A DNA stretch of 61,848 nucleotides, counting the filler. It is 10 parts of 10 records of this genome, joined end to end, with 100 filler letters (N's around TTAATTAATTAA, not from the genome) between each part and the next. Parts side by side here need not be neighbours in the genome. Positions count along the whole stretch, not along the records: positions 1 to 15,928 come from SRR7504441_3516; positions 16,029 to 22,779 come from SRR7504441_3517; positions 22,880 to 30,205 come from SRR7504441_3521; positions 30,306 to 33,514 come from SRR7504441_3526; positions 33,615 to 40,158 come from SRR7504441_3530; positions 40,259 to 43,929 come from SRR7504441_3531; positions 44,030 to 48,023 come from SRR7504441_3534; positions 48,124 to 52,822 come from SRR7504441_3547; 2 more parts are not named here. One strand, given 5' to 3'. Under the pieces are notes generated by a model. It was not told the origin of the DNA. It did not search any database and saw only the letters and a list, made by a program, of their open reading frames with translations. The position numbers and the translations under genes are program-made. Within the stretch, counting starts at the first letter, position 1. Each line of letters begins with the position of its first letter. This document shows positions 1 through 61,848 of the stretch, in pieces.

Positions 1-106
1 ATAAGCTAGGTCTTTATTCACGCATTAAAAAGGAATTCTTCTCTAATACAAACTGACTCGGCCGGGCAACCACTCAAGAGAGAGTAATGGCCAGGTGTGC
101 GGCCGC

Positions 107-1315
107 TCAGAATCCGGAACTACCGCGCAATAACGCTTCGGTGTCCCCCGGACACGAGACTGGGCTACACACCTGGTTATCACAGGCTGTTGAGCAGTTA
201 CTCGGCTCTGCCGGCGAGTTTAGGCTCCGGGCCACCACCATGAACTCCGGGAAATCGACCTCGCCGCTCCCATCCGTGTCAATCGATTCGAACACGGTGT
301 GCAGCGTCTGCTTGTCCACCGCTATCCCGAGCGTCCTGAGCGCCTTGGCCAGCTCCCTCGCGGAGAGTGCGCCATCCCCGCTGACATCAAACTTCTGGAA
401 GGCCACCTTGAGCCGCTCAAACTCCTCCAGACTGGTCAGCCCGCTCACGGTGCCCGAGGCGCACTCGTCGCTCCGCTGCTTGCTCCCGTCGGGCAGGGTC
501 ATGATCATCGACTGGTCCGGCGCGATCTGGATGTCCGTCCCGTCCGCAGCCACATAGTGCATGATCATCGTGTGCGGGTTCTTCTGTATCTTAACTATCT
601 TGGGCAGCCCCGGATGCCCAAACGGGTTGAATTCGACCCCGAGCGCCTCCGGCATCGTCTCGAGATACACCCCGTCCGGGTGCCGGGTGATCTGCCGCCC
701 TGTTGGATGCACCTCCGTCTCCACCCCGCCCGCGCTCCGCTGCATCGTGCGCCCGTTCGGCCAGGCGCACATCAGGTCGCCCGTTGCTGCCCGCTGGGCC
801 CGCCGGCCGTCCCAGAACACCGCGCAGTGGCTCCCGTCCACCAGCACGCTGTGTTGGCGGATCCCGTGCTCCGCGCCCTCCGGATAGCCGTAGTGTACAT
901 TCCCGTCGGGGTCGCGCTGCTCCATCGAGCCGCAGGCAAACGTCTTGATCTCAGCCCCGCTCAGCTCGTCGGTCCGCTGGTCCAGCAGCCCGAACAGTGG
1001 CATCGGTTTTGGTTGGTCCGGGATGCAGTCGGTGTAGCGCTTGCTCGCCTTGGGGATCACCAGCTTGATGCAGCCCGCCCCCGCCAGCGAGCCCGACGCC
1101 TTCAGCTCCAGCTGATCCGATCCCGCGTCGTCCTTGGCCGGCACCGGGGCCAGCTCCTCGGGCTTTGGGGGCGGGGGGGCGTCGCCGAGCTGCACCTGGT
1201 GCGCGGCCGCCAGCGCCTCGAGATCCGGCTTGCCCGCGCAGGCCTGGATCGCCTCGGGCGGCACCCCGGCCTTCTTGAGCGCCGCCTTGATCTTGATCAC
1301 CGACATGCCCGGCAT
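107..1315 (-). CDS. EF-hand pair protein with PxG beta-hairpin (TCP10-C/CENP-J G-box-like) repeats
   Basis: The coding part of ORF 107..2086 starts at ATG 1315 or 1306 (MPGMSVIKIK). Two canonical EF loops (DVSGDGALSARE, DTDGSGEVDFPE). Repeated ..PDG/..PNG/..PTG motifs. A terminal intron may alter the 3' end. Confidence 0.7.
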   Translation of the reverse strand: MPGMSVIKIKAALKKAGVPPEAIQACAGKPDLEALAAAHQVQLGDAPPPPKPEELAPVPAKDDAGSDQLELKASGSLAGAGCIKLVIPKASKRYTDCIPDQPKPMPLFGLLDQRTDELSGAEIKTFACGSMEQRDPDGNVHYGYPEGAEHGIRQHSVLVDGSHCAVFWDGRRAQRAATGDLMCAWPNGRTMQRSAGGVETEVHPTGRQITRHPDGVYLETMPEALGVEFNPFGHPGLPKIVKIQKNPHTMIMHYVAADGTDIQIAPDQSMIMTLPDGSKQRSDECASGTVSGLTSLEEFERLKVAFQKFDVSGDGALSARELAKALRTLGIAVDKQTLHTVFESIDTDGSGEVDFPEFMVVARSLNSPAEPSNCSTACDNQVCSPVSCPGDTEALLRGSSGF

Positions 1316-1477
1316 GCTCACAGCCCGGAGCCCGGAGCTGGGCCGCCGCTGGGTGCTCTGTGCCAGCAATCCGTGACGGAAGCAACGGCAAGAAAAACGG
1401 CAAGACCTCCTCTCGTGGACATCGACCCCCCTCCGACCCCGCCGCCCAGTCCTGGTCGGTTCCGGTCGGAGCTGGCG

Positions 1478-4400
1478 ATGGCGGCCGGACATCCAGCGGT
1501 GGCCCAACTGCACCCGGAGGACTGGCGGTCGGGCGAGGTGGTGCAGCTGCAGGGCCCGATCCAAAAGAAGGGCACCGGGCTGCTCGCCGGGTTCAGCCGT
1601 CGCCAGTTCGAGCTGTGCTGCTTCAGCGAGCTGCACAAGCGCCGTGTAGACGGCCAGCTGCCGCAGAGCGGGCCGCGGCTGTACTACTACACGCTGAAGC
1701 GGCGCGGGGACGGGGAGCAGATAGACAAGTACAAGGGGCTGATCCAGCTGCACGTGGGCAGCCACTGCGTACCGCAGCCCCAGACCGGCCAGTTCGAGAT
1801 ACAAGGGGCGCACGGCCAGTTTAGAGCCGACAACGAGGCCATCGAGCTCCGGTGCGAGACCGACCAGCTGCGCGACAGCTGGGTCCGCCAGATCAACCAG
1901 TCGGTCGGGCTGTACGGTCGGGCTGGCCGGGTGGCAACAGCTGAGCCCCGGGCAGAGAACGAGCTGGCGGCCCAGGAGAAAGCCCAGCGCGAGCGGACAG
2001 CCATCGCCCAGCTCACCGGGGCCAGCCGGCAGCCGAGCAACAGGAGCGAGCCAAGCGCGAGACCAGCGAGGCGGCGGCTCAACCAAAAGGAGCTCGAGAA
2101 GCAGCTGATGATTGGATACCAGGACGACCGGTGCGCTGGCCGGCCGGCAGGCTGGAGGCAGGCAGGTTCAACGGGAAGCACTACCCGGCCAAGGCCAAGA
2201 TCTGGATGGAGAAGCGCCGGGCGCAGGGCGAGCTGTGGACACCGTGCTACCTGGTGCTCGAGCATGGTACCAGCCGCGCGGCCGGTGTGGACCGGAGGGC
2301 AGGCATGCTCCGGTACTGGCTGACTGAGCAGGCGTACAAGCAGAGCCCCCGTCCGATCGGGCAGCTCAAGATATGTTCGGACGCCAAGATCACGGTGTGG
2401 GCCTGGGCTGGATCCAGCCAGCCGGTGCAGGAATCCAGTGAGCTTCATGTCAAGATCCTTCTGCCCCGGGCCGAGCCGATTGTCCAGAACGTTGGGCGCG
2501 GCCTGCTCCACCTCGGTCAGCCTGGTGCTGGCGCTGGCTGGAGGCTGGCTGGCAGGCGTGGGGCTGGTCTCTTCGATCTACAGGGCGGCCTCACTCAGCG
2601 ACAGGCTGCGTGAAGACCAATCCGAGCCGTCGGACCGACTGCTGCGAGAACTGGGCGGGCGGCAAGAGGGCGAGTACAACGAGCATGAGATGCGGATGGA
2701 CATAAGCGATGAAGCGTTCGAGCAGTGGCAGAAGCGGCACCCAGGCCGTTCGATGGACGAGTTCAAATACAGGAAGCGCGAGGACTTCAGCAAGTGGCTG
2801 TTCTTCCTCAATCAGACCCAGATTCAGGCCCGGCGCGAGGCAGCCCGCCTGGAGCCGCCGGGCTGACTGGTGTGCCAGATGCTTTATAACTTCATGGACG
2901 TGTGTGACGACCTCAACCTGGAGCTGGAGCACCATCTGGCCACCGTCGCGGTCCGGGCGCTCAACTACCACTGGTCCGCAGCTCACTAGCCGGCGCTGAC
3001 CGGCCACAGGATGGTCGAGCACCAAGGCGCCGCCACCCGCAAGTACAGGCTCAGGATGAAGCTGGACAGCTATGGTCACGAGCCCGACTTTGTGCGGTCA
3101 CTCCAGACTTCGGCTCAAATGGTCAGCTAGTGCCCAAAATGAGCTGATCGGGCGGCAGCTGGACCGGATTTGCGCCGACTACAGCGAATACTACCGGCAA
3201 GTGCACGAAGCGGCCGAGCTGCGCGAATACCTCGAGATGCTCTCTGAGACGCTGCTCAAGATGAAGACGGTGCCCCAGTGCCGAGCCAGGCTGAGCTGTG
3301 CTGCCAGTCTTCGCTGGTGGTAATCCGGCTGATGCACAAACTGGAAGTCATAACACACGGCCAGCGGCCCAGTGATTGCTCGGAGACAACACGCACAACG
3401 CAACGGACAATCTCAAGCTTGTCAGAAGGAGCCCCAGCCGAGGACGTTCTGGTTTCAGACGAGACTTTCTCCCGACAGTCCAGTCCCCAGTCCGGAACAG
3501 CCAGTCCAGTTGGACCGAATAAAAATCTGTTGAATGCTGACATCAGCCCGCAGGAGTCGATGCGGCTATGGTGCCTGCTCTCAATAGCTGAGTATGACGT
3601 GTGATTGTTGAAGGGCAAGTTTGTTCAAAAAGGCCCAGGTAACCGCGCAGCAAGTGGAGATGCAGATGAAGAGTGCTCCGCCGCCAGAGGAAGGGCTATT
3701 AGAGCTGGAGGAGGATGCTTCTTGGTCGGCAAAGATCAAGGCTTCGTGGAAAGGCCGAGACGAAAATTGGCGAGGTGCAAGCCTGCATGGCTGGTTTCTG
3801 TAACTGGGTTACAGATGCTCCTCCATTCATTCTGAAACAAGCGAAATACTACAAACACAGACTGATTGAATTCGACAAGGTGGCTGAAAGTGTGCTGCAG
3901 GATGCCCACATCTGGAGTGCCGCACTGGCCGAGCAGGACGAAGATGTGCGCCCGAACCCTAGCCCAAGCTGGCTAGAACTAGATCGCAGGCAGGCCCATA
4001 TGGCTTTGATCAGCTGTGCCTGCAGACTAAGACAATTATCAGCGACCAGCTTATAATCCAAGAATTAGAAAAATTGCTGATGATGCTCGAGAGCATGTAT
4101 GACACCGCAAATGCAGCCATAACCGAGACTGAACGCGAATCTCACCAGAATCGGCCAATTATGCCGCGTAAAGAGCAGCAGATCACAAGCAAGGCGGTGC
4201 AGTAGCAGTGTGGCTGCCTGGGATTTAGGCACTGTGCAGGAGAACAGAGAGGGACGATACGGCCAACTGAGAGAAGATGGGTCTCTTGCTTCTGTGAAGC
4301 GCCTGCTCACAGAGCCGCAAGGCGGTGAGGGAATCCGCGCACATGGAGCTGAATTGTTGCAGATAATCAAGCGTTTTGCTCACAAGAGCCTGGAAAGGCA

Positions 4401-7400
4401 GCTGAGAGCCTTGTTGAGGCAATTTTGGTGAGGTGTTTAGAATGGCTGGCAGTGAGCCTGTCGGGTAGGAGGACAACAGTCCACTTGTCAAAGCTATTGA
4501 TGATGTCTGCAGAGACACTCGGGCAACTCCAGTGTACAGGCACAAAGAAACAATTCGGTTCTTCCAGACTAGCTGGCGATACTTGGTCGAGCATGATGCT
4601 GAGGAGAAGGATCAAGAGCAGAGTGCAGCTGATCACGATCATGTCACCGCTTGTAAGATCTTGATTTCAGTGTACCACAACCCCGAGAAATTAGGCATAC
4701 GGAGCCACACCTTAGATAAGACGCATAGATTGATGATACACTGCAATCAATGGGGGTGCAATACACCGGTGGCCGACACTCTGAATTCGCTTGGCCGCAA
4801 GTGGCACGAAGAGTATAACGAGCTCCGCGAATTGGCTGTTTCAGGCGGCAAGTGTCTTTATTGCCTTGCACTACAAATGGCGCGAGGAGTACTCAAAGCT
4901 GGTTTCTCTGCTGTCCATATACTAATGGCGCGCACGTACGATGCTGCTGTGCAGCAGCTGGTGAAAGAGAGCGGCCAGGATCCGGAGGACTTTCTCAGGA
5001 TGATTGGAGACTCCAATCTGACTAATCTGGTCAAGGATTGGGACTCTGTCTTTGAGAAAGAGCTGCGTGGAATTTCAGAATCAGAGAAGGGACAACAAGA
5101 AAAAGCAGAGAGATTTGGCGATCTGATCACTAGCATCCTGGAGGGACCAAATAACCCTTTCCCGTTCTATCGGAAATCGACTGATAGAACAATAGTGTAT
5201 CTTGAGCTAGATAGCCGCGCCCAACCGGGAGATCGGATGCAGAGCCGGACGGGCCGAGTGGGCACCATTGTCGACATACATGATGATGGCAGCTGTGATG
5301 TTGAGTATATCGACGGCGAAACTGATTCGCATGTGCCGCCATCGAATGTTTTAGTTGAAAAGTATGAGCGACAGTGGGAATGGGACAGTCAAGCCCGTCA
5401 AGCTGGTCTTGATCAGCGCTTTGAGTGGGTTGCTAAATGGAAGGAAGCAATGAGGAGGGAAAGCCACAATAAAACTGCAATCCGTGACAGAATGGAGGAC
5501 TTTCAGCGGCTGCTGCGCAGCAACTACAGTAATGAGTCACTCTCCGATGTCTTCGACAAATTAGACTTGCCATTCGCAGGCAGGCAAAGCCGTGACGCAA
5601 TTAATACATTTTACAACAGCCTTGAAGAGCTGACCCGGATCTCTAACGAAATCATAGCGGAGGAGTTCGACGAGAAGAAAAAACTTGACGAGAGAGCTCA
5701 TGATCTGCGCCACAAGGAGATCTTTGAGCGTATCGAAGATTACAGCAGCATGCTGCGATACTTCCTGGGGTGGGTCGAAGGCGAAGATGGGTTTTCTACC
5801 ACCAAGTTTGCCGTGCCTGCAGTCAAGGGGCAGTCTGCGAAACGATACCGGGATTTTCGAGATGGATGCATGCAACATGTCAGCAAGTATCTGGCAGAAG
5901 ATGCAGAGGGCGGAACCGTTGATGCTGAGCATAAGTTTACATGTACTTTAAATCTACTACAGATGAGAATCTTGGGGCTCCTGGATGTAGAGTTCCGGGA
6001 CTTTATTGATGAAGATGTCGTCTTCGAAGACATTGCGGAGACTATCGGATATATACTCAAGGTGCAACCTTCCGTGCCGCATCGCCTAAGCCATGTGTCA
6101 GGGATATCCAGGACCTGATGACCCAAGCATCGCCGATGCAGCTAAGCAGCTGAGGACATTAAACACCTATATTCCACCGGACCAACAGGTAGTATTCTAT
6201 TCCGTGTTGAGTGATAACCTTCGTGGATAGGTTGAACTTCTCGACTCAGGGAACACAAGTGCCAATGGCACCGTAGCAAACAAGCGGGTGTTCGAGCAGA
6301 GGAAGAAACGGGCGCTGGAGTGTCAAGCGCTCGATAAATGGATATCAGAAGTGGACCACAAATGCTCAGATGGTCGCTTGGTCCTCGAATTTTATCAAGA
6401 GGCTTTAGAATTGCATAGAAACAGCACTGGGTTGGCTGATGTCTACAAAGTACTGCAGAATCTGCTTTTGCTCGCATGGCAATACATGTCCATTCGTTTT
6501 GCGAACAAGTCTCTGATTGGTTCTTATGCTCAGAATTGGGTCAAAGAGCATGCCCTGACCCATAGTATCATGAACACACAGTGCGCTTCGAAGCCAAGTC
6601 TCGATGAATTCCGCGAACAGCTTCGAGACAACTTTTCCAGTGGAGATGGCGACAATAATCCGCAGAGCCTCAGCGAGAAGAACCTCGCTGAACAGTTTGA
6701 GCAAACATATGTCGGGCGATATGGCGAATCACTGCGCAAATTTCGAAGCCTCCGACTCGACAATCTGCTTGTATATGCCCTGGTGAGATCGTAGACAATC
6801 ATGCCGCTGACTGTGCTCTGGCAGATGTACATATATGCATATGATATCTATGCGGAGCTCGTTCGAATCAACGAGCTCCAGAACATGATGTTGGTTCCAG
6901 AGCTGTATACTGAATCGAGACCTCAGCTCTGTGATTTGCGAAAGCAGTTGCATCCCAAGTGGCATCATCTCGAAAATGTCCTCTTGCGATTGTTCATCAA
7001 TACAACAAGACAGCTGGTTTCAATGGAATGGAGCACGTTTTGCCAGGCAAAGAAATTTTACAACAAATGGCTTAAAAAAAGGTTCCAGTTCTGTAAAAAC
7101 TACAAGGTCGAGTCGGGCTACAGCCCACAGGATTTGCTCGAGCGCATCTACAAGGATATAGCCGAGGCAATGGATATGGAGAGCTATTCCAAAGAGAACC
7201 AGCCCACGATCACAGAGCGAGGAGATAATTACAAGCGACAGATGATATGGCTTGAATACCTCATGTCTGAGGTGCACTCCCTTGTGACTCAAGACAGTGT
7301 GTGGCTAGAGTTTGCTCGTTACGGCCTTGATGACTACCATAGAATCACAGTTGAAGACGTGATTACGCCTGCTGTCGAGCACGAGCATAGTCTGCTCGCG

Positions 7401-9608
7401 TCTGAGATTCTATTTAATACCTTGCTCGACATTGAAGGCTGTTCTTGCCAGACATTACAGCGCCAGGCGATTGCTGTCGCAAGGAATTATTTTGAAGTTT
7501 GGTGGGACACTGGTAACCCTGATTCATGGCACCCCAATTTGAAAGATGCAGTCACGCTGGCCAGTCGGGGGTTTGGTGTGCAAGCTGAGGGCATCGGAGT
7601 GGCAGATCCGCTTGAAGCACTTGAAGATGAAGGCGAAGCCGAGAGATATCTAAATGGGCTCGACGAGGCTGAAGTTCGACGATACCTGGTCAAGATGCAG
7701 AAAACCTGGGTTCAGGTGGCTTTCTTCTTTTGGTTTGAAGACACAGGCGAGCTAGTGTTCCAGCGTGCATCATCATTCCGCGACGCGCCACGGCATAATC
7801 GCCGATTTGATCAAATGGTCCGATCCCTAAAGTGGCTCTGCAGAGGCTCTAGTCAGCCTTGGCACATCGCATGCAGCATGAGTGAGAAGACTAAGGATGG
7901 GCATACATTTGTCCAGTGCGCCCAAGATGTGTTTCCTGCTTCCGTGATTGGGTCCCACGATGGGGACGTGTCTGCGTTTGTCAAGCTGCTGATGCTAGAG
8001 AAGCTGGCCTTTGAAGACAATAATTTGCTGGAGAACGATGCTGCAGCTGAAGATTCGCGATCACAGGAACAGCCCTTGATCACTCCATGGGGGCTTCACC
8101 CAATACCTGGTCGGGAGGGCTACAAGGATATCGAAGATGAAGACTTGGGACCAAAGATCCCAGTGGACGCATGGCTAGCAGACGCAATCAACCTGGCTCG
8201 CTCGGAATGCGGATTGCCTGAGGATGAGGAACTTGGTCTTGAGGCAAACGCAGCAACTATGCGGCATACAATGAGTAGGATGGGCAAGGTGTTTTGCAGC
8301 CAGATGATCAAATGGTTCATACAACAGCCAGACAGTACGTGGTATCTACCTATGAACTTTGCATGGCGACCAAAGAGGAAAGCGTTGCTGTATGGCGACC
8401 TAAAGCAGTGGGATCCGCATGAGGATGATCATGGCGATCGTGGTGTACTAGCAATCCCACACCCCGATATCTCATACCAAGAATACGATTGGTGGTCAAA
8501 GAAAACTGGCAGAGATGTCTATGTTCTCAATAGACACTCGTTTGAGTATGACAAGCTAAAGAATGTCACCGACGAGGCAGCCGCTTACGTCAAGGCCTGG
8601 GCTATGAAGCAGGAGCACGTGGGCCGGGACCATGGCGTGTGGATTCCAGCAGTCATTTTATACGAGGTCGAAAATCGGGGCCGCGTCACGCCTCATTTTC
8701 AGCGCTACATAAAAGAGCACGCTGCGTGGGCGTACCCAGCAGTTGCGTTTCTACAGGACTCGATATTTGCTTTGGAGTCTGACGAAGATTCTTTGAAAGA
8801 CCTGGGCCTGATCAAGGATCAGGTCCAAGGTCTGCTCGACATGGCTCGTGAGAAGGGAGCAAAGTGTCTTTCTTCGCTGTTTGATACAACAAATGTAGTC
8901 AATAAGATGTGCAACTTCCTCCACAAGTTCTTCGTTAAAGGCCAGAAAGTCTACCTCTTCAAGAGTAGCAAATTCCATGCAAGTATTGTCGAAATCCTAC
9001 CAGACGGACTAGCCAAGCTGGGAGAGCTGTCAGAGGCGCTCAAAGACAGGAGGGTAAAATACTCAAAAGATGCCGACGAGGATGCCGCATTTGAATTTGA
9101 GAAGCTGAGCAATCTGCAGCCGTTTTATACAGAGACGACTGGAAGCAACCTCGAGAAGGTCAAGCAGTACGATCTGCAGCACGAGGAGCTCGACAGGTAT
9201 CGACACCTCTTCACCCCTCTCAAAGACAATCTGGAACTTTTTAGGGATCAACTCATCAAGGAACTGCAAAAGGCGTTTGGTAACTACCAAAAGGACCAGC
9301 TTGCCTTGCCTGCGTTTGGCCAAAGCATTGCCTTCGGAAAATTGATTGTTGATGCCAAGGTGGGAAGCCACTCCGGCAACGCAATGGCTTCGGCTTTTAA
9401 ACCGACAATTGACTACTCGCACAACAAGCCCTGCCCGGCCTGCATTCGTGCATGGCATGGCAATTTAGGCCCAGTCCAGTGCCCAGGCCACCAACCATGG
9501 TTATGTCACAAGCTTGATGAAGGCATTGTGTGGGCAGAGAAGCGGTTCAAAATCGAGTCATCTTTTGCATTTGAGAGTGACGATGATGATGATTTCTTAA
9601 ACTACTGA
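1478..9608 (+). CDS. Very large multi-exon protein: two N-terminal PH domains, long helical body, SH3/Tudor-like insert
   Basis: PH1 QGPIQKKG..FSRRQFEL..LRDSWVRQIN and PH2 IWMEKR..WTPCYLVL. Consecutive ORFs are joined by short introns (e.g. 2131-2165, 2395-2430, 2516-2555). GDRMQSRTGRVGTIVDIHDDGSCDVEYIDGE is a Tudor/SH3-like segment. The terminal exon ends at TGA 9608. Some internal junctions are uncertain. Confidence 0.7.
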
Positions 9609-9758
9609 TACCCGATATAAATCAGAGAATAAGTTTAAAAAGTAGCTTGAGCAGCATGGCTAGAAATACAGTGTTTAACTATCTAAGGGTCCACGAGTAA
9701 CGCCTAGTAACGCCCAGAACTTACGGTTGCGCACAACCACATAATAACTAATTGCACA

Positions 9759-10872
9759 TCAATCTTCAGCATTGCCAGGTGACTGGTCATAGCACCAGAT
9801 ATCTTTCGTGCTAGTGTATCTTTCAGCTAGCGCCCTGCCGGACGTAGTGGGTGCAGAGAATGCCAACTCGGACTTTGCCAGTGTGCAACCGAAGATTAGA
9901 GATGTGCTGACCACACTGTGAGCTTTGCAAGCCTGAGCTCGTGCTCACCGGAGTGCGTCGAGCAGGCGTGAGGCAACCTGCTTCCGCCGGTGCTTCCAGT
10001 GCACCCATATCAGCTGCACGCCTGCCGCCCTCGATGTGAGCGCGTGCCCTCAGCTGCAGGACCTGGAGCACGGTGGCGCCAGCTCTCCGGCTGAGCGCGC
10101 TGCACTATCTCAGGGCACCCCACGTCGATCTGCCAGGCCTCCACCGCAGGCTGTGCCACCACCATGCCAGCGACCACGTCCCCCTCGATGTACAGATAGA
10201 CCTGTCCGCCGGGCTAGGTGATGAGCAGCTGAGCAGCCCACCCTGTGCTCGTCTTGGAGCGCAGCCAAGCTAAGCGCAAACTCGCCTAGATCCTGGGCGG
10301 CCAACTCGAGCACTTGGCGTACCTTGTGCTGCCAGCTGGCCGGGTCCGTGCTGCAGACCGACAGCACCCGGTCGGCCGCATGCCGCTTGTGCACCCGCTC
10401 GTTGATCCAGCCCTGCCCCACCGGTGCGCCCCCTACCCCCCGAAGCACACCTTGAAACTAATACTGGAGGTGACGGCCTTGTGGAAAGCCCGGTGCAGCG
10501 CATCGTCCGCTGTGCCGTGGGCGTAAACCATCCCTGGCCAGCGCTCCGGCCCCGCCTGGCTGGCCCGGCACCGCACTCGGGGCAGGTGCGCGACCCGATC
10601 TCCTTTTGGCCGAAGTCCAGGAAGGTCTGCTCATACCGACAGCGCTTGAGCTCCGGGGAAGGTGGCTTGGGCGGATTGCGCTCGGCCGGGTCACGAGGGG
10701 CGTGCCGCCGCTTGCCGGGACTGCCCGCCCATTCGGCCGCGGGCCAGGGTCAGAGGCACCCGCGGCGGGCATACACCACCGTCGCCGGTAGGGCGGGCTG
10801 GCGGGCCGCGAGTTGCTGCCGGCCCGGCCGCTCCTGCGGCGTACCCACGACCTGGAACAGCGTGCGCTGCAT
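9759..10872 (-). CDS. ECO1: Cohesin acetyltransferase Eco1/ESCO
   Basis: The spliced translation gives QTFLDFGQKEIGSRTCPECGMVYAHGTADDALHRAFH (C2H2 finger), GWINERV, GVQLIWVH..HRRKQVASRLLD and LAFSAPTTSGRALAERY. Several ~38-42 nt introns (e.g. 10534-10571). Confidence 0.9.
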
Positions 10873-10950
10873 CTCTCCTCGGCGCTGAGTTGATTCAAAA
10901 TACAACGGACGTTTGAGTTCGGCGCGGCAAAAAGCCCTTGGGGAGTCTGC

Positions 10951-12123
10951 ATGCTGGCAATGATGAACGCTGGGCTCCTCGCGATGATGGGAGTGGGAGC
11001 GGCCAGCGCAGGGATGACGATGCCCAATGTGCCATCGGCCATCGGCACGGCGGCGCCCAATGTGCAGTTCAGCGCGGCCAACGAGACGATTCTCTTTGAG
11101 CACACTGTCGCCGACCCGCGGGCCCGGCACGGGGTGCTGACCCACCTATGGAGCACGGCGTGCGGCGGCCGGCCGGTGGACTACAGGGCGCAGGGCGGGG
11201 TGGCGATCTACCGGTTCTACCTCGACGGCCGCCTAGCGGTAGAGAGCTCCATGCGGGAGCTGGCCATGGTGCACTGGGACCCCGGCTCGCCAGGCGCGGC
11301 GGCGGTCCCGTGGGGCACTCCGCTGTTTGGGCAGACGTCCGACGAGGACGCCTTCTTCGTCAACCTGCCGTTGCCGTTCGCGCGGTCGGTTAAGGTAACT
11401 GCCCAGCTGCCGGCCGGGATGGCGCCGTTCAACGTGTATAGCATCATCCGCGGATCCGAGTTGCCGCTGTCGGTGCCGAGCGTGACTCTGGGAGGGGTGC
11501 CGATGCCGGTGGGGAGCACCGTGGAGCTGCATCGGTTTGAGCACCAGAGCATGCCACACTTGGAGTTTATTCCGCTCGTGAATCTAACTGCGGGCAGTGG
11601 GGCCATTTACGCGTCAGGCCTGGCTCTGTCGTCCAAGGCCGCCGGGTCCAACAGCCTGCACTTTCTAGAGGGCTGCTTTCACCTGATCACGCCGTTCAAG
11701 CCTCTCTCAGCTGGCTTCCCGGGGCTCGTGCTCTCGACGGGCATGGAGGACTTTTACGATTCAAGCTTCTACTTCCATGCAGGCCAATTCCAGCTCCCAA
11801 ACGCCGGACTCACACACATGTGCGTCGCCAATCATTCCAACGTCTTCTCCAAACCAGCACCGGTGTGCACTCCAGACCCGGCAGTCAGCAAGTTCTCGGC
11901 TTACCGGGTGCATGCTGACGGGCCGTTGTGGTTTGATGGCGGTGCCCAACTGCTTGCTCGAAACGGAGGTGTATCTGGCGGCACACCATGGGGCGCTGGT
12001 AAGTGTTACAACCTGCACCCGTCGGTTGAGGATGGCGAGTATCCCACTACTTCCGTTTCTGCGTGGAGCTGGGTTTATAAGACGCCTGAAGAGGTCCCGT
12101 CCAGCCTTCAGAAGCCACAATGA
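10951..12123 (+). CDS. Secreted DUF2961 (GH172-like) domain protein
   Basis: Intronless 390-aa ORF with a hydrophobic N-terminus. Motifs LTHLW, RFYLDG, LPLPFARSVKVT, FLEGC, STGMEDFYDSSFYF, SAYRVHADGPLWF. Confidence 0.7.
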   Translation: MLAMMNAGLLAMMGVGAASAGMTMPNVPSAIGTAAPNVQFSAANETILFEHTVADPRARHGVLTHLWSTACGGRPVDYRAQGGVAIYRFYLDGRLAVESSMRELAMVHWDPGSPGAAAVPWGTPLFGQTSDEDAFFVNLPLPFARSVKVTAQLPAGMAPFNVYSIIRGSELPLSVPSVTLGGVPMPVGSTVELHRFEHQSMPHLEFIPLVNLTAGSGAIYASGLALSSKAAGSNSLHFLEGCFHLITPFKPLSAGFPGLVLSTGMEDFYDSSFYFHAGQFQLPNAGLTHMCVANHSNVFSKPAPVCTPDPAVSKFSAYRVHADGPLWFDGGAQLLARNGGVSGGTPWGAGKCYNLHPSVEDGEYPTTSVSAWSWVYKTPEEVPSSLQKPQ

Positions 12124-12281
12124 TAACTATCAGATTGATTGATTGCCGGGCTGTGGGAGTTCAGAGCAAGTAATGCTTGATCTGCGCACGCAATACGTAC
12201 TTCAATACTGGTACCGGTACTCTACAACGGGATGTGATTAATCAATTACGGTACCGTATAATTATGATTTACAATCTATTA

Positions 12282-13332
12282 CTATTCCTTGGTATCGGGA
12301 TCGTGACGCATCGCCTCAGTGGCATAGAGCCCCATACTAGCCACCGCCACTAGTGCGGCTGTAGAGCCCACGAGTGAGGCACGATCGCCGTACCACAGTT
12401 GTCCGACCAGCATGATGGTGCACGACTTGAGCTGCCCGAGAACCGTGTGCCCGAGCGCCGAGCTGTGCCGGATCATTAGCACCTGCAAGCCGGCTCGGAC
12501 CGGCCGGCACGGGCCGATAGACCGAGGACCACTGGAGCAGCAACCCGAGCAGCATCGTGGTGCCTACAATCAGCGCGGCCCAGCGGTTCCCGGCCAGCCA
12601 GCTGGCGGCGCCCGGCCGGTCCAGGCAGATCGAGAGGAGCCCAGTGGCCAGCACCGAGCCCGGGAGCACCGCGCGGAGCAGCCCGAGGGCATCTGGCGGG
12701 TCAGGCCCAGTCTGGAGCAAACGGGCGTACGAGCACTTGTTGAACCCAGTCGGCAGGCACCAGAGCAGCGCCACCGCCAGCCCGGCCCCGGAGAAGAGCA
12801 CATCCTGCCCGTTTGCAACCGCCACCGAGACGGTGAGCACGCAGAGGAGCAGCAGCTTGCGGGCCGACAGCCGCCTGCCTAGCCACAACCACTCCAAGCC
12901 GGCCACCACGGGGCAGGCGAGCAGTTTGGCCAGCTGGAAGGAGGAGACCGAATTGAGCTGGAGCGACAGATTGGCCAGCCCGTTCTGCAGCCCAACCACT
13001 GCCCCAAGCCCCAGCAGCCCCAGCCGGGCCCGCAGGCCGCGCGGCCGCCACGGATTGGGCTGACTGGCACGGAGCGCGGTGACTCCGAGTAGAGTGCCCA
13101 CGTCGCCCATGCTGGTGAGCAGCAGCGGGTAGCGGAAGCTGGTCAGCGTCTGTTTGTTCCACAGGATGATCGCGATCTGCCCGCCCTCAGCCGCCTTCAG
13201 CGACCAGCCCACCGCTGCAGTGAAATTGAACAGCGCCACCCCTGCCACGCGCGGCACAGAGCTGGGCGCGCCCTCGCCCTCGGGCCGAGGGTCCTCCAGG
13301 TCCAGCTCGTGCCCCTTCTTGATGAGCGCCAG
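12282..13332 (-). CDS. SLC35E/triose-phosphate-translocator family transporter; start codon unresolved
   Basis: Motifs IILWNK..FRYPLLLT, LANLSLQLNSVSSFQLAKLLACP and SALGHTVLGQLKSC, with multiple TM helices. Introns 13177-13212 and 12483-12522. No ATG lies between TM1 and the RRS1 start. Confidence 0.8.
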
Positions 13333-13397
13333 ACCTGCCGCCTCGGGCCCGCTCTTGCCGTTAGACCGGCGCGGGAAGCCTCTGAGACCGGCGCGCG

Positions 13398-14770
13398 ATG
13401 GGCAAGGCGAAGAAGAAACAGGCCGTGACGGAGGAGGAGGTGGAGGACAAACAGGAGGCGGTGATCGGGGTGGATGAGGTGGCCGAGATCGTGGCGGCTG
13501 GCGAGAACAGCGAGTGGGCCGCCGGGTCGGGCGGGGGGCGAGCCGGGGCAGGCTGGACCTGGCCGGGCTGGAGCAGGACATCCGGCTGATGAAGCAGGTG
13601 GCCACGGTGGACTCGGGCCACCTGGCTGTGTTCGACCCGACCCCGATCGACGAGGCCGAGTACAAGAAGGACCCGGAGCGGATGCTCAAGTCGCACGCCT
13701 CGGCCGCGGTGCAGATGCTGCTCCGCCAGCTGCAGACGCTGCCACAGGAGAAGGTAGCCGGCAGGCCGTGCCGCCGGCTGACTGGCTCGGGCAGAGCCGG
13801 CACGGGGCCATCGCCACGCTGCCCAAGCCGGAGCTGATCACCCCTCGGGAGAAGCCGGTGGGTCCGGGTGCGGCCCGGGCGAGCCGCGGGCCAGATCCCC
13901 AAGCCCAAGCCGCTGACCCGCTGGCAAAAGTTCGCGCAGGAGAAGGGAATCCGTAAGCAGAAGCGGTCCAAGATGGTGCGTGCCGCTGACTGGGCGGGGG
14001 CGAGCGGGTGTGGGCAGGAATGGGATGAGACGAGGCAGGAGTACCGGCCCCGGCACGGGTACAACCGGGTGAACGACACTAAAGAGGACTGGGTGCTGCC
14101 GCACAAGGAGGCCAAGGGCAACGACTACGACCCGTGGGAGGAGCGGGCTGAGGCCAAGAGGGATCAGAAGGAGAAGCAAAAGGCGGGCGCAGGCTGCCGG
14201 CGATGCTGAGCGTGGGGCAGATGCAAGAGAACAGGAACATGAAGGAGGCGGCTGAGGCCGGGTACAAGGCCCCGCTGCTCCAGAGCGAGATGGACGGGAG
14301 CAAGCTCCGGAAGCACGAGGTGGCCGACACACTCGCAGTGGTGCAGGCAACAGGCCAGACCTGGCCGGCTGGCCAGCGGGGCGCAGCGCTCAACGGCCTC
14401 GATGGGCAAGTTCGACAAGAAGCGGCACCACGAGCCGGAGATGAAGCTGCCCAGGGGCAAGCGGCACAAGGTCCGGTCTGCCAGTCCGCAGGCGAGCAGC
14501 CGGCAGGTGGCTCCTGCGGTCGGCACCTCGGATGAGCTAAAGTCAGAGAAGCAGCAGAAGCTGGCCGTGCTGGACAGGATGATGCGCGGCGAGGCAAGCT
14601 CGGCCTTTAACGCGGACAAGGCGGCCAATTACCAGCAAGTGGAGGACGAGAGGGCCGGCCGGACTAAGAAAGCCAAGGCGGGCGGGGACGGTAAGAAGCG
14701 GCGATCGCAGATGGGCAAGCCAGTCAACGCCAAGGGCCGCAAGATGGGCGCCCTGAAGAAGAAAGGCTAA
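13398..14770 (+). CDS. RRS1: Ribosome biogenesis regulatory protein Rrs1
   Basis: Spliced motifs DSGHLAVFD, TPREKPIPKPKPLTRWQKFAQEKGI, WDE..EYRPRHGY and STASMGKFD. Introns 13514-13551, 13754-13794, 13858-13894, 13976-14017, 14183-14220 (GC), 14347-14386 (GC) and probably 14471-14506. Confidence 0.92.
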
Positions 14771-14919
14771 GCACGCTCACGTCCACGCGAGTAATCAATC
14801 ACTCCGACGTTTCTAATGCGATTATTTTAGCAATAAATGCGTCGTCAGCTGTCATCATAACGGGCATAATAACGCCAAGGTGCCCCAGGCAGTGCGAGAG
14901 CAGGGCGCTGTCTGCCGGC

Positions 14920-15928
14920 ATGACTCGCGATCCGACACGGGCGCGCGAGGCGCTGGCGGCGGTGTTTGAGGCGCTGGACGCAAACGGGAGTGGGATGCTC
15001 GAGCTGGACGAGCTCGAGGTGTTTGGGCCGGAGGTGGAGGGCCTGCTGGCCGCCTGTGGCCAGCGGGAGCACAAGGAGCGGCTCTCGCTGGCCGAGTGGC
15101 AGCGGGGGGTGCTCGCGGCCACCAAGCTGCTCTCCGAGGCCCAGTTCAAGCGGGAGTGGCTCGACCGGCTCTGGGACGGTTTGGGGGAGGCCAAGCGACA
15201 ACGAGTCCAGGCCAAGGCAGCCTCGGCCGCCCTGGCCGAGAAGGCGCTGGCCGAGAAGGCCGAGCAGGCTGAGGCAGCCCAGCAGGCTGAGGCAGCCCAG
15301 ATGGCCGAGCAGGAAGCGCTGCGGGAGCGGCAGGAGGAGCAGCTCCGGGCCGAAGCCGAGCGGCTGCGCGACGAGGCGCAACGGGCGGTGAAAGGTGGAG
15401 GGAGAGCTTTGTCGCCGGAGGAGCGGCAGGCGCAGGCCGAGCGGCTGACCGAGCTGCTGGGCCGACTGTCGGAGGTCGGGATAGGTGTGCCTATGCTGGG
15501 TCGGTTCAACCAGTACACGCTGGCTGAGGTGTCGTCTCTGCACATCACGGACGCCCGCTGGGTGCTCCAAATGCTGCAACTGCCAGCCGACCAAGGCGAA
15601 GAGGAGCGCTGCCACTGGACTGCGCCCGGGCCTCATGCTGAGAAGCACAGCTACTTGACCAGCTCGGTTCCAGCGCACGAGCAGGCAATTCGAGCGCTGT
15701 GTGTGTACAATCAAGGCTGCTGCCTGGCCACTGCATCTGATGATGGTCGGGTCAAGTTCTGGAGCCTGGACTGCAGCGAATGCCTGGCTCGGCTGGTGCC
15801 GCTAGCCCACGGAGTGCACGAGGGGGGCGCTGTGTGGAGTCTGTGCCGACTTGGTGCCGACAAGATGGCGAGTGCAGGCGAGGATGGGCAGATTCTCATC
15901 TGGGAGCCACCCACTGAACGAGAGCCTC
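14920..15928 (+). CDS. EF-hand + Ala/Glu-rich coiled coil + WD40 repeat protein, 3' truncated by contig end
   Basis: DANGSGMLELDE EF loop; AEKALAEKAEQAEAAQQAEAAQ repeats; WD40 motifs LATASDDGRVKFW and MASAGEDGQILIWE. Confidence 0.7.
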
Positions 15929-16028
15929 NNNNNNNNNNNNNNNNNNNNNNNNNNNNNNNNNNNNNNNNNNNNTTAATTAATTAANNNNNNNNNNNNNNNN
16001 NNNNNNNNNNNNNNNNNNNNNNNNNNNN
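15929..16028. other. Artificial contig linker
   Basis: 44 N + TTAATTAATTAA (stops in all six frames) + 44 N. Confidence 0.98.
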
Positions 16029-16337
16029 GGGTGCAGCTGCAAAGGCGCCAACTGCGACTGCCTACCAAGCATGAACCCCTTCGGGCCGCAATCGTGCGGC
16101 TGCGAAGACGGCGGGTGCACCTTCGCCAACTGCAACGCCCCGACCTGCGAAGCGGGCGGGTGCACCTTCACAAACTGCAAGCATCCGTGGTGCGAGCAGG
16201 GTCGGTGCACCTTCATCGACTGCGAGGAGGCGAACTGCGAAGCGGGCGGGTGCACCTTCACCCGAACGACCCTGTGTGATGGTGGCGAAGTTGGCGGTTG
16301 CGTCCATTTGCCCAACATATACGGGCCAATGGGTTGA
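16029..16337 (+). CDS. 3' part of a Cys-rich 15-residue repeat protein
   Basis: Frame open from the contig edge. Units CEDGGCTFANCNAPT, CEAGGCTFTNCKHPW, CEQGRCTFIDCEEAN and CEAGGCTF at 45-nt periodicity. Confidence 0.7.
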   Translation, partial: GCSCKGANCDCLPSMNPFGPQSCGCEDGGCTFANCNAPTCEAGGCTFTNCKHPWCEQGRCTFIDCEEANCEAGGCTFTRTTLCDGGEVGGCVHLPNIYGPMG

Positions 16338-16742
16338 ACGCTGCTTCCGAATTTGAAGAGGTTAATGAACCCACGTTCTGTGAGTCTCAACGGACGAGTT
16401 CAACACACGGCTTGCGTCGATGTGTTGCGTACGGCCGACAGGAGGACGTTGCAGACAACATACACATGTAGATTTGTTTATGATGCAATGAGTATTTATT
16501 TTACAGTTGTAAGATTTTCGAGGCTAGCCGCGATTGTCATAGATTCGAGTATTTGGCTTGTAGGAGGCCTTGGTATTTTGGCTTGTAGATAGCGCGTCGA
16601 TTGAATCGAGGCCGAGCAAGATCAATAAGAGTAAAGTGTTCTTTTATTCCTTTAGTGGCCTCGCTCAGACGGTTATGTGGGTCTTAGGGCTCCGACTGAT
16701 TACTAAATGTACATAATAATATGTCTCTATGTATCGTCATGA

Positions 16743-17422
16743 TCACTCGGTTTGTTCCGCCAATCCGCGGAGGTACTCCTGCTTTATCATTACCACTGAC
16801 CGGGTCTGCCACAGCAACGGACTCATCATGAGCACCATAAACCCCAGCGTGATCAGGAACACAAGCCGTGAGCAGGCGATGGAGAGCTTGAGCATCTGGG
16901 ACATCAGGAATAGCACCACAACTAGCCCCATCAGCAGCCAGCCGCCTTGAACGCGGTAGAACCCATACAGGCGGAGCAGACCCTTGGCCTGGTCGCTCGG
17001 GGTCTGGGCCAGCTGGGCTGCAATCTGGAGAGACCTGTAACATGTGATCATCTTTAGCTCACCGCAACGCACCAGATCAGCAGGGTAATGGTTGCGACGA
17101 AATTACACCCGAGAAGACTCTGGTAGACTTCGCAAAGCGCGGTGTAATCAGATCCGGCCCATATGGTGTGCGGGTGGAACTCGGGATTCTTATTGCCCAC
17201 GTCTGCGATCGATTGCCCGAGCAGGAAGGCCGCCACCACGCCGATAGATCCGTACAGGGTGCTGTAGGCCGAACCGAGCGTCCGACTGCTGTTTCGGCTC
17301 AGGATCAGCCGCCACTCGTCTGCCGCATCGATGAATGGGTTGAGGTTGGTCGGGGCATACTCGCCGCCCACGCCACCCGCCGCCCCCTCCAGTAAGCTGG
17401 CATCCGGAGCGTCCCTTGACAT
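16743..17422 (-). CDS. Uncharacterised membrane protein (about 4 TM)
   Basis: ORFs 17054..17422 and 16743..17072 are joined in frame by a 38-nt GT-AG intron (GTGCGTT...TTACAG). Four hydrophobic segments. Confidence 0.65.
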
Positions 17423-17714
17423 CCTGGCAGTGCCGTTACGCGACTTCTCGGAGTAGATCTACATTATCATTTCTCTCAAAAATGTTGTATACGGCCATGA
17501 CAGAACAGAGCGCCCCGGAACGGAGAGAGGGGGAGAAAGGGTTGGCGCCGCACTACCCGCTCGCCCATGCCGCCCCATCCGGTGCCGCCGCCCTCCGCCC
17601 CCCTGGGGCCGCCGAACCGCGCGCCGTGTACACAGTTCATGTCAGCGTGTCAGCGCACTGTACAGGATAGACAATTTTGGTGTCACGGAAAGCAGTTGGC
17701 GTATTTGGCGGGCA

Positions 17715-18557
17715 ATGGCGCAGCGGCTGCAGGTCTGCCTGGCCAACGAGCGGCTAGCCCCAGCTCAGCTGGGCACCGGCTACCTCGGCCCGCTGGCCGC
17801 AAAGAGCCCGACGCAAGGGGCCACCTTCAACGGCACCAGCGATGCGCTCGACGCCCAGATGGAGGCAGCCAGAACGATGGCGCCGGGCTCCGGGCCGTCC
17901 GACTCGGGCTGGCTGCCCAGTCCGCTGGACGGCGGCTGGTTGCAGCTGCATGACCAGCCCGGCTGGCACCCAAACCACCGGCAGGCGGCCCACGGCCGCC
18001 AACGGATGTTCGGCTCAGCCGCGGCCTGCGGGAGCACCTGGGAGGGATCTTGCCCCCCGCCGGACCCGAATTGCACAGGCGGCGCGTCGATGACGGTGCG
18101 GGCGCGAGGCTCGGTTGTGGTTCAGCTGCTGTGGGGGGCAGGACAAGCTGCTGGCCCGGCGGGCGGCTGGGGCGGCCTACAGCAACAGCCAGTGTGTGGC
18201 CCAATGTGCGTTCATATATATATGTTTTAGTGTGTTTATTGAGCCGCGCTGGTAGGCAACAAGGGGCACTGGCGGGAAGTGCAGGCGGTCCAGAACAGCG
18301 TGGTCAGCTATGCGCTCCAGGAGCGTCACTGGAGGCCGGAGGACAGAGAGGTCAGTGCCGGGCTCCGAGCTGCTGGCGAGAGTCTGGTCGGGCCTCACCC
18401 GGTATCTGACCGCTGGAAGTCTGCGCGGGCGGCTGTGATGGCCCGGCCGCCGTTCGTTTCGGAGCCGAACCTGGAGCCGACAGTGGGACTGCTCGACCAT
18501 GCCTCCAGGCAAATGCGGACGGTGTGCAAGCCAACGCCTCATTGGTTCTCTCGATGA
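17715..18557 (+). CDS. Hypothetical protein (multi-exon)
   Basis: ATGGCG start after an AT-richer spacer. ORFs 17715.. and 18279..18557 can be linked through short GT-AG introns. No recognised domain. Confidence 0.45.
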
Positions 18558-19036
18558 ATAGTTGACCTTCGAACGAGTCTACTCATGGTCATCTGATTCG
18601 GTGGTAAATGAGCGCCCATTGAGTATGCTTAGGGCTGATGTTGCTTGAGTCTTGCATGTGTGCGGACTGAACCAAACACGACCAAACAAGATTATTAAAT
18701 CGGCAACTAATAGACTTTACCGTTGATTATGTGATATACAGTAAGGTAAATCACTGAGAACAGAGAGGCATCGCCTAACCCTCCAGTTGTGTGTGTTGTG
18801 TACCTGGTACCACGTAATCGGTTGTCACTCAGCAACAACATCAGATGCCGGCGCACCCACTGCATGACAATGTGTTATCGTTGAAAGCACGGCACTCGGC
18901 CACAGTGCAGGCTCAGCGTGCCAGCCAGCGGACGGCAGGCGTGCCCAGTGATTGGCTGCAGCAGCTCCGGGCTGCTGTGTGGCTTGCCTAAGCACTGCAA
19001 GCACCGGCGCTGGGTGGGCGGCTGCCTCGATGAGCG

Positions 19037-19435
19037 ATGAGCGCCCTCAGCGCCATCACAGACTTCGGACCGGCCGGCACACCAAATCAGGCCCGCGTCC
19101 CCAGCGCTCAGGCCGATCCCGAGTCCCCGGGACCGCCCTCGGAACCAGGGGGCGCCAGAGCTGGGGAGACCGACCATCGACCGACCGTGCACAAGATCAA
19201 AGAGAGGGCCGGGAACGAAACAAAGGCGCCCCCCGCGGGCGGGACAGCAGCCGCAGCGCCTGCCGAAGGGGAGCCTGCCATCGTCATCAGCGTGGCGCGC
19301 AGGCCGAGGGCTCGGCTCCGGCAGTATCGGCCCAAACTGCCCGGCGACGACAGCAGGCCGACTAACATAGACCCAGACTGCGAGCACGACCCTTACCTGT
19401 GCACCTGCTTTGAAGGAATCGGCACAATTATGTGA
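19037..19435 (+). CDS. Hypothetical low-complexity protein
   Basis: GC-rich ORF followed by an AT-rich convergent intergenic region. Ends CEHDPYLCTCFEGIGTIM. Start uncertain. Confidence 0.35.
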   Translation: MSALSAITDFGPAGTPNQARVPSAQADPESPGPPSEPGGARAGETDHRPTVHKIKERAGNETKAPPAGGTAAAAPAEGEPAIVISVARRPRARLRQYRPKLPGDDSRPTNIDPDCEHDPYLCTCFEGIGTIM

Positions 19436-19672
19436 ACTCGTGCTTACTCAACCAGCTGCTCTCATGTCACTTGTGCTTCTCGTACCATGTTGTACATTTT
19501 AACAGTTGTACTCGTACGAGTGCGAGTATCTACATGTATGGGACGGATCGAACTCACTACGTATAAACAAGTCTACACGTATAGTAAACCTTTAGGAGCA
19601 TTTATCAATTTTACCATTCTATTGTGGTGTACTGTCATTCAGGTTGGACAGATTCTAAACTGCCTCCCGGAT

Positions 19673-22600
19673 TTAACTTTGTCCAGTTTCGATGATAGCG
19701 GCTGAGTGATACTCACCGCATGCTATGTACGACACTTTGCAATGCCGCAACGAGGCGAGACAAGTTAGCCCTTCACTTGGGTCCGGACTTGCCGCCTCCT
19801 TCCCCCTGCCCAGCTGCCCAAAGTTGTCTCGTCCCCAGGTGAACACTTCGCCCTGGCTGCTGAGCACCACATTATGCCCAGAGCCGCACGCCACTCTGAC
19901 AGGGACAACTGCCTGCGCCTTGGACCCGGCAAACTGTATCAACTCCTCGATCTGATCCGTCCCGCGCCAGAGCACCACTCGGGTGTCGTGCAGCAGCCCG
20001 ATCACGTGATATACACCGCACACAACCTGCCCCGAGCGCTCAGCCAGACCCGACCACGACGGAGACCTGCAACGCTGGGTGGCCCTCAAAGGCCGGCACC
20101 ACCACCGGGGTGGCTTCCACGCGCATCGAGGCGTCGTAGCTAGCCCCGCAGCACAACACCTGGCACTCAAGCTCGCCATCAGGCCAGTTGAGCGGAATAC
20201 CTGTCCCGCGACCGTTACGAATGCCGAGCCCTGAGGTCCGAGCGAGACAGAGCTGATCTGGAGCGCGGAGAGAGCCTCGAGTCGCCTAACTGCCGCTCAA
20301 GCCAGCAGAAGCGCGCGGCACCGGGGCTGGGCGCAGCTGACGCAGTCGCCGTGCCCGAGCTGGCCATATAGTGAGCAACCGAACGTGTAAACCTGCCCGT
20401 TGCAGACGACCGCAGTGTGCGACTCGCCGACCGCGACCATGCTGGCCTGTTTGTTGTCAAAGAATCCTAGCCGAGTCGGCTCCCACACGTACTCCTCATA
20501 CTCGTCCTTGAGCGCAAACCCGAGCTGGCCGTGGTTGCCCCGGCCCCAAGTGTACAGCACGCACTCCTCAGTAAGTACCGCTAAGTGTCGGCCGTATCCA
20601 CACGCCACCTTGCGCACCCGGCGGAGCTCCGGGATGTGCCGTGGCAGCTTCAGGCCCTCCTCGCACGTGGCCTGGTTCTCCCGGCCAAGCACGAATAGAT
20701 CGCCCATCTGGGTAACGATCGCCGTGCAGTACGCCCCGCAGCTGATGCAGCCCACCCGAGAGCCGACCATAAAGTGCTCTACCCGCTTGGGCAGATGTTG
20801 ATTCTCCTGATCTCCATGTCCCAACCGACCGTGCTTGCCGCATCCCCAAGTCCACAGCTCCTGCGCTCCCCCGATCGCCTTGGCCAGCCGCTCTTTGCTC
20901 TCTGGTACGCCGATTGCACACAGAAAACGCCGTAGCCGCCTTGTCACCCGCGGGTCTGCCCCCCGGTGAGCCCGCAGCCCCGACGATTACTCACCGTCCC
21001 ATGCAAACTGCTCCGTCGCCACAAACTCGAGCAAACGCTTAGTCCGGCCCGAGAGCAGCGAAGCGCTCGCCGTCCGGCTCATACTCAGCGGGTTGGCCCT
21101 GTTGGCGCTGCACATGGACAGTGCGAACACAGTAGGGAGAAGCTCGCGCCGTGTCTCGCGGGGAAGCCCTGGGTTCCGGACCAGCAGCCCTGCAAGCTCG
21201 GCCGCGGGCTCGGCGTGCTCCGGCCTGGTCTCGCTCAGCAGCAGCAGAAAGCCTCCCAGCAGCTTCTGGACCAGCCAGCCAGACCCGGCCAGCAGCTCGC
21301 TCTCTGGGAGCAGTCCGGCGACCTCGGCCGCGTGAGGTGGCGGATGTGGGCCTGACGGCCAGCCGGCCCCACGCACGAGCAGCTTGCTCAGTCGGACAAG
21401 CCAGTGGTCAGCAGCTGAGCCCTCAAGCGCCGGCTCCGGCTGCTGGGTCAGTCCAGCCAGCAGCACGGCGCAGCACGCCAGCTCCGGCTCCATTATGGCC
21501 GGTCCGACTGAGCGGAGCAGCCCTTTAGCCATCGCAGGCTGATCGACTGCCGCCGCAACCAGCATCAGCGCACACACCTGCAGCCAGCTCTGTACAGGCC
21601 CGACCTCGAGCGCACCGTGTGCTCGGAGCCTGGACGGGCTAGCTCCTGGAACGCGTCCACGTGATCTCCAATCTGACGCAGCAGCCGTCTCGAGAGTTCA
21701 TCCAGAGCTTGGTCCTCGGACTCGCGAGAGCAGCGCGCCGACACCGCAAGCTGACTGACCGCCCAAACTGCCTCGAGCGCTGCCCCCAGTCAGTCAGCCG
21801 GCCGGCGGGCACGCACTGTGCGCGGGTTGGTCGAGCTGGTCGAGCAGATCGAGCAGCGCTGGGAGCACATAGAGCCCGGCTGGCCCTAGCAGCCCATCTG
21901 AACAGCAGTGCGCCAGCAGCCACTCAAGAGAGCTATCGGCCGACTGCCCGAATCGGGCCAGCCGCTGGGCTATCTCGGCACAGCCCTGGCCGGTGTGGCA
22001 GCTCTCTAGTCTGTGCCACGAGACCAACTCTAAGTCCCTCAGTGAGCACCCCGGCTTGCCAAACCGGCAAGGCTCCCACGCGAGCGTTAGCTGGAGTGCC
22101 GGGTGGAGCCCCACACCCGGCTGCCGCACCGGCTGGAGCTGCACCTGCGCACGGGTCGTCGGCCAAGGTGCAGCCGGGACACACCCAGTCAGTGGACGAG
22201 CTCATCTGCTCCACAGAGCCCAGATCAAGACGAGCAGTGGCTAGCACGCCGTCCGAGCTCTGACAGAACAGCAGCAGCTCGACGCTCAAGTCCGGGTCTA
22301 ATTGACTAACCTGCGGCCAGTCAGCAGGCCGCATCTCGGCTGGCACCCGCAGATGCAGCTGGGTGGGCAAGCTGTCCGGAGCAGCCCAGCTCGCGCGCGC
22401 GGCCCACTCTCCTGCGGAGAGGAGCATCAGGAACCCCTGGTGCGCACCCGGCCACTCAAGCTGCCGAGAGGCCTTCACTGTGCACATGAGCCGGCCCCGC
22501 GCGGCCAGCTCGTACTGGCCAGCTGACGGCCTAGGAGCGCGCGGCCGGGGCTCCGTGTCGGCCGCATCAAACAGCGATGTGGCCGGGCTCAGTTCGGGGC

Positions 22601-22779
22601 TCTCGGGCCCGCCCATGCTCATCAGTTCGAACTGACCCCCAGGCGTCTGCTCGTCGGCTGCTGCCTCCCGCGCCGCAGCTTCCTCCCGGAGCTTCGCTGC
22701 TTCCCTGGCCGCTGCTTTGGCGGATGCCTCTCGCACTGCCGCCTCCTCCCGAAGTGCTGCTGCTTCCCTCGCCGCCGCC
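19673..22779 (-). CDS. RCC1-repeat protein, 5' truncated
   Basis: Multiple RCC1 blades (LWTWGCGKHGRLGHGD, ISCGAYCT, LYTWGRGNHGQLG, VAVGESHT, VFTWGRDNFGQLG, IACGEYHS). The upstream exons are unrecognised and their linkage is inferred. Confidence 0.75.
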
Positions 22780-22879
22780 NNNNNNNNNNNNNNNNNNNNN
22801 NNNNNNNNNNNNNNNNNNNNNNNTTAATTAATTAANNNNNNNNNNNNNNNNNNNNNNNNNNNNNNNNNNNNNNNNNNNN
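22780..22879. other. Artificial contig linker
   Basis: N44-TTAATTAATTAA-N44. Confidence 0.98.
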
Positions 22880-22880
22880 G

Positions 22881-23054
22881 AGGCTGAGGCTGGTCGCGGC
22901 GGGGTGGGAGGTTCTGGACGTAGTTGGCGAGGATCCGTACATGTATTGCAGGCTGGGAGACTGCAGACAAATTCCGTACGGTGACAATCTGATCAACGGC
23001 GGTGAAGCTTGGCAGAACCAGCCGGTCATGGTTCTCCAGAAGCCAATTGGATAA
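22881..23054 (+). CDS. C-terminal fragment of an unknown gene
   Basis: Open frame RLRLVAAGWEVLDVVGEDPYMYC...QPVMVLQKPIG* from the contig edge, followed by AT-rich sequence. Confidence 0.4.
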   Translation, partial: RLRLVAAGWEVLDVVGEDPYMYCRLGDCRQIPYGDNLINGGEAWQNQPVMVLQKPIG

Positions 23055-23398
23055 TTAAGTACATGATCGTAGTCACCCAAGTTATCCTTACTGATTCACT
23101 CCATAGTTGGTTAGCTATGTCTAAGAAACCTTCATCTCTACTAAGTCTTCAACTTTACAAGATTAATTTTCCATACTTCGAACTACAGTAAGATTTTCTA
23201 GTCTACATGTCAATGATGTACCAAGATTCGCCAGCTGCGTACTGTTGTAGTACTGTTGGCTTTCGTCAAGCGTATTTAAAAAGCTCGCTTCGGTGAACCA
23301 ATCAAAATTGGCGCATTGGGAGATTTGGGACTGACCTTTTCAGCAACAGATTTTGGAGCTTTACATATTAATAATAAAAGGAGTCAGTTGGGCCTTCC

Positions 23399-26300
23399 AT
23401 GGCGATTTTTGGTTTCAGGCCGCCCTTGAGGCTGGCCTACTTGCTGGGAGCGCTGGCGGTGCTGCTCCTGGCCGACTCCGAGGCCACGCTAGGTGCGCCC
23501 GGCCGCCGCTCGGGCCAGCTGAGCCTTGGGCGCAGAGGCCGAAGAGCAGCCGGACGCCAAGACGGGGCCGGTGCCGAGGGATCGGCTGGATCCGCCTTTG
23601 CTCCGGGCGGCCGAGATGTCGACTCGGATGGTGGCGGCTCACCTCAAGTCGGTGGAGCGCTCCGCGGCTGGATCGGTGCACCGTCGGGGCTGGGCCGCGG
23701 AGCGGGCCGACCGGGCGGCGGGGCTCCTCGAGAGGGGAATGGAGGGCAAGCAGGCGGCCGAGCGAGCGCTGGAGGCGGCCCAAGCCGAGGTGCCCGCCGG
23801 CCGGGGGCGGGGGCTCGAGCCGGGGCCGGTAGGTGGCGCGGACGCGGGCTGAGGAGATGGAGGCCCGCACAAGGGCGGAGAGGGCGTCGACACGGCTGGA
23901 GGAGGTGCGGGCGGGCCGCCTTGGTCGGCGCGGACACGGCGGGTGCAGGTGGTGAGGTCCGAGGCTTCCGAGAGCAAGCAAGCGCTGCTCAAGGCGAAGG
24001 CGGCGGTGCAGAGGGCGGAGGGGAAAGTCAGGACCAAATCGGTTGCCACAGCCAGCTCCAAGGCGGCGGCGGGCGAGGCGCAACAGGCTGTGCACCGGAT
24101 CGCCACGGCGCTGAAGCAGATCGCGCAAGCGCGGGAGCAGGCCGAGGCTGTGCACGAGCGCACGTTGAGGGCGAGCGAGGCAGGCGACTCTTTGTTCGAG
24201 CAACTGACAGAGACTGCCGCGCAGTCCGAGCTTGCCGGCCACGAGGCGACCAAGACACGCGACGCAGTCGACAGGCTCGGACTGGCTATCCGACGGGTGG
24301 GGGCGGTGGCGGTTGTCAAGGCCTCCGAAGCGAGTGCAAAGGAAGCGCTGGCAGCTGATCACCTGAATCGCACCCAGAGCAAGAAGGCAGCCATCGAGCA
24401 GCGGCTCGACCGGATCGGCTCGCGCGATCATCAGCGCGCCGAGAGCGATCGACGGGCGGCCGAGGCGGTCCATGCGGGCTCGGCGGAGGCATCGAAGCTC
24501 GTGGAGCGTCTTGAGGAGCAGCTGAGCTCCTTTAGAGAAGAGGCAGCTGCCAAGAACGGCACACTGGAGGAGATGCGGCAACAGGAGCAGGCCAGGCGGG
24601 CCGAGCTCGAGCAGACCCGAGCACTCGCCCGGAGCGCCGCTGGGCGGGTGCAGGCCGAGACGGTGCAGATGCGAGCCGTGGCTCAGACGGTCGCTGAGCA
24701 GATCGCAACCAGCAAGGCGGCCGAGGAAGAGAGCCGGGCCAGCCGGGCTAACCTGAAGACCGCCAAGCAAGCGGCGGCCCGACTCGAGGCTGCGTACTCG
24801 CGCGCGGCTGATCAAGCGCGCTTTGTTGCCCAGACGACGGGTCGAGAGCTCCACGACGCAGAACAGGAGCAGCAGGAAGACAGCAAACGGGTGGAGGCGG
24901 CCGCGCAGCGGGTGGAGCAGAAGAAGAGCCATCTGGAATACCTCCGGGAAGGGTCAGTCCCAGCAGCCAAGGCCAAACTCGACGCTGCCAAACACGACCT
25001 GGTGAGATTGGAGGCAGGCCAACGCGAGCTGGGCGATGAGCACGCGGCCCAGAGCAAGCTTAAGGAGCAGACGGCCGCCGGGCTGGCTGAGCTGCAGGCG
25101 ATGCAGAAGGCTGGCCAGCGCAGCAGCGAGAAAATGCGTGCTGCGCTGGCCCGTGCAACCTCATGGGTGCACCAGAGCCAGAGCGCAGCGCAGGCCGTGC
25201 TTGCCAGCACCACCAAAGCGGCTCAGCGGCTGTCGGCGGCTAGCGAGGCCAGCAGCGCCGAGGAGCAGCAGCTCGGTGCTGCCAGGCAGCGTGCGGCCAA
25301 GCTGCAAGAAATGGCCCGGGTGGGTACTGGAAATCTGGAGAGGTTGGAGCTGCACAAAGAGGAGAGGGACGATCAGTATCAGCTGGCCGAGCGGCAGCTG
25401 CGGGCCGTGAGCCAGGAGCAGCTGGAGGCTGCTCAGAAGCAGGAAAAGGACCGAGCGACGGTCAATGCACTCGCTGACCAGGAAGCGCAGGCAGCGCGAG
25501 AGGCTGCGGGACTCAAGGGCGAGATGAAGGACCTCAACCAGCAGGCCGAAGGCCAGCAAGCTGCGCAGGACCGGCTCCGAACACAGCTGCAGGCTGAAGA
25601 CAAGGAGCTGTCCACAACCTCTCTACAAGTGGAACAGGCTCAGGCAGCCGAGGCCCGGCACATAAAAGATGCCAAAAAGCAAGCTGACCAGCTGGTGGCG
25701 GCGAATAGAGCGGTGGACCGGACTGAGGATGAGCACAGCCAGGCCAGAAGGGAGTGGCATCACCAGAATGTACGACGCCAAAGGCTACTCGACCAAGAAC
25801 GGACAGAGGCTGAAAGAGTGGAGCATGCGGCCGAGAAGTACAGCTCAGCTAGCCAGGCTGCCGAGGCCGCTGGCTCTGAGCAGAAGGAGGCTGATCAGAA
25901 GCTTGCTAAGAAGGCAAAAGCCAGGGCCGAGATCGAGGCAAACTACAAGCAGGCAGCAGATAAGGCAGTCGAGGCCCAGGCAGCAGCAAGGAGCGCTAAG
26001 CTCGGGCTGGAACAGGCCGAGGAGGACAAGGCGGCGGCGGATCTGAATCAGCAGCTGGAGCAAGTCAAGCTTGGGTCCGTGCAGAAGCATCTGAGCTACG
26101 CAGTCAAGACCGAACAAGCTGAGCAACACATGCAATCTACTGTTCAGCAAGCTGTGGCTAGCCTGGCAGGCAAAGCTAGGGTAGCAAGTGCAGCGGCTGA
26201 GCAGCAAGCCGATAAGCTGGCCAGCGCCCAGGCTGAGAACCGTGCGCTGCGTGTGCAAGTGATCGATGCAAGAGTCGGTGAGCTTGATAAGAAGCTGTCA

Positions 26301-29300
26301 GACGCCAAAAGCAAACGCATGGAAGAAACCCAGGCCGCTAAGGGCCAAGCAAAGGCGAGGGAATTCAAAGAGAGAAATGCCCACAGTAAGATGGCAACCG
26401 ATGAATCACGGGATTTCACAGTTGCTGAGGCCAAGGCTGCCGATCTGAAACAGCGCGTTGCAAGAGCGAAGAAGCGAGCAGCTGAAGCTAGTATGACTGC
26501 CCAGGCAAACGCGCAGTCCTCCGACTCGAGCTCGACTTCCATGCTAAACCAGGCCAGGGATCGAGTGAAGAAAATCCACAGAGACTCCGCTGCAAAAGTG
26601 AAGCAAATGTCAGAGGAGTTTGAGCAGGACACAACCCGGAAGCACGATGCTCAATTGGCTGGAGCTAAAAGTTTTGCGAAAAAGTTTGTTGCCAATGCAG
26701 TTGAAGACGCCAAAGAGATAAGCAAGCTAGCAGATGACCGCGAAACTGTCGAAAAGGCGGTGGTTGCAGGCAAAAAGGCTACAAAATTGCAGAAAGCTGG
26801 GCTTGAGCGGCAATTCCTGAGGCAACAGAAGGCAAAGGCGACCTTGGAAGCCCTTCTTCGTAAGCAGAAGGCTGAAGAAGAGGGGCAAAAGAAAGAGCGC
26901 AAGGCTCAAGACGAGGCATCTGATATAATTTCTGAGGCTCAGAAGGATGCAGAGTCCGTGCAAGCAAATGCCCAGGAACAAGCTGCGAGAATCCGTGAGT
27001 ATGGTGCACACAAGTATGAGTCGTTGAAGCGAACTGAAAAGCCTCTCAAGGGGAGGCCAAGCCAACTCGACGATGTTGTGGCCAGTGCACGAGATAGCGC
27101 AGCTAAGATGCTAGCAAAGGAGAAGAAAGATGCCGATGTGCTCGTTGATAATGCCAGAAGCCAAGCTCAACAAGCCACCAGCAAGGCTGCAGAAGCCTCA
27201 AGGGAGATGATTGCACATGCCGAGAGTCGAGTTGCCAAGAAGACAGAGGCTGCCAAGAAAATTGCAGCACAGAAAGTGCAGGAGGCTAAGGCTGCAAGTG
27301 ACTGTGACGACAATACTGACGGCATGCCTATGCTCGGTGAGTCGCAGCCCAAAGCATCGGATCTTGAGCAAGACCTGGAGAAATCTGATGAAACTCTGGA
27401 TCGACTTCAGCACCAAAGCCGCGACCGTCAAGTCACAGCTGCAGTGTCACGCTCCAAGGCACGTGAAGTTCAAGATGCTCACAAAGCTGCCAAAGCCAAT
27501 CTCGACGCAACCCAACAGGAGGTAAGCAAGCTTCAGAGCCAGCTGCAAGTCCAGCAGCACACACTTGAGACGGCAACCAAGGCACGATACATGGCAGATG
27601 ACGATGTTGCCAAGAAGGATGCAGAGCAGCTTCTTTCAGAGAAGCAGCTTGCTAAGGCACAAAACAAAATGTCAGCAGCAAAGTCCCAGTTGGCTGATTC
27701 CAATGATGCACATTCAGAGCTGGAGTCAAGAGCAGTTGCAGCAGCACTGAAGCGTACTGACTTGAAGGCTGCGGAAGACCAGGCACAAGAGGCTTTGCAA
27801 ACAGCGAAGCAGCAAGCTGGAAAACTGAAGGCCTCAGTACACAAGGCGTCAGACGCCACTGATAAAGCCGAGGAGGCTTTCACAGGCAAGGAAAGTTCAT
27901 GGCACCAGGCCAAGAGTGTAATGCAGGCAGCTCAGGAAGTGCAAGCTCGAACTGTTACCCAGCAGCAACAGAATACTGCCCAGCTGACTAACAGCATCAA
28001 GGCACAGCAGCGTGTGCAAGCGCAGGTGTCTCGACTCAAAGCGGAGCTTGCAGCAACTGGTGGGAAGACTAGTCAGGTATCAAAGCAGCAGGCTGAGATC
28101 ACAGGTCTGATGACTACCGCAGAAGATGAGATCAGCCGTGTAGAAGACGAGCATACGGAGGCACAAAAAGCTCTGAAGCAGCAGACAATCATTGCCAAAG
28201 CGGTAAATGCACGAGCTCAAGCGGCCAAGGCTAAGAGAGAGGCAAGCAGAAAGAAGCTGTCTGAAATCCAAGCAGCGGTGAGCAAGGAGCAAGATAGGTT
28301 GCAAGAATTGGCAAAGGAGCGCAAAGTCTCTGAGCAGCAGCTAGAGGAACAAGTCAAGAGGGAAAATGCAGGGAGGCTGGAACTACAGCAGGCAAAAGGA
28401 GCGCATGATGTTGCACTGGAACAGAAAGGCGAGCAATCAGCTGCTGTTGCGAAGGCCAGATCTGCTGTGTCACGACTTGAGCGTGCGAGTGATAAAGTCA
28501 AAGCACAAATGGTGGATGTAGCGCAGCGTTTGAGCAACAAGCGGAGCGCTATGCAAGCCGCTGAGCAAAATCTGGATGAATTGGGTGTACAGATGGCACA
28601 GGCAGCGAAGGTAGTCGAGGCTGCAAAGATCAGCTTGAAGCGTCAGGCGAGTGACCTGCGCAATGCGAAGCAAAAGCTAGTCATGGCACGCTGGGATCTG
28701 GCAAGCAGCCAGGAGGATTACAAGGGTGCGCAGGAGGAGGCCGCACAGTCTCTGTCCGACATGAACAATGCCCAGAAGGCAAAGGACCAGGCCGATGCCG
28801 CGGTGGATTCGACAAAAGTTTACTTCGAAGTGCTCCGGTCTGGCATGGATGTGCATTCTCCAGAAGGTGTGATGGAGCGTGACAAGATGGACATCATTGT
28901 CGAATCTCAAGCCAAGAAAGCAGCACACTACGAAAATTTCCTCGAAAAGGCTAAGGTCGTAAACGGAACAGCCGCAGCCCATTGGCAGCAGGCTGTCCTG
29001 CAAGTCTCGGAAGCTAAAGCAGCCGCCAGGAAGGCAAAGCAAGCCCTCGACCCAGCTCGTGAAGCAGCATTTAAATCTCAGATAGAGACTAGTCGCGCGG
29101 AAATCCAAGCTGCTCACGCAACCCAAGCCGTGAATGCTGCGAAACTAGAGTTGGTGCAAGCAAGGAAGAAGAGCGCTGCCACTCAAAGTGGAGAATATGC
29201 TGAAGCAGCTCGTGCCAAGGTGGAGGAAGAGATGAAATCAGAGGAGGCATCCCTGAAGCAGGCACTGTCGAAGTTAGTGCAACAGGAAAAGAAAGCACAA

Positions 29301-30035
29301 GAGGCGCACCATGCAGCAGCAATGAAGTCAGCTACACTCGAGCAATTGCAGAAGAAAGTGCGCGAGATAGTTGTATCGGCAAAATCTGCAACTGATCAGG
29401 TCTACGAGAACTATCGGGAGGTCACCAGCCTCGGGGCGGAGGTCCAGAAGCACAAGCAGAATGCACAGCAGACAAGGCTGAAGACACAGGAAGCCGTTGA
29501 AATCGGAAACTCAGCTCTGAAAGCATTGGAAGGTGCCCGAAGACAGGCGAGGCAAGACTACGACAACTCAGTGTCACAGCTTGGCCTTGCTCAAAATCTA
29601 GTAGCAGACACCGAGGCAACTCGAGCTAAAGCTAGCCAGGAGCTTGAGAAAAGCTCTGCAGATCTGGCCGAGAAAAGCAGTCTGTCACAAGGCGGGGAGA
29701 AGGTGCAGGTTCAGGCGAAAGCAGAAAGCTCAGCGGCAGCAAAGAAGCTAAAACAGTCCGAAATAGAATCAAGGAAGGCTGTGCGCAAGTTGGAGGCAGC
29801 AGAGACGAAACTTAGTTTGAAGACCAACCAAGTGACAGAACTCGAGAACATTGTTAGCCGAAGCAAAATGGATCTGGAAGATGCTGAGGAGCATGTTGTG
29901 ACAAAGTCAAAATTGGCCGACCATGCTCGGAATCTTGAGCACAAGGTGAAGACATGGTACGATGCATTCGAAACTAGCAATCCCAAAAGCGGATCAAACC
30001 GGCGCAACGAAGTGCAAGTCCACACCTTAAACTAA
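23399..30035 (+). CDS. Giant (about 2,170 aa) signal-peptide-bearing A/Q/E/K-rich coiled-coil protein
   Basis: Signal peptide MAIFGFRPPLRLAYLLGALAVLLLADSEA. Three ~43-nt GT-AG introns in the first 550 nt join the short exons to the 2030-codon ORF 23943..30035. No TM segment seen. Confidence 0.8.
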
Positions 30036-30205
30036 AGTCTTACAATACTAATAAAAGTGCAAAATATGATTGTTTTACATGTAGTTCACTAGAGAGCGGC
30101 TTCATTAGGCTTCATGAATAAATGCCCGGTGACTAACTAACGCGCAATTGTAAGCCAGAAATGTCGGAGATGTCGTAAGAATTTATGACAAATTATGAAT
30201 ATAAT

Positions 30206-30305
30206 NNNNNNNNNNNNNNNNNNNNNNNNNNNNNNNNNNNNNNNNNNNNTTAATTAATTAANNNNNNNNNNNNNNNNNNNNNNNNNNNNNNNNNNNNNNN
30301 NNNNN
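30206..30305. other. Artificial contig linker
   Basis: N44-TTAATTAATTAA-N44. Confidence 0.98.
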
Positions 30306-30310
30306 AGGGC

Positions 30311-31238
30311 TCAAAGCTCGATCTTATCCGGCGTGTGCGTTACGGTCTTGTAGCCGGGCGCGCTTGCTCCCGCCCGTTGGGTGGCGCTCTCCTTGATTTG
30401 CTTCATCCCTTGCTCAGTGTCGAATCGGGAGAGGAAGGCCGCCATCTCTTGCCACCCTAGGTCCTTCACCGCCACCGGCGCAAAGATGCTCTCGTTCGGA
30501 TCGAGCAGCACGATCATGGGGAGCCCCACCTTCCGGGCTTGTTCCATATTTAGCTCCTTCAGCTGGCTGCCCAACAGCCACATGAAGTGAAACTGTCGCT
30601 CGAGTGACGAAAAGCCTTTCACTAGCTCCCCAAACCGCTGCAGATCGACCGCGTGGTTCGGGCTCTCAACGACGTACAGAACGCACCGGCCGTTCTTGGG
30701 GTCGACGCACATTCGGCTGAAGTCTCGCACGGTGCCCACTCTGTATGCTGCCTGGTCGTAGGTTTCGGGGGGCGCGGTGACCATCGGAGCCTGAACCAGC
30801 TGGCCGAACTCGAGCAAGTTTGGATAGTTGAACTCGCCCTGCATCAGCTTCATCTGCATCGTCTTGCCGGCCTCCAATTTCTGGTCGACCGCCGCCACCA
30901 CTGGAAGTACGTAGCTGGAATTGATATTAAACATGTTGAATATGTTCGCGTTCTCGCTGGTCTTGGTGACTGCGATTGGCAGAAGCCGGGGCATCAGCTC
31001 CTGGCGGGCAGGATGGGGCCGGCCAGAGGGCGGCTGTTACCTCTGTGAGCTTGCGGGTCCACTCGAGCGCCTGTTGGACTGGCGCGCCGCCGTCGGCCTC
31101 CGACTCGAGGAACAGGATCATCCGGGGCATCTTCATCTCGTCGCTAAACGCCTCGGCCATCGTCATCGTCCCGCTGGCACACACCCGCCCCACCAGACTG
31201 CACGCCACCAGCACCAACAGCCCAGGACCCCGCTGCAT
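30311..31238 (-). CDS. ER-lumen thioredoxin-fold (PDI b-type, no CXXC) protein
   Basis: Signal peptide MQRGPGLLVLVACSLVGRVCA; intron 31001-31040; CVLYVV..QFHFMWL..GLPMIVLLDP pattern; KDEL-like C-terminus DKIEL. Confidence 0.6.
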
Positions 31239-31287
31239 TTCGATCGTCAAGTCTGGCAGTGTTGCCGTTAAAATCCGACCGGTGCGG

Positions 31288-33184
31288 CTGGCCGATCGGC
31301 GACGGAGGACCACGGAAGCTCACGGGGCTCGTCGGCCGCGTTCGGCTCGCCGCGCGGCAGCCGCGGCTGCGGAGGCAGTGAGCGTAGTGACACGAGCAGC
31401 GCTGGACGAGGCGGGACCGGTGGTGGTGATAACAGGCGCGGGGATCAGCACAGGTGAGCCGCCGCCAGGAAGGTCTGAGCCTGTGGGCAGCTAGCGGGCT
31501 CCCGGTTTACCGGCACGCCCCCGACGCGATCTGGGAGACCTCGCTGGTGGAGTGGGGTACCCGGGAAGCGTTCCTGCGAGACCCGGCCGCCTGGTGGCAG
31601 GGCTATCTAGACCGGGCGTACGAGTCTTTCCGGACCGGCCGGAGCGCAAACCGTGCGCACGACGGACTGGCCCGGCTGGCGGCGGCGGTGCCTGGCGTCA
31701 AGCTGGTGACCCAGAACGTGGACGGGCTGCACGATGGATGCCCGGCCGAGCAGCTGGTGGAGGTCCATGGCCGGCTGGATCTGCTCAAGTGTGTGGCGGA
31801 GGGCTGCCAGTACGCCCGGCACCGATCGATCCCGCTGCGGGGAGGCCGGGTGGACCAAAGCTACGTGCAGGACCCGCCGCGCTGCCCGGGCTGTGGCGCA
31901 CGCGTGATGACCCAGTTCCTTTGCTTCGACGAGCAGTATGAGAGCCATGAGCGGTACCAGTGGCCCAAAGTGCTCGACTGGTTAGACACTGCCTCCGTGT
32001 TCGTTTTCGTCGGAACCTCGTTCGCGGTTGGAATCACCGAGGAGGCGTTGCATCAGGCGGAGCGCCGGCTGGTTCCGTGCTTTCAATTTAATATCAACGT
32101 CCCTGCGAAGCTCCGGAACAGGCCAAGCCTGAGCATGCAGCACGTTATTGGAGAGAGCGACCAAACCGTGGCTGAGTTTGCCTCCCAAGTCCTTGCGGGC
32201 GTTGCTCAAGCCTCGGAGCCGGTCCACAAGCGCAGGCGCACCGGCGAGAGCCAAGCAGCAGAGGCCGCGACGGATCGACCGTTGCCAACGCGATTTGGCT
32301 CGCTGTCGCTGGTCGAATGGGCAGGGCCTCGGAATAGTGAGCTGAGAGAGCTGTTGATTGGACTTGTCCGCAAGTGCGCGCAGCACGATTGGACGTATCC
32401 GCTGGCTGTGATTGAAGACTGTGTGCCAGGCTCAGTGTATACAAACCAGGACTGTACGCTGGTTGTGACAACATCACAGTGTGGCTTCTACTGTGTGATC
32501 GGCGAGGTAGCCACCGCTCAAGGCTGCGCCGACGTAGCCGAGTTGCTTGGAGCAGACACCGGCTGGGAGTTCTTATACTCGTATCCGGCTGCCACCTGGG
32601 ACGCAGCACTGGCCGCAGCTCTCGCTTGCTTTCGGTTCGAACGGAGCTGCTTCAACCCGCCTGCGTGCGCCCCTTTGCTCGCGACGATGCGGCCGTTGCC
32701 GACTGGGATGACTGTGGAGCGGGTGACCACAGCGCTGCTAAAGAAGTACCAGGCAGTGTACCCATGGCACCGCTCCACCTGGCCAGACCCGGCCAGGTTT
32801 GGTGCGAAGGGCGGAGTGGGCTATCTCGTGCTCAACAAGAAGCAGAGGGTGGCTGCCGGGTGCATTGGGGTGTTCATAGGGGCTGGCACGCATGAGCTTG
32901 ACATCTTCACCGCTCCGCGCAGTCGAGGAAAGGGACTCGCTCAGATCGCAGCCTGCCATACAATGTGCGAACTAATGCATAGTTCCAGCCAGCAAGCGAA
33001 TATCAGCGAGGTCGAGCCCCACCATGCAAAGATGCCAATCGTGAGCTGGGCTTGTGACTCAGAGAATGCCGCTAGTAGACGAATCGCGGAGAAACTTGGG
33101 TTTACATATGTGTGTAATGTGGCGTGCTTTAGGCATTCCAGTATGAACGATCCCAAGTACGATTATGCACAAAAACAGGTCTAG
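31288..33184 (+). CDS. Sirtuin (SIR2) deacylase fused to a C-terminal GNAT acetyltransferase; start codon unresolved
   Basis: VITGAGIST|ASGLPVYR across intron 31454-31490, then TQNVDGLH, VEVHG, CVAEGC..CPGC and VGTS. The same ORF continues into LDIFTAPRSRGKGLA and WACDSENAASRRIAEKLGF. Confidence 0.85.
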
Positions 33185-33514
33185 AATACGGTACAAGCTA
33201 AGCTCTACGAGTAGCTAAGCTCTAGATAACTGATTGCTGCTCGTAACTAGATTGCTACTCGTAAACTAATTTACTTGGAGTACAAATACAGCTACAGTAG
33301 CTGTATACGCACGTACAGTACGTCGAGTACCTCTACGGTACCTACCTCAGTGCCGAATGGCCGATCGAATCATGCACAATTAATATTTGTAAAAAAAAAA
33401 CATTTGTAAGATGTTTACTAAGGATTTGTAGGGCAATCGTTAGCTTTGTGATGGAGCAGGCGGCGGGGCTGGCCGAGTTGTGCAACTCGGTGGGCTCGCG
33501 AGCCCGGAAGGCCC

Positions 33515-33614
33515 NNNNNNNNNNNNNNNNNNNNNNNNNNNNNNNNNNNNNNNNNNNNTTAATTAATTAANNNNNNNNNNNNNNNNNNNNNNNNNNNNNN
33601 NNNNNNNNNNNNNN
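33515..33614. other. Artificial contig linker
   Basis: N44-TTAATTAATTAA-N44. Confidence 0.98.
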
Positions 33615-33758
33615 TGTTAGGCTTAGTAAAGAAGGTCACTACTATGACATTGATCAAAGGGCAATCATGATCAATATGAGCGATGCATTACTCAACGTAT
33701 GAGTAACACAATGATCATATCAATCCCGATTAATCTCCGATTCTCGATTCTGATGGCA

Positions 33759-34064
33759 CTAAGAAGCGCCTCCAGCCAACTCTGCAAGTCTAGGATAAGC
33801 GAGCTGAAATGCATCACCAAAGTTTGAGGCTCCATCTTTCTTTGAATTCAGGGTTGTGACCCATGGGCACTGCTCTTTGAAAAGACTTAGGGCCACCGGC
33901 AGTGCCAAGATTGAATGCTCGGTGTCCTGTTTTGAGTCGTTACAGAAAAGTCTGATACAGATGCTGAGCAACGAGCCTGCTCCTCCACATTCACTTTTGT
34001 CATAGTCTGACGGAGCAGGTGTAATAAAGCTGTGCCCACTCGCTGAAAACCCCCAAGCACTCAA
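33759..34064 (-). mobile_element. Possible degenerate DDE-transposase-like fragment
   Basis: Lower-GC ORF with no ATG start. DSKQD..ALSLFKEQCPWV..DGASNF resembles the QD..P..SDxAxxF core of eukaryotic cut-and-paste transposases. No TIRs found. Confidence 0.3.
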
Positions 34065-34345
34065 GTCCGCGTGCGAGCTTTTGCGCTGGAAGTTTCGAAC
34101 ATCCAGCTCGAACGCAGCTGCGCGTTCTATTTTCAGACCCAGACAGTGATTTTCCTCATGATTTTAGTTTTTGCCCGCTTCTTTCCCGAGTTAAAACTAA
34201 AAAGTTACGCTAGAGAACGGCCCTGTATGGGAAAACCAGGCTCAGAGGCTGAAAAGACCGTTGTCTCTGCAACGTCCTCTGAGTGCTCTGCAGCTGCGTC
34301 GGCGACTTTGAGGGGCACGTGCGGCGCCTCTGGGCTGCTGCGTAA

Positions 34346-37163
34346 ATGGAGAAGGGGGTGCAGAATACGGAGCGGTTCAGCCGCGATTGGGGCAGACCCT
34401 CGTCGGCCTCCACCACCAGCGAGGAGGCGGGGCTGCGGGCCGAGCTGGCCGGGCTGCGGAGCGAGCTGAACCGTGGTCGTGCGGACGTCGCCGCGCACAT
34501 CAACCACCTGCAGTCCGAGCTGGAGTGCCGCACCCAACGGCTGATGGAGCTGGAGAACGAGTGCTTCCTCCGGCGGTCGGTACAGGACGATCAGGACACC
34601 AACACGGCGGAAGTGCGGGAGGCCTTCCTGGCCCGCGCGTTCACCATAGTGTACGCCTTCCAGCTGGGTCAGTTCTTCTACGAGACGGTCACTCAGGCCT
34701 GGTGCGGTAACGACTGTGACAAGTACCAGAAGCTGGCTGTTCGGTTGTGGTGGCATGGGGGCATCATGATAATCATGGCCAGCGGTCCCTGCCGCGCTGG
34801 TACGCGGCGGCTCAGCGGCGCGGGCAGGCGTGATGCGCTTCATGGGCCTCCGGAAGCGGATCGGGACCAGGAGCCATCGTTTCTGGGAGGATGCCCTGGC
34901 CCTGGCGGTGAGCCCCCCCCCCCCCAGGGGGCTGCCGTGACGGGCAGCAGGGAAACTCGCTGCCGATGCTGATTGCGTGGAGCTTCAAGGATGCGATTGC
35001 AGCATTCATTGCTCTGATGGACGCGCCAACCAACACCTACAGAGCAGCAGACGAGTCGCTGTCGCATCACGAGCGATCGGATGTTGGCTACCGATTTGAG
35101 TACGTCGGCCACTGTTTTCTCATCTTTGCCGGGGCTGCGGCCTATGCTACAGCAGCTCGAGCGCTGGCCGAGCTGCTCCACAAGTTGCAGAGCAAGACAC
35201 TGGCACAAAACCCGGACGCGCAGCCGAACGTGGAGAACTTCAAGCAGATCCTAGGTGATGTGCAGGCTGCGGTGCTGTGCTGATCGAGGGCAGCCACCAC
35301 TCCGCTGAGGCTCGGGATAGGGTACGCTGGGTACTACACCATAGCCACGATCGGCTGGTACCTGTTCTACTATGAGTGGATGTCGGAGGCACCCAAGAAG
35401 GAGAATATCCAATTCAGAGGCACGCTGTTCATGGTCGGCCGAGCGCTGACCAGGCAAGCGTGAGTGGGGGGGGGGCAGGCCCTGCAAGCAGTGATCGTCA
35501 CTTACCTGGTGCGCCTGCTGAGCATTAGATACACAATTTGGTCGTCCGCCTATGGGATCCCAATGACCATCGCGGGCTGCCGCCAGTGGGTGGTTGGGCT
35601 GCTCACCTTGCTTGTGGGTGAGCACCCTGTCACCGTCCTGCGGTCCAGCCCATGCTGCAGGCTCGATGCACTTTGTGGTCGCGTGGATGTGGGCAGATCT
35701 GATCAAGTATCACTTCTTTTACGTCATTTTCGATTGCGGGATATTCAGTCTACAAGATCCTGTTATCAAGTACACATCTCCAACCACATGCCACCTGTGG
35801 TGCGACCGCCCAGCTAGTCAGCAGTAAGCCTACGCAGGACTGTCCTTTACTATGCTATCGGCATCACAATATTAGCCGTCGTAATTGCACCTGTTATCAG
35901 CCGGGAAGATGTGATCTTTCGGAAGCTGGATCGGTGGTGGTGTGAGAAGCTCATGAGTAAGGAGATAAACGATGTGAGAACTATTCGTTGCAACCGTACG
36001 ATCAACATTGTCATCTTTGAGATTGTGGTCGGATGGTGCCCCAGCCTCTCCAACTATGCCCGTTACTGTGTTTTAGGGCTTGGGTTGATGTTGGCAAGAC
36101 TACGTGCGACAATCATCTCATGTGGACCTGTCCTGACAAAAACACAGCCGATGCCGTCATGGGATACTTCTTATTCCTACTGGCCTATTTAGTGATCCTT
36201 ACCTGGCTGTACCACGTCCTTTCGGAAAATTGGCGCCTGGTACGCAGAGTCCGACTGGTCTCTTGCATCCAGCAGCGCAATGCTGTCGAGTTCTTTGAGA
36301 CTGCCGATAAGGACGGAGATGGTGCCGTCTCGAGGGCAGAGCTCCGCAACTTCATCGAGGATTCGGGACTCTCTCCGAACGAATTCTATCGATCTTTTGA
36401 CAAGGTGGCCCCCTTGTTTGCTAGTGCTCACGGCGCCATCTTCAGGTGATGGATTTGCGCAAGCGTGGGATTTTCCATCCAGGAACGCTACACAGTCGGT
36501 GCTCACGCTCTCACAACTGCCAACAGCGTCAATGGATACGCGACTCTGTCGGCGACATCGATCTGGAGGCGGGGCCAACCGAGGATGTTTGCACCAGTCA
36601 TGAATTGATGGACACTTTCCTGGAGGTGTGTGTTGTTACCTGACCCTGCGAGCAACTGACATGTACTGCAGGACATGGAGAAAATGCGGCAGGACGAGAG
36701 AGCGCTTTGCGAGAGGATCAAAGCAAAAGAGGGGATGGCTTGCAGTTGGCAAGTGAACAACTTTGCCTTATCTAGATCCAATAGCTTGGGATCCGATGGA
36801 AAGTCGCCCAACACCTTGGGGGACCTGTTTTCGCCTCGTGATAGCTCATGGCCTGCTTTCCGCCAATCGAGTGCAACGGCGTGTGATGGCGGAGAATTGG
36901 GTCTGTGGCATGCGGATTCTCTACCAAATCAAAATATGGAGGTGCACATGAATAGGCTTCAAAGGAGTGAGTCGGCTAAGGTCGAGAAGGAGGACCCTGG
37001 CAATCATACCAATGGCACTAGCTGTGATGGTCTCCCGAACGACACTAGCTGTGATGGTCTCCCGAACGAACTACGTATGGGCACTGGGACTGAAGCGATT
37101 GAGCTCGAGGCTGCGCCCGCCGGCGCCAAATTGAGCCCGGCGGATGAAGTGCACACCCTTTAA
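34346..37163 (+). CDS. Multi-pass membrane protein with N-terminal coiled coil and C-terminal EF-hand
   Basis: Many hydrophobic exons separated by short introns. EF loop DKDGDGAVSRAE near 36305-36345. Disordered tail ends at TAA 37163. The exon chain is only partly resolved. Confidence 0.6.
37016..37069. repeat. Perfect 27-nt tandem duplication within CDS
   Basis: CACTAGCTGTGATGGTCTCCCGAACGA x2 (TSCDGLPN twice). Confidence 0.9.
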
Positions 37164-37512
37164 ATCAAGATACCCTTTAACAATTACATAGCTAATCTAG
37201 ATGCCAAAATAATACCGGAATAATACCGGAACTGACAATATTAATGCATTATTAATACTTGTATAGTACATTGAATCGAGCCACGCAATAGCTTAATTAA
37301 GAGAGAACTTTAGGATTATAAACATGTAGTTAAACCGTATACACAAATTTACATGTACTCGTGAGTATACGTAGTAGATTTACGTTCATTAAAGTTTCAT
37401 TGCACAAATGACTTCCAAAATAATGTACAGCGAGCACACGTCTAAACGATCTCACTTTTTTACGTTCGATGCCTGCATGCAACGAATTGCAAACCATAAA
37501 ATGTAAGCATGA

Positions 37513-40158
37513 TCAAGATTGCTCTGAAAATCCTAGGAATTCATGCGCGACTTGATAAGCTGCCTTCAACGTAGTCTGCCGCCGCTCGGTCGTGTGGCCC
37601 CAGTGACCATAACCAATCAACTGATGCTCGAACCCCACCTGCGTCCCAAGTGCGTTCACAAGCGGATCAACTGCGCTCTCCGGCTGCGCTTGCTGCTCGG
37701 TCCCAGTCATCAGCAGCGTTGGAACCTCGGCCGCCTTTAGCGTGTCTGCCCCACTGACCATTGTATCCGGCTGCACTGTGCTCTGGCCGCTCTGGGCCCA
37801 GTACCGTTCGGGCAGGCCGAGCTTCTGCCTCTGGGCATGCATTACAGGTGCCAAAGCCTTGGCCCGAGATTTGGTGAATCCCATCACCTGCACGTCCCCA
37901 CTATACTCCTAGCCGCTCCCAGCTAGCAACCTGGAGCCATTGCTCTGCCTCTGACGGGTTGCGGAAGTCTGTGAGCGGAGCCGGGCCTTCGACCAGCTCC
38001 GGGACATAACTGACTATCGGATTGATCAGCACCTGACCCGATCCTCCCAAACGACCGCCGACCGAGCAAGCACCATCCGGTTGACGCGCCAGGCTTGCTT
38101 CTTGTTTATGCCGTCCACATTGCAAGGCTGCCACCGTGTCAAGCAGTGCTACCAGAGTCGCACCAAGTCTGCGAACGCGAGCGCCACAGACCCACCCAAC
38201 CCAAGCCCAATGATGTCCAGCTGACAATAGGCTCAGAGCCCCGGGTGTGCAGCCAGATACCTTCTCTGTACCGCCCACCCCGGCTGCAGAGAGCAGTTGC
38301 TCAAGCTGTTCAGCCTGCGTGGCCAGGTTGGCGGGCGGGCCTCGCATTCTTGAGCCATGCCCAGCCAGGTCCGGAGCCAGCACCCTCGCGTCTGCCATTC
38401 CGCTGCCAGACTGTCAGGCGGATGCCAGCCATCAGGCGCACAGAGTCTGGGCCACAGGGCCGGATGAATCCACCACCATCCCGATGGCGTCCATCCCGAG
38501 ATCGTGCAACAGCACCAGAGGCGGCCGGTTCGAGCCGTCGACTGACCGCTCCAAGTACCTAACCGACGTGGCTCATCACATTTACTACCAGGCAGCATCC
38601 ACCTGACCAGCTCGCCACTGGGCAGCGCGAGGCTCTTCTGCTCGAACTTGAGCTGGATCAGACCTTGTTCTTGGTCTGTCTGCAGCTTGGCCACCGCCGC
38701 AGGCACGAGCTCCAGCTCAGCTGGTGGCCGTTCGGGCGAAGCTGGAGGCGACTCCACAGCCAGCTGGGCGGGCGCCTGCGGGAGCTCAGCCTTCGGGACA
38801 GGTCGCCAGCGATCGGACGAGTCGCCTACAGTGGGGCTGTTGGCCGCACCGAAAGTGTACCCGTAGCCGTGGCTGAGAGCTTGCCGAGCCATTTCCGCCT
38901 CAAGTTCACTGTGCGACACGACCCCCTTCTGAGCCATCTTCGACCACAGTTTCTTCCCGTCCTCCCAGAACTCGTTCTCCACCGCGTGCTTGTACTGCTT
39001 CAGCTTGTACTCGGCCGCTACGTACTCCGGGTCCCTGGTCGCAGCCCTCACTGCTAGCTCCTTCCGTATCAAGATCGTCTCCTCGTCAGTCTCCGGCTCG
39101 GGCGGTGGCGCAACAGGCTTCTGCCTCTCCAGCTGCTCCAGATGGGCCTGCGCGGCCTTGCGCTCGATATCGGCCAGCGCCGCCTGCTCTGCTGCCTCTG
39201 TCCTGGCCTGCATCTCCGCTAGTTCGGCCAGCCGTTTCTCCTCGGCCTCCTTTGCAATCTCAGCATTCTTGAGAGCGTGCTTCTCCATCTCTGCAATCCG
39301 GTTCAGCTCGGCCTGACCTCACACTGTCACGACAAGCCCAGCATCGACCCACCTGGCGTGCTGCTTCGGCTTCGAGTTGAGCTTCTTCCTCTGCTACCAG
39401 CTGCTTCGCCCTCATCCTCATCGCTTCCCGTTCTATCTCCATCCGCGCCACCTCGGCCTGCCCAAGCTCAGCGCCGACCCGGGATCGGGACACCTCGACG
39501 TCCACCTGGGCCTCCGCTTTATCCAGTTCAAGCTCAGCTGCTGCCCTCGCCTTGGCCTTTTCAGCTTCGACTCGAGCCTCTTCTTCCCTGGCCGCAGCCG
39601 CACGCTGCTCGGCCGCCATTGCTATCTCCTTCTCCGCAAGCTGCCGGGCCTCCTCCCGCTTGGCCGCTTCCATTTCAATCTGCCGCGCCGCCGCCTCCGC
39701 CTGGTGCCCAGTCAGCCGCAGCAGGTGCAACGGCCAAACCCGAAGGTCGGCCTCCTGTTTCTTCTCAAATAACGCCACCTCGGCCGCCACCTCCGCCGCC
39801 GCCTTGAGCCGCTCCGCCTCCGCCGCCTCGGCCTCGCGCTTCCGGCTCTCGAGCTCGACAGCGAGCTCCGCCAGCCGCGAGGCCTCGCGCTCCTGCTCCA
39901 TCCGTGCAGCAGCCGCCGCCTTCGCAACCTCGGCCTGCACGCGCGCCGCCTCGGCCTCAGCCTCGGCCGCCTGCTGGGCCCGATCGCGCGCGGCCATCGC
40001 CGCCTCGGCTTCGGCCCGGGCTGCAGCGGCCGCCTCTTGTGCAAGCTGTTGATTCCGCTGCCTCTCCAGCACAGCTTGAGCATCCGCCTCCTGCCGCGCC
40101 CGGGCGGCCTCGGCCTCAACTCGCCGCGCCTCGGCCTCGGCCACCACCGCCTGCCCCC
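37513..40158 (-). CDS. Charged coiled-coil protein with C-terminal alpha/beta-hydrolase-like domain, 5' truncated
   Basis: E/A/R-rich helix, then PLVLLHDLG, RVLAPDLAGHG, IIGLGLGG, VLINP, PTLLMTG and GYGHWG across short introns. Confidence 0.65.
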
Positions 40159-40258
40159 NNNNNNNNNNNNNNNNNNNNNNNNNNNNNNNNNNNNNNNNNN
40201 NNTTAATTAATTAANNNNNNNNNNNNNNNNNNNNNNNNNNNNNNNNNNNNNNNNNNNN
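40159..40258. other. Artificial contig linker
   Basis: N44-TTAATTAATTAA-N44. Confidence 0.98.
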
Positions 40259-40271
40259 GAGCGCGGCGCAG

Positions 40272-40812
40272 TGAGCAGTCGGGAGACCGCGAGGTGCAGC
40301 GGACGATGCTCGAGCTGCTCAACCAGCTGGACGGGTTCGAGATCAAGGACGACATTAAGGCCAGCAGCCGGCAGCCCCAGCTCACCGGTCCGCAGGTGAT
40401 AGCTGCCACGAACAGGCAAGACACACTAGACCCTGCGCTGCTCCGATCCGGTCGACTAGACCGCAAGGCAAGCCGGCCCCGGGTCCGGGCGTTTAGCATG
40501 CGGTCCAGATAGAATTCCCGCACCCGGACGAGTCTGCACGTGCCCGGATCCTGCAGATTCACTCACGGAAGGTGCGAGCCTGTGCGGACAAACGGCCAGC
40601 TGGGGCAGATGAACGTGAGCCCTGACGTCAACTTTGACGAGCTGGCCCGATGCACCGACGACTTCAACGGGGCCCAGCTCAAGGCTGTGGCGGTCGAGGC
40701 CGGGATGCTCGCTCTGCGGAGGGAGGCGACTCAGCTCGGGCACGAGGACTTCATGGAGGGGATCATCCAGGTGCAGGCCAAGAAGACCATGACCCTCAAC
40801 TATTACGCATGA
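40272..40812 (+). CDS. RPT5: 26S proteasome AAA-ATPase Rpt5 (PSMC3), 3' part
   Basis: [77 protein letters not shown] (HbYX tail). Introns 40360-40395 (GC), 40468-40508 (GC) and 40572-40608 (GT). Confidence 0.95.
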
Positions 40813-40970
40813 GCCGATCGTTGTCTAGACATGACCTGTTTGCCAATTCGGCTAACGTAAGCATAGCTGCATTATCAGTCATGAATTGCTCCAAATGTGT
40901 GATTCTATGACTTTCTTTATTGTGAGTGCTCTTCGCTGTAGCTAGTTAGGGCTGACTGCCCGGTTGTGCG

Positions 40971-41471
40971 TCATCGCTCCGTCGACTGGTGCATGCAATC
41001 GGCCTTCTTGGGTGTAATCGGGTTGGTCCGCTCTGCGAGCTCCGGTGCTCCCGGCGGAGTGCCATCGTAGCCGGGGCTGGTGTCCCGGGCCATGCTGGCA
41101 GCCAGGGCGAGCTTGGCCGGGAAGAGCGGCACCCCCACCAGCTTGTTGAGCAGCACCCACTCGGCCAGGGTTCGCTTGACCGGCGGGAGCCCGCCCTGGC
41201 TCAGCTGCTCCCACCGGGCCCGTTGGCCCAGCCAGCCCGCCGCCCGCCCGATCCGATCCCGCATGGCCGGCTGGCGGAGCAGCGCAGCCATCGGACGGAG
41301 CCGCCAGCAGGCGAGCGCCAGCCCGGTCTGCCAGGAGCCTTCGATCGCCAGGTAGAAGCAGGTGGCCAGTCCGAGCCGGTCCGGGGGCACCCCGAGCAGG
41401 CTGGACAACTGCCCGTTCCAGCGCGACAGCTGCCCGTTGAACCCGGACCACAGCTCGTCGCCGCCGCTCAT
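40971..41471 (-). CDS. Small uncharacterised membrane-associated protein
   Basis: ATG 41471 (MSGGDELW). Hydrophobic segments LGLATCFYLAIEG and LAEWVLLNKLVGVPLFPAKLALAA. Divergent from the 41541 gene. Confidence 0.5.
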   Translation of the reverse strand: MSGGDELWSGFNGQLSRWNGQLSSLLGVPPDRLGLATCFYLAIEGSWQTGLALACWRLRPMAALLRQPAMRDRIGRAAGWLGQRARWEQLSQGGLPPVKRTLAEWVLLNKLVGVPLFPAKLALAASMARDTSPGYDGTPPGAPELAERTNPITPKKADCMHQSTER

Positions 41472-41540
41472 CCGGCGCTGCAGTGTCGGTGGGTTACCAC
41501 CACCGTCGGCCGACTGCCGGTGTGTCAGTTGAGTTCCGGC

Positions 41541-43929
41541 ATGTCTGGAGCCGGGAAGGCGATGGTTAAGGCTCTGCCTATGGCGGCTGACGAGGCGGAG
41601 AGCCTGCTGGCCGAGCTGCAGGGCCACGCTAGCACCTGCACCAACCGCTGCGCGGACGCCGCAGGCTTCGGCAAGATCGGTTCCTTGGATCGGGCCGGCA
41701 AGAGCGCCGAGTCGTGCCGGGCCGCTGGGGATGCCGCCCGCCAGCTGGCGGCCCAGGTGGCCAAGCTGGCGACGCAGGCCGAGTCTGGTGCGGTCAAAGC
41801 GCTGGCGGGCGGCCTGGCCCCGGAGCTGCTCGAGCCGGCGCTCGGCCGGGTGCGGCAGGCGCACCACCGGGCCGAGCAGCAACTCCGCGAGGTGGACGCC
41901 GCCGTCGCCAAGGCCCAAGCCGCAGCGCTGGAACCAGCCGTGGCCAGCCCCCCGGACGGTGGGTCGGCCGCGGCGTTTGTGGAGGTCCAGCGGCTGGCCG
42001 GGTCGGCGGAGGAGCTGTTGCGAGCGGCCAGCCGGGAGGTGGAGGCGGTGCAAGACCATTGCGCCCAGGCCAACAGACTGGCGCTCGGGGCCGGGAACGC
42101 GGTGGAGCCGGGTGGGGCGATGAAGCAGTTGGAGCAGGCGGTCAGCTGGGCGATCCAGGCCAGTGAGGCTAGCGGGCGGCTCGGAGTGCTCGGCGAGAGA
42201 GCAGTTGGGCTCAGGCTCCAGCTGAGCAACTTGCTCCGGAACCGGCCGGAGCTGGACGGCGGCCCGGCCCGGCAGGCGGTGGCCTGGTGCGAGCAGGTGG
42301 TCCAGATGCTCCCGCCGGCCGACAGCGCCGCCGAGAGTGCAGTTGAGACTGTCCAACAGGCGAGGCAGCAGGGTGAGCCGCACACCGGCCGGGCTGAGCC
42401 TGTGGCAGTCGACGGCCGAGTGGACCAGGGCCAGTTCAGCGGCAGTTCGAGCGCAGAGCAGGATCGGATGCGGACGGCGGCCAAGGCGGACAACGCGGCC
42501 TGTCGGGGAGAGGAGTTGCTGGTGAGGGTGCGGGCTGAGCTAGCCGCTGCCAACACCCAGCAGCAGCGCAGCCGAGAGCTCAAGCTGACCATGCCCAGCG
42601 CCCCGGACGGGCCGGCGGTGGTCCGGCAGGTCAAGCTGTGCGCGGACGGGTGCAGTGCAGCGCTCGAGAAGGCAAGCCAGGTGGCCAAGGCAGCCGATGG
42701 GCTGGCTGGAGCGATCGCGGAGGCCGAGACGGGCGAGCTGGGGGCGGCCAGGGTGCGGGTGCAGGACAGCGTGCGGTCGATCAAGCAGGCGGTCGGCAGG
42801 ATCGAGAGCCTGCGCGCGCAGGTCGAGGAGGACCTGAGCGCAGTCGAGGCGGCCCAGAGCCAGGCAGCCGCCCAGGAGCAGCGCAACTGCGACCAGATCG
42901 CCGAGCAAGTGGCCCAGATCCTGGCCCAGATCGAGCACCTATCCACGCAGGCCGTCTCGATCTGCGCCAGGGCCGACACATTCACTGAGACGAGCACGGC
43001 GCACGCCGATGCGGCCGAAGTGGCAGCTCAGACCGCGCAGGATGCCAGTACAGCCGACGGGGCCTCGAGCGCTGCCGCCGATGCGGCCGAACACGTCGAG
43101 AGCTGCAAGTCCGGCTGGCGGCTGATAGCGCTCGAGCTGCTGCCCCAGGTGGCTCCTCTGGAGAAAGAGCTAGTTGAGCAGATCAGCAGCGCCCAGCAGC
43201 TTGAGCTCAAAGCCCGCCAAGCCGACCAGGGCGCCGGGAGCGCGGCCGAGCTCTGCGCCGACTGTGCCCTGATCAGCCAGGCTGGCGGCCGGCTGCAGCG
43301 CGTGTTTGAGGAGGTGCACAGAGCCAAGGCAACCGCCGGCGAGCTGGTCCGGCGAGCCGAGGCGGCCGCCGAGCGGGTGCAGGCTGGCCCGGGCTGTGGC
43401 CGACCGGGGGGGCAGGCGAGCAAGAAGGCGGCGGCGGCATGCGGGTCTGCGGTGAGTGCGGCCAGTTTAAAGATCCGGAAGGAGCTTGAGCAGCTGACGC
43501 ACCAGATGAGTTCTATCGAGAGAAGGGCCGAGCGGGGCGCCAGGGAATCAGCCCAGCTGAGCGATAACGCCGAGCTCCAGGCGGCCAACTCAGCCGAAGC
43601 GGGCGCTGTGAGCCAGGAAACCCACGAGCTGGCGGAGCAGTGCTGGAAGATTGTGTCCAAGGTTGATGAGCTGGCCTCCGAGCTCAGGAGCTGTCACGTC
43701 AAGATAAACAAACTGAGCCTGGAGGTGGACCAGCTCAACGCCAGCGCCCCAGTGCCCGCTGAGGCAGTCGAGGCGCTCAGGGAGGCCATTACTGTGGCTG
43801 AACGGACCCGGAATTCTATGCAAAGGGCGCAGGGTGAGAGCAGGCACTCGGCTAATCGGGCAGCCAAGCCGGACCAAACCTCAGAAGGTGCCACAACCGG
43901 CGCCACGATCCTCCGCCGCCTGCGCCATC
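41541..43929 (+). CDS. Large Ala/Glu/Gln-rich helical-bundle protein, 3' truncated
   Basis: The real start is probably ATG 41541 within ORF 40989..43985. Amphipathic helical composition. May hide in-frame introns. Confidence 0.55.
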
Positions 43930-44029
43930 NNNNNNNNNNNNNNNNNNNNNNNNNNNNNNNNNNNNNNNNNNNNTTAATTAATTAANNNNNNNNNNNNNNN
44001 NNNNNNNNNNNNNNNNNNNNNNNNNNNNN
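43930..44029. other. Artificial contig linker
   Basis: N44-TTAATTAATTAA-N44. Confidence 0.98.
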
Positions 44030-44174
44030 TCTAGTCCTGGACACATGGGGATTTGCACCGAACTGATACAAGGTCGGCCTTGGCATGAAGTACCGAGCAC
44101 GTAGCTTAACTAATTGCTTTAATTATTTCTTCCACACGTCCGTACAAGTAGTTGGCCAATTGGGGTCCATACTA

Positions 44175-44215
44175 CATGTACATGATTGTACACACAATCA
44201 TGTACATGATTGTGT
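44175..44215. repeat. Overlapping inverted repeats (15-bp stem hairpin plus 24-nt perfect palindrome)
   Basis: CATGTACATGATTGT (44175-44189) pairs with ACAATCATGTACATG (44194-44208). ACACAATCATGTACATGATTGTGT (44192-44215) is self-complementary. Confidence 0.85.
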
Positions 44216-44293
44216 CATGTACCTGTACATAGATTATAATTACAATCTCACACCACGTGTCAGAAGGCTCTAACGGCTGAGCGCCATTTATAT

Positions 44294-46195
44294 ATGGAGG
44301 ATGAGAGCTGGAGCAGCGCGCCCACCCCACGGCAGGGCAGCTGGCGGGACTGGATCGAGTGCCGGGACCCGAGCACTGGTCGAACCTTCTGGCAGCACGC
44401 GACCAACCTCGAGCCGCCGCGGTGGCTGGCCCCAGAGAGCTGGCCGGCCGAGCTGCCAGCCGGCTGGGCCTCGATCCCGGATCCGCACGACGGCCGGCTG
44501 TACTACTACAACGCGTGCACCGAGCAGACCTGCTGGGATCGCCCGGAGCTCAACGCGCTGATTGCGCCGGTGGTGCCACCGCCCAGCGAGGGGGTGCTGT
44601 GCGGGCACGAGCAAGGCTGCACCGCAGCCATCCAGCTGCGCGACGGTTCACTGCTCACCGGATCGGTCGACTCGACCATCAGGCGATGGGACGACCAGAC
44701 GCTCGCGTGTCTGGGCACCTGGCAGCGCGACGCTAGCTCGCCGGGACACACAGGGGCGGTGCTCTGTCTGATCGAGCTCCAGGACGGCCGGGTGCTCTCA
44801 GGGGCGGCCGACAACGCGATCTGCTGCTGGGACCCAAAGACCGGCAAGTGCACCGCGGTGGTGACCGGGCACACGGACAGCGTCACCTGCCTGCTGCAGC
44901 TGCTCAGGCACACACCTGATGATGGCCCACACTCGCTGGCTGGAGTACTCCCGGAGATTGCATCGGGATCTGTGGACTTGTCCATACGGTGCTAGCCGTG
45001 GTGTGTCGGGGCGAGCCCCTGGACAGGTTGTGGCACCCAAGCTCGCTTCAGTGCCTTCGGGTGCTGAGGGACAGGGCGTCTACTGGGTTGCAACTTTGGG
45101 GAGAGTTTGGGCATACGGCCTCACTCTGGCAGCTGCTGCAGCTCGAGGACGGCCGGCTGTGCAGCGGCGGGTGTGACGGGAGGATTTTGGTACACCAGCT
45201 GGGCACGAGCGAGCCCGAGGGCGAGATTCAGTTCGAGATCGAGGGACGGTGCATGGCGCAGCTTGATTCTGGCAAGCTGCTTTCGTCGAGCCACTCGGGT
45301 ATCTGCCCAGGGTGCGAGGGCCAATGCGGGGCAGGGGCGCACATACTGTGGACATGGGAGCTGGCCGAGGTCGAACGGGCGCACAACGAGCATTTGGAGC
45401 TGCTTGCTAAGCAGAAGCGCCGGCCCGTGCTGGCAGATCCAAAGAAGAAGCCTGCAGCCAAAAAGAAGCCGCCGGCCAAGAAGAAGGGTGCCAAGGAGCC
45501 GCCAGCACCCAAACCCAAACCGGAGCCGGTGCCGGTACCGCCTGGCCGGGAGAATGGGCTACACGGGCACACCGGGTGGGTCTCGTCGCATGCAGAGGGT
45601 GATGTTTGGCTTCGCAGGTATGTTCGGAGCATTGTGCCGCTGAAGGATGGCCGGGTGGCCTCTGCAGGCGAGGATGGAACCATCCGATTGTGGGATATTG
45701 TTGAGGGCGATTTGGACGGCGTGCCGATGCTGGGGCACGATGGACCAGTCTGCTCACTACATGAACTTTCTGATGGCCGATTGATATCAACTGGCACGGA
45801 TAAGACGGCCAGAGTATGGCGTGTGCCTCCATGCACTAAGCGGAGGTGCGAGCTGTGGCGCACGTGCGACTGACTCGTGAGGCTACAGTTCGGTGGCCAC
45901 GCTCAGGATACGCCGACCGGCATCGGATCCGCCTGAGGACGAGGCATTGGATCCACCCGAAGACAGATCCACCCAAGGACAGGCAGCCGATCAACCCCGC
46001 AACTCAGGCGCCGCTCTTAGTGAGGAAGAAGTCGGATGCTCTACGTTCTTCTTGCGCCGGCACGCTCGGCGTGCTCTACACGGTCCTCTTTTCGGCGGTG
46101 CACAGTGCGGCGCCGGCTTTGGCGCTCATAATGGCGCTGATCGCCCACTTTCGGCTCAAGGACGTGGTGACCCAGGAGCTAGGCGTCATTATTGA
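44294..46195 (+). CDS. Tandem WW domain + WD40 repeat protein
   Basis: WIECRDPSTGRTFWQH..PPRW and LPAGWASIPDPHDGRLYYYN..TCWDRP, then about 7 GH..WD repeats and a Lys/Pro-rich insert. The last exon (via intron 45846-45888) is inferred; the alternative stop is 45873. Confidence 0.8.
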
Positions 46196-46390
46196 GCAAG
46201 ACTTGAAGATCAATGAGCTAATCTGCTTACCAGTGTTAGCTGCATGATTGTACATGTATACACCCGTAAGTAAATTAGTTAGCTGTAGCTACATAGCTAA
46301 CTGCTTGTCGATCGTCCGACGTCGGGCCGGCTCAATTGATGTAACAGTGCCATAGGAGCACATGTCAAGTATTAAATCTTTGGATCTGAT

Positions 46391-47956
46391 TTAGTTCGCC
46401 GACGCAGCAGCACGAGCTGCTTGATACTCTTTGCGAGCGTGGTTGGCCTTGAGCATGCAGGCGTAGCTCCAAGTGAGGTCTTTGGCAGCCATTGGCACGC
46501 CCGAGTTCCTGTCAATCTGCTCCGTCAGGTGGAAGCCGCCAGGCTCCACATGGTGCCGCAGCCGCATCAGCACGCCGTCACCGGCCCCAGCCAGTGCCTG
46601 GGCGGCACTGGTAGCGTCGAAGGTGTCCGGGAGCCCGAGCACAGGGGCCCAAATGGCGTAAGCCTCTGGGTGCATCGCTTGGGTCGAAACCAGCTCGGAC
46701 GCACCGCGGTAGAGCAGCTGAGCCAGAGCGGCAGTGAGCAGGATCCAAGGGTTCCCCCCGGCGTAGTTGTCTCCCTCGTAGCGCCCGTAAAGGATCCCGG
46801 GCACGCCTGCTTTGGTGTCGGCCTGGTTGATGGCAAAGCTGTTGCAGAAGAGCTCGTTCAGTGTGGCCACAGTGCCGGCGACCTCCTTTGAAGTCGGCCC
46901 GAACAGCCCATCACCCAGGTAGCCATCGTTGAACGCAGTGATCACAGCGGCGTCCTTCTTCCGGCTCTGATCCTCGATCACGAAGCCGGACTCGTAATGC
47001 GCCCCGAGCGTGGCCTCAGCCGCCTTGGCTGCAGTGCCATACTTGCCGGCACGCGACGCGTCGGACTGCTTGGCAGCGAACGCGGCGCCTCTGGTGAGTG
47101 CGGCTCGGGCGGTGAACTTGTTCCAGAACAAATCGCTCGACCGAATTTCCTCCCAGAGGTCACACCCGTTGGATGACCAGTTCTCGGCCACCCAGTCCAA
47201 ATCAGTCTGGATCAGCCCCCAGAGCTCATCGTTGCCGGCAGCGCTCGCGTTCACAGTCGTCTTGGCGTCCGCCCATGCCATTAGCGTCAGGGCTCGCAGC
47301 GCCGGACCGTCGTTCTGGGGTCGGCACCAGCCTCCGGTGAAGACTGAGCCGTTCGGGATCATGTACTTGGGCTCAGCCAGCACCGATGGGAGCCCATTGG
47401 GGTCCTGGTCCTTCTGCACCTTGCTCACCCAACCGGCATACGAGTCCATCTTGTCTGCCACCTCAGCCGGGCTGTCCGCGGTCTGGAGGAGCGCATTCAT
47501 GCTGAGGGCGCCGTCACGCTCCCAGTGGAAGTAGTAGGAGCCGCCGGGGGTGTTGTGGTCCGGGGCGGCCACGACGGCGCCCGATCCTTGGATGTCGAGG
47601 TTGGCCAGGAAGAACTTGCGCATGGCGGCCACCTCGGACTCGGTGAACGGCGGCCCCTTGGAGGCGTAGCTCAGCGGGCAGGATGCGTTCGAGGGCGGGC
47701 TCGGCGGGGTGGGCGGCGAGGGTGGCGAGGGAGGGGTGGGTGGTCCTGGCGGGCCGCTCTTGTGGTAGCACCAAGGGATGTCCTGCGGGAGGTCGGCAGC
47801 GGCTGGTCTCCAGCAGCAGCCCGAGGCCTCGCATTGTTGCTGGTTGGTGCCCAGATGGCCGCAGTCCACGCGGCTGCTCACGTCGCACTGGTCGAATGGA
47901 TAGCCGTAGACAACCGGCCCGAGAGCGAGGACAAGCGCAGAGAGGCGGGGCAGCAT
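46391..47956 (-). CDS. Secreted glucoamylase (GH15) with N-terminal trefoil (P-type) domain and Pro-rich linker
   Basis: Signal peptide; trefoil CDVSSRVDCG..CEASGCCW..PWCY; GH15 motifs YYFHWERDGAL, WCRPQNDGPALRA, DLWEE, GRYEGDNYAGGNPW, EQIDR and LTWSYA. Intronless. Confidence 0.92.
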   Translation of the reverse strand: MLPRLSALVLALGPVVYGYPFDQCDVSSRVDCGHLGTNQQQCEASGCCWRPAAADLPQDIPWCYHKSGPPGPPTPPSPPSPPTPPSPPSNASCPLSYASKGPPFTESEVAAMRKFFLANLDIQGSGAVVAAPDHNTPGGSYYFHWERDGALSMNALLQTADSPAEVADKMDSYAGWVSKVQKDQDPNGLPSVLAEPKYMIPNGSVFTGGWCRPQNDGPALRALTLMAWADAKTTVNASAAGNDELWGLIQTDLDWVAENWSSNGCDLWEEIRSSDLFWNKFTARAALTRGAAFAAKQSDASRAGKYGTAAKAAEATLGAHYESGFVIEDQSRKKDAAVITAFNDGYLGDGLFGPTSKEVAGTVATLNELFCNSFAINQADTKAGVPGILYGRYEGDNYAGGNPWILLTAALAQLLYRGASELVSTQAMHPEAYAIWAPVLGLPDTFDATSAAQALAGAGDGVLMRLRHHVEPGGFHLTEQIDRNSGVPMAAKDLTWSYACMLKANHARKEYQAARAAASAN

Positions 47957-48023
47957 GGTGCACGGCTCGGCTCGGAGCCAACTTCTGACCGGCTTGGTGA
48001 CAGATCTGTGGTCTCACGGACAC

Positions 48024-48123
48024 NNNNNNNNNNNNNNNNNNNNNNNNNNNNNNNNNNNNNNNNNNNNTTAATTAATTAANNNNNNNNNNNNNNNNNNNNN
48101 NNNNNNNNNNNNNNNNNNNNNNN
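48024..48123. other. Artificial contig linker
   Basis: N44-TTAATTAATTAA-N44. Confidence 0.98.
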
Positions 48124-48592
48124 CCCTTGAACTCTCGATAACGAGTCTTGCATGGGAGCTCGATCCAGTACTCAGAGCAGCCAAGTCGTTCCTGGGTGGA
48201 CTCGATTGGGGAGCAATACCATTATACCAAAGTCTCCAACACCATCAGCACTCTTCATGATCGACTCGGGAGCGTGGGATCACTTGGTGGGCCCGCATAC
48301 AAGGGACTTCGAGGGCCTCCACAGGGAAGGCCAAGATTAGAAGTGATCGTCGACACTCTACGTCGTACGAGTAGAATAAAGCGCACTTATAAGGCATTGG
48401 TTACATTGCATTTTAACGACTATCCCCCTTACATGCATGTAATGACTCATGTTACACGTAAGGGGCGCATGCATGAATACTACAAGGTGTGCTTGAGCTA
48501 GTATTGAGCACTTGCTGAGCCGGATCCTACGGACAAGCTGGACCTGGATCGATTGAATAAGTGCATGGTCTTGGTCCAAGGATGGAGCACGG

Positions 48593-51500
48593 TCAGCGAT
48601 TCGCTTTGCTCGGGTTTGACTTGTAGTACTTGCACGACGAGCCGTGCATGCACCTTATGCCTCGGCAATCCACACACGTAAACGTAGTCTTCACAGGATC
48701 GGGAGCTTCCTCAAAATGGTTTGTGAGGCATCGACTACAGTTGAGCCTGACAGTCACCTTGTCTGGTTGCCGTTTACTGTGGCTGCCTTGCATGTTGCAC
48801 TGCTCATTGGTGCAAACATAGAATTTGCGGCCAGGCGTCGACAGGCAAGACTGCTTACAATGATTGCACGATGCAGCAATCGGTCGCCCGGAGGTGGTAA
48901 TCTTCCTGACCACCCTGGTCTCTGAGCCAAGCGTTAGCCAGTCTTTCCCCTCGAGCAAACTGACATTGCAGCCATAACAGTTCCAGATGTTGGCAGCCGC
49001 TGCCTTCCTAGTGGCCTGCAATACCACCACACCAAAGTGTTTGTTGATGCAGTCATGGCAAAATACGCGCGGGCAACAGCAACACGTACAGAGCTTGGAT
49101 TCTGCCTTGGTGGCGCCACACCAGCTACACAGCAGACTATTCCGCAGGCCCTCCTGCGGCAACGGCTGCACCACACCAATGCAGTCTGAGCAAACTGGTA
49201 TTGCCAAAGCTCCATGTGAGACCACCGGGTGTCGTAAAACCTCTTGCACCGGCAAGGATGTCACCCCACACACAGTACATTGGCAATGGAGAGCCCGGCC
49301 TGCCACAACAGAATGCTCAGCGCTAGGGCTGCAGGCCTGGTGCACCAGAGTTGCTGCGAACACGGCCCGTGCCGGCTTTGTTTAGTGCGGCAAGCGCGGT
49401 GCAATCCATCAAAGAATTCAGCCTTTCCTTGCGAGAGAAGCCATTGCGATCCATAAATTGCTCGAGTGCCATTGTAGATTCCCAGAAGAGCAGCCGGCGG
49501 CACTCATACGGTGGCTTACACTTGCACATCTGAGAAGCATGCGCCAAGCACGATACCACTTGGCAGTGAGTACATGTCGAGACCACCCCGGAGAAAAAGC
49601 ATGGTTGCTGGCAATCATAGCATAGAGAATTGCGCAGCTCAAGATCAGACAGGTACTTAGAGTTGCAGGCACGAACCGCAGCAGATTTTCGCTGGGCAGG
49701 GTGGTGTGGAGGTGATTCTTCAACGTGGTAGATCTGGGACTCAGGGATCTCTCTATAACTGATCCTCTGCACAGACCTTCTACTCTTCCTGAGGAACTCA
49801 CCCTCTGGTTGATAGCCATCCTCCAGCAGGGCCGGCAGCTCTCGCTTAGCAGCCCGTGACTTCGAGCCTTGACCGGGCTGACGCTGCTTGGGAGCAGACT
49901 TCTTCGCATTCTTGAGTGCAGGGTAAAGAGCCTTCCGGCACTTGGCGCATGAGCCTTCACAGGTGAACTTAGAGCAGGGGGGACATTTTGGGCCCTGATG
50001 CTCAGGGAAGCACCCAGAACACCACCGTCTGGGGCAGCTGGCGTCCTCACAGGCACGGTATGTCCGTTTTGGGCACGACTTCTCCGACTGAGTGCAGTGG
50101 AAGCAGCTCTTGCTCTTGAGCACAGGAGAGACTGGCCGTACTTCATGCCTATCCTCCTGTTGCGACCCAAGAGCAGAGTCTCGCAGCTGGGTCTCCAGCA
50201 GCATTGGGCATACTTGCTCAGCCTCTAGGTCTTCCTTTTCGTTGCTCAGGTACTCCACATGCCACCTGGCTGGTTCTGATCCAGACTGAGCAAGCCACCG
50301 TGTGATGACTCCAGTGACTACAGTTGCATCAGACGACTTCTCCACAGCAGCACCGATCCAAGGATGGCCTTCTGTCATCCAATTGCTGGAGGGCTGTGGC
50401 TCTGTCTTGACCTGTGCACAAACTGTTGTCTCATCTACTAAGATGGCTGCTTTGGGTTCGTCATCAGCCCTTTTTGTAGCAACATTTTCTTCAGCCTTCT
50501 TCCAAGCAGCTTGCTCCTCAGCCTTTCTGGTTGCACACTCATCGGCCGCTTTCCTCCCAGACTCCTTTTCAGCCGCTTCCAGCTCTGCTTGCTGATTGTT
50601 GCCTGCGCTGTTTGCAAATTTCCATGCGTCTGCCAAATCCAACTGTTTAGAATCAATATTACTAGATCCAGCTGGACTGACATGGTCCTGCTTCACCCTG
50701 TCAGACATGTGCGTGGCCAGAGCAGAACCTTTGCCACCATTTGACACAGATTAGCCGGCTTGGCTGCATCGTCTTCTGTGGGTGCTGCTGAATCATTCAA
50801 TTCCCATGCAGTGTTACCCAAGGCCTGCAAGGCGTCGAGCGAGCAGTCCACCTGGACCACCTGCAATCCCCCTCCATCCTCCCGGAGCATACCAGAAAGT
50901 ACCTGAGCAACGTCCCTCATTTGCTGCCTCTCAAACAACTCCCGAGCCACGTGCTTTGCCAGCACGGCCTTCACTCCCCTCACCTCCTGCTACCACATCT
51001 CAGGGGTGAAAATCAGCTACATGCCTCCGAGTCCACGCCTTTCTCCTCAGTCCTGAGCACAAACGTCCATAGTAACTCGTCCATTCCCACGTAGGTAGCC
51101 CGCCGTCGCCGCCTATCACATCGATACCTGTCCACTGCCAGTCAGATTGAGCGCATGGTCGAATCATGACCTCTCTTGGGCAGCCGACCCGAAGCTAGCC
51201 CAATTCAAAGGCGCAAAATTGGTCGCCTCGCCAAAATTGAATCCGTGAGAGAATCTGAGCACCTAGACTCACCAGGAGACCAGTTGGGCTGTCACCCGCC
51301 ATGGTACGCTCTAGGAAATGTGATCACGTGCTGCCCGGCATGCTGGACCGCTCTGAAGATGGGCACCCCAGCCCGGCGGAGCAGCTGTGGATGGATCATG
51401 GTGCACTTGCGCAGCCGCAGATCTGGGTGTCTATACACGATGCTAGAAAACTGTTGTGAATTCTGCCCCAAGCCAGGTAAACTCAGTCTGTTGCCCTGTG

Positions 51501-52714
51501 GACAGGTGCACGCACATGGAAGATTCCATCGTACCGTTCTGCAGCCACATGGGGCACTGCAAACCAAGTCTTTGGAGCACCACCAAGCATGAAGTTAATT
51601 GAGTACAAGTCATTATCCTCTGTATGCCACGAGAAGAACGCGTATAACATACCAAAGTACCTACCCAGTGCAGCTCACACCGCGCCGGCAGGTGGCACGG
51701 TACATGAACGGGGTGGTGATGCCCGGCATCTCCGCAGTGTCTTCCTCAAAGAAACTGCCCTTCAGCTTTGCAATATTGCCTGCAAGTGCTCAGACGCTCC
51801 CAGTCAACATTGCACACCAGGTGTCCACGGTGATCGGTCGCCTGTTAGGCAGGAGCCATCCACGTCGTTACCATACCGGACATAACGGTCCCCATCTGCC
51901 AGTGCTGCAAAGAATTTATCCTCAAGGTCCAAATATCCTAGTGACTTCTGCTGCTGCTCGTCGCCCAGCTCTGCCTGGGCAAAAGCGTCAGCAAGCCACT
52001 CATATTCGGCTCGTGTTGTGCACTCGTGCGATACTTCAAATCCTGGATCCCCCTCCTTGCGCTGAGTGGGTGCTACCCTAAGCAGCTTTGTAGGGAACTC
52101 TGTTGGTCCCACACTCGCTGCAAACTCTGCACCTGCACAGAACAGTCGTCAGTCTTTTGGCAAGCGGTCTGTCGACGCTGCGGCACGGGTGGGGGCAGCA
52201 CAGGTGAGGCACCTGCAGGTGGGTTGATCAGTGCGACTCCGTAGCGTGAAGCCTCATCATAGATCTCTGCAATATAGCTCGCAGGGTCAGCGTACTGCTC
52301 GAGGCTCGGAAAGTACTCCAGCACCGGCGGAATATTCCGGTCTGACCAGTTCAGGTCGTCCTGGAACTTGTCCGGATCGTGCCCTTGCCCCTGTATCTGC
52401 TGCTGCCGGCCTCGGTGTGCCTCGAACCGCGGCAAGTGGCTTCGCAGATCCGGCCGCTGCTCGATGGTGATCCACGAGTCGTATTCCAGGCTAAACCCTT
52501 CCCAGCGTACCAGGTACTCGCTCCCTTGGCTGGTCTCCCGCGCTGTGACGATTTTGCAGATCGGGGTCTCAGTCTCGTTGGGGCGCACCACCCGAGGCTG
52601 CCTCCCCTCCTTGCCCGGTGAGCCTGGATGCGCCCGCTTGGTCTGTCTGTTGCCCCCCGGTGTAGACCTGCGCTTGGGCCGTTTTAGCTGCTGCCCTGAC
52701 TCTGAATGGCTCAT
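48593..52714 (-). CDS. KDM5-like JmjN/JmjC demethylase with chromo, Tudor-like, C5HC2, ADD and 4CXXC-like zinc-finger domains
   Basis: Chromo [16 protein letters not shown]; Jmj[21 protein letters not shown]; Jmj[52 protein letters not shown]5HC2 [25 protein letters not shown]-like [29 protein letters not shown]. Frames are joined by introns including 50688-50728 and 49300-49336. Confidence 0.85.
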
Positions 52715-52822
52715 GCTGCCGCTTGCACCATCCCCACACACCAGGACAGCTGTACACCGGTACCGTATAGCCGTATCTTAAAAGCGTACAATCATGTACG
52801 GGTACTCTTAGCCGGCCCCGGG

Positions 52823-52922
52823 NNNNNNNNNNNNNNNNNNNNNNNNNNNNNNNNNNNNNNNNNNNNTTAATTAATTAANNNNNNNNNNNNNNNNNNNNNN
52901 NNNNNNNNNNNNNNNNNNNNNN
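52823..52922. other. Artificial contig linker
   Basis: N44-TTAATTAATTAA-N44. Confidence 0.98.
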
Positions 52923-53090
52923 GATCGCCTCGACGGCCTCCTGGCCTCGATCCGGAATACCGCTTCAAGTCCCACGGCTTACATGTACAGTGAGTGACCC
53001 ACTCGCCACACCTTCCTTCCGTTGTCCAGAGTGAGCAACGTTAACGTTTTCTTCGCGGTTGGTCTCAGCCGATCATTTCAACAAGATTCC

Positions 53091-54208
53091 ATGCTCCGTC
53101 CGCTCGTCCTCGCCCTCGCCCTCGCTGTCGCGGCTGACGGACACGGATCACTGGTCACGCCAGCACCGCGTAACTCCGTGGACCGCAGCCTGCCAGAGTG
53201 GGCCGGCGGCCAATTCACCCCAACCGGGACTATCGACCCCTTCGGCTGCGTGTGCACCAACGGGAGCGGCCCTTGCCTATCGGCCCAGTCGTGCTTCTGG
53301 TTCTCCAATGGCTGCACGATCGGCTGCCCAAACTGCACAGGTGATGGGCGGCGCGGCTTCAACATCGACACCTGCGGCTCGAAAATGAATGCGACGGTCA
53401 CTGACCCGTTGCATCGCACCCTGAACCGTGCGGCCGCCGCTAACACGCCGGATGACGTGTACCGTTTCAACCCGTGGCGCTCGCCTGGAGATGCACCTTC
53501 GTTCGACCCCTGCGGCATGGCAGGTGGCACGTGGAAGCCCGCGACGGCCGGCGCCGAGTACACGACGACGCAGTTTGCCAAACAAGGGGACCTCGGGTCA
53601 CAGGTATTGCGCCAGCTCAGCACAGGGATCCGATGGGAAGCAGGCTCGCTGGTTGAGGCCTCCATCTACATCAAAGCCAACCACGGCGGCGGTTGGCAAT
53701 ATAGGTTGTGCCCACTCAGCGAGGAGCTGACCGAGGAATGCTTCAAGCGTACACCACTCCCCTTTGGCTCACAGGAGCATACACTGCGCTGGGCAGATCG
53801 CGAGGTGAAGGTTCCCGCGACCCACGTTAAATCTGTCCGTGGGGATTATTGGGCAATGAACCCAATTCCTATGTGTGGGCAAGAGACAGTACACACGACC
53901 GACCCCTCCGGCAATGTCCACACCTGCCCAAATGGGGTGCCGCACAATGCGACCAACTTCCCATATCCGCAGAATACTTTTGGGACTGACAACATCACAA
54001 GCTTCACCATCGGCGACACACTGCACATCCCTGCAACGCTCGTTCCCGGAGACTATGTTTTAGGTTGGCGGTGGGATGCAGAGCAAACCACGCAGGTCTC
54101 CCAGCCTGTGATTACTGTGCTGCCAATGCTGAATAAGGGGGCTAGGTCTGGGGGGCGTGCGCGGATGTGACAATTACCAAGGCGAAGATGGCGCCGTTGG
54201 AGGGGTGA
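53091..54208 (+). CDS. Secreted lytic polysaccharide monooxygenase-like protein (AA10/AA15-related fold)
   Basis: Signal peptide ends AADG, giving mature His1 HGSLVTPAPRN. Second His in ANHGGGWQYRLCP. GDYVLGWRWDAEQTTQ|VWGACADV after intron 54096-54145. Confidence 0.85.
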
Positions 54209-54435
54209 AGAACGGATCCGGAGCGAGACAGGTTTGTGCCGGCAGTGATCATCAAATAAGCTGACAATTTATTATTGATGGTTCTAGGCTGAGACTATAG
54301 CTCAAAAGTAGTGTTTTTGACGATTTTATTAGAGCATATTAGACTCGTACTCGACCCTGTAGCGGCAAGTAAGACAAGCACCCGCCCCGCCGCATGATCA
54401 CAATGAGTCAGTCATCCACTTCCAAAAGTTCCGCG

Positions 54436-55879
54436 ATGGCGGGAAATGACGCTGCTGACGACCAGCTGCTGCGGTTCGCGGTATGCCAGGTGCGGCTGGC
54501 GGTGGGGCGGTGGGGCGAGCTGGCCGGGCCAGTACATCCAAGCTGCTGCCGACAGCACGGAGGACGAGGACCGCAAGGAGTCACTGGAGGTAGCCGCGCA
54601 ATGCCTGCCGGAGGGGCTCGGCGTCGAGCTGGATTCCGCGCAGCACGAGCTGCCCCGGCCGCTGCTCGAGATCTTCGAGCTGGGACTCCGTGCCTGCCGG
54701 CAACAGGCCAGCGGGCACGCCACTCGGCTGGCTGCCGACCCCAAGTATCGAAAGTTCCTGTCGACGCTGACCGAGGCCGGCTTCTTCAAAGGTGTCGAGG
54801 AGGGCACGGCCGGTGGGGCTTGCATTCGCCGGTGCCTGAGTGGCTGGGGCAGCTCACGAGGCGCGGCTGCATAAAGCCCACGAGACGTACGTGGCTAAGT
54901 ACGGTCACAGCACACCGGTCGACAACAGCAGCGCCGCCGCCCCCGCGGTGCGAGTGCCCAGTGCCGCCGGGCGAGCAGGGCTTTCAGGCGGCGCAAGCTG
55001 CACCAGAGGAGGCTGCACCGACGCCCGCTGAGCCGACTGCGGAGCAGACTGAGCAGGCTGAGGCACTCAAGGCTGAGGGTCTGGCGACTGCTCACAGGCT
55101 TACGCTTGAGTCCCTCGCAGGCAACAAAGCTCTCTCCGGCAAAGAGTATGAGCAGGCCGTCGAGTTTTACACGCAGGCGCTCGCGCTGCGCCCGGGCCAC
55201 CACATCTATCTATGCAACAGGCCGGTCAACGTATTAATGGCGCTGAGATCTGGCTGAACAGGGCTGCCGCACTCTCCTACTTGGACCGGCACGAGGAGGC
55301 GGCCGAGGACGCCCAGGCGGCAATCGATCGGGACAGCAGCTACGTGAAGGCGTACAGTCGGCTCGGGTTCGCGCAGCTGCAGCTTGGCAAGCTGGAAGAG
55401 GCGGCTGAGGCGCCCAAGGCAGACGGGGCACGGGTGAAGTGAGGGGCAGGTGTACCGGCGAGGACTCGAGTTGGACAGCTCGAACCAGAGTCTGAAGCAG
55501 GGGCTTAAGGAGGCGGAGCAGAAGCTGGGCCAGCCCGGGGCGGGCGGGGCTCCGGACCTTATGCAAGGGCTGCAAGGGTTGATGCAAGACCCAGCGGCAA
55601 TGGCGGCCGCGGCAAACATGATGCAGGCAGCCGCTCGGGCAGGTGCATCTGAGGGCTGGTGTGCAGGGTCTTGGCGGCGGCGGTGGGCAAGGTGGCGGGG
55701 GTATGCCGGACCTGGGCGCGCTGCTCAATAATCCGGCGATGATGAACATGGCACAGAACATGATGCAGGACCCAGCTATGATGCAGAACATGATGAACAT
55801 GATGGGCGGGATGGGCGGGGCGCCGCAGCAACAAGACCAGGCCCAAGACGAGATCGAGGATTTGGAGGAGGTCAATTAG
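54436..55879 (+). CDS. SGTA: SGTA/Sgt2 TPR co-chaperone
   Basis: Dimerisation motif ESLEVAAQCL; three TPRs (AEALKAEGN, YLCNRAAA, YVKAYSRLG); Met/Gln-rich STI1 tail. Introns 54490-54532, 54813-54852, 54948-54987, 55079-55120, 55221-55261 (GC), 55410-55449 (GC) and 55627-55666 (GC). Confidence 0.9.
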
Positions 55880-56372
55880 TGGCTTGCGGTACTTTGTTGA
55901 CCGGTCTGCGTCTGGTACATGATTGAATCGCGGTCGGCGGGATGCATGTATAATTATAATAATGCACCTAGTACCTGGCTACCAAGATTAGCAACATCGT
56001 GATCATGAATCGGAACGCAAATCGTTGACTCGCTTCTAGTGGTGCCTCGGTGCCTTTAATACCGTAATACAATCCACTTCTCGTGGTGCAAATGCTAGCG
56101 ACGCTAGCTCGCCCGCCAACTTACAAGCAAGCAACTGACTTGCCAACACAGCCAGCTTGCCGGCCAACGTGCTAGCTAGCGTGGCCGAGAACTTTAGTCG
56201 AGTTACCGAGTTACACATCAACTATGTAAGACTTTGCAGGTCGCGATCGCGTCGTGCAGTACTAGCTATAGCTTGGTACGTCAGTAGGGTTCCTAACAGC
56301 CAGCTGACAGTACAACGGAATGTGGGAATCGTTCACGTCGTCGCCCAAACTGCCGCGCGCAGGGCAGGGACA

Positions 56373-57086
56373 ATGGCTCGTACATACGTCGCGGGGCTCA
56401 TCTTGCTGGCGGTCGTCTTCGCCAGCTCCGAAGATCCTTACCCCCGAGAACCGCTTGGTGGGCATCTCCTCGCAAGAGGAGGCAGCGACGGCCAAGATCG
56501 GCCGGCAGTGCGGCCGGAAGACAAGATCCCGCCGTCGGAGCTCAATGCCTGCCAAGACAGCAACCCACACTGCTCCTATTTATTGCAGTCGGGATACTCG
56601 TGCGACACACAGGCTGGCGGCGGCCGGAAGCTCCGCGATTTCTGCTATGCGAGCTGCGGGGGTTGCCTGATCGCGGAGCTTCCGGGGCAGCGGAAGGTCC
56701 TCGAGGCTCTGTTTAATGCAACACTCGGTAGTGACTGGATCTATGGATGGTCCTTCAATTCGTCCTATTGCAGCTGGTACGGCGTCACGTGCGCAGCCGA
56801 CGGCCGGGTGACGGGACTTCGACTGGGAAGCAACGGAATGAGAGGCACGCTTCCTCGGGAGCTCTTCAGCGGCCTCCCAAGCCTCAGTATTCTGTCTCTG
56901 GCCCAAAACTCGTTCTCAGGGACTATATGCCCCGAGCTTGCAAAAGCAAGCGGCCTCCGAGGGCTGGATCTGCGACAGAACCAATTCTCCGGGAAGGTCC
57001 CAGCAGAAATAGCGAGCCTCACACGGCTCAATGAACTCTACCTGGGCAACAACAACCTGAGCGGGTCGGTGCCTGCACAGTTGAGC
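56373..57086 (+). CDS. Secreted or surface protein with ShK-like domain and plant-type LRRs, 3' truncated
   Basis: Signal peptide; CQDSNPHC..C..FCYASCGGC; LRR cap LEALFNAT..W..YCSWYGVTC; LxLxxNxF/LSGxxP repeats. Confidence 0.8.
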
Positions 57087-57186
57087 NNNNNNNNNNNNNN
57101 NNNNNNNNNNNNNNNNNNNNNNNNNNNNNNTTAATTAATTAANNNNNNNNNNNNNNNNNNNNNNNNNNNNNNNNNNNNNNNNNNNN
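57087..57186. other. Artificial contig linker
   Basis: N44-TTAATTAATTAA-N44. Confidence 0.98.
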
Positions 57187-57319
57187 AAGTTAGATTTAAG
57201 GTAGATTTGAAATAAATAATAAATAATTATAAGCATTAATCACTAATTAATCACTAAATAAAAAAATGATACATGTAGGTATAAGGCATCGTAACGGTTA
57301 GACATGTGTCGTGACAATG

Positions 57320-60300
57320 CTATATTTTGCCTCTAGAACGCAACCGAGTTTCTAGCACGTTCAACCGATCTTCGAGCGCTGAGCCGGCTACTACCAATCG
57401 ACTGCTTGGATCTTCAGACGTTGTGCTGTCCACCAGTCCAGAATCAGCTAAACTACTAATCATTGATCTGAGGTCTGACGTCGTCAGTTGTGTTGACACC
57501 TGCGAGCACGGATCCGAATGGTCATGCATTAGGCAGGAATGCCTGCAACGCAGGGGAAGCGGCCTCATACGAATCGTTGCTGTGTGGCTTAAGAGAGCGC
57601 AACAGCTTCTCGGATGACGCTAGCTGTCGTGAAAGCGGCGACAGCGGCTCTTTACTGCAGCCACGAGGCAATCAAGTTCCGCTCGCAGGTTGCATGCTCA
57701 CCTGGGATCATCTCCTCCTGCTGTCGAGAGCACAGCAGCTCCAATCCGGTCCCACACGATGGCAGCTTCAGCTGCTTGCTCCCCGCCACGATACTGCACG
57801 CACACTCAGGACATCACACGCAGCGCAGCGAACACCTCGGGATCTCGAATTGAACTGAGCTGCTTGGATGCGCCGGCTGTCAGCACAGCAGCCCGTAGCT
57901 CATTGCGGAGCATCTGGATGCCCGCATCAAACACACTGGGATCCCCACTGAACAGAGCCTCCAACATGCCTGGGTCGAGGGGCACCTCCGCATCCACAGC
58001 GCGCACCACCGTCTCAGCCACGCTTTGCAGTCCGGCACAGCGTAAATCGGTCTCAAGCAACCGTTGAACCAGTGGCTGCAGCTGAGACTGCAGCCAGTTA
58101 AACTGGCCCTTCATTCCCCCAAGCATCCCAGCCACATCCGCCTTGAGAGCGTTCAACTGCTCGCGCATGCCACTTGAAGCGCGCTGCCGGACGAGCAACG
58201 CCAAATTCCGGCCAGACGCAGCGGTGCTCCGGGCATCTACCTCGCGCTCAGCTGCCGTCTGGAGATCCTTGTGGCATTCCCGCTTTAGAATGTTGCAGTT
58301 GGCAAGTAGCTGCTGCTCCTGGGCAGCCCAAGTACGCTCGGCCTCGGTGTGCAGCGCCAACAGACGTTCCCGCTCCTGCTGGTGCGCCTTGGCTATTGCA
58401 TCACGGTCGGCTTTGTGCATCATTTCATTCGCGTTAAGCCGCTGCTCAAGTACTCGTACTTGGTCGTCCGCCAGCTTTGCACGCACTGCGGCTTCCTCCT
58501 CTGCGACACGACAGTAAGCCCTGTGCTCCAATTCGAGCCCAGCCTTCTGCTGCTCCAGATTCTGTAGTTGGATTGCCGTGTCACGCCCCGCATTCTCCAA
58601 GGCTGCCGAGTCTCGATTCCATCGATCGTCCCGTTCTGCAATCGCCATCCTTGCCTCGTGCAGCTCACTGTCACCATGTTTGCACCGCGCCTCCAAATGC
58701 TTCACTTGTTTGTCCAACGCCTCCATCTCCGCCGTGCGTGATGTCTCGTTCTCCTCAAGCTCGTCAACCCGCTCCAACAGCTCGCTGCATTTGGCTCGAG
58801 CCTCCACTAACCTGCCTTCCGACTGCTCACCGTCCGCTTGTGCTTGGTGCAGCTGCGACTGTGTCTGTAACTGAAGCTCGCTAGCAGCCGCCAGTTGTTG
58901 TTCCAACTCCTGCTTGCTGCGCTCCAGCGCCTCGAGTGTTTCCTTGAGCGCATCGCCCTCCTTGTCCTTCTGCAACGCGTGCTCTCGAGCTAGCTCCAGC
59001 TTGGCATTTAGCGTTTGCTCGCGGAGCAGCTGCTGCTCTTCGAGCTCTGTCTGCTCCGCCTGCATCTGCTGCTTCAGTTGGACCTGCTGGCCCTCCAGTC
59101 GCTGCGTCAGCTCGGCCGCGAGCTGTTCGCTTTGGGCCTGCAGCTTGCCCTCGCCCTGGGCCTGCAGCTCCACTCGGAGCGCTTGCATGTCTGCTTCCAA
59201 CTGCTCCTTAGCCGCCACGGCCTGTTGCAGCTCCTCCTCCTTCTTGCTCACATCCTTATGCACAGCATCCAGGTGCATTTGCAGCCTCTCGTGCGATGCT
59301 CCGGCATCGATCTGCAGCCGCTGCATAGCGTCTATCGCCGCATGCCGAGCGGCCTCGTTCTCGTAAGCCACGCTGTCGTGTAGCTGCAGCAGCTCGCCTA
59401 GCTGTGAGGTGAGTGCATCCACTGCCAAACACACTTCGCGCACCCTCCCAGTGTTCATGGCCGACTGGTCAGTCATGATGGCCACCCTCTCAAACAGCGG
59501 CCTGTGATCAGCCATGGCCGCCCCGAGTTGTCTCTCCAGCCCAGCAGTCAGACCAGCCCCCTTGCCTTGCCACGCCTCGCACTTCTGCAACGTCTGCGAA
59601 CCATCCGCCAGCAGCAGCACCAACTCGTCCCGGCGCACCTCCCACGAGCCGACTTTCGCCTGGATCGCCGCCAGCTCCTTGGAGCTGGTATCCAACTCCA
59701 TCGTTGTCCGTTGCAGCTCGCTGCCCAGCTTGAGCAAACCTTGCTCAGTCTCGACCCTACGCTGCTCACTCACTCTGGCCACTGCCTCCATCCTGGCCAG
59801 CTGCTTCTGGGTCATTACTAGCTCGCCCTCAGCTCGCGACGCTCTCTCTTCCACCGCTACCAGGTCCGCCCTGTGCACGTGCCCCGCTAGCTGGCTGGCA
59901 GCTTCCTCTCGAGTCTTGGACTCCTTCTCACGCGCCTGCAAGATCTCGCCTCGCGCTCTCTCGATCAGCTGCTGCTTCTCACTCGTCAGCGCTGCAACCC
60001 GCTCCTGCAGCAGCTCCATCTCCCGACTGGCCTGTTCCAACGGGCTGGCGGCCATCGGCCCAGCGGGGGCACCTGATCAGCCATCTCTGCCCCTCGCTGT
60101 TCCGTCTCACCCCTCGACTGCTCACTCTGCTCGAGTGCCTGCCTCAGCTTGTGTGCCTCCTTCACCAGCGTCTCCAGCTGCTCGCTCCGGCCTTCCAGCC
60201 TGCCCGGCAGCTCAGCCGATCCAGCGAGCCGGCTGACCGCGATAGCTCCTGCCTCTGCTTGCCCAGCTTGCCCTCCAGCCTCGCCTGCCCATCGCGCACC

Positions 60301-61235
60301 TCTGCAGGCCAGCTCAGCCACTGGCCAGCCAGCCGGCCACCCGTGGCCTCGGCCACTGCCATGTCCCGCTCATGCTGCAGCACGCTCAGCTTGGCCTCCA
60401 GTTGAGTCTCTCTATCCAGGAGCACCTGCATACCAATCAGCTACGCAGCTCGCTCAGCCACCTCGAGCTTGCCGGTTGCCGACAGATACTTGGCCTGAAG
60501 AGCGCTGGACTGCAGCTCGGCCTGCTGCCCGGCCTGCTGGAGCGCACGCAGTTGCTCGCCGAGCCCAGCAATCTGGGCATCGTGCTGTGCAGCGCTCGAA
60601 CTGACTGCCTGCGCAGCCTGGGCTTGAACTCTCTTGGCATCGGTCTGCAGCTGCTCCAGCTGGCTCTGTTTCAGCGCAGTCTCCGACTCGAGCTCATGCG
60701 CCCGCAGCCCCGACCGGTGCAGCTGTTGCTTGAGCTCGGACAGCTGATGCTCCAGCTCGCTGTTGGCGGCCATCCACTGATCGCGCTCGCCCTCCACCGC
60801 GGTCAGCCGGCCTTTGAGCCTGGCCAGCTCGGCCGCGTTGCCCTGCTTGAGCTGGTCTGCTTGCTGCTCACCCGCGCTTCGGGCCTGGTCGAGCTGCTGC
60901 TGCATCTCGCGCAGCTTGCCCCTCAGCTCGCCGTGCGCCTCCTGCTGCCACTCCCGCTTGGCCGTGGCGATCGCGGCGCTCTGGTGGGTCCCCGCGTCGT
61001 GCAGCTGGGCCCGCAACGTGCCGATCTCGAACCCGGACTGTTCGATGGTCCGGTGCAGCTGCTGGTTGTGCGCCTCGCTAGCGTCCAGCCGCTCGGCCAG
61101 CCGGTCGCACTGGAGCCGAAGCTGGTCGTCGGTCCTGCTCAGCTCGCCCACGATGTTGTTGATCGCCGCGTCCACCTCCCCCCGCCGATTGGCCGGCCCG
61201 ATCAACGAGCCGGCAGCTGGACCGGGCGAGTTCAT
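57320..61235 (-). CDS. Large coiled-coil protein (multi-exon)
   Basis: ORFs 60441..61238, 60162..60431, 59986..60321, 57806..60055 and 57320..57568 are heptad-rich (E/Q/L/A) and linkable by short introns. Junctions are partly inferred. Confidence 0.65.
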
Positions 61236-61379
61236 CACGCGCTAATCGGCCCAACCCGCAGACACGCACTCATCTGCGCATTGTTTGATTCAGTTCGTTT
61301 TTCATCCTTCAGAGATGCGCTGATGCGGGGTTGTAGACGGGGGTGCGGGTAGCGCGTGCAGCGGGCGTCAGAGGGCTGG

Positions 61380-61848
61380 ATGGAGCAGCCCGCGGGCAAG
61401 CGGGCGCAGTTGTCGGGCCGCGAGCTGCTGACGGCCTCCTACGCCACGTGCTTTGCCTCGAGCCACAGCGCGGCCCACTGGACTAAGGTGCGGGCCACCG
61501 CTGCGGGCTGCCCGACCGGCTGGGGCAGGTGGCCGAACTAGAGCAGCAGAACGCGGCCATGTGGAGCCTGCTCCAGGAGCGGGACCAGCTCATCACCCAG
61601 CTGCGCGGCCAGCTACACGCCCAGGCCGTCGAGCAGGAACTGGCCGAGCGGCTGGAGCGGGTGACGGCCGATCGAGATCGACTGACCGGCGAGCTCGGGC
61701 GGAAGAGCGCGGCGGTGGACGAGCTGCTGGGCGTGCTGGCCGAGACCAAGGAGGACGTCACCGCGCTGGTCCACGGGGCGGTGCAAGAGTACACAGACCA
61801 GCTGGCTCTCGCCAGGAAGGAGCAACAGCAGCTCGCCCACCAGGCGAG
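61380..61848 (+). CDS. Coiled-coil protein, 3' truncated by window end
   Basis: ATG 61380 MEQPAGKRAQ..WTK, then a ~41-nt GT-AG intron, then VAELEQQNAAMWSLLQERDQLITQLR open to the end. Confidence 0.55.

Follow-up and report, generated by a model that had tools for sequence, protein, structure and literature searches.

The window (the whole stretch of DNA analyzed, 62 kb from ten contigs) carries three conserved genes on the plus strand, encoding the ribosome biogenesis regulatory protein RRS1, the 26S proteasome ATPase RPT5, and an SGTA-like co-chaperone, together with a histone demethylase-like JmjC gene on the minus strand. On the evidence of its proteins, the source organism is a marine protist, a telonemid related to Telonema. 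Among the matches listed, no named organism comes closer than Telonema subtile for the RPT5 and RRS1 proteins. An RPT5 phylogeny (32 of the 120 listed matches), which an earlier sequence-only reading of this DNA had put forward for placing the organism, puts it with the telonemids in a clade of 15 entries (SH-aLRT 100, stem 0.44).

That reading had also proposed miniature introns with a very high share of GC donors. Introns were examined with spliced alignments in which any boundary was permitted and the length could range from 20 to 90 nt, and with restricted alignments comparing GT/GC-AG with GT-AG only, plus GG and GA controls. Introns whose junctions are set by homology to relatives' proteins are referred to as anchored.

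Introns in RPT5, RRS1, and the SGTA-like gene

The C-terminal 142 codons of RPT5 lie at 40261-40812, the gene being truncated by the contig start. All 142 residues are identical in P0010 and P0011, environmental full-length proteins on cDNA-sized contigs of 1.35-1.45 kb, and exactly 36, 41, and 37 nt are skipped in the match. The skipped segments are a 36-nt GC-AG intron (40360-40395), a 41-nt GC-AG intron (40468-40508), both with exonic AG upstream, and a 37-nt GT-AG intron (40572-40608) recovered in boundary-free and restricted alignments. The first is missing from P0010, P0011, and three further relatives, and GC-AG is the only G?-AG among its four equivalent placements; for the second, which shifts the frame if retained, GC-AG is the sole G?-AG placement. 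Restricted scores are 680 for GT/GC-AG and 584 for GT only, with 639 and 617 in the GG and GA controls. Moreover, the last RPT5 exon matches 20 proteins (P0003-P0022) at 96-100% identity, 15 of them on cDNA-sized contigs of 1337-1545 nt encoding 424-449 aa. We infer the cDNA origin of the matching proteins from the contig size of 1.3-1.5 kb, and they may be from sister strains because the match is at the protein level only.

Removal of seven proposed or obvious segments turns RRS1 (13398-14770) into one open frame of 366 codons, with ATG at 13398 and a stop ending at 14770. The product is 71-73% identical to cDNA-like relatives with Pfam PF04939, including P0126 of Telonema subtile. Intron 1 (GT-AG, 38 nt, 13514-13551; class B) is required by the frame and appears in one of three restricted alignments (P0123); it lies within an N-terminal region too divergent for a homology anchor. 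Beyond it, boundary-free alignments skip 41, 37, 42, 38, 40, and 36 nt in all eight homologs tried. Four of these segments are GT-AG introns, i.e., intron 2 (13754-13794, 41 nt), intron 3 (13858-13894, 37 nt), intron 4 (13976-14017, 42 nt), and intron 7 (14471-14506, 36 nt), and all four also appear in the restricted alignments, intron 2 in every one of them. Introns 5 (14183-14220, 38 nt) and 6 (14347-14386, 40 nt) are GC-AG, each after exonic AG, and close cDNA-like relatives read through both junctions without a gap. Intron 5 is placed exactly in four of the eight homologs and shifted by 4 nt, at equal length, in the other four; the one GT alternative to it measures 23 nt and costs 144-145 points. 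Intron 6 is GC-AG in all eight, and the GT alternative at 14341 removes two residues present in 11/11 fetched RRS1 relatives. Since the GG control scores just 8-16 points under GT/GC, the RRS1 GC junctions rest on invariant residues and not on score alone.

The SGTA-like gene (54436-55879, seven introns), with its N-terminal dimerization part, TPR, and Gln/Met-rich tail, shares 238/368 residues (65%) with P0138, whose 372 aa are encoded on a contig of 1211 nt. Boundary-free alignment to P0138 removes 43, 40, 34, 42, 41, 40, and 40 nt; the score falls from 1050 when any boundary is permitted to 1045 under GT/GC-AG and to 907 under GT-AG alone. Introns 1 (54490-54532, 43 nt), 2 (54813-54852, 40 nt), and 4 (55079-55120, 42 nt) are GT-AG in this alignment. 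Introns 5 (55221-55261, 41 nt), 6 (55410-55449, 40 nt), and 7 (55627-55666, 40 nt) start with GC after exonic AG; for each, alignment to P0138 leaves GC-AG as the sole G?-AG placement, and the junction is read straight across in close cDNA-like relatives. The intron 5 junction falls inside a conserved TPR helix and its GT-only alternative is 23 nt long, while intron 6 is found with both P0138 and P0140. Intron 7 is less firm because it sits in a Gly/Met-rich low-complexity tail, where a 49-nt GT-AG alternative (55643-55691) likewise restores the frame. Intron 3 (54948-54987), in a low-complexity Ala/Pro linker, is ambiguous, as 34 nt (54954-54987), the length obtained in the restricted alignment, and 31 nt (54948-54978) are both GT-AG solutions.

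Boundary-free alignments and the RRS1 frame thus reproduce the earlier count of 17 introns, seven with GC, in the three genes. The accompanying statement that all measure 36-43 nt holds for 16 of them, the ambiguous SGTA linker intron being the exception. Judged against relatives' proteins, the alignments show that the mature coding sequence lacks the segments, with junctions at precisely these positions, and that GC-AG is the sole canonical-like boundary for the seven anchored GC introns. Restricting the alignments to GT-AG loses 96-145 points across RPT5, RRS1, and SGTA.

JmjC gene, ab initio candidates, and intron census

Pfam matches (Chromo, JmjN, and zf-C5HC2) and a chain of ORFs outline a Chromo-JmjN-JmjC-C5HC2 histone demethylase-like gene at 48596-52714 (minus strand), of lower G+C and with about nine introns; the JmjC profile is split between adjacent frames, with positions 3-50 in one and 47-100 in the other. 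A 37-nt GC-AG intron after exonic AG (49300-49336; class B), also proposed by the sequence-only reading, must be removed for the ORF chain to get past a stop and switch frames, but the linker that contains it is unconserved. It has the top intron score of the gene, yet it belongs to the PWM training set. The gene model also picks a 38-nt GC-AG intron after exonic AG (50987-51024; class B); of the candidates enumerated there (intron score > -9), none offers a frame-compatible GT donor ahead of the stop. This intron is absent from the earlier list. Seven class B GT-AG introns of 38-44 nt between 50688 and 52176 are frame-compatible and join the domain pieces (52133-52176, 51780-51817, 51661-51703 with a TAG acceptor, 51463-51503, 51255-51295, 51128-51170, and 50688-50728, all minus strand); their choice leaned partly on the general JmjC consensus.

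An ab initio model in which +2 was unscored picked 25 GT, 11 GC, 1 GA, and 0 GG donors, and wrong-acceptor controls gave GC to GG+GA at about 30 to 17, a ratio from which approximately nine of the 11 GC calls are estimated to be real. Three GC-AG candidates from this source, all class C, entered the curated set. One (2840-2878, plus strand) is 39 nt long, has exonic AG before it, and belongs to a PH-domain gene; it is supported by the gene model and without a homology anchor. The other two, 44 nt at 22206-22249 (minus strand) and 38 nt at 23911-23948 (plus strand), are doubtful and may be false, as neither has AG before the donor.

The census of the 62 kb comprises 39 curated introns, from which SGTA intron 3 was excluded; 14 of the 39 come solely from the ab initio model, in which our own prior limited the length. 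The curated introns span 36-44 nt (39.7 ± 2.3 nt), and the 15 anchored ones span 36-43 nt although 20-90 nt was permitted, so the introns are real and miniature as proposed. Borders are G[T/C]...AG in 39/39 and the acceptor is CAG in 38/39. GC donors are very frequent, as the earlier reading had held, with a GC start in 7/15 anchored and 12/39 curated introns (31%, CI 17-48%). If GC-AG made up 1% of introns, at least seven GC among the 15 would have p = 6e-11; at 5%, p = 3.5e-6. The genome-wide share is uncertain because it is 47% (7/15) in the three genes that the earlier reading had chosen and 21-22% in the other classes (JmjC gene 2/9, ab initio 3/14). Contigs with GC donors number five to seven of ten, five if only those preceded by exonic AG are counted. 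In the curated set, introns have the highest G+C (0.685), followed by exons (0.64) and 3′ flanks (0.45-0.54).

Splice-site context and interpretation

All eight GC..AG segments proposed from the sequence are present at the coordinates given for them; they are 36-41 nt long, end in CAG, and have exonic AG upstream. Among well-supported introns, exonic AG precedes the donor in 9/9 GC vs 6/16 GT introns (Fisher p = 0.0028), in line with the earlier claim that every GC donor follows AG. The companion claim that +3 to +6 are unconstrained is close, but G at +5 is enriched (15/25 introns, where G makes up 0.41 of intron sequence; p = 0.04). Across the remaining eight positions of the standard donor consensus, GC donors have 4-6 matches vs 1-6 for GT donors, and a stronger match at other donor positions is the usual compensation in GC-AG introns elsewhere. 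Upstream of the acceptor, the CAG is preceded by a G-rich tract instead of a pyrimidine tract, positions -6 to -4 being G in 12, 11, and 12 of 16 GT introns.

The G+C-rich telonemid most likely has ordinary spliceosomal introns of the U2 type, near-minimal at about 40 nt and with C at +2 in roughly three of ten. Intron length would have been squeezed to an almost constant, near-minimal value, and recognition would occur across the very short intron (intron definition). The donor may be held chiefly by exonic AG, G+1, and often G+5; because of this, +2 would be only weakly selected, and the G+C pressure behind the 69% G+C of the introns could also let it drift from T to C. Special splicing machinery would not be required. 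Alternatively, a specialized spliceosome might combine a ~40-nt length ruler and exonic AG with changed U1 and/or U6 snRNAs that accept C at +2 or base-pair with it, and with a G-tract factor replacing pyrimidine-tract recognition. We regard this as unlikely. The narrow lengths (SD 2.3 nt, and 36-43 nt for anchored introns despite the wide range permitted) would fit a ruler, but minimal introns of other lineages are typically narrow in length as well. The intronic donor consensus is weak past +1, G predominates at -6 to -4 of the acceptor with no pyrimidine tract, and the GC share is far higher than standard U1 pairing usually tolerates; however, the compensation expected with an ordinary U1 is seen in its classical form at GC donors (AG in 9/9, more consensus matches), and Emiliania and pelagophytes reach 14-56% GC-AG in reports whose available text invokes G+C content alone. 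A search for snRNA genes gave 0 Rfam matches within the window, and no splicing factor was seen either.

Another explanation is that GC-AG introns exist but are over-represented in the three conserved genes, the genome-wide share being a few percent; this would agree with the drop from 7/15 to 2/9 and 3/14, two of the latter three being doubtful. We consider it quite improbable, as the lowest class still has approximately 7-22% GC, GC donors are spread over several contigs, and the probability at a 5% rate is that given above. Artefact or misreading, through errors of assembly or amplification, coding inserts that are retained, or nearby GT donors, is very improbable. The segment at 40360-40395 is in frame and stop-free, therefore translatable in principle, and frame-keeping GT alternatives exist for 14347-14386 and 55627-55666. 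Against this, the 12 extra residues are missing from relatives, whose proteins run across every junction gap-free, five of the seven anchored GC introns would shift the frame if retained, and GT-only models, besides their cost in score, need 23-nt introns or the loss of invariant residues; errors are moreover not expected repeatedly at +2 behind AG on separate contigs. Slimmer still is the chance that the introns are non-spliceosomal or mobile, i.e., euglenozoan-type non-conventional introns held by pairing of their two ends, or an introner family that has spread recently. Mean pairwise intron similarity does exceed all 200 shuffles and end-to-end pairs are in slight excess (3.9 vs 2.9 in shuffles), but the best pairwise similarity is reached in 11/200 shuffles, no pair lies beyond the 95th percentile, the mean folding z is -0.62 (2/25 introns below -2), and the borders are uniform. 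Common splice motifs and composition account for the shared similarity.

Comparison with known systems

GC-rich algae are already known for high GC-AG use, and other lineages for tiny introns; for telonemids, a little-studied lineage, we found no description in the literature of ~40-base introns with about one-third GC donors. Tiny uniform introns occur in ciliates such as Nyctotherus, in nucleomorphs, and in Paramecium and Stentor. The window introns resemble these in their very narrow lengths near the lower limit for spliceosome assembly, which implies recognition across the intron. Introns in the tiny-intron lineages are A+T-rich and overwhelmingly GT-AG, whereas those in the window are 69% G+C, G-rich on the sense strand, with a G-tract before CAG and approximately 30% GC donors.

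GC-AG accounts for about 1% of U2-type introns in animals and plants. The general share is quoted as 0.3-2% in the available text of one study (bioRxiv 10.1101/2024.10.30.620910), and the window frequency is 15-50 times higher than that of this class. In both, C at +2 is offset by a stronger match at other donor positions, but in the window the compensation is mostly exonic and +3 to +6 stay weak.

Emiliania huxleyi introns are not known to be miniature or uniform in length. This haptophyte, rightly cited by the sequence-only reading as a precedent, has 56% GC-AG among 241 manually mapped junctions in the available part of the report, with nine GC junctions confirmed by RT-PCR, and gene predictors tuned to GT-AG mis-annotate its genome (PMC4028052). 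Like the telonemid, it is a marine protist rich in G+C, with GC donors as a major class and the AG acceptor kept; the share in the window is lower (~31%, CI 17-48%), and the exonic-AG rule for GC donors seen here was not found for Emiliania in the available text (PMC4028052). The accessible portions of both papers put high GC-donor use down to high genomic G+C, so a special spliceosome is not needed (PMC4028052; bioRxiv 10.1101/2024.10.30.620910). Among pelagophytes, Aureococcus anophagefferens and Pelagomonas calceolata have 14-17% predicted GC-AG and a lower-G+C relative has 0.32%, with average introns of 103-177 bp and few per gene, as far as that source is available (bioRxiv 10.1101/2024.10.30.620910). 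Unlike in pelagophytes, the introns in the window are 36-44 nt long, with up to seven in a 1.4-kb gene.

Protein-anchored introns with GC donors

The sequence-only reading had listed eight GC..AG segments, in RRS1 (14183-14220 and 14347-14386), RPT5 (40360-40395 and 40468-40508), SGTA (55221-55261, 55410-55449 and 55627-55666) and a JmjC gene (49300-49336), and all eight are indeed found there; they are 36-41 nt long, end with CAG and are each preceded by exonic AG. Junctions were placed with our own protein-to-DNA aligner, which accepts introns of 20-90 nt and leaves their boundaries free. With the last RPT5 exon, 20 proteins (P0003-P0022) that are 96-100% identical were recovered. Fifteen of the 20 are encoded on contigs of 1337-1545 nt specifying 424-449 residues; these contigs are cDNA-sized for the encoded protein and hence leave no space for introns. 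Two of the proteins, P0010 and P0011, are identical to the window at 142/142 residues, and in the boundary-free alignment exactly 36, 41 and 37 nt are removed. Each gap has 3-4 equivalent placements, of which the sole one with G at +1 and an AG end is GC-AG, GC-AG and GT-AG, respectively. Restricting the donor gives scores of 680 when GT or GC is allowed and 584 with GT only, while the controls allowing GT or GG and GT or GA reach 639 and 617. A metagenome scan with P0011 yielded no near-identical cDNA or genomic relative among the matches listed (at least 80 loci), all of which are ≤80% identical.

Removal of seven segments from RRS1 leaves one open frame of 366 codons. The RRS1 exon search returned four proteins of eight candidates, and further members came from their clusters. 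Six segments of 41, 37, 42, 38, 40 and 36 nt are removed in all eight RRS1 homologs aligned (71-73% identity where measured). The GC-AG intron at 14347-14386 is recovered in 8/8 homologs and the one at 14183-14220 in 4/8, the other four giving a segment of equal length shifted by 4 nt. Models confined to GT donors lose 144-145 points and need a 23-nt intron, and use of the GT donor at 14341 removes two residues that are present in 11/11 fetched relatives. The score of the GG control is only 8-16 points lower, and at 71-73% identity the nucleotide is therefore not determined by score alone.

For SGTA, the search with the TPR exon gave none of 629 candidates at E ≤ 0.001, and 11 proteins were found when the N-terminal exon was run against all representatives. 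One of these relatives, P0138, comprises 372 aa on a contig of 1211 nt. Its boundary-free alignment removes 43, 40, 34, 42, 41, 40 and 40 nt from the window; the third intron lies in a low-complexity linker, and its length is ambiguous (34 or 31 nt). Against P0138, GC-AG is the sole G?-AG placement for all three claimed SGTA segments, and the scores are 1050 with any boundary, 1045 with GT/GC-AG and 907 with GT-AG only. The intron at 55627-55666, situated in the Gly/Met-rich tail, is less firm. Another relative, P0139, together with five cluster members (ENA contigs of 0.8-2.2 kb), is homologous to window 54533-54852 and carries a 20-residue insertion that is missing from the cDNA-like P0138 and P0141. 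Judged from the sequences, this insertion looks like an intron that the window lacks, left in by a gene call that reads through introns on the relative's genomic DNA. P0139 leaves the SGTA frame at the window intron 54813-54852, and this intron position therefore seems to be common to the relatives.

For all seven anchored GC introns (two each in RPT5 and RRS1, three in SGTA), sliding the boundaries leaves GC-AG as the sole G?-AG placement, and no GT-AG alternative yields an identical product. Comparison at the protein level also indicates that the segments are precisely absent from the mature mRNA: proteins from cDNA-sized contigs cross every junction gap-free, and they are identical for RPT5 (142/142) and 65-73% identical for SGTA and RRS1.

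Intron anatomy beyond the anchored genes

The gene encoding chromo, JmjN, JmjC and C5HC2 domains (Pfam; minus strand, lower G+C) was analyzed by enumerating frame-compatible candidates, which gave seven GT-AG and two GC-AG introns, a choice that leaned partly on the JmjC consensus. The GC-AG intron at 50987-51024 (-), additional to the one at 49300-49336, stands behind AG, and no frame-compatible GT donor precedes the stop among the enumerated candidates. The Pfam profile shows the JmjC domain to be split between frames but leaves the junctions undefined at codon level. A Cys-rich region without Pfam match is specified by the C-terminal exon of this gene (48596-49381, minus strand); this region presumably resembles an ADD/PHD-like zinc finger; such a finger joined to chromo, JmjN, JmjC and C5HC2 domains would be an unusual architecture.

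A gene finder based on codon usage only was dropped, as it misplaced several known introns. The gene model that we used has splice-site weights learned from 17 introns and leaves position +2 unscored, with any base allowed. Over the window it called 25 GT, 11 GC, 1 GA and 0 GG donors, and it recovered 12/17 introns when one gene at a time was left out. Controls with a wrong first base or a wrong acceptor still called 19-29 "introns"; since the real introns have to be bridged in some way by the model, these numbers do not represent a false-discovery rate and were used only for the ratio of GC to GG plus GA. In the wrong-acceptor controls this ratio is roughly 30:17, which would make about nine of the 11 GC donors genuine.

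The curated set comprises 15 homology-anchored introns with seven GC donors (class A), 10 supported by frame and domain with two (class B), and 14 ab initio introns scoring above -4 with three, two of which are doubtful in that they are without AG context (class C). Together, 12 of 39 introns have GC donors (31%, 95% CI 17-48%). The lengths of the 39 range from 36 to 44 nt (mean 39.7, SD 2.3), class C lengths being bounded by the analyst's prior and class A lengths being free of it. CAG serves as the acceptor in 38 of the 39. In classes A and B, AG precedes the donor in 9/9 GC introns vs 6/16 GT introns (p=0.0028), and G occupies +5 in 15/25 (p=0.04). Compensating donor strength at other positions is a property of the GC introns; of the other eight donor consensus positions, four to six are matched in GC donors and one to six in GT donors. 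At the 3′ splice site, the 25 class A and B introns have a G-rich tract before the CAG (e.g., 13546-13551 and 54847-54852) and no pyrimidine tract, with G at -6, -5 and -4 in 12, 11 and 12 of the 16 GT introns, respectively. On the sense strand, G predominates in the introns (G 0.41, C 0.28, T 0.16, A 0.15), and their G+C content is 0.685 relative to 0.64 in exons and 0.45-0.54 in 3′ flanks. In 31/39 introns there is a loose branch-like motif whose A lies 9-22 nt away from the 3′ end; it was derived from the same introns and without a control.

Composition of the window and its source

The window, of 61,848 bases, is a pseudomolecule of ten contigs separated by linkers of the form N44-TTAATTAATTAA-N44, located at 15929-16028 and then at 22780, 30206, 33515, 40159, 43930, 48024, 52823 and 57087. 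Because the contigs are artificially joined, gene neighborhood across linkers carries no meaning, and more than one organism could in principle have contributed the pieces. RRS1, RPT5, SGTA and the JmjC gene are located on four separate contigs and have a common intron style, which argues for one organism. The G+C content in 4-kb steps along the window is 0.49-0.66.

Intron density is very uneven among the genes. Long coiled-coil-like genes of about 2047, 796 and 849 codons (23857-30035, plus strand; 41541-43928, plus strand; 57806-60431, minus strand) and a GH15 glucoamylase-like gene (46391-47623, minus strand) have no or hardly any introns; small housekeeping genes, by contrast, have seven introns in 1.4 kb. 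Antisense to RRS1, a 595-codon open frame extends over 12337-14124 (minus strand). Long spurious ORFs are common on both strands of this G+C-rich DNA (also at 40956-43928), which makes bacterial-style ORF calling badly misleading. Within a G+C-rich contig, a stretch of low G+C (0.49) at 3200-9610 contains two long plus-strand ORFs without introns, 4469-6118 (549 codons) and 6795-9608 (937 codons), whose codon usage is different from that of the surroundings. For neither ORF does a Pfam family score above the curated cut-off; viral_contigs contains no relative, and no atlas match exceeds 0.76. The stretch may be an insertion, foreign or mobile, or else a lineage-specific gene. A search of RNA runs with window 5929-15928 as query gave one marine metatranscriptome (word share 0.05). 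Compared with 1-15928, this run provided only three contigs, all of which match ORF 6795-9608 at 100%, with no joints and none on RRS1, and so has no bearing either way on the introns. An Rfam search of the window gave no match to any RNA family, and hence no snRNA gene, and ARAGORN found a sole tRNA gene, an 85-nt tRNA-Ala (AGC) at 45356-45440 (minus strand), which exceeds the standard tRNA length and may contain a small intron.

Telonema subtile (EukProt) is the closest named source for RPT5 (140/142) among the matches listed and for RRS1, where it is the sole named source among the relatives. An RPT5 phylogeny, which had been proposed as a means to place the organism, was built from 32 rows chosen from the 120 matches listed for this one gene. 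It did place it: the window-identical proteins and T. subtile fall in a 15-row clade with SH-aLRT 100 and a stem of 0.44, separate from haptophytes, plants, Ancoracysta, Rhabdomonas and others. Assignment of the organism to the telonemids is well supported, by one conserved gene together with the best matches.

Splicing class, mechanism and comparison with known systems

In U12-type (minor) introns, the donor continues beyond +2 as a long and rigid motif, with a branch box to match near the 3′ end. Here, +3 to +6 are variable in nine GC and 16 GT introns, none of which carries the minor-class donor, and this class was rejected. Introner-like mobile introns occur as many copies that are clearly similar to each other; the best pair among 25 introns of the window scores 0.39, a value reached by 11/200 shuffles, which speaks against such copies. 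The non-conventional introns of euglenozoans have variable borders and a stable structure joining the intron ends. These were rejected as well, given the uniform borders and a mean folding z of -0.62 with 2/25 introns below -2.

The simplest reading is that these would be ordinary introns of the major spliceosome, recognized across a near-minimal intron. Donor strength would come mainly from exonic AG, G+1 and G+5, so that G+C pressure could shift the unconstrained position +2 toward C; drift of +2 with strength residing elsewhere would explain why GC donors appear only behind AG. The sequence-only reading had raised the stronger idea of a length ruler with altered U1/U6, which is suggested most strongly by the replacement of the pyrimidine tract with G-rich sequence at the 3′ side. 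In its fullest form, which we regard as unlikely, telonemid splice recognition would be reorganized. The 5′ site would then be read almost wholly from the exon, with T or C at +2 equivalent, perhaps because the 5′ end of U1 is changed or a step independent of U1 is used. The G-tract plus CAG would substitute for the pyrimidine tract, so that the U2AF large subunit would have to be altered or replaced, and the distance of about 40 nt would itself be a necessary signal. If true, this would be a deep-branching (sister-of-SAR) case of how far major-spliceosome signals can drift.

Three drifted signals are combined in one organism, namely C at +2, G-rich sequence before the acceptor and an intron length fixed near the minimum. 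This combination offers a natural test case for the information that the major spliceosome truly needs and for whether G+C pressure alone turns GT donors into GC. Telonemia is a phylogenetically pivotal lineage almost without genomes, and a 2026 preprint describes its single-cell assemblies as the group's first genomic data. If about 30% GC donors and introns of about 40 nt hold, standard predictors, which assume GT-AG, a larger minimum intron length and a pyrimidine tract, would fragment or wrongly frame a large proportion of telonemid genes, and estimates of exon and intron content would likewise be distorted. The main value lies in the annotation of telonemid genomes and in a naturally occurring experiment on minimal signals for splicing.

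Tiny introns and frequent GC-AG use are both known separately. Our literature search, with supplementary tables (a possible home of intron statistics) outside its range, found no paper combining the two and none on telonemid introns. A word search in passages of the 2026 Telonemia preprint gave neither "splice" nor "GC-AG", and a MAST single-cell paper has no relevant passage. In Emiliania, 56% of 241 junctions are GC-AG (PMC4028052), and mis-annotation by predictors occurs there in practice. Pelagophytes (Aureococcus anophagefferens and Pelagomonas calceolata) have 14-17% predicted GC-AG introns (bioRxiv 10.1101/2024.10.30.620910). In both cases, the authors' explanation is likewise G+C pressure.

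Follow-up and report, generated by a model that had tools for sequence, protein, structure and literature searches.

A putative JmjN-JmjC-C5HC2 histone demethylase joined to an ADD domain and further reader modules in a marine unicellular eukaryote

The closest described systems to the locus reported here are the KDM5/JARID1, KDM4 and plant JMJ13/JMJ706 demethylases and, for its reader modules, the ADD and zf-4CXXC_R1 proteins. KDM4A-C are demethylases with C-terminal PHD-type and Tudor-type readers, and JMJ13 is an H3K27me3 demethylase. In ATRX, the linker between the two ADD fingers forms the pocket for H3K9me3 and unmethylated H3K4, to which we take Y203/Y204 and E218/Q219 to belong. Reading of the enzyme's own product is already described for KDM5A, which is stimulated through its PHD1 finger (excerpt of PMC6327041). 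For zf-4CXXC_R1 fingers, the Funabiki preprint gives an eleven-cysteine scheme, CX2CX10CX4CX7CX2CX19CX2CX3CXCX2C, in which the ICF residues R274, G294 and R304 define class I; JmjC-linked class III fingers are also without these residues, and each protein identified there carries a single such finger.

The window analysed here, a stretch of 61,848 nucleotides, consists of ten contigs joined by N44-TTAATTAATTAA-N44 linkers, and the gene occupies one 4.7-kb contig within it (window 48124-52822). Its coding region runs on the minus strand from the ATG at 52714 to the end of the stop codon at 48593, exactly as the initial annotation had placed it, and we resolved it into 11 exons separated by ten GT-AG introns of 38-80 bp (80, 38, 43, 53, 41, 43, 47, 42, 41 and 46 bp):

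48593..52714, minus strand: full coding sequence from ATG through stop codon; in-frame model of 11 exons, 1215-aa product
52714-52213, 52132-51818, 51779-51704, 51660-51516, 51462-51296, 51254-51171, minus strand: exons 1-6, spliced model
51127-51037, 50989-50903, 50860-50729, 50687-49346, 49299-48593, minus strand: exons 7-11, spliced model
51255..51295, minus strand: intron 5, 41 bp, RNA-verified
51128..51170, minus strand: intron 6, 43 bp, RNA-verified
50990..51036, minus strand: intron 7, 47 bp, least certain junction
49300..49345, minus strand: intron 10, 46 bp, joining the C5HC2 exon to the ADD/finger-2 exon
48444..48592, minus strand: 3' untranslated region, RNA-covered

RNA from the same organism confirms only two of the ten introns. 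A contig from a polyA metatranscriptome library (run X8, record 15), at least 99% identical to the window, omits the 41 bases of intron 5, which end CT..AC on the plus strand, and the 43 bases of intron 6; DNA run X1 retains both (record 5 for intron 5). Three runs, belonging to two studies, contain RNA contigs that map to exons 2, 10 and 11 and to the 3' untranslated region; one of these contigs (X4, record 8) spans 48444-48714, crossing the stop codon.

Further support comes from two homologues. P0001, a transcriptome-derived protein of 1135 aa that is 59% identical over 1048 aligned residues, is collinear with the window protein from the N-terminus into the ADD (residues 1 to ~1030). P0002 (87% identical) derives from a 907-bp intron-less contig; it takes in the end of exon 10 and continues through to the shared C-terminus and stop. 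Eight of the ten junctions align to P0001 without a gap or with almost none, and RNA or P0001 supports every junction except 7 and 9; at junction 7, the P0001 alignment has a 4-residue gap, and a phase-1 donor/acceptor pair, also 47 bp apart, is equally possible by eye. An intron claimed at 50688-50728 agrees with the 11-exon model. For another, claimed at 49300-49336, the acceptor held and the donor did not: P0001 and P0002 are both continuous across the junction, with the intron absent, and place the true intron at 49300-49345.

A rival explanation is an artefact, either a chimeric contig or two adjacent genes misread as one. The window is pieced together from short contigs, this one is just 4.7 kb long with the lowest G+C of the ten (0.551), and no single RNA contig covers the whole gene. 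Such an artefact is nevertheless highly improbable, and largely refuted: P0001 is collinear over most of the protein, P0002 crosses the exon 10/11 junction, DNA contigs from another run tile 49529-51580 collinearly, and within the last exon no start codon precedes the ADD. The gene and its fusion are real and expressed; it is a nuclear gene of a marine unicellular eukaryote, and the proposal of one polypeptide with chromo, JmjN/JmjC, C5HC2 and ADD domains is borne out by a transcribed and spliced gene (RNA contigs, P0001 and P0002). Its nearest labelled relative, P0001, is a transcript filed under Telonema subtile, a label that may reflect a contaminant; PMC12344493 notes a Telonema DNMT1 that branches inside chlorophytes.

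Judged from its sequence, the 1215-aa product is probably an Fe(II)- and 2-oxoglutarate-dependent histone lysine demethylase with a JmjN-JmjC-C5HC2 core and multiple reader modules. A chromo-like domain lies at the N-terminus; a coiled-coil, a Tudor-like barrel and a first Cys-rich finger are inserted between the helical region that follows JmjC and the C5HC2 finger; and the ADD lies C-terminally, followed by a second, paralogous Cys-rich finger:

52457..52561, minus strand: chromo-like domain, residues 52-86 (Pfam Chromo 1.3e-5, Tudor-knot 1.7e-4)
52131..52333, minus strand: JmjN, residues 128-168 (Pfam JmjN 2.2e-5), spanning intron 1
51200..51723, minus strand: JmjC catalytic domain, residues ~292-420, exons 3-6 (Pfam JmjC, two exon pieces)
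50187..50384, minus strand: Tudor-like small beta-barrel, residues 635-700 (AlphaFold2 model)
49917..50117, minus strand: Cys-rich finger 1, residues 724-790, 12 Cys (82% identity with the corresponding P0001 segment)
49485..49631, minus strand: C5HC2 zinc finger, residues 886-934 (Pfam zf-C5HC2 9e-6; 1.1e-6 in P0001)
48947..49297, minus strand: ADD with a GATA-like C4 and a PHD-like C8 finger, residues 982-1098 (homologues and predicted fold)
48614..48874, minus strand: Cys-rich finger 2, residues 1123-1209, 11 Cys and a His (91% identical in P0002)

In the catalytic core, JmjN is joined directly to JmjC, as had been proposed. Pfam JmjC (PF02373) matches two exon pieces at 5.2e-11 and 8.7e-10 (7.6e-27 in the orthologue P0001), and the spliced model contains the complete iron triad at H310 (51626-51624), E312 (51620-51618) and H400 (51303-51301). 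By comparison with KDM4/KDM5 structures, Y299, N320 and K328 are presumably contacts of 2-oxoglutarate. The proposed absence of an ARID/PHD1 insert is matched by a JmjN-to-JmjC core of 359 aa vs 573-638 aa in three canonical KDM5 rows, and neither ARID nor PHD has a Pfam match in the window protein. The C5HC2 finger was likewise recovered by Pfam. The description of the protein as KDM5-like stands for the trio of JmjN, JmjC and C5HC2, which is not exclusive to KDM5 because plant JMJ13/JMJ706 carry the same trio; as a placement it is not established, the protein falling outside the KDM5 clade in our tree with the AU test undecided between groups.

In this quick tree of 50 rows and 337 columns, in which KDM4 is represented by only two fungal rows and animal KDM4 and plant JMJ14-type rows are absent, the window protein pairs with P0001 (support 100). 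The pair groups with two JmjC-chromo proteins and an ARID-JmjN-JmjC-C5HC2 protein (SH-aLRT 93), outside the 17-row KDM5 clade (94). AU tests rejected neither a sister position to KDM5 (p 0.64) nor one to the plant group (p 0.635). Membership inside the plant JMJ13/JMJ706/ELF6/REF6 clade was considered and rejected, the 26-row clade excluding the window protein with SH-aLRT 99. The core thus appears, by sequence, to belong to a small, long-branched protist clade beside, not inside, canonical KDM5 and plant JMJ13/JMJ706/ELF6/REF6. Readers are commonly reshuffled among related proteins, with ARID and chromo in P0077, Agenet, ARID and PHD in P0107, and an N-terminal ARID in P0042.

Among solved structures, the orthologue's best PDB-sequence match is plant JMJ13 (1.1e-53, vs ~1e-40 for KDM5B/C and 1e-37 for KDM4B). 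Together with the sister position to the plant group, which the AU test did not reject, this match speaks for a reading in which the readers would recruit a demethylase of H3K9 or H3K27 to heterochromatin and limit its spreading, the role proposed for IBM1/JMJ25 of plants, DMM-1 of Neurospora and Epe1 of fission yeast. We regard this as doubtful: the window clade is excluded from the plant clade itself, the Epe1 analogy is tentative, and the catalytic family of IBM1 and DMM-1 differs, since both are JmjC proteins without JmjN or C5HC2. For the multi-reader demethylase that we prefer, the substrate may be H3K4me2/3, a call we consider about evenly balanced because the core has C5HC2 and one clade-mate has ARID; methylation of H3K9, H3K27 or H3K36 takes most of the remaining probability.

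The ADD was identified through its relatives. A phmmer search of 1.84 billion proteins returned 40 ADD-region matches at E <= 1e-3; on scanning the 41 ADD rows, PF21255 was found in 18 and PF17981 in 16, and a profile built from these rows matches the ATRX ADD at 1.9e-44. The rows have eight invariant and four nearly invariant cysteine columns, and the window protein keeps all 12 zinc-binding cysteines (C988, C991, C1017, C1020, C1038, C1041, C1053, C1056, C1061, C1064, C1088 and C1091). The predicted structure, whose input alignment consisted of ADD proteins, has pLDDT 74-97 over model residues 1-120, and ATRX ADD chains take the first eight places in Foldseek (E from 2.6e-4, TM 0.63-0.68), ahead of DNMT3A/B/L. 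The window sequence itself gave no direct Pfam ADD match at E up to 10, so that the ADD claim is upheld by transitive sequence matches to ATRX/DNMT3 and by predicted fold rather than by Pfam directly.

The linker between the ADD fingers lacks the motif common to most of the 39 other rows (an aromatic residue, G-x-F, and an acidic residue before the PHD part); the window protein and P0002 have aliphatic and neutral residues at these positions. The closest ADD relatives are Pre-SET/SET proteins (9 of the 41 rows). One of them, P0035, an unnamed protist protein, combines Tudor, Chromo, ADD, Pre-SET and SET, which links this type of ADD to the H3K9-methylation machinery.

The two Cys-rich fingers are paralogous (hhalign probability 76%, E 2.2e-5 over 52 columns), and searches of Pfam, PDB sequences and the Atlas matched neither of them. 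In finger 1 the eleven cysteines of the zf-4CXXC_R1 scheme all follow in order, with spacers of 2, 14, 4, 4, 2, 8, 2, 4, 3 and 2 and one extra cysteine; in finger 2 the spacers are 2, 14, 4, 19, 2, 17, 2 and 4, followed by C-x-H-x3-C. A relaxed cysteine pattern, fitted post hoc, matches none of the other proteins among 174 Cys-rich chromatin proteins and no shuffles, a comparison that does not count as independent evidence. At E up to 10, PF10497 (zf-4CXXC_R1) matches neither the fingers nor the ORFs containing them, and the finger models are of low confidence (pLDDT 29-66 overall, 29-65 for finger 2). Of the proposed resemblance to zf-4CXXC_R1, the existence of the Cys-rich fingers and their conservation in relatives hold; the assignment itself is based on a similar cysteine order, which no profile match backs. 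In the register that we assume, finger 2 has K/R/H and finger 1 T/R/H at the three ICF positions. With the residues replaced in that register, hemimethylated-CpG binding by CDCA7 is not transferable to the fingers.

The spacers of finger 1 are shortened at the class III places, Cys 4-5 and Cys 6-7, and the Funabiki preprint describes IBM1, JMJ24 and DMM-1, which combine JmjC with a diverged zf-4CXXC_R1 finger, as opposing heterochromatin or DNA methylation. Under this putative assignment of the fingers, both points would fit a demethylase that limits heterochromatin.

The proposed chromodomain was found as a chromo-like domain barely above the Pfam cut-off (PF00385, 25.4 bits vs 25.1), and P0001 scores 23.1 bits. 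With cage positions assigned, as we assume, after HP1, W71 and F74 provide two of the three aromatics; no aromatic that could serve as the first was found in the 13 residues preceding the first strand. Of the suggested Tudor-like domain with its GHPWIG motif, a small beta-barrel fold is supported by an AlphaFold2 model with four strands and a helix (pLDDT 76-88), whereas a specific Tudor identity is not. The barrel has no Pfam match and no significant or specific structural match: Foldseek E values are 0.1 or worse, and at VIA Z <= 6.3 KOW, Tudor, chromo-barrel and SH3 chains are tied, the RDM15 Tudor reaching Z 6.0 with an rmsd of 2.2 over 53 residues. A weak phmmer match (E 0.012 among 176 proteins) leads to the PF21743 Tudor region of P0035.

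The initial annotation had combined these modules into a self-propagating silencer: an H3K4 demethylase whose chromodomain would read H3K9/K27 methylation, whose ADD would read the H3K4me0 product and whose terminal finger would read hemimethylated CpG, coupling DNA methylation to loss of H3K4 methylation. In its favour are a genuine ADD, a core compatible with the KDM5 sister position, and ADD relatives among Pre-SET/SET proteins, P0035 with its Tudor and chromo domains included. Against it stand the absent linker motif, which in ATRX lies, as we take it, at the histone pocket, the incomplete chromodomain cage, the lack of a PF10497 match to either finger, the replaced ICF residues in the assumed register, and an orthologue whose best solved relative is the H3K27me3 demethylase JMJ13. 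Also in its favour, the cysteine order of both fingers follows the scheme in the Funabiki preprint, PMC12344493 reports a DNMT1 sequence for Telonema, and stimulation by product reading has its precedent in KDM5A; as PHD1 there already reads the enzyme's own product (PMC6327041), that part of the idea is an analogy and no new principle. On balance we consider this silencer unlikely.

A related version is more unlikely still, in which an H3K4 demethylase related to KDM5 would be anchored, through two CDCA7-like fingers of class III type and the ADD, at methylated DNA and at H3K9-methylated, H3K4-unmethylated nucleosomes. If true, one protein would sense DNA methylation and heterochromatin marks as well as its own product and thereby spread a silent state; its writer counterpart would be the SUV39-type methyltransferases that bear the sister set of modules (P0035).

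We return to the broader reading of a multi-reader lysine demethylase, for which we infer the activity, the substrate and the ligand of each reader. The reader modules would bind histone tails and probably DNA; they might hold the enzyme, and perhaps switch it on, at nucleosomes with a particular combination of marks; and the tethered enzyme would remove lysine methylation there. In the literature searched, we found no description of a protein combining JmjN/JmjC with an ADD.

Compared with KDM5/JARID1 (animal KDM5A-D and Lid, and the fungal PLU-1 type), the window protein shares JmjN, JmjC with its HxE...H triad, a helical region and C5HC2, as well as the attachment of readers to the enzyme, for which KDM5A PHD1 provides the concept of a product reader. 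It differs in having no ARID-PHD1 cassette between JmjN and JmjC and no Pfam match to a PLU-1 domain or to C-terminal PHD fingers, in placing C5HC2 ~450 residues after JmjC with coiled-coil, barrel and finger in between, in adding a chromo domain, an ADD and two extra fingers, and in falling outside the KDM5 clade in our tree. Plant JMJ13/JMJ706 (and ELF6/REF6) likewise pass directly from JmjN to JmjC and have a Pfam C5HC2 without an ARID/PHD insert, but the listed plant proteins are without chromo or ADD. KDM4A-C (JMJD2) also have JmjN immediately before JmjC, with sequence similarity at ~1e-37, whereas they have no C5HC2 and carry, in place of ADD and chromo, a double PHD and a hybrid double Tudor as readers.

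IBM1/JMJ25, JMJ24 and DMM-1, as described in the Funabiki preprint, resemble the window protein in pairing a JmjC enzyme with a Cys-rich finger in the eleven-cysteine order. As in finger 1, their Cys 4-5 and Cys 6-7 spacers are short, and the ICF residues are lost in the register assumed above; unlike the window protein, these enzymes lack JmjN and C5HC2. The window protein would also carry two fingers, neither matching PF10497, in contrast to the single finger of each zf-4CXXC_R1 protein found in the preprint.

With the ADDs of ATRX, DNMT3A/B and DNMT3L it shares C4 and C8 fingers and 12 cysteines, and its predicted fold superposes on the ATRX ADD. The partner here is a demethylase rather than a SNF2 ATPase or DNA methyltransferase, and, unlike most ADDs, this one has a linker without the aromatic/acidic motif and no direct Pfam match. 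The nearest ADD sequence relatives are the protist ADD-PreSET-SET proteins, among which P0035 shares all three types of reader with the window protein; in those proteins a lysine methyltransferase, a writer, carries the readers, and here a demethylase, an eraser, does.

The minus-strand gene at 52714-48593 is real and expressed and, judged by its sequence, encodes a single multi-reader JmjC demethylase. The protein is scattered over minus-strand stop-to-stop frames, and joining them takes ten GT-AG introns (80, 38, 43, 53, 41, 43, 47, 42, 41, and 46 bp, in order). The spliced model has 11 exons, with an ATG at 52714, a stop codon ending at 48593, and a coding sequence of 3648 nt for a product of 1215 aa (the window protein). 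The initial annotation had the same outer coordinates and the same intron at 50688-50728; for a further intron, placed at 49300-49336, it had the acceptor right, but the donor is really at 49345.

Two relatives and several RNA contigs bear on the joins. A word-index search with exon 10 found one longer relative, P0001, a complete 1135-aa ORF on a Trinity transcript entered in EukProt under Telonema subtile, which is 59% identical to the window protein over 1048 aligned positions and collinear with it from the N-terminus to the first half of the ADD domain. Aligned with P0001, eight of the ten exon junctions show no gap or almost none; junction 7 shows a 4-residue gap together with an alternative splice pair, and junction 9 lies within a poorly conserved stretch of the alignment. 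The last 40 or so residues of P0001, following the half-ADD, look like translated sequencing adapter. This makes the C-terminus of P0001 artefactual, and the Telonema-labelled orthologue probably goes on into a complete ADD and the Cys-rich finger that follows it (finger 2, residues 1123-1209). The last exon has no start codon upstream of the ADD; used as query in an exhaustive HMMER search, it recovered P0002 (277 aa, 87% identical, on a 907-bp Logan contig), in which the end of exon 10 reads directly into exon 11 and the C-terminus is identical in position to that of the window protein. Moreover, record 15 of public run X8, a polyA metatranscriptome contig that matches the window at 99% identity or better, has introns 6 and 5 (43 and 41 bases; ends CT..AC when read on the + strand) removed exactly, and both are retained in record 5 of DNA run X1. 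Other RNA contigs, drawn from two studies (three runs in all), map to exons 2, 10, and 11 and continue past the stop into the 3'UTR; among the public-run RNA contigs matched, none holds the whole gene. Scans of metagenome contigs with the exon-10 protein and its P0001 alignment found no relatives. Collinearity with P0001, the continuity of P0002 across exons 10 and 11, and the introns skipped in RNA place all modules on one polypeptide rather than in separate genes, as initially proposed.

The catalytic core was described correctly from the outset. A Pfam scan run on unspliced pieces recovered Chromo (1.3e-5, barely over the cut-off), JmjN (2.2e-5), JmjC (5.2e-11 and 8.7e-10, in two pieces), and zf-C5HC2 (9e-6), and the same four families are present in P0001. 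The iron triad is intact (H310, E312, H400), and Y299, N320, and K328, at the 2-oxoglutarate-binding positions of KDM4/KDM5, are the likely cosubstrate contacts. JmjN is joined directly to JmjC with no ARID or PHD1, giving a core of 359 aa as compared with 573-638 aa in three canonical KDM5 proteins that bear ARID/PHD1.

The name “KDM5-like”, in contrast, is not established. The best solved relative of P0001 is Arabidopsis JMJ13 (1.1e-53), followed by JMJ14 (2.1e-41, JmjC part only), KDM5C/B (about 1e-40), and KDM4B (1e-37). A maximum-likelihood tree was inferred by a quick search from 50 cores (337 columns); its outgroup was two fungal KDM4 rows, and its sampling did not extend to animal KDM4 or plant JMJ14-type sequences. 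There P0001 is the partner of the window protein (support 100), and the two are joined by two JmjC-chromo metagenome proteins and one ARID-JmjN-JmjC-C5HC2 protein (support 93). This group lies outside KDM5 (clade support 94) as well as the plant JMJ13/JMJ706/ELF6/REF6 clade (support 99), and AU tests reject neither a position sister to KDM5 (p 0.64) nor one sister to the plant group (p 0.635). The C5HC2 is not an exclusive KDM5 marker, since Pfam also has it on JMJ13/JMJ706 proteins. Because a clade-mate has ARID and the core has C5HC2, H3K4 would be slightly favoured as substrate. Relatives of the core differ in the readers they carry (chromo plus ARID; Agenet, ARID, and PHD; C-terminal chromo), and such shuffling is normal for this part of the demethylase family.

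The predicted ADD is well supported by homologue profiles, cysteine pattern, and modelled fold, although Pfam gave no direct match to it at E up to 10. Searched by phmmer among 1.84 billion representative proteins, the last exon had 40 matches at E ≤1e-3 that, P0002 excepted, span about exon residues 2-159 (mostly about 5-120). These matches plus the window protein form a 41-row ADD set, of which 18 rows have PF21255 and 16 have PF17981. A profile built from the set matched the ATRX ADD at 1.9e-44 and DNMT3B, DNMT3L, and DNMT3A at 1e-18 to 1e-15, and all twelve invariant or nearly invariant cysteine columns of the alignment are kept in the window protein. The eight best Foldseek rows for an AlphaFold2 model of the domain (pLDDT 74-97), which was made from the ADD-row alignment and is thus biased to the ADD fold, are ATRX ADD chains (E from 2.6e-4, TM 0.63-0.68), with DNMT3 proteins next. 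Against PDB sequences, phmmer with the last exon gave chance-level rows only (E ≥0.2).

Reader ligands are less straightforward. Most of the 41 rows share a motif in the linker that joins the GATA-like finger to the PHD-like one: an aromatic residue followed by G-x-F and, after that, an acidic residue. The motif is missing from the rows of the window protein and P0002. In ATRX this linker (Y203/Y204, E218/Q219) forms the H3K9me3/H3K4me0 pocket, and the ATRX chain matched by the ADD profile is consistent with these residues. The chromodomain keeps W71 and F74 and has no aromatic within the 13 residues preceding its first strand, the stretch in which HP1's first cage tyrosine sits. With the ADD linker motif and the first chromo cage aromatic both missing, the ligands named in the initial annotation are not simply transferable.

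The GHPWIG segment (residues 635-700), annotated as Tudor-like, is modelled as a four-stranded barrel plus helix (pLDDT 76-88), which makes a Tudor-like barrel a fair reading; a specific Tudor identity did not hold up. On a barrel-plus-finger-1 model, where the comparisons assess the barrel and scarcely cover finger 1, the best Foldseek E was 0.1 and VIA Z scores were at most 6.3, with KOW, Tudor, chromo-barrel, and SH3 chains equal; scores around 6.3 or lower are usual for common folds. The segment matched the PF21743 Tudor of P0035, an ADD-SET relative, weakly by phmmer (E 0.012 among 176 proteins); BLASTP of the segment against P0035 gave E 0.12, and Pfam had no match to it at E up to 10.

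Both Cys-rich fingers are conserved. Finger 1 (residues 724-790, before C5HC2), the separate finger claimed at ~49920-50110, is 82% identical in P0001, finger 2 is 91% identical in P0002, and the two are paralogues (hhalign probability 76%, E 2.2e-5, 52 columns). The Funabiki preprint gives the zf-4CXXC_R1 cysteine order as CX2CX10CX4CX7CX2CX19CX2CX3CXCX2C and reports spacers shortened at Cys 4-5 and Cys 6-7 in JmjC-linked class III fingers; finger 1 has 11 of 11 cysteines in that order with spacers likewise shorter at both places. The resemblance first proposed for the terminal finger 2 stands in part for the cysteine order (ten cysteines and one histidine, with a Cys 4-5 spacer of 19 residues) and fails for the profile, PF10497 having matched neither finger in Pfam at E up to 10. 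Two-sequence profiles searched against PDB sequences gave no rows for finger 2 and one chance row for finger 1, with no CDCA7 chain for either, and the ESM Atlas offered generic zinc-ribbon or AN1 leads only (scores ≤0.84) for both; the finger models are low-quality and unfit for fold comparison. Given the lack of PF10497, PDB-sequence, or Atlas matches, zf-4CXXC_R1 membership is unproven. By register relative to the cysteines, the three ICF residues that define the CDCA7 type would be replaced in both fingers. PF10497 does appear in 3 of the 41 ADD rows by Pfam summary, two of them being P0009 and P0018. The matches in these two score 16.7 and 19.1 bits, short of the 22.7-bit cut-off, and fall on the PHD portion of the ADD; they are therefore cross-matches, so weak PF10497 matches on Cys-rich chromatin proteins need caution.

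The initial observation was largely right, and the self-propagating silencing loop built on it is not established. KDM5A is stimulated by its own product via PHD1, according to PMC6327041. PMC12344493 places a Telonema DNMT1 within chlorophytes, a hint of possible 5mC machinery and equally of possible foreign sequence under the Telonema label. In the literature searched we found no description of an ADD plus JmjN/JmjC fusion; the supplementary tables of two evolution papers may list it. A chromatin-evolution survey lists ADD_DNMT3 as a bilaterian and cnidarian addition, and its main text has zero occurrences of KDM5 or JmjC.

Window positions 1-61848 comprise ten contigs of 3.2-15.9 kb (G+C 0.55-0.68) with linkers N44-TTAATTAATTAA-N44; since these are separate contigs joined, genes adjacent in the window are not genomic neighbours. 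The gene's contig (48124-52822, 4699 bp) has the lowest G+C of the ten (0.551) and combines it with tiny introns (38-53 bp, one of 80 bp). A Mamiellales “outlier chromosome” origin, suggested by tiny introns and lower G+C, was set aside. Other frames in the window are as follows.

Other open frames in the window
31433-33181, + strand: 583-aa open frame, Sir2-family deacetylase (1.8e-16) and GNAT acetyltransferase (1.8e-18)
46394-48013, - strand: 540-aa frame, Trefoil (P-type; 3.2e-12), proline/serine-rich linker, and family 15 glycosyl hydrolase (glucoamylase; 1.7e-48)
23853-30032, + strand: 2060-aa uninterrupted open frame, zero Pfam matches
4469-9605, + strand: two long open frames of 549 and 937 aa, no Pfam match above cut-off in either

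The frame at 31433-33181 possibly unites deacetylase and acetyltransferase in one product. Around the 2060-aa frame, A strongly outnumbers T (skew 0.32-0.44) and G+C is lower, at about 0.51-0.53; the frames at 4469-9605 lie within an island of 6 kb, where G+C is about 0.49, in a contig otherwise at 0.63-0.70.

Reader domains attached to demethylases usually aim them, and the demethylase-reader combinations known to us are from animals, fungi, and plants. The window protein gives a familiar enzyme a lineage-specific architecture, a different solution in a little-studied marine protist lineage that brings together JmjN/JmjC, an ADD, a chromo-like domain, a barrel, and two Cys-rich modules. By itself it is one more lineage-specific domain shuffle, of moderate interest pending measurement of substrate and ligands, which would show whether ADD reading of the H3 tail was independently recruited to erasers, writers, and remodellers, and whether JmjC-linked 4CXXC-like fingers bind DNA. 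Diverged zf-4CXXC_R1 fingers occur on JmjC proteins of plants (IBM1, JMJ24), fungi (DMM-1), Amoebozoa, and Naegleria, with one such finger per protein throughout the survey in the Funabiki preprint. The ADD is otherwise found on ATRX, DNMT3, and, in this analysis, SET-domain proteins, and here it sits on a JmjN/JmjC enzyme. Its nearest relatives are mainly short or SET-domain proteins (Pre-SET in 9, SET in 6, and SNF2 in 4 of the 41 rows); when ten rows were scanned singly, eight had Pre-SET, seven of these with an N-terminal ADD ahead of it, with SET in five. P0035 (855 aa; PTM/DIR17-type Tudor, Chromo, ADD, Pre-SET, SET) has the same reader types as the window protein, but carried by a SUV39-type methyltransferase, a writer.
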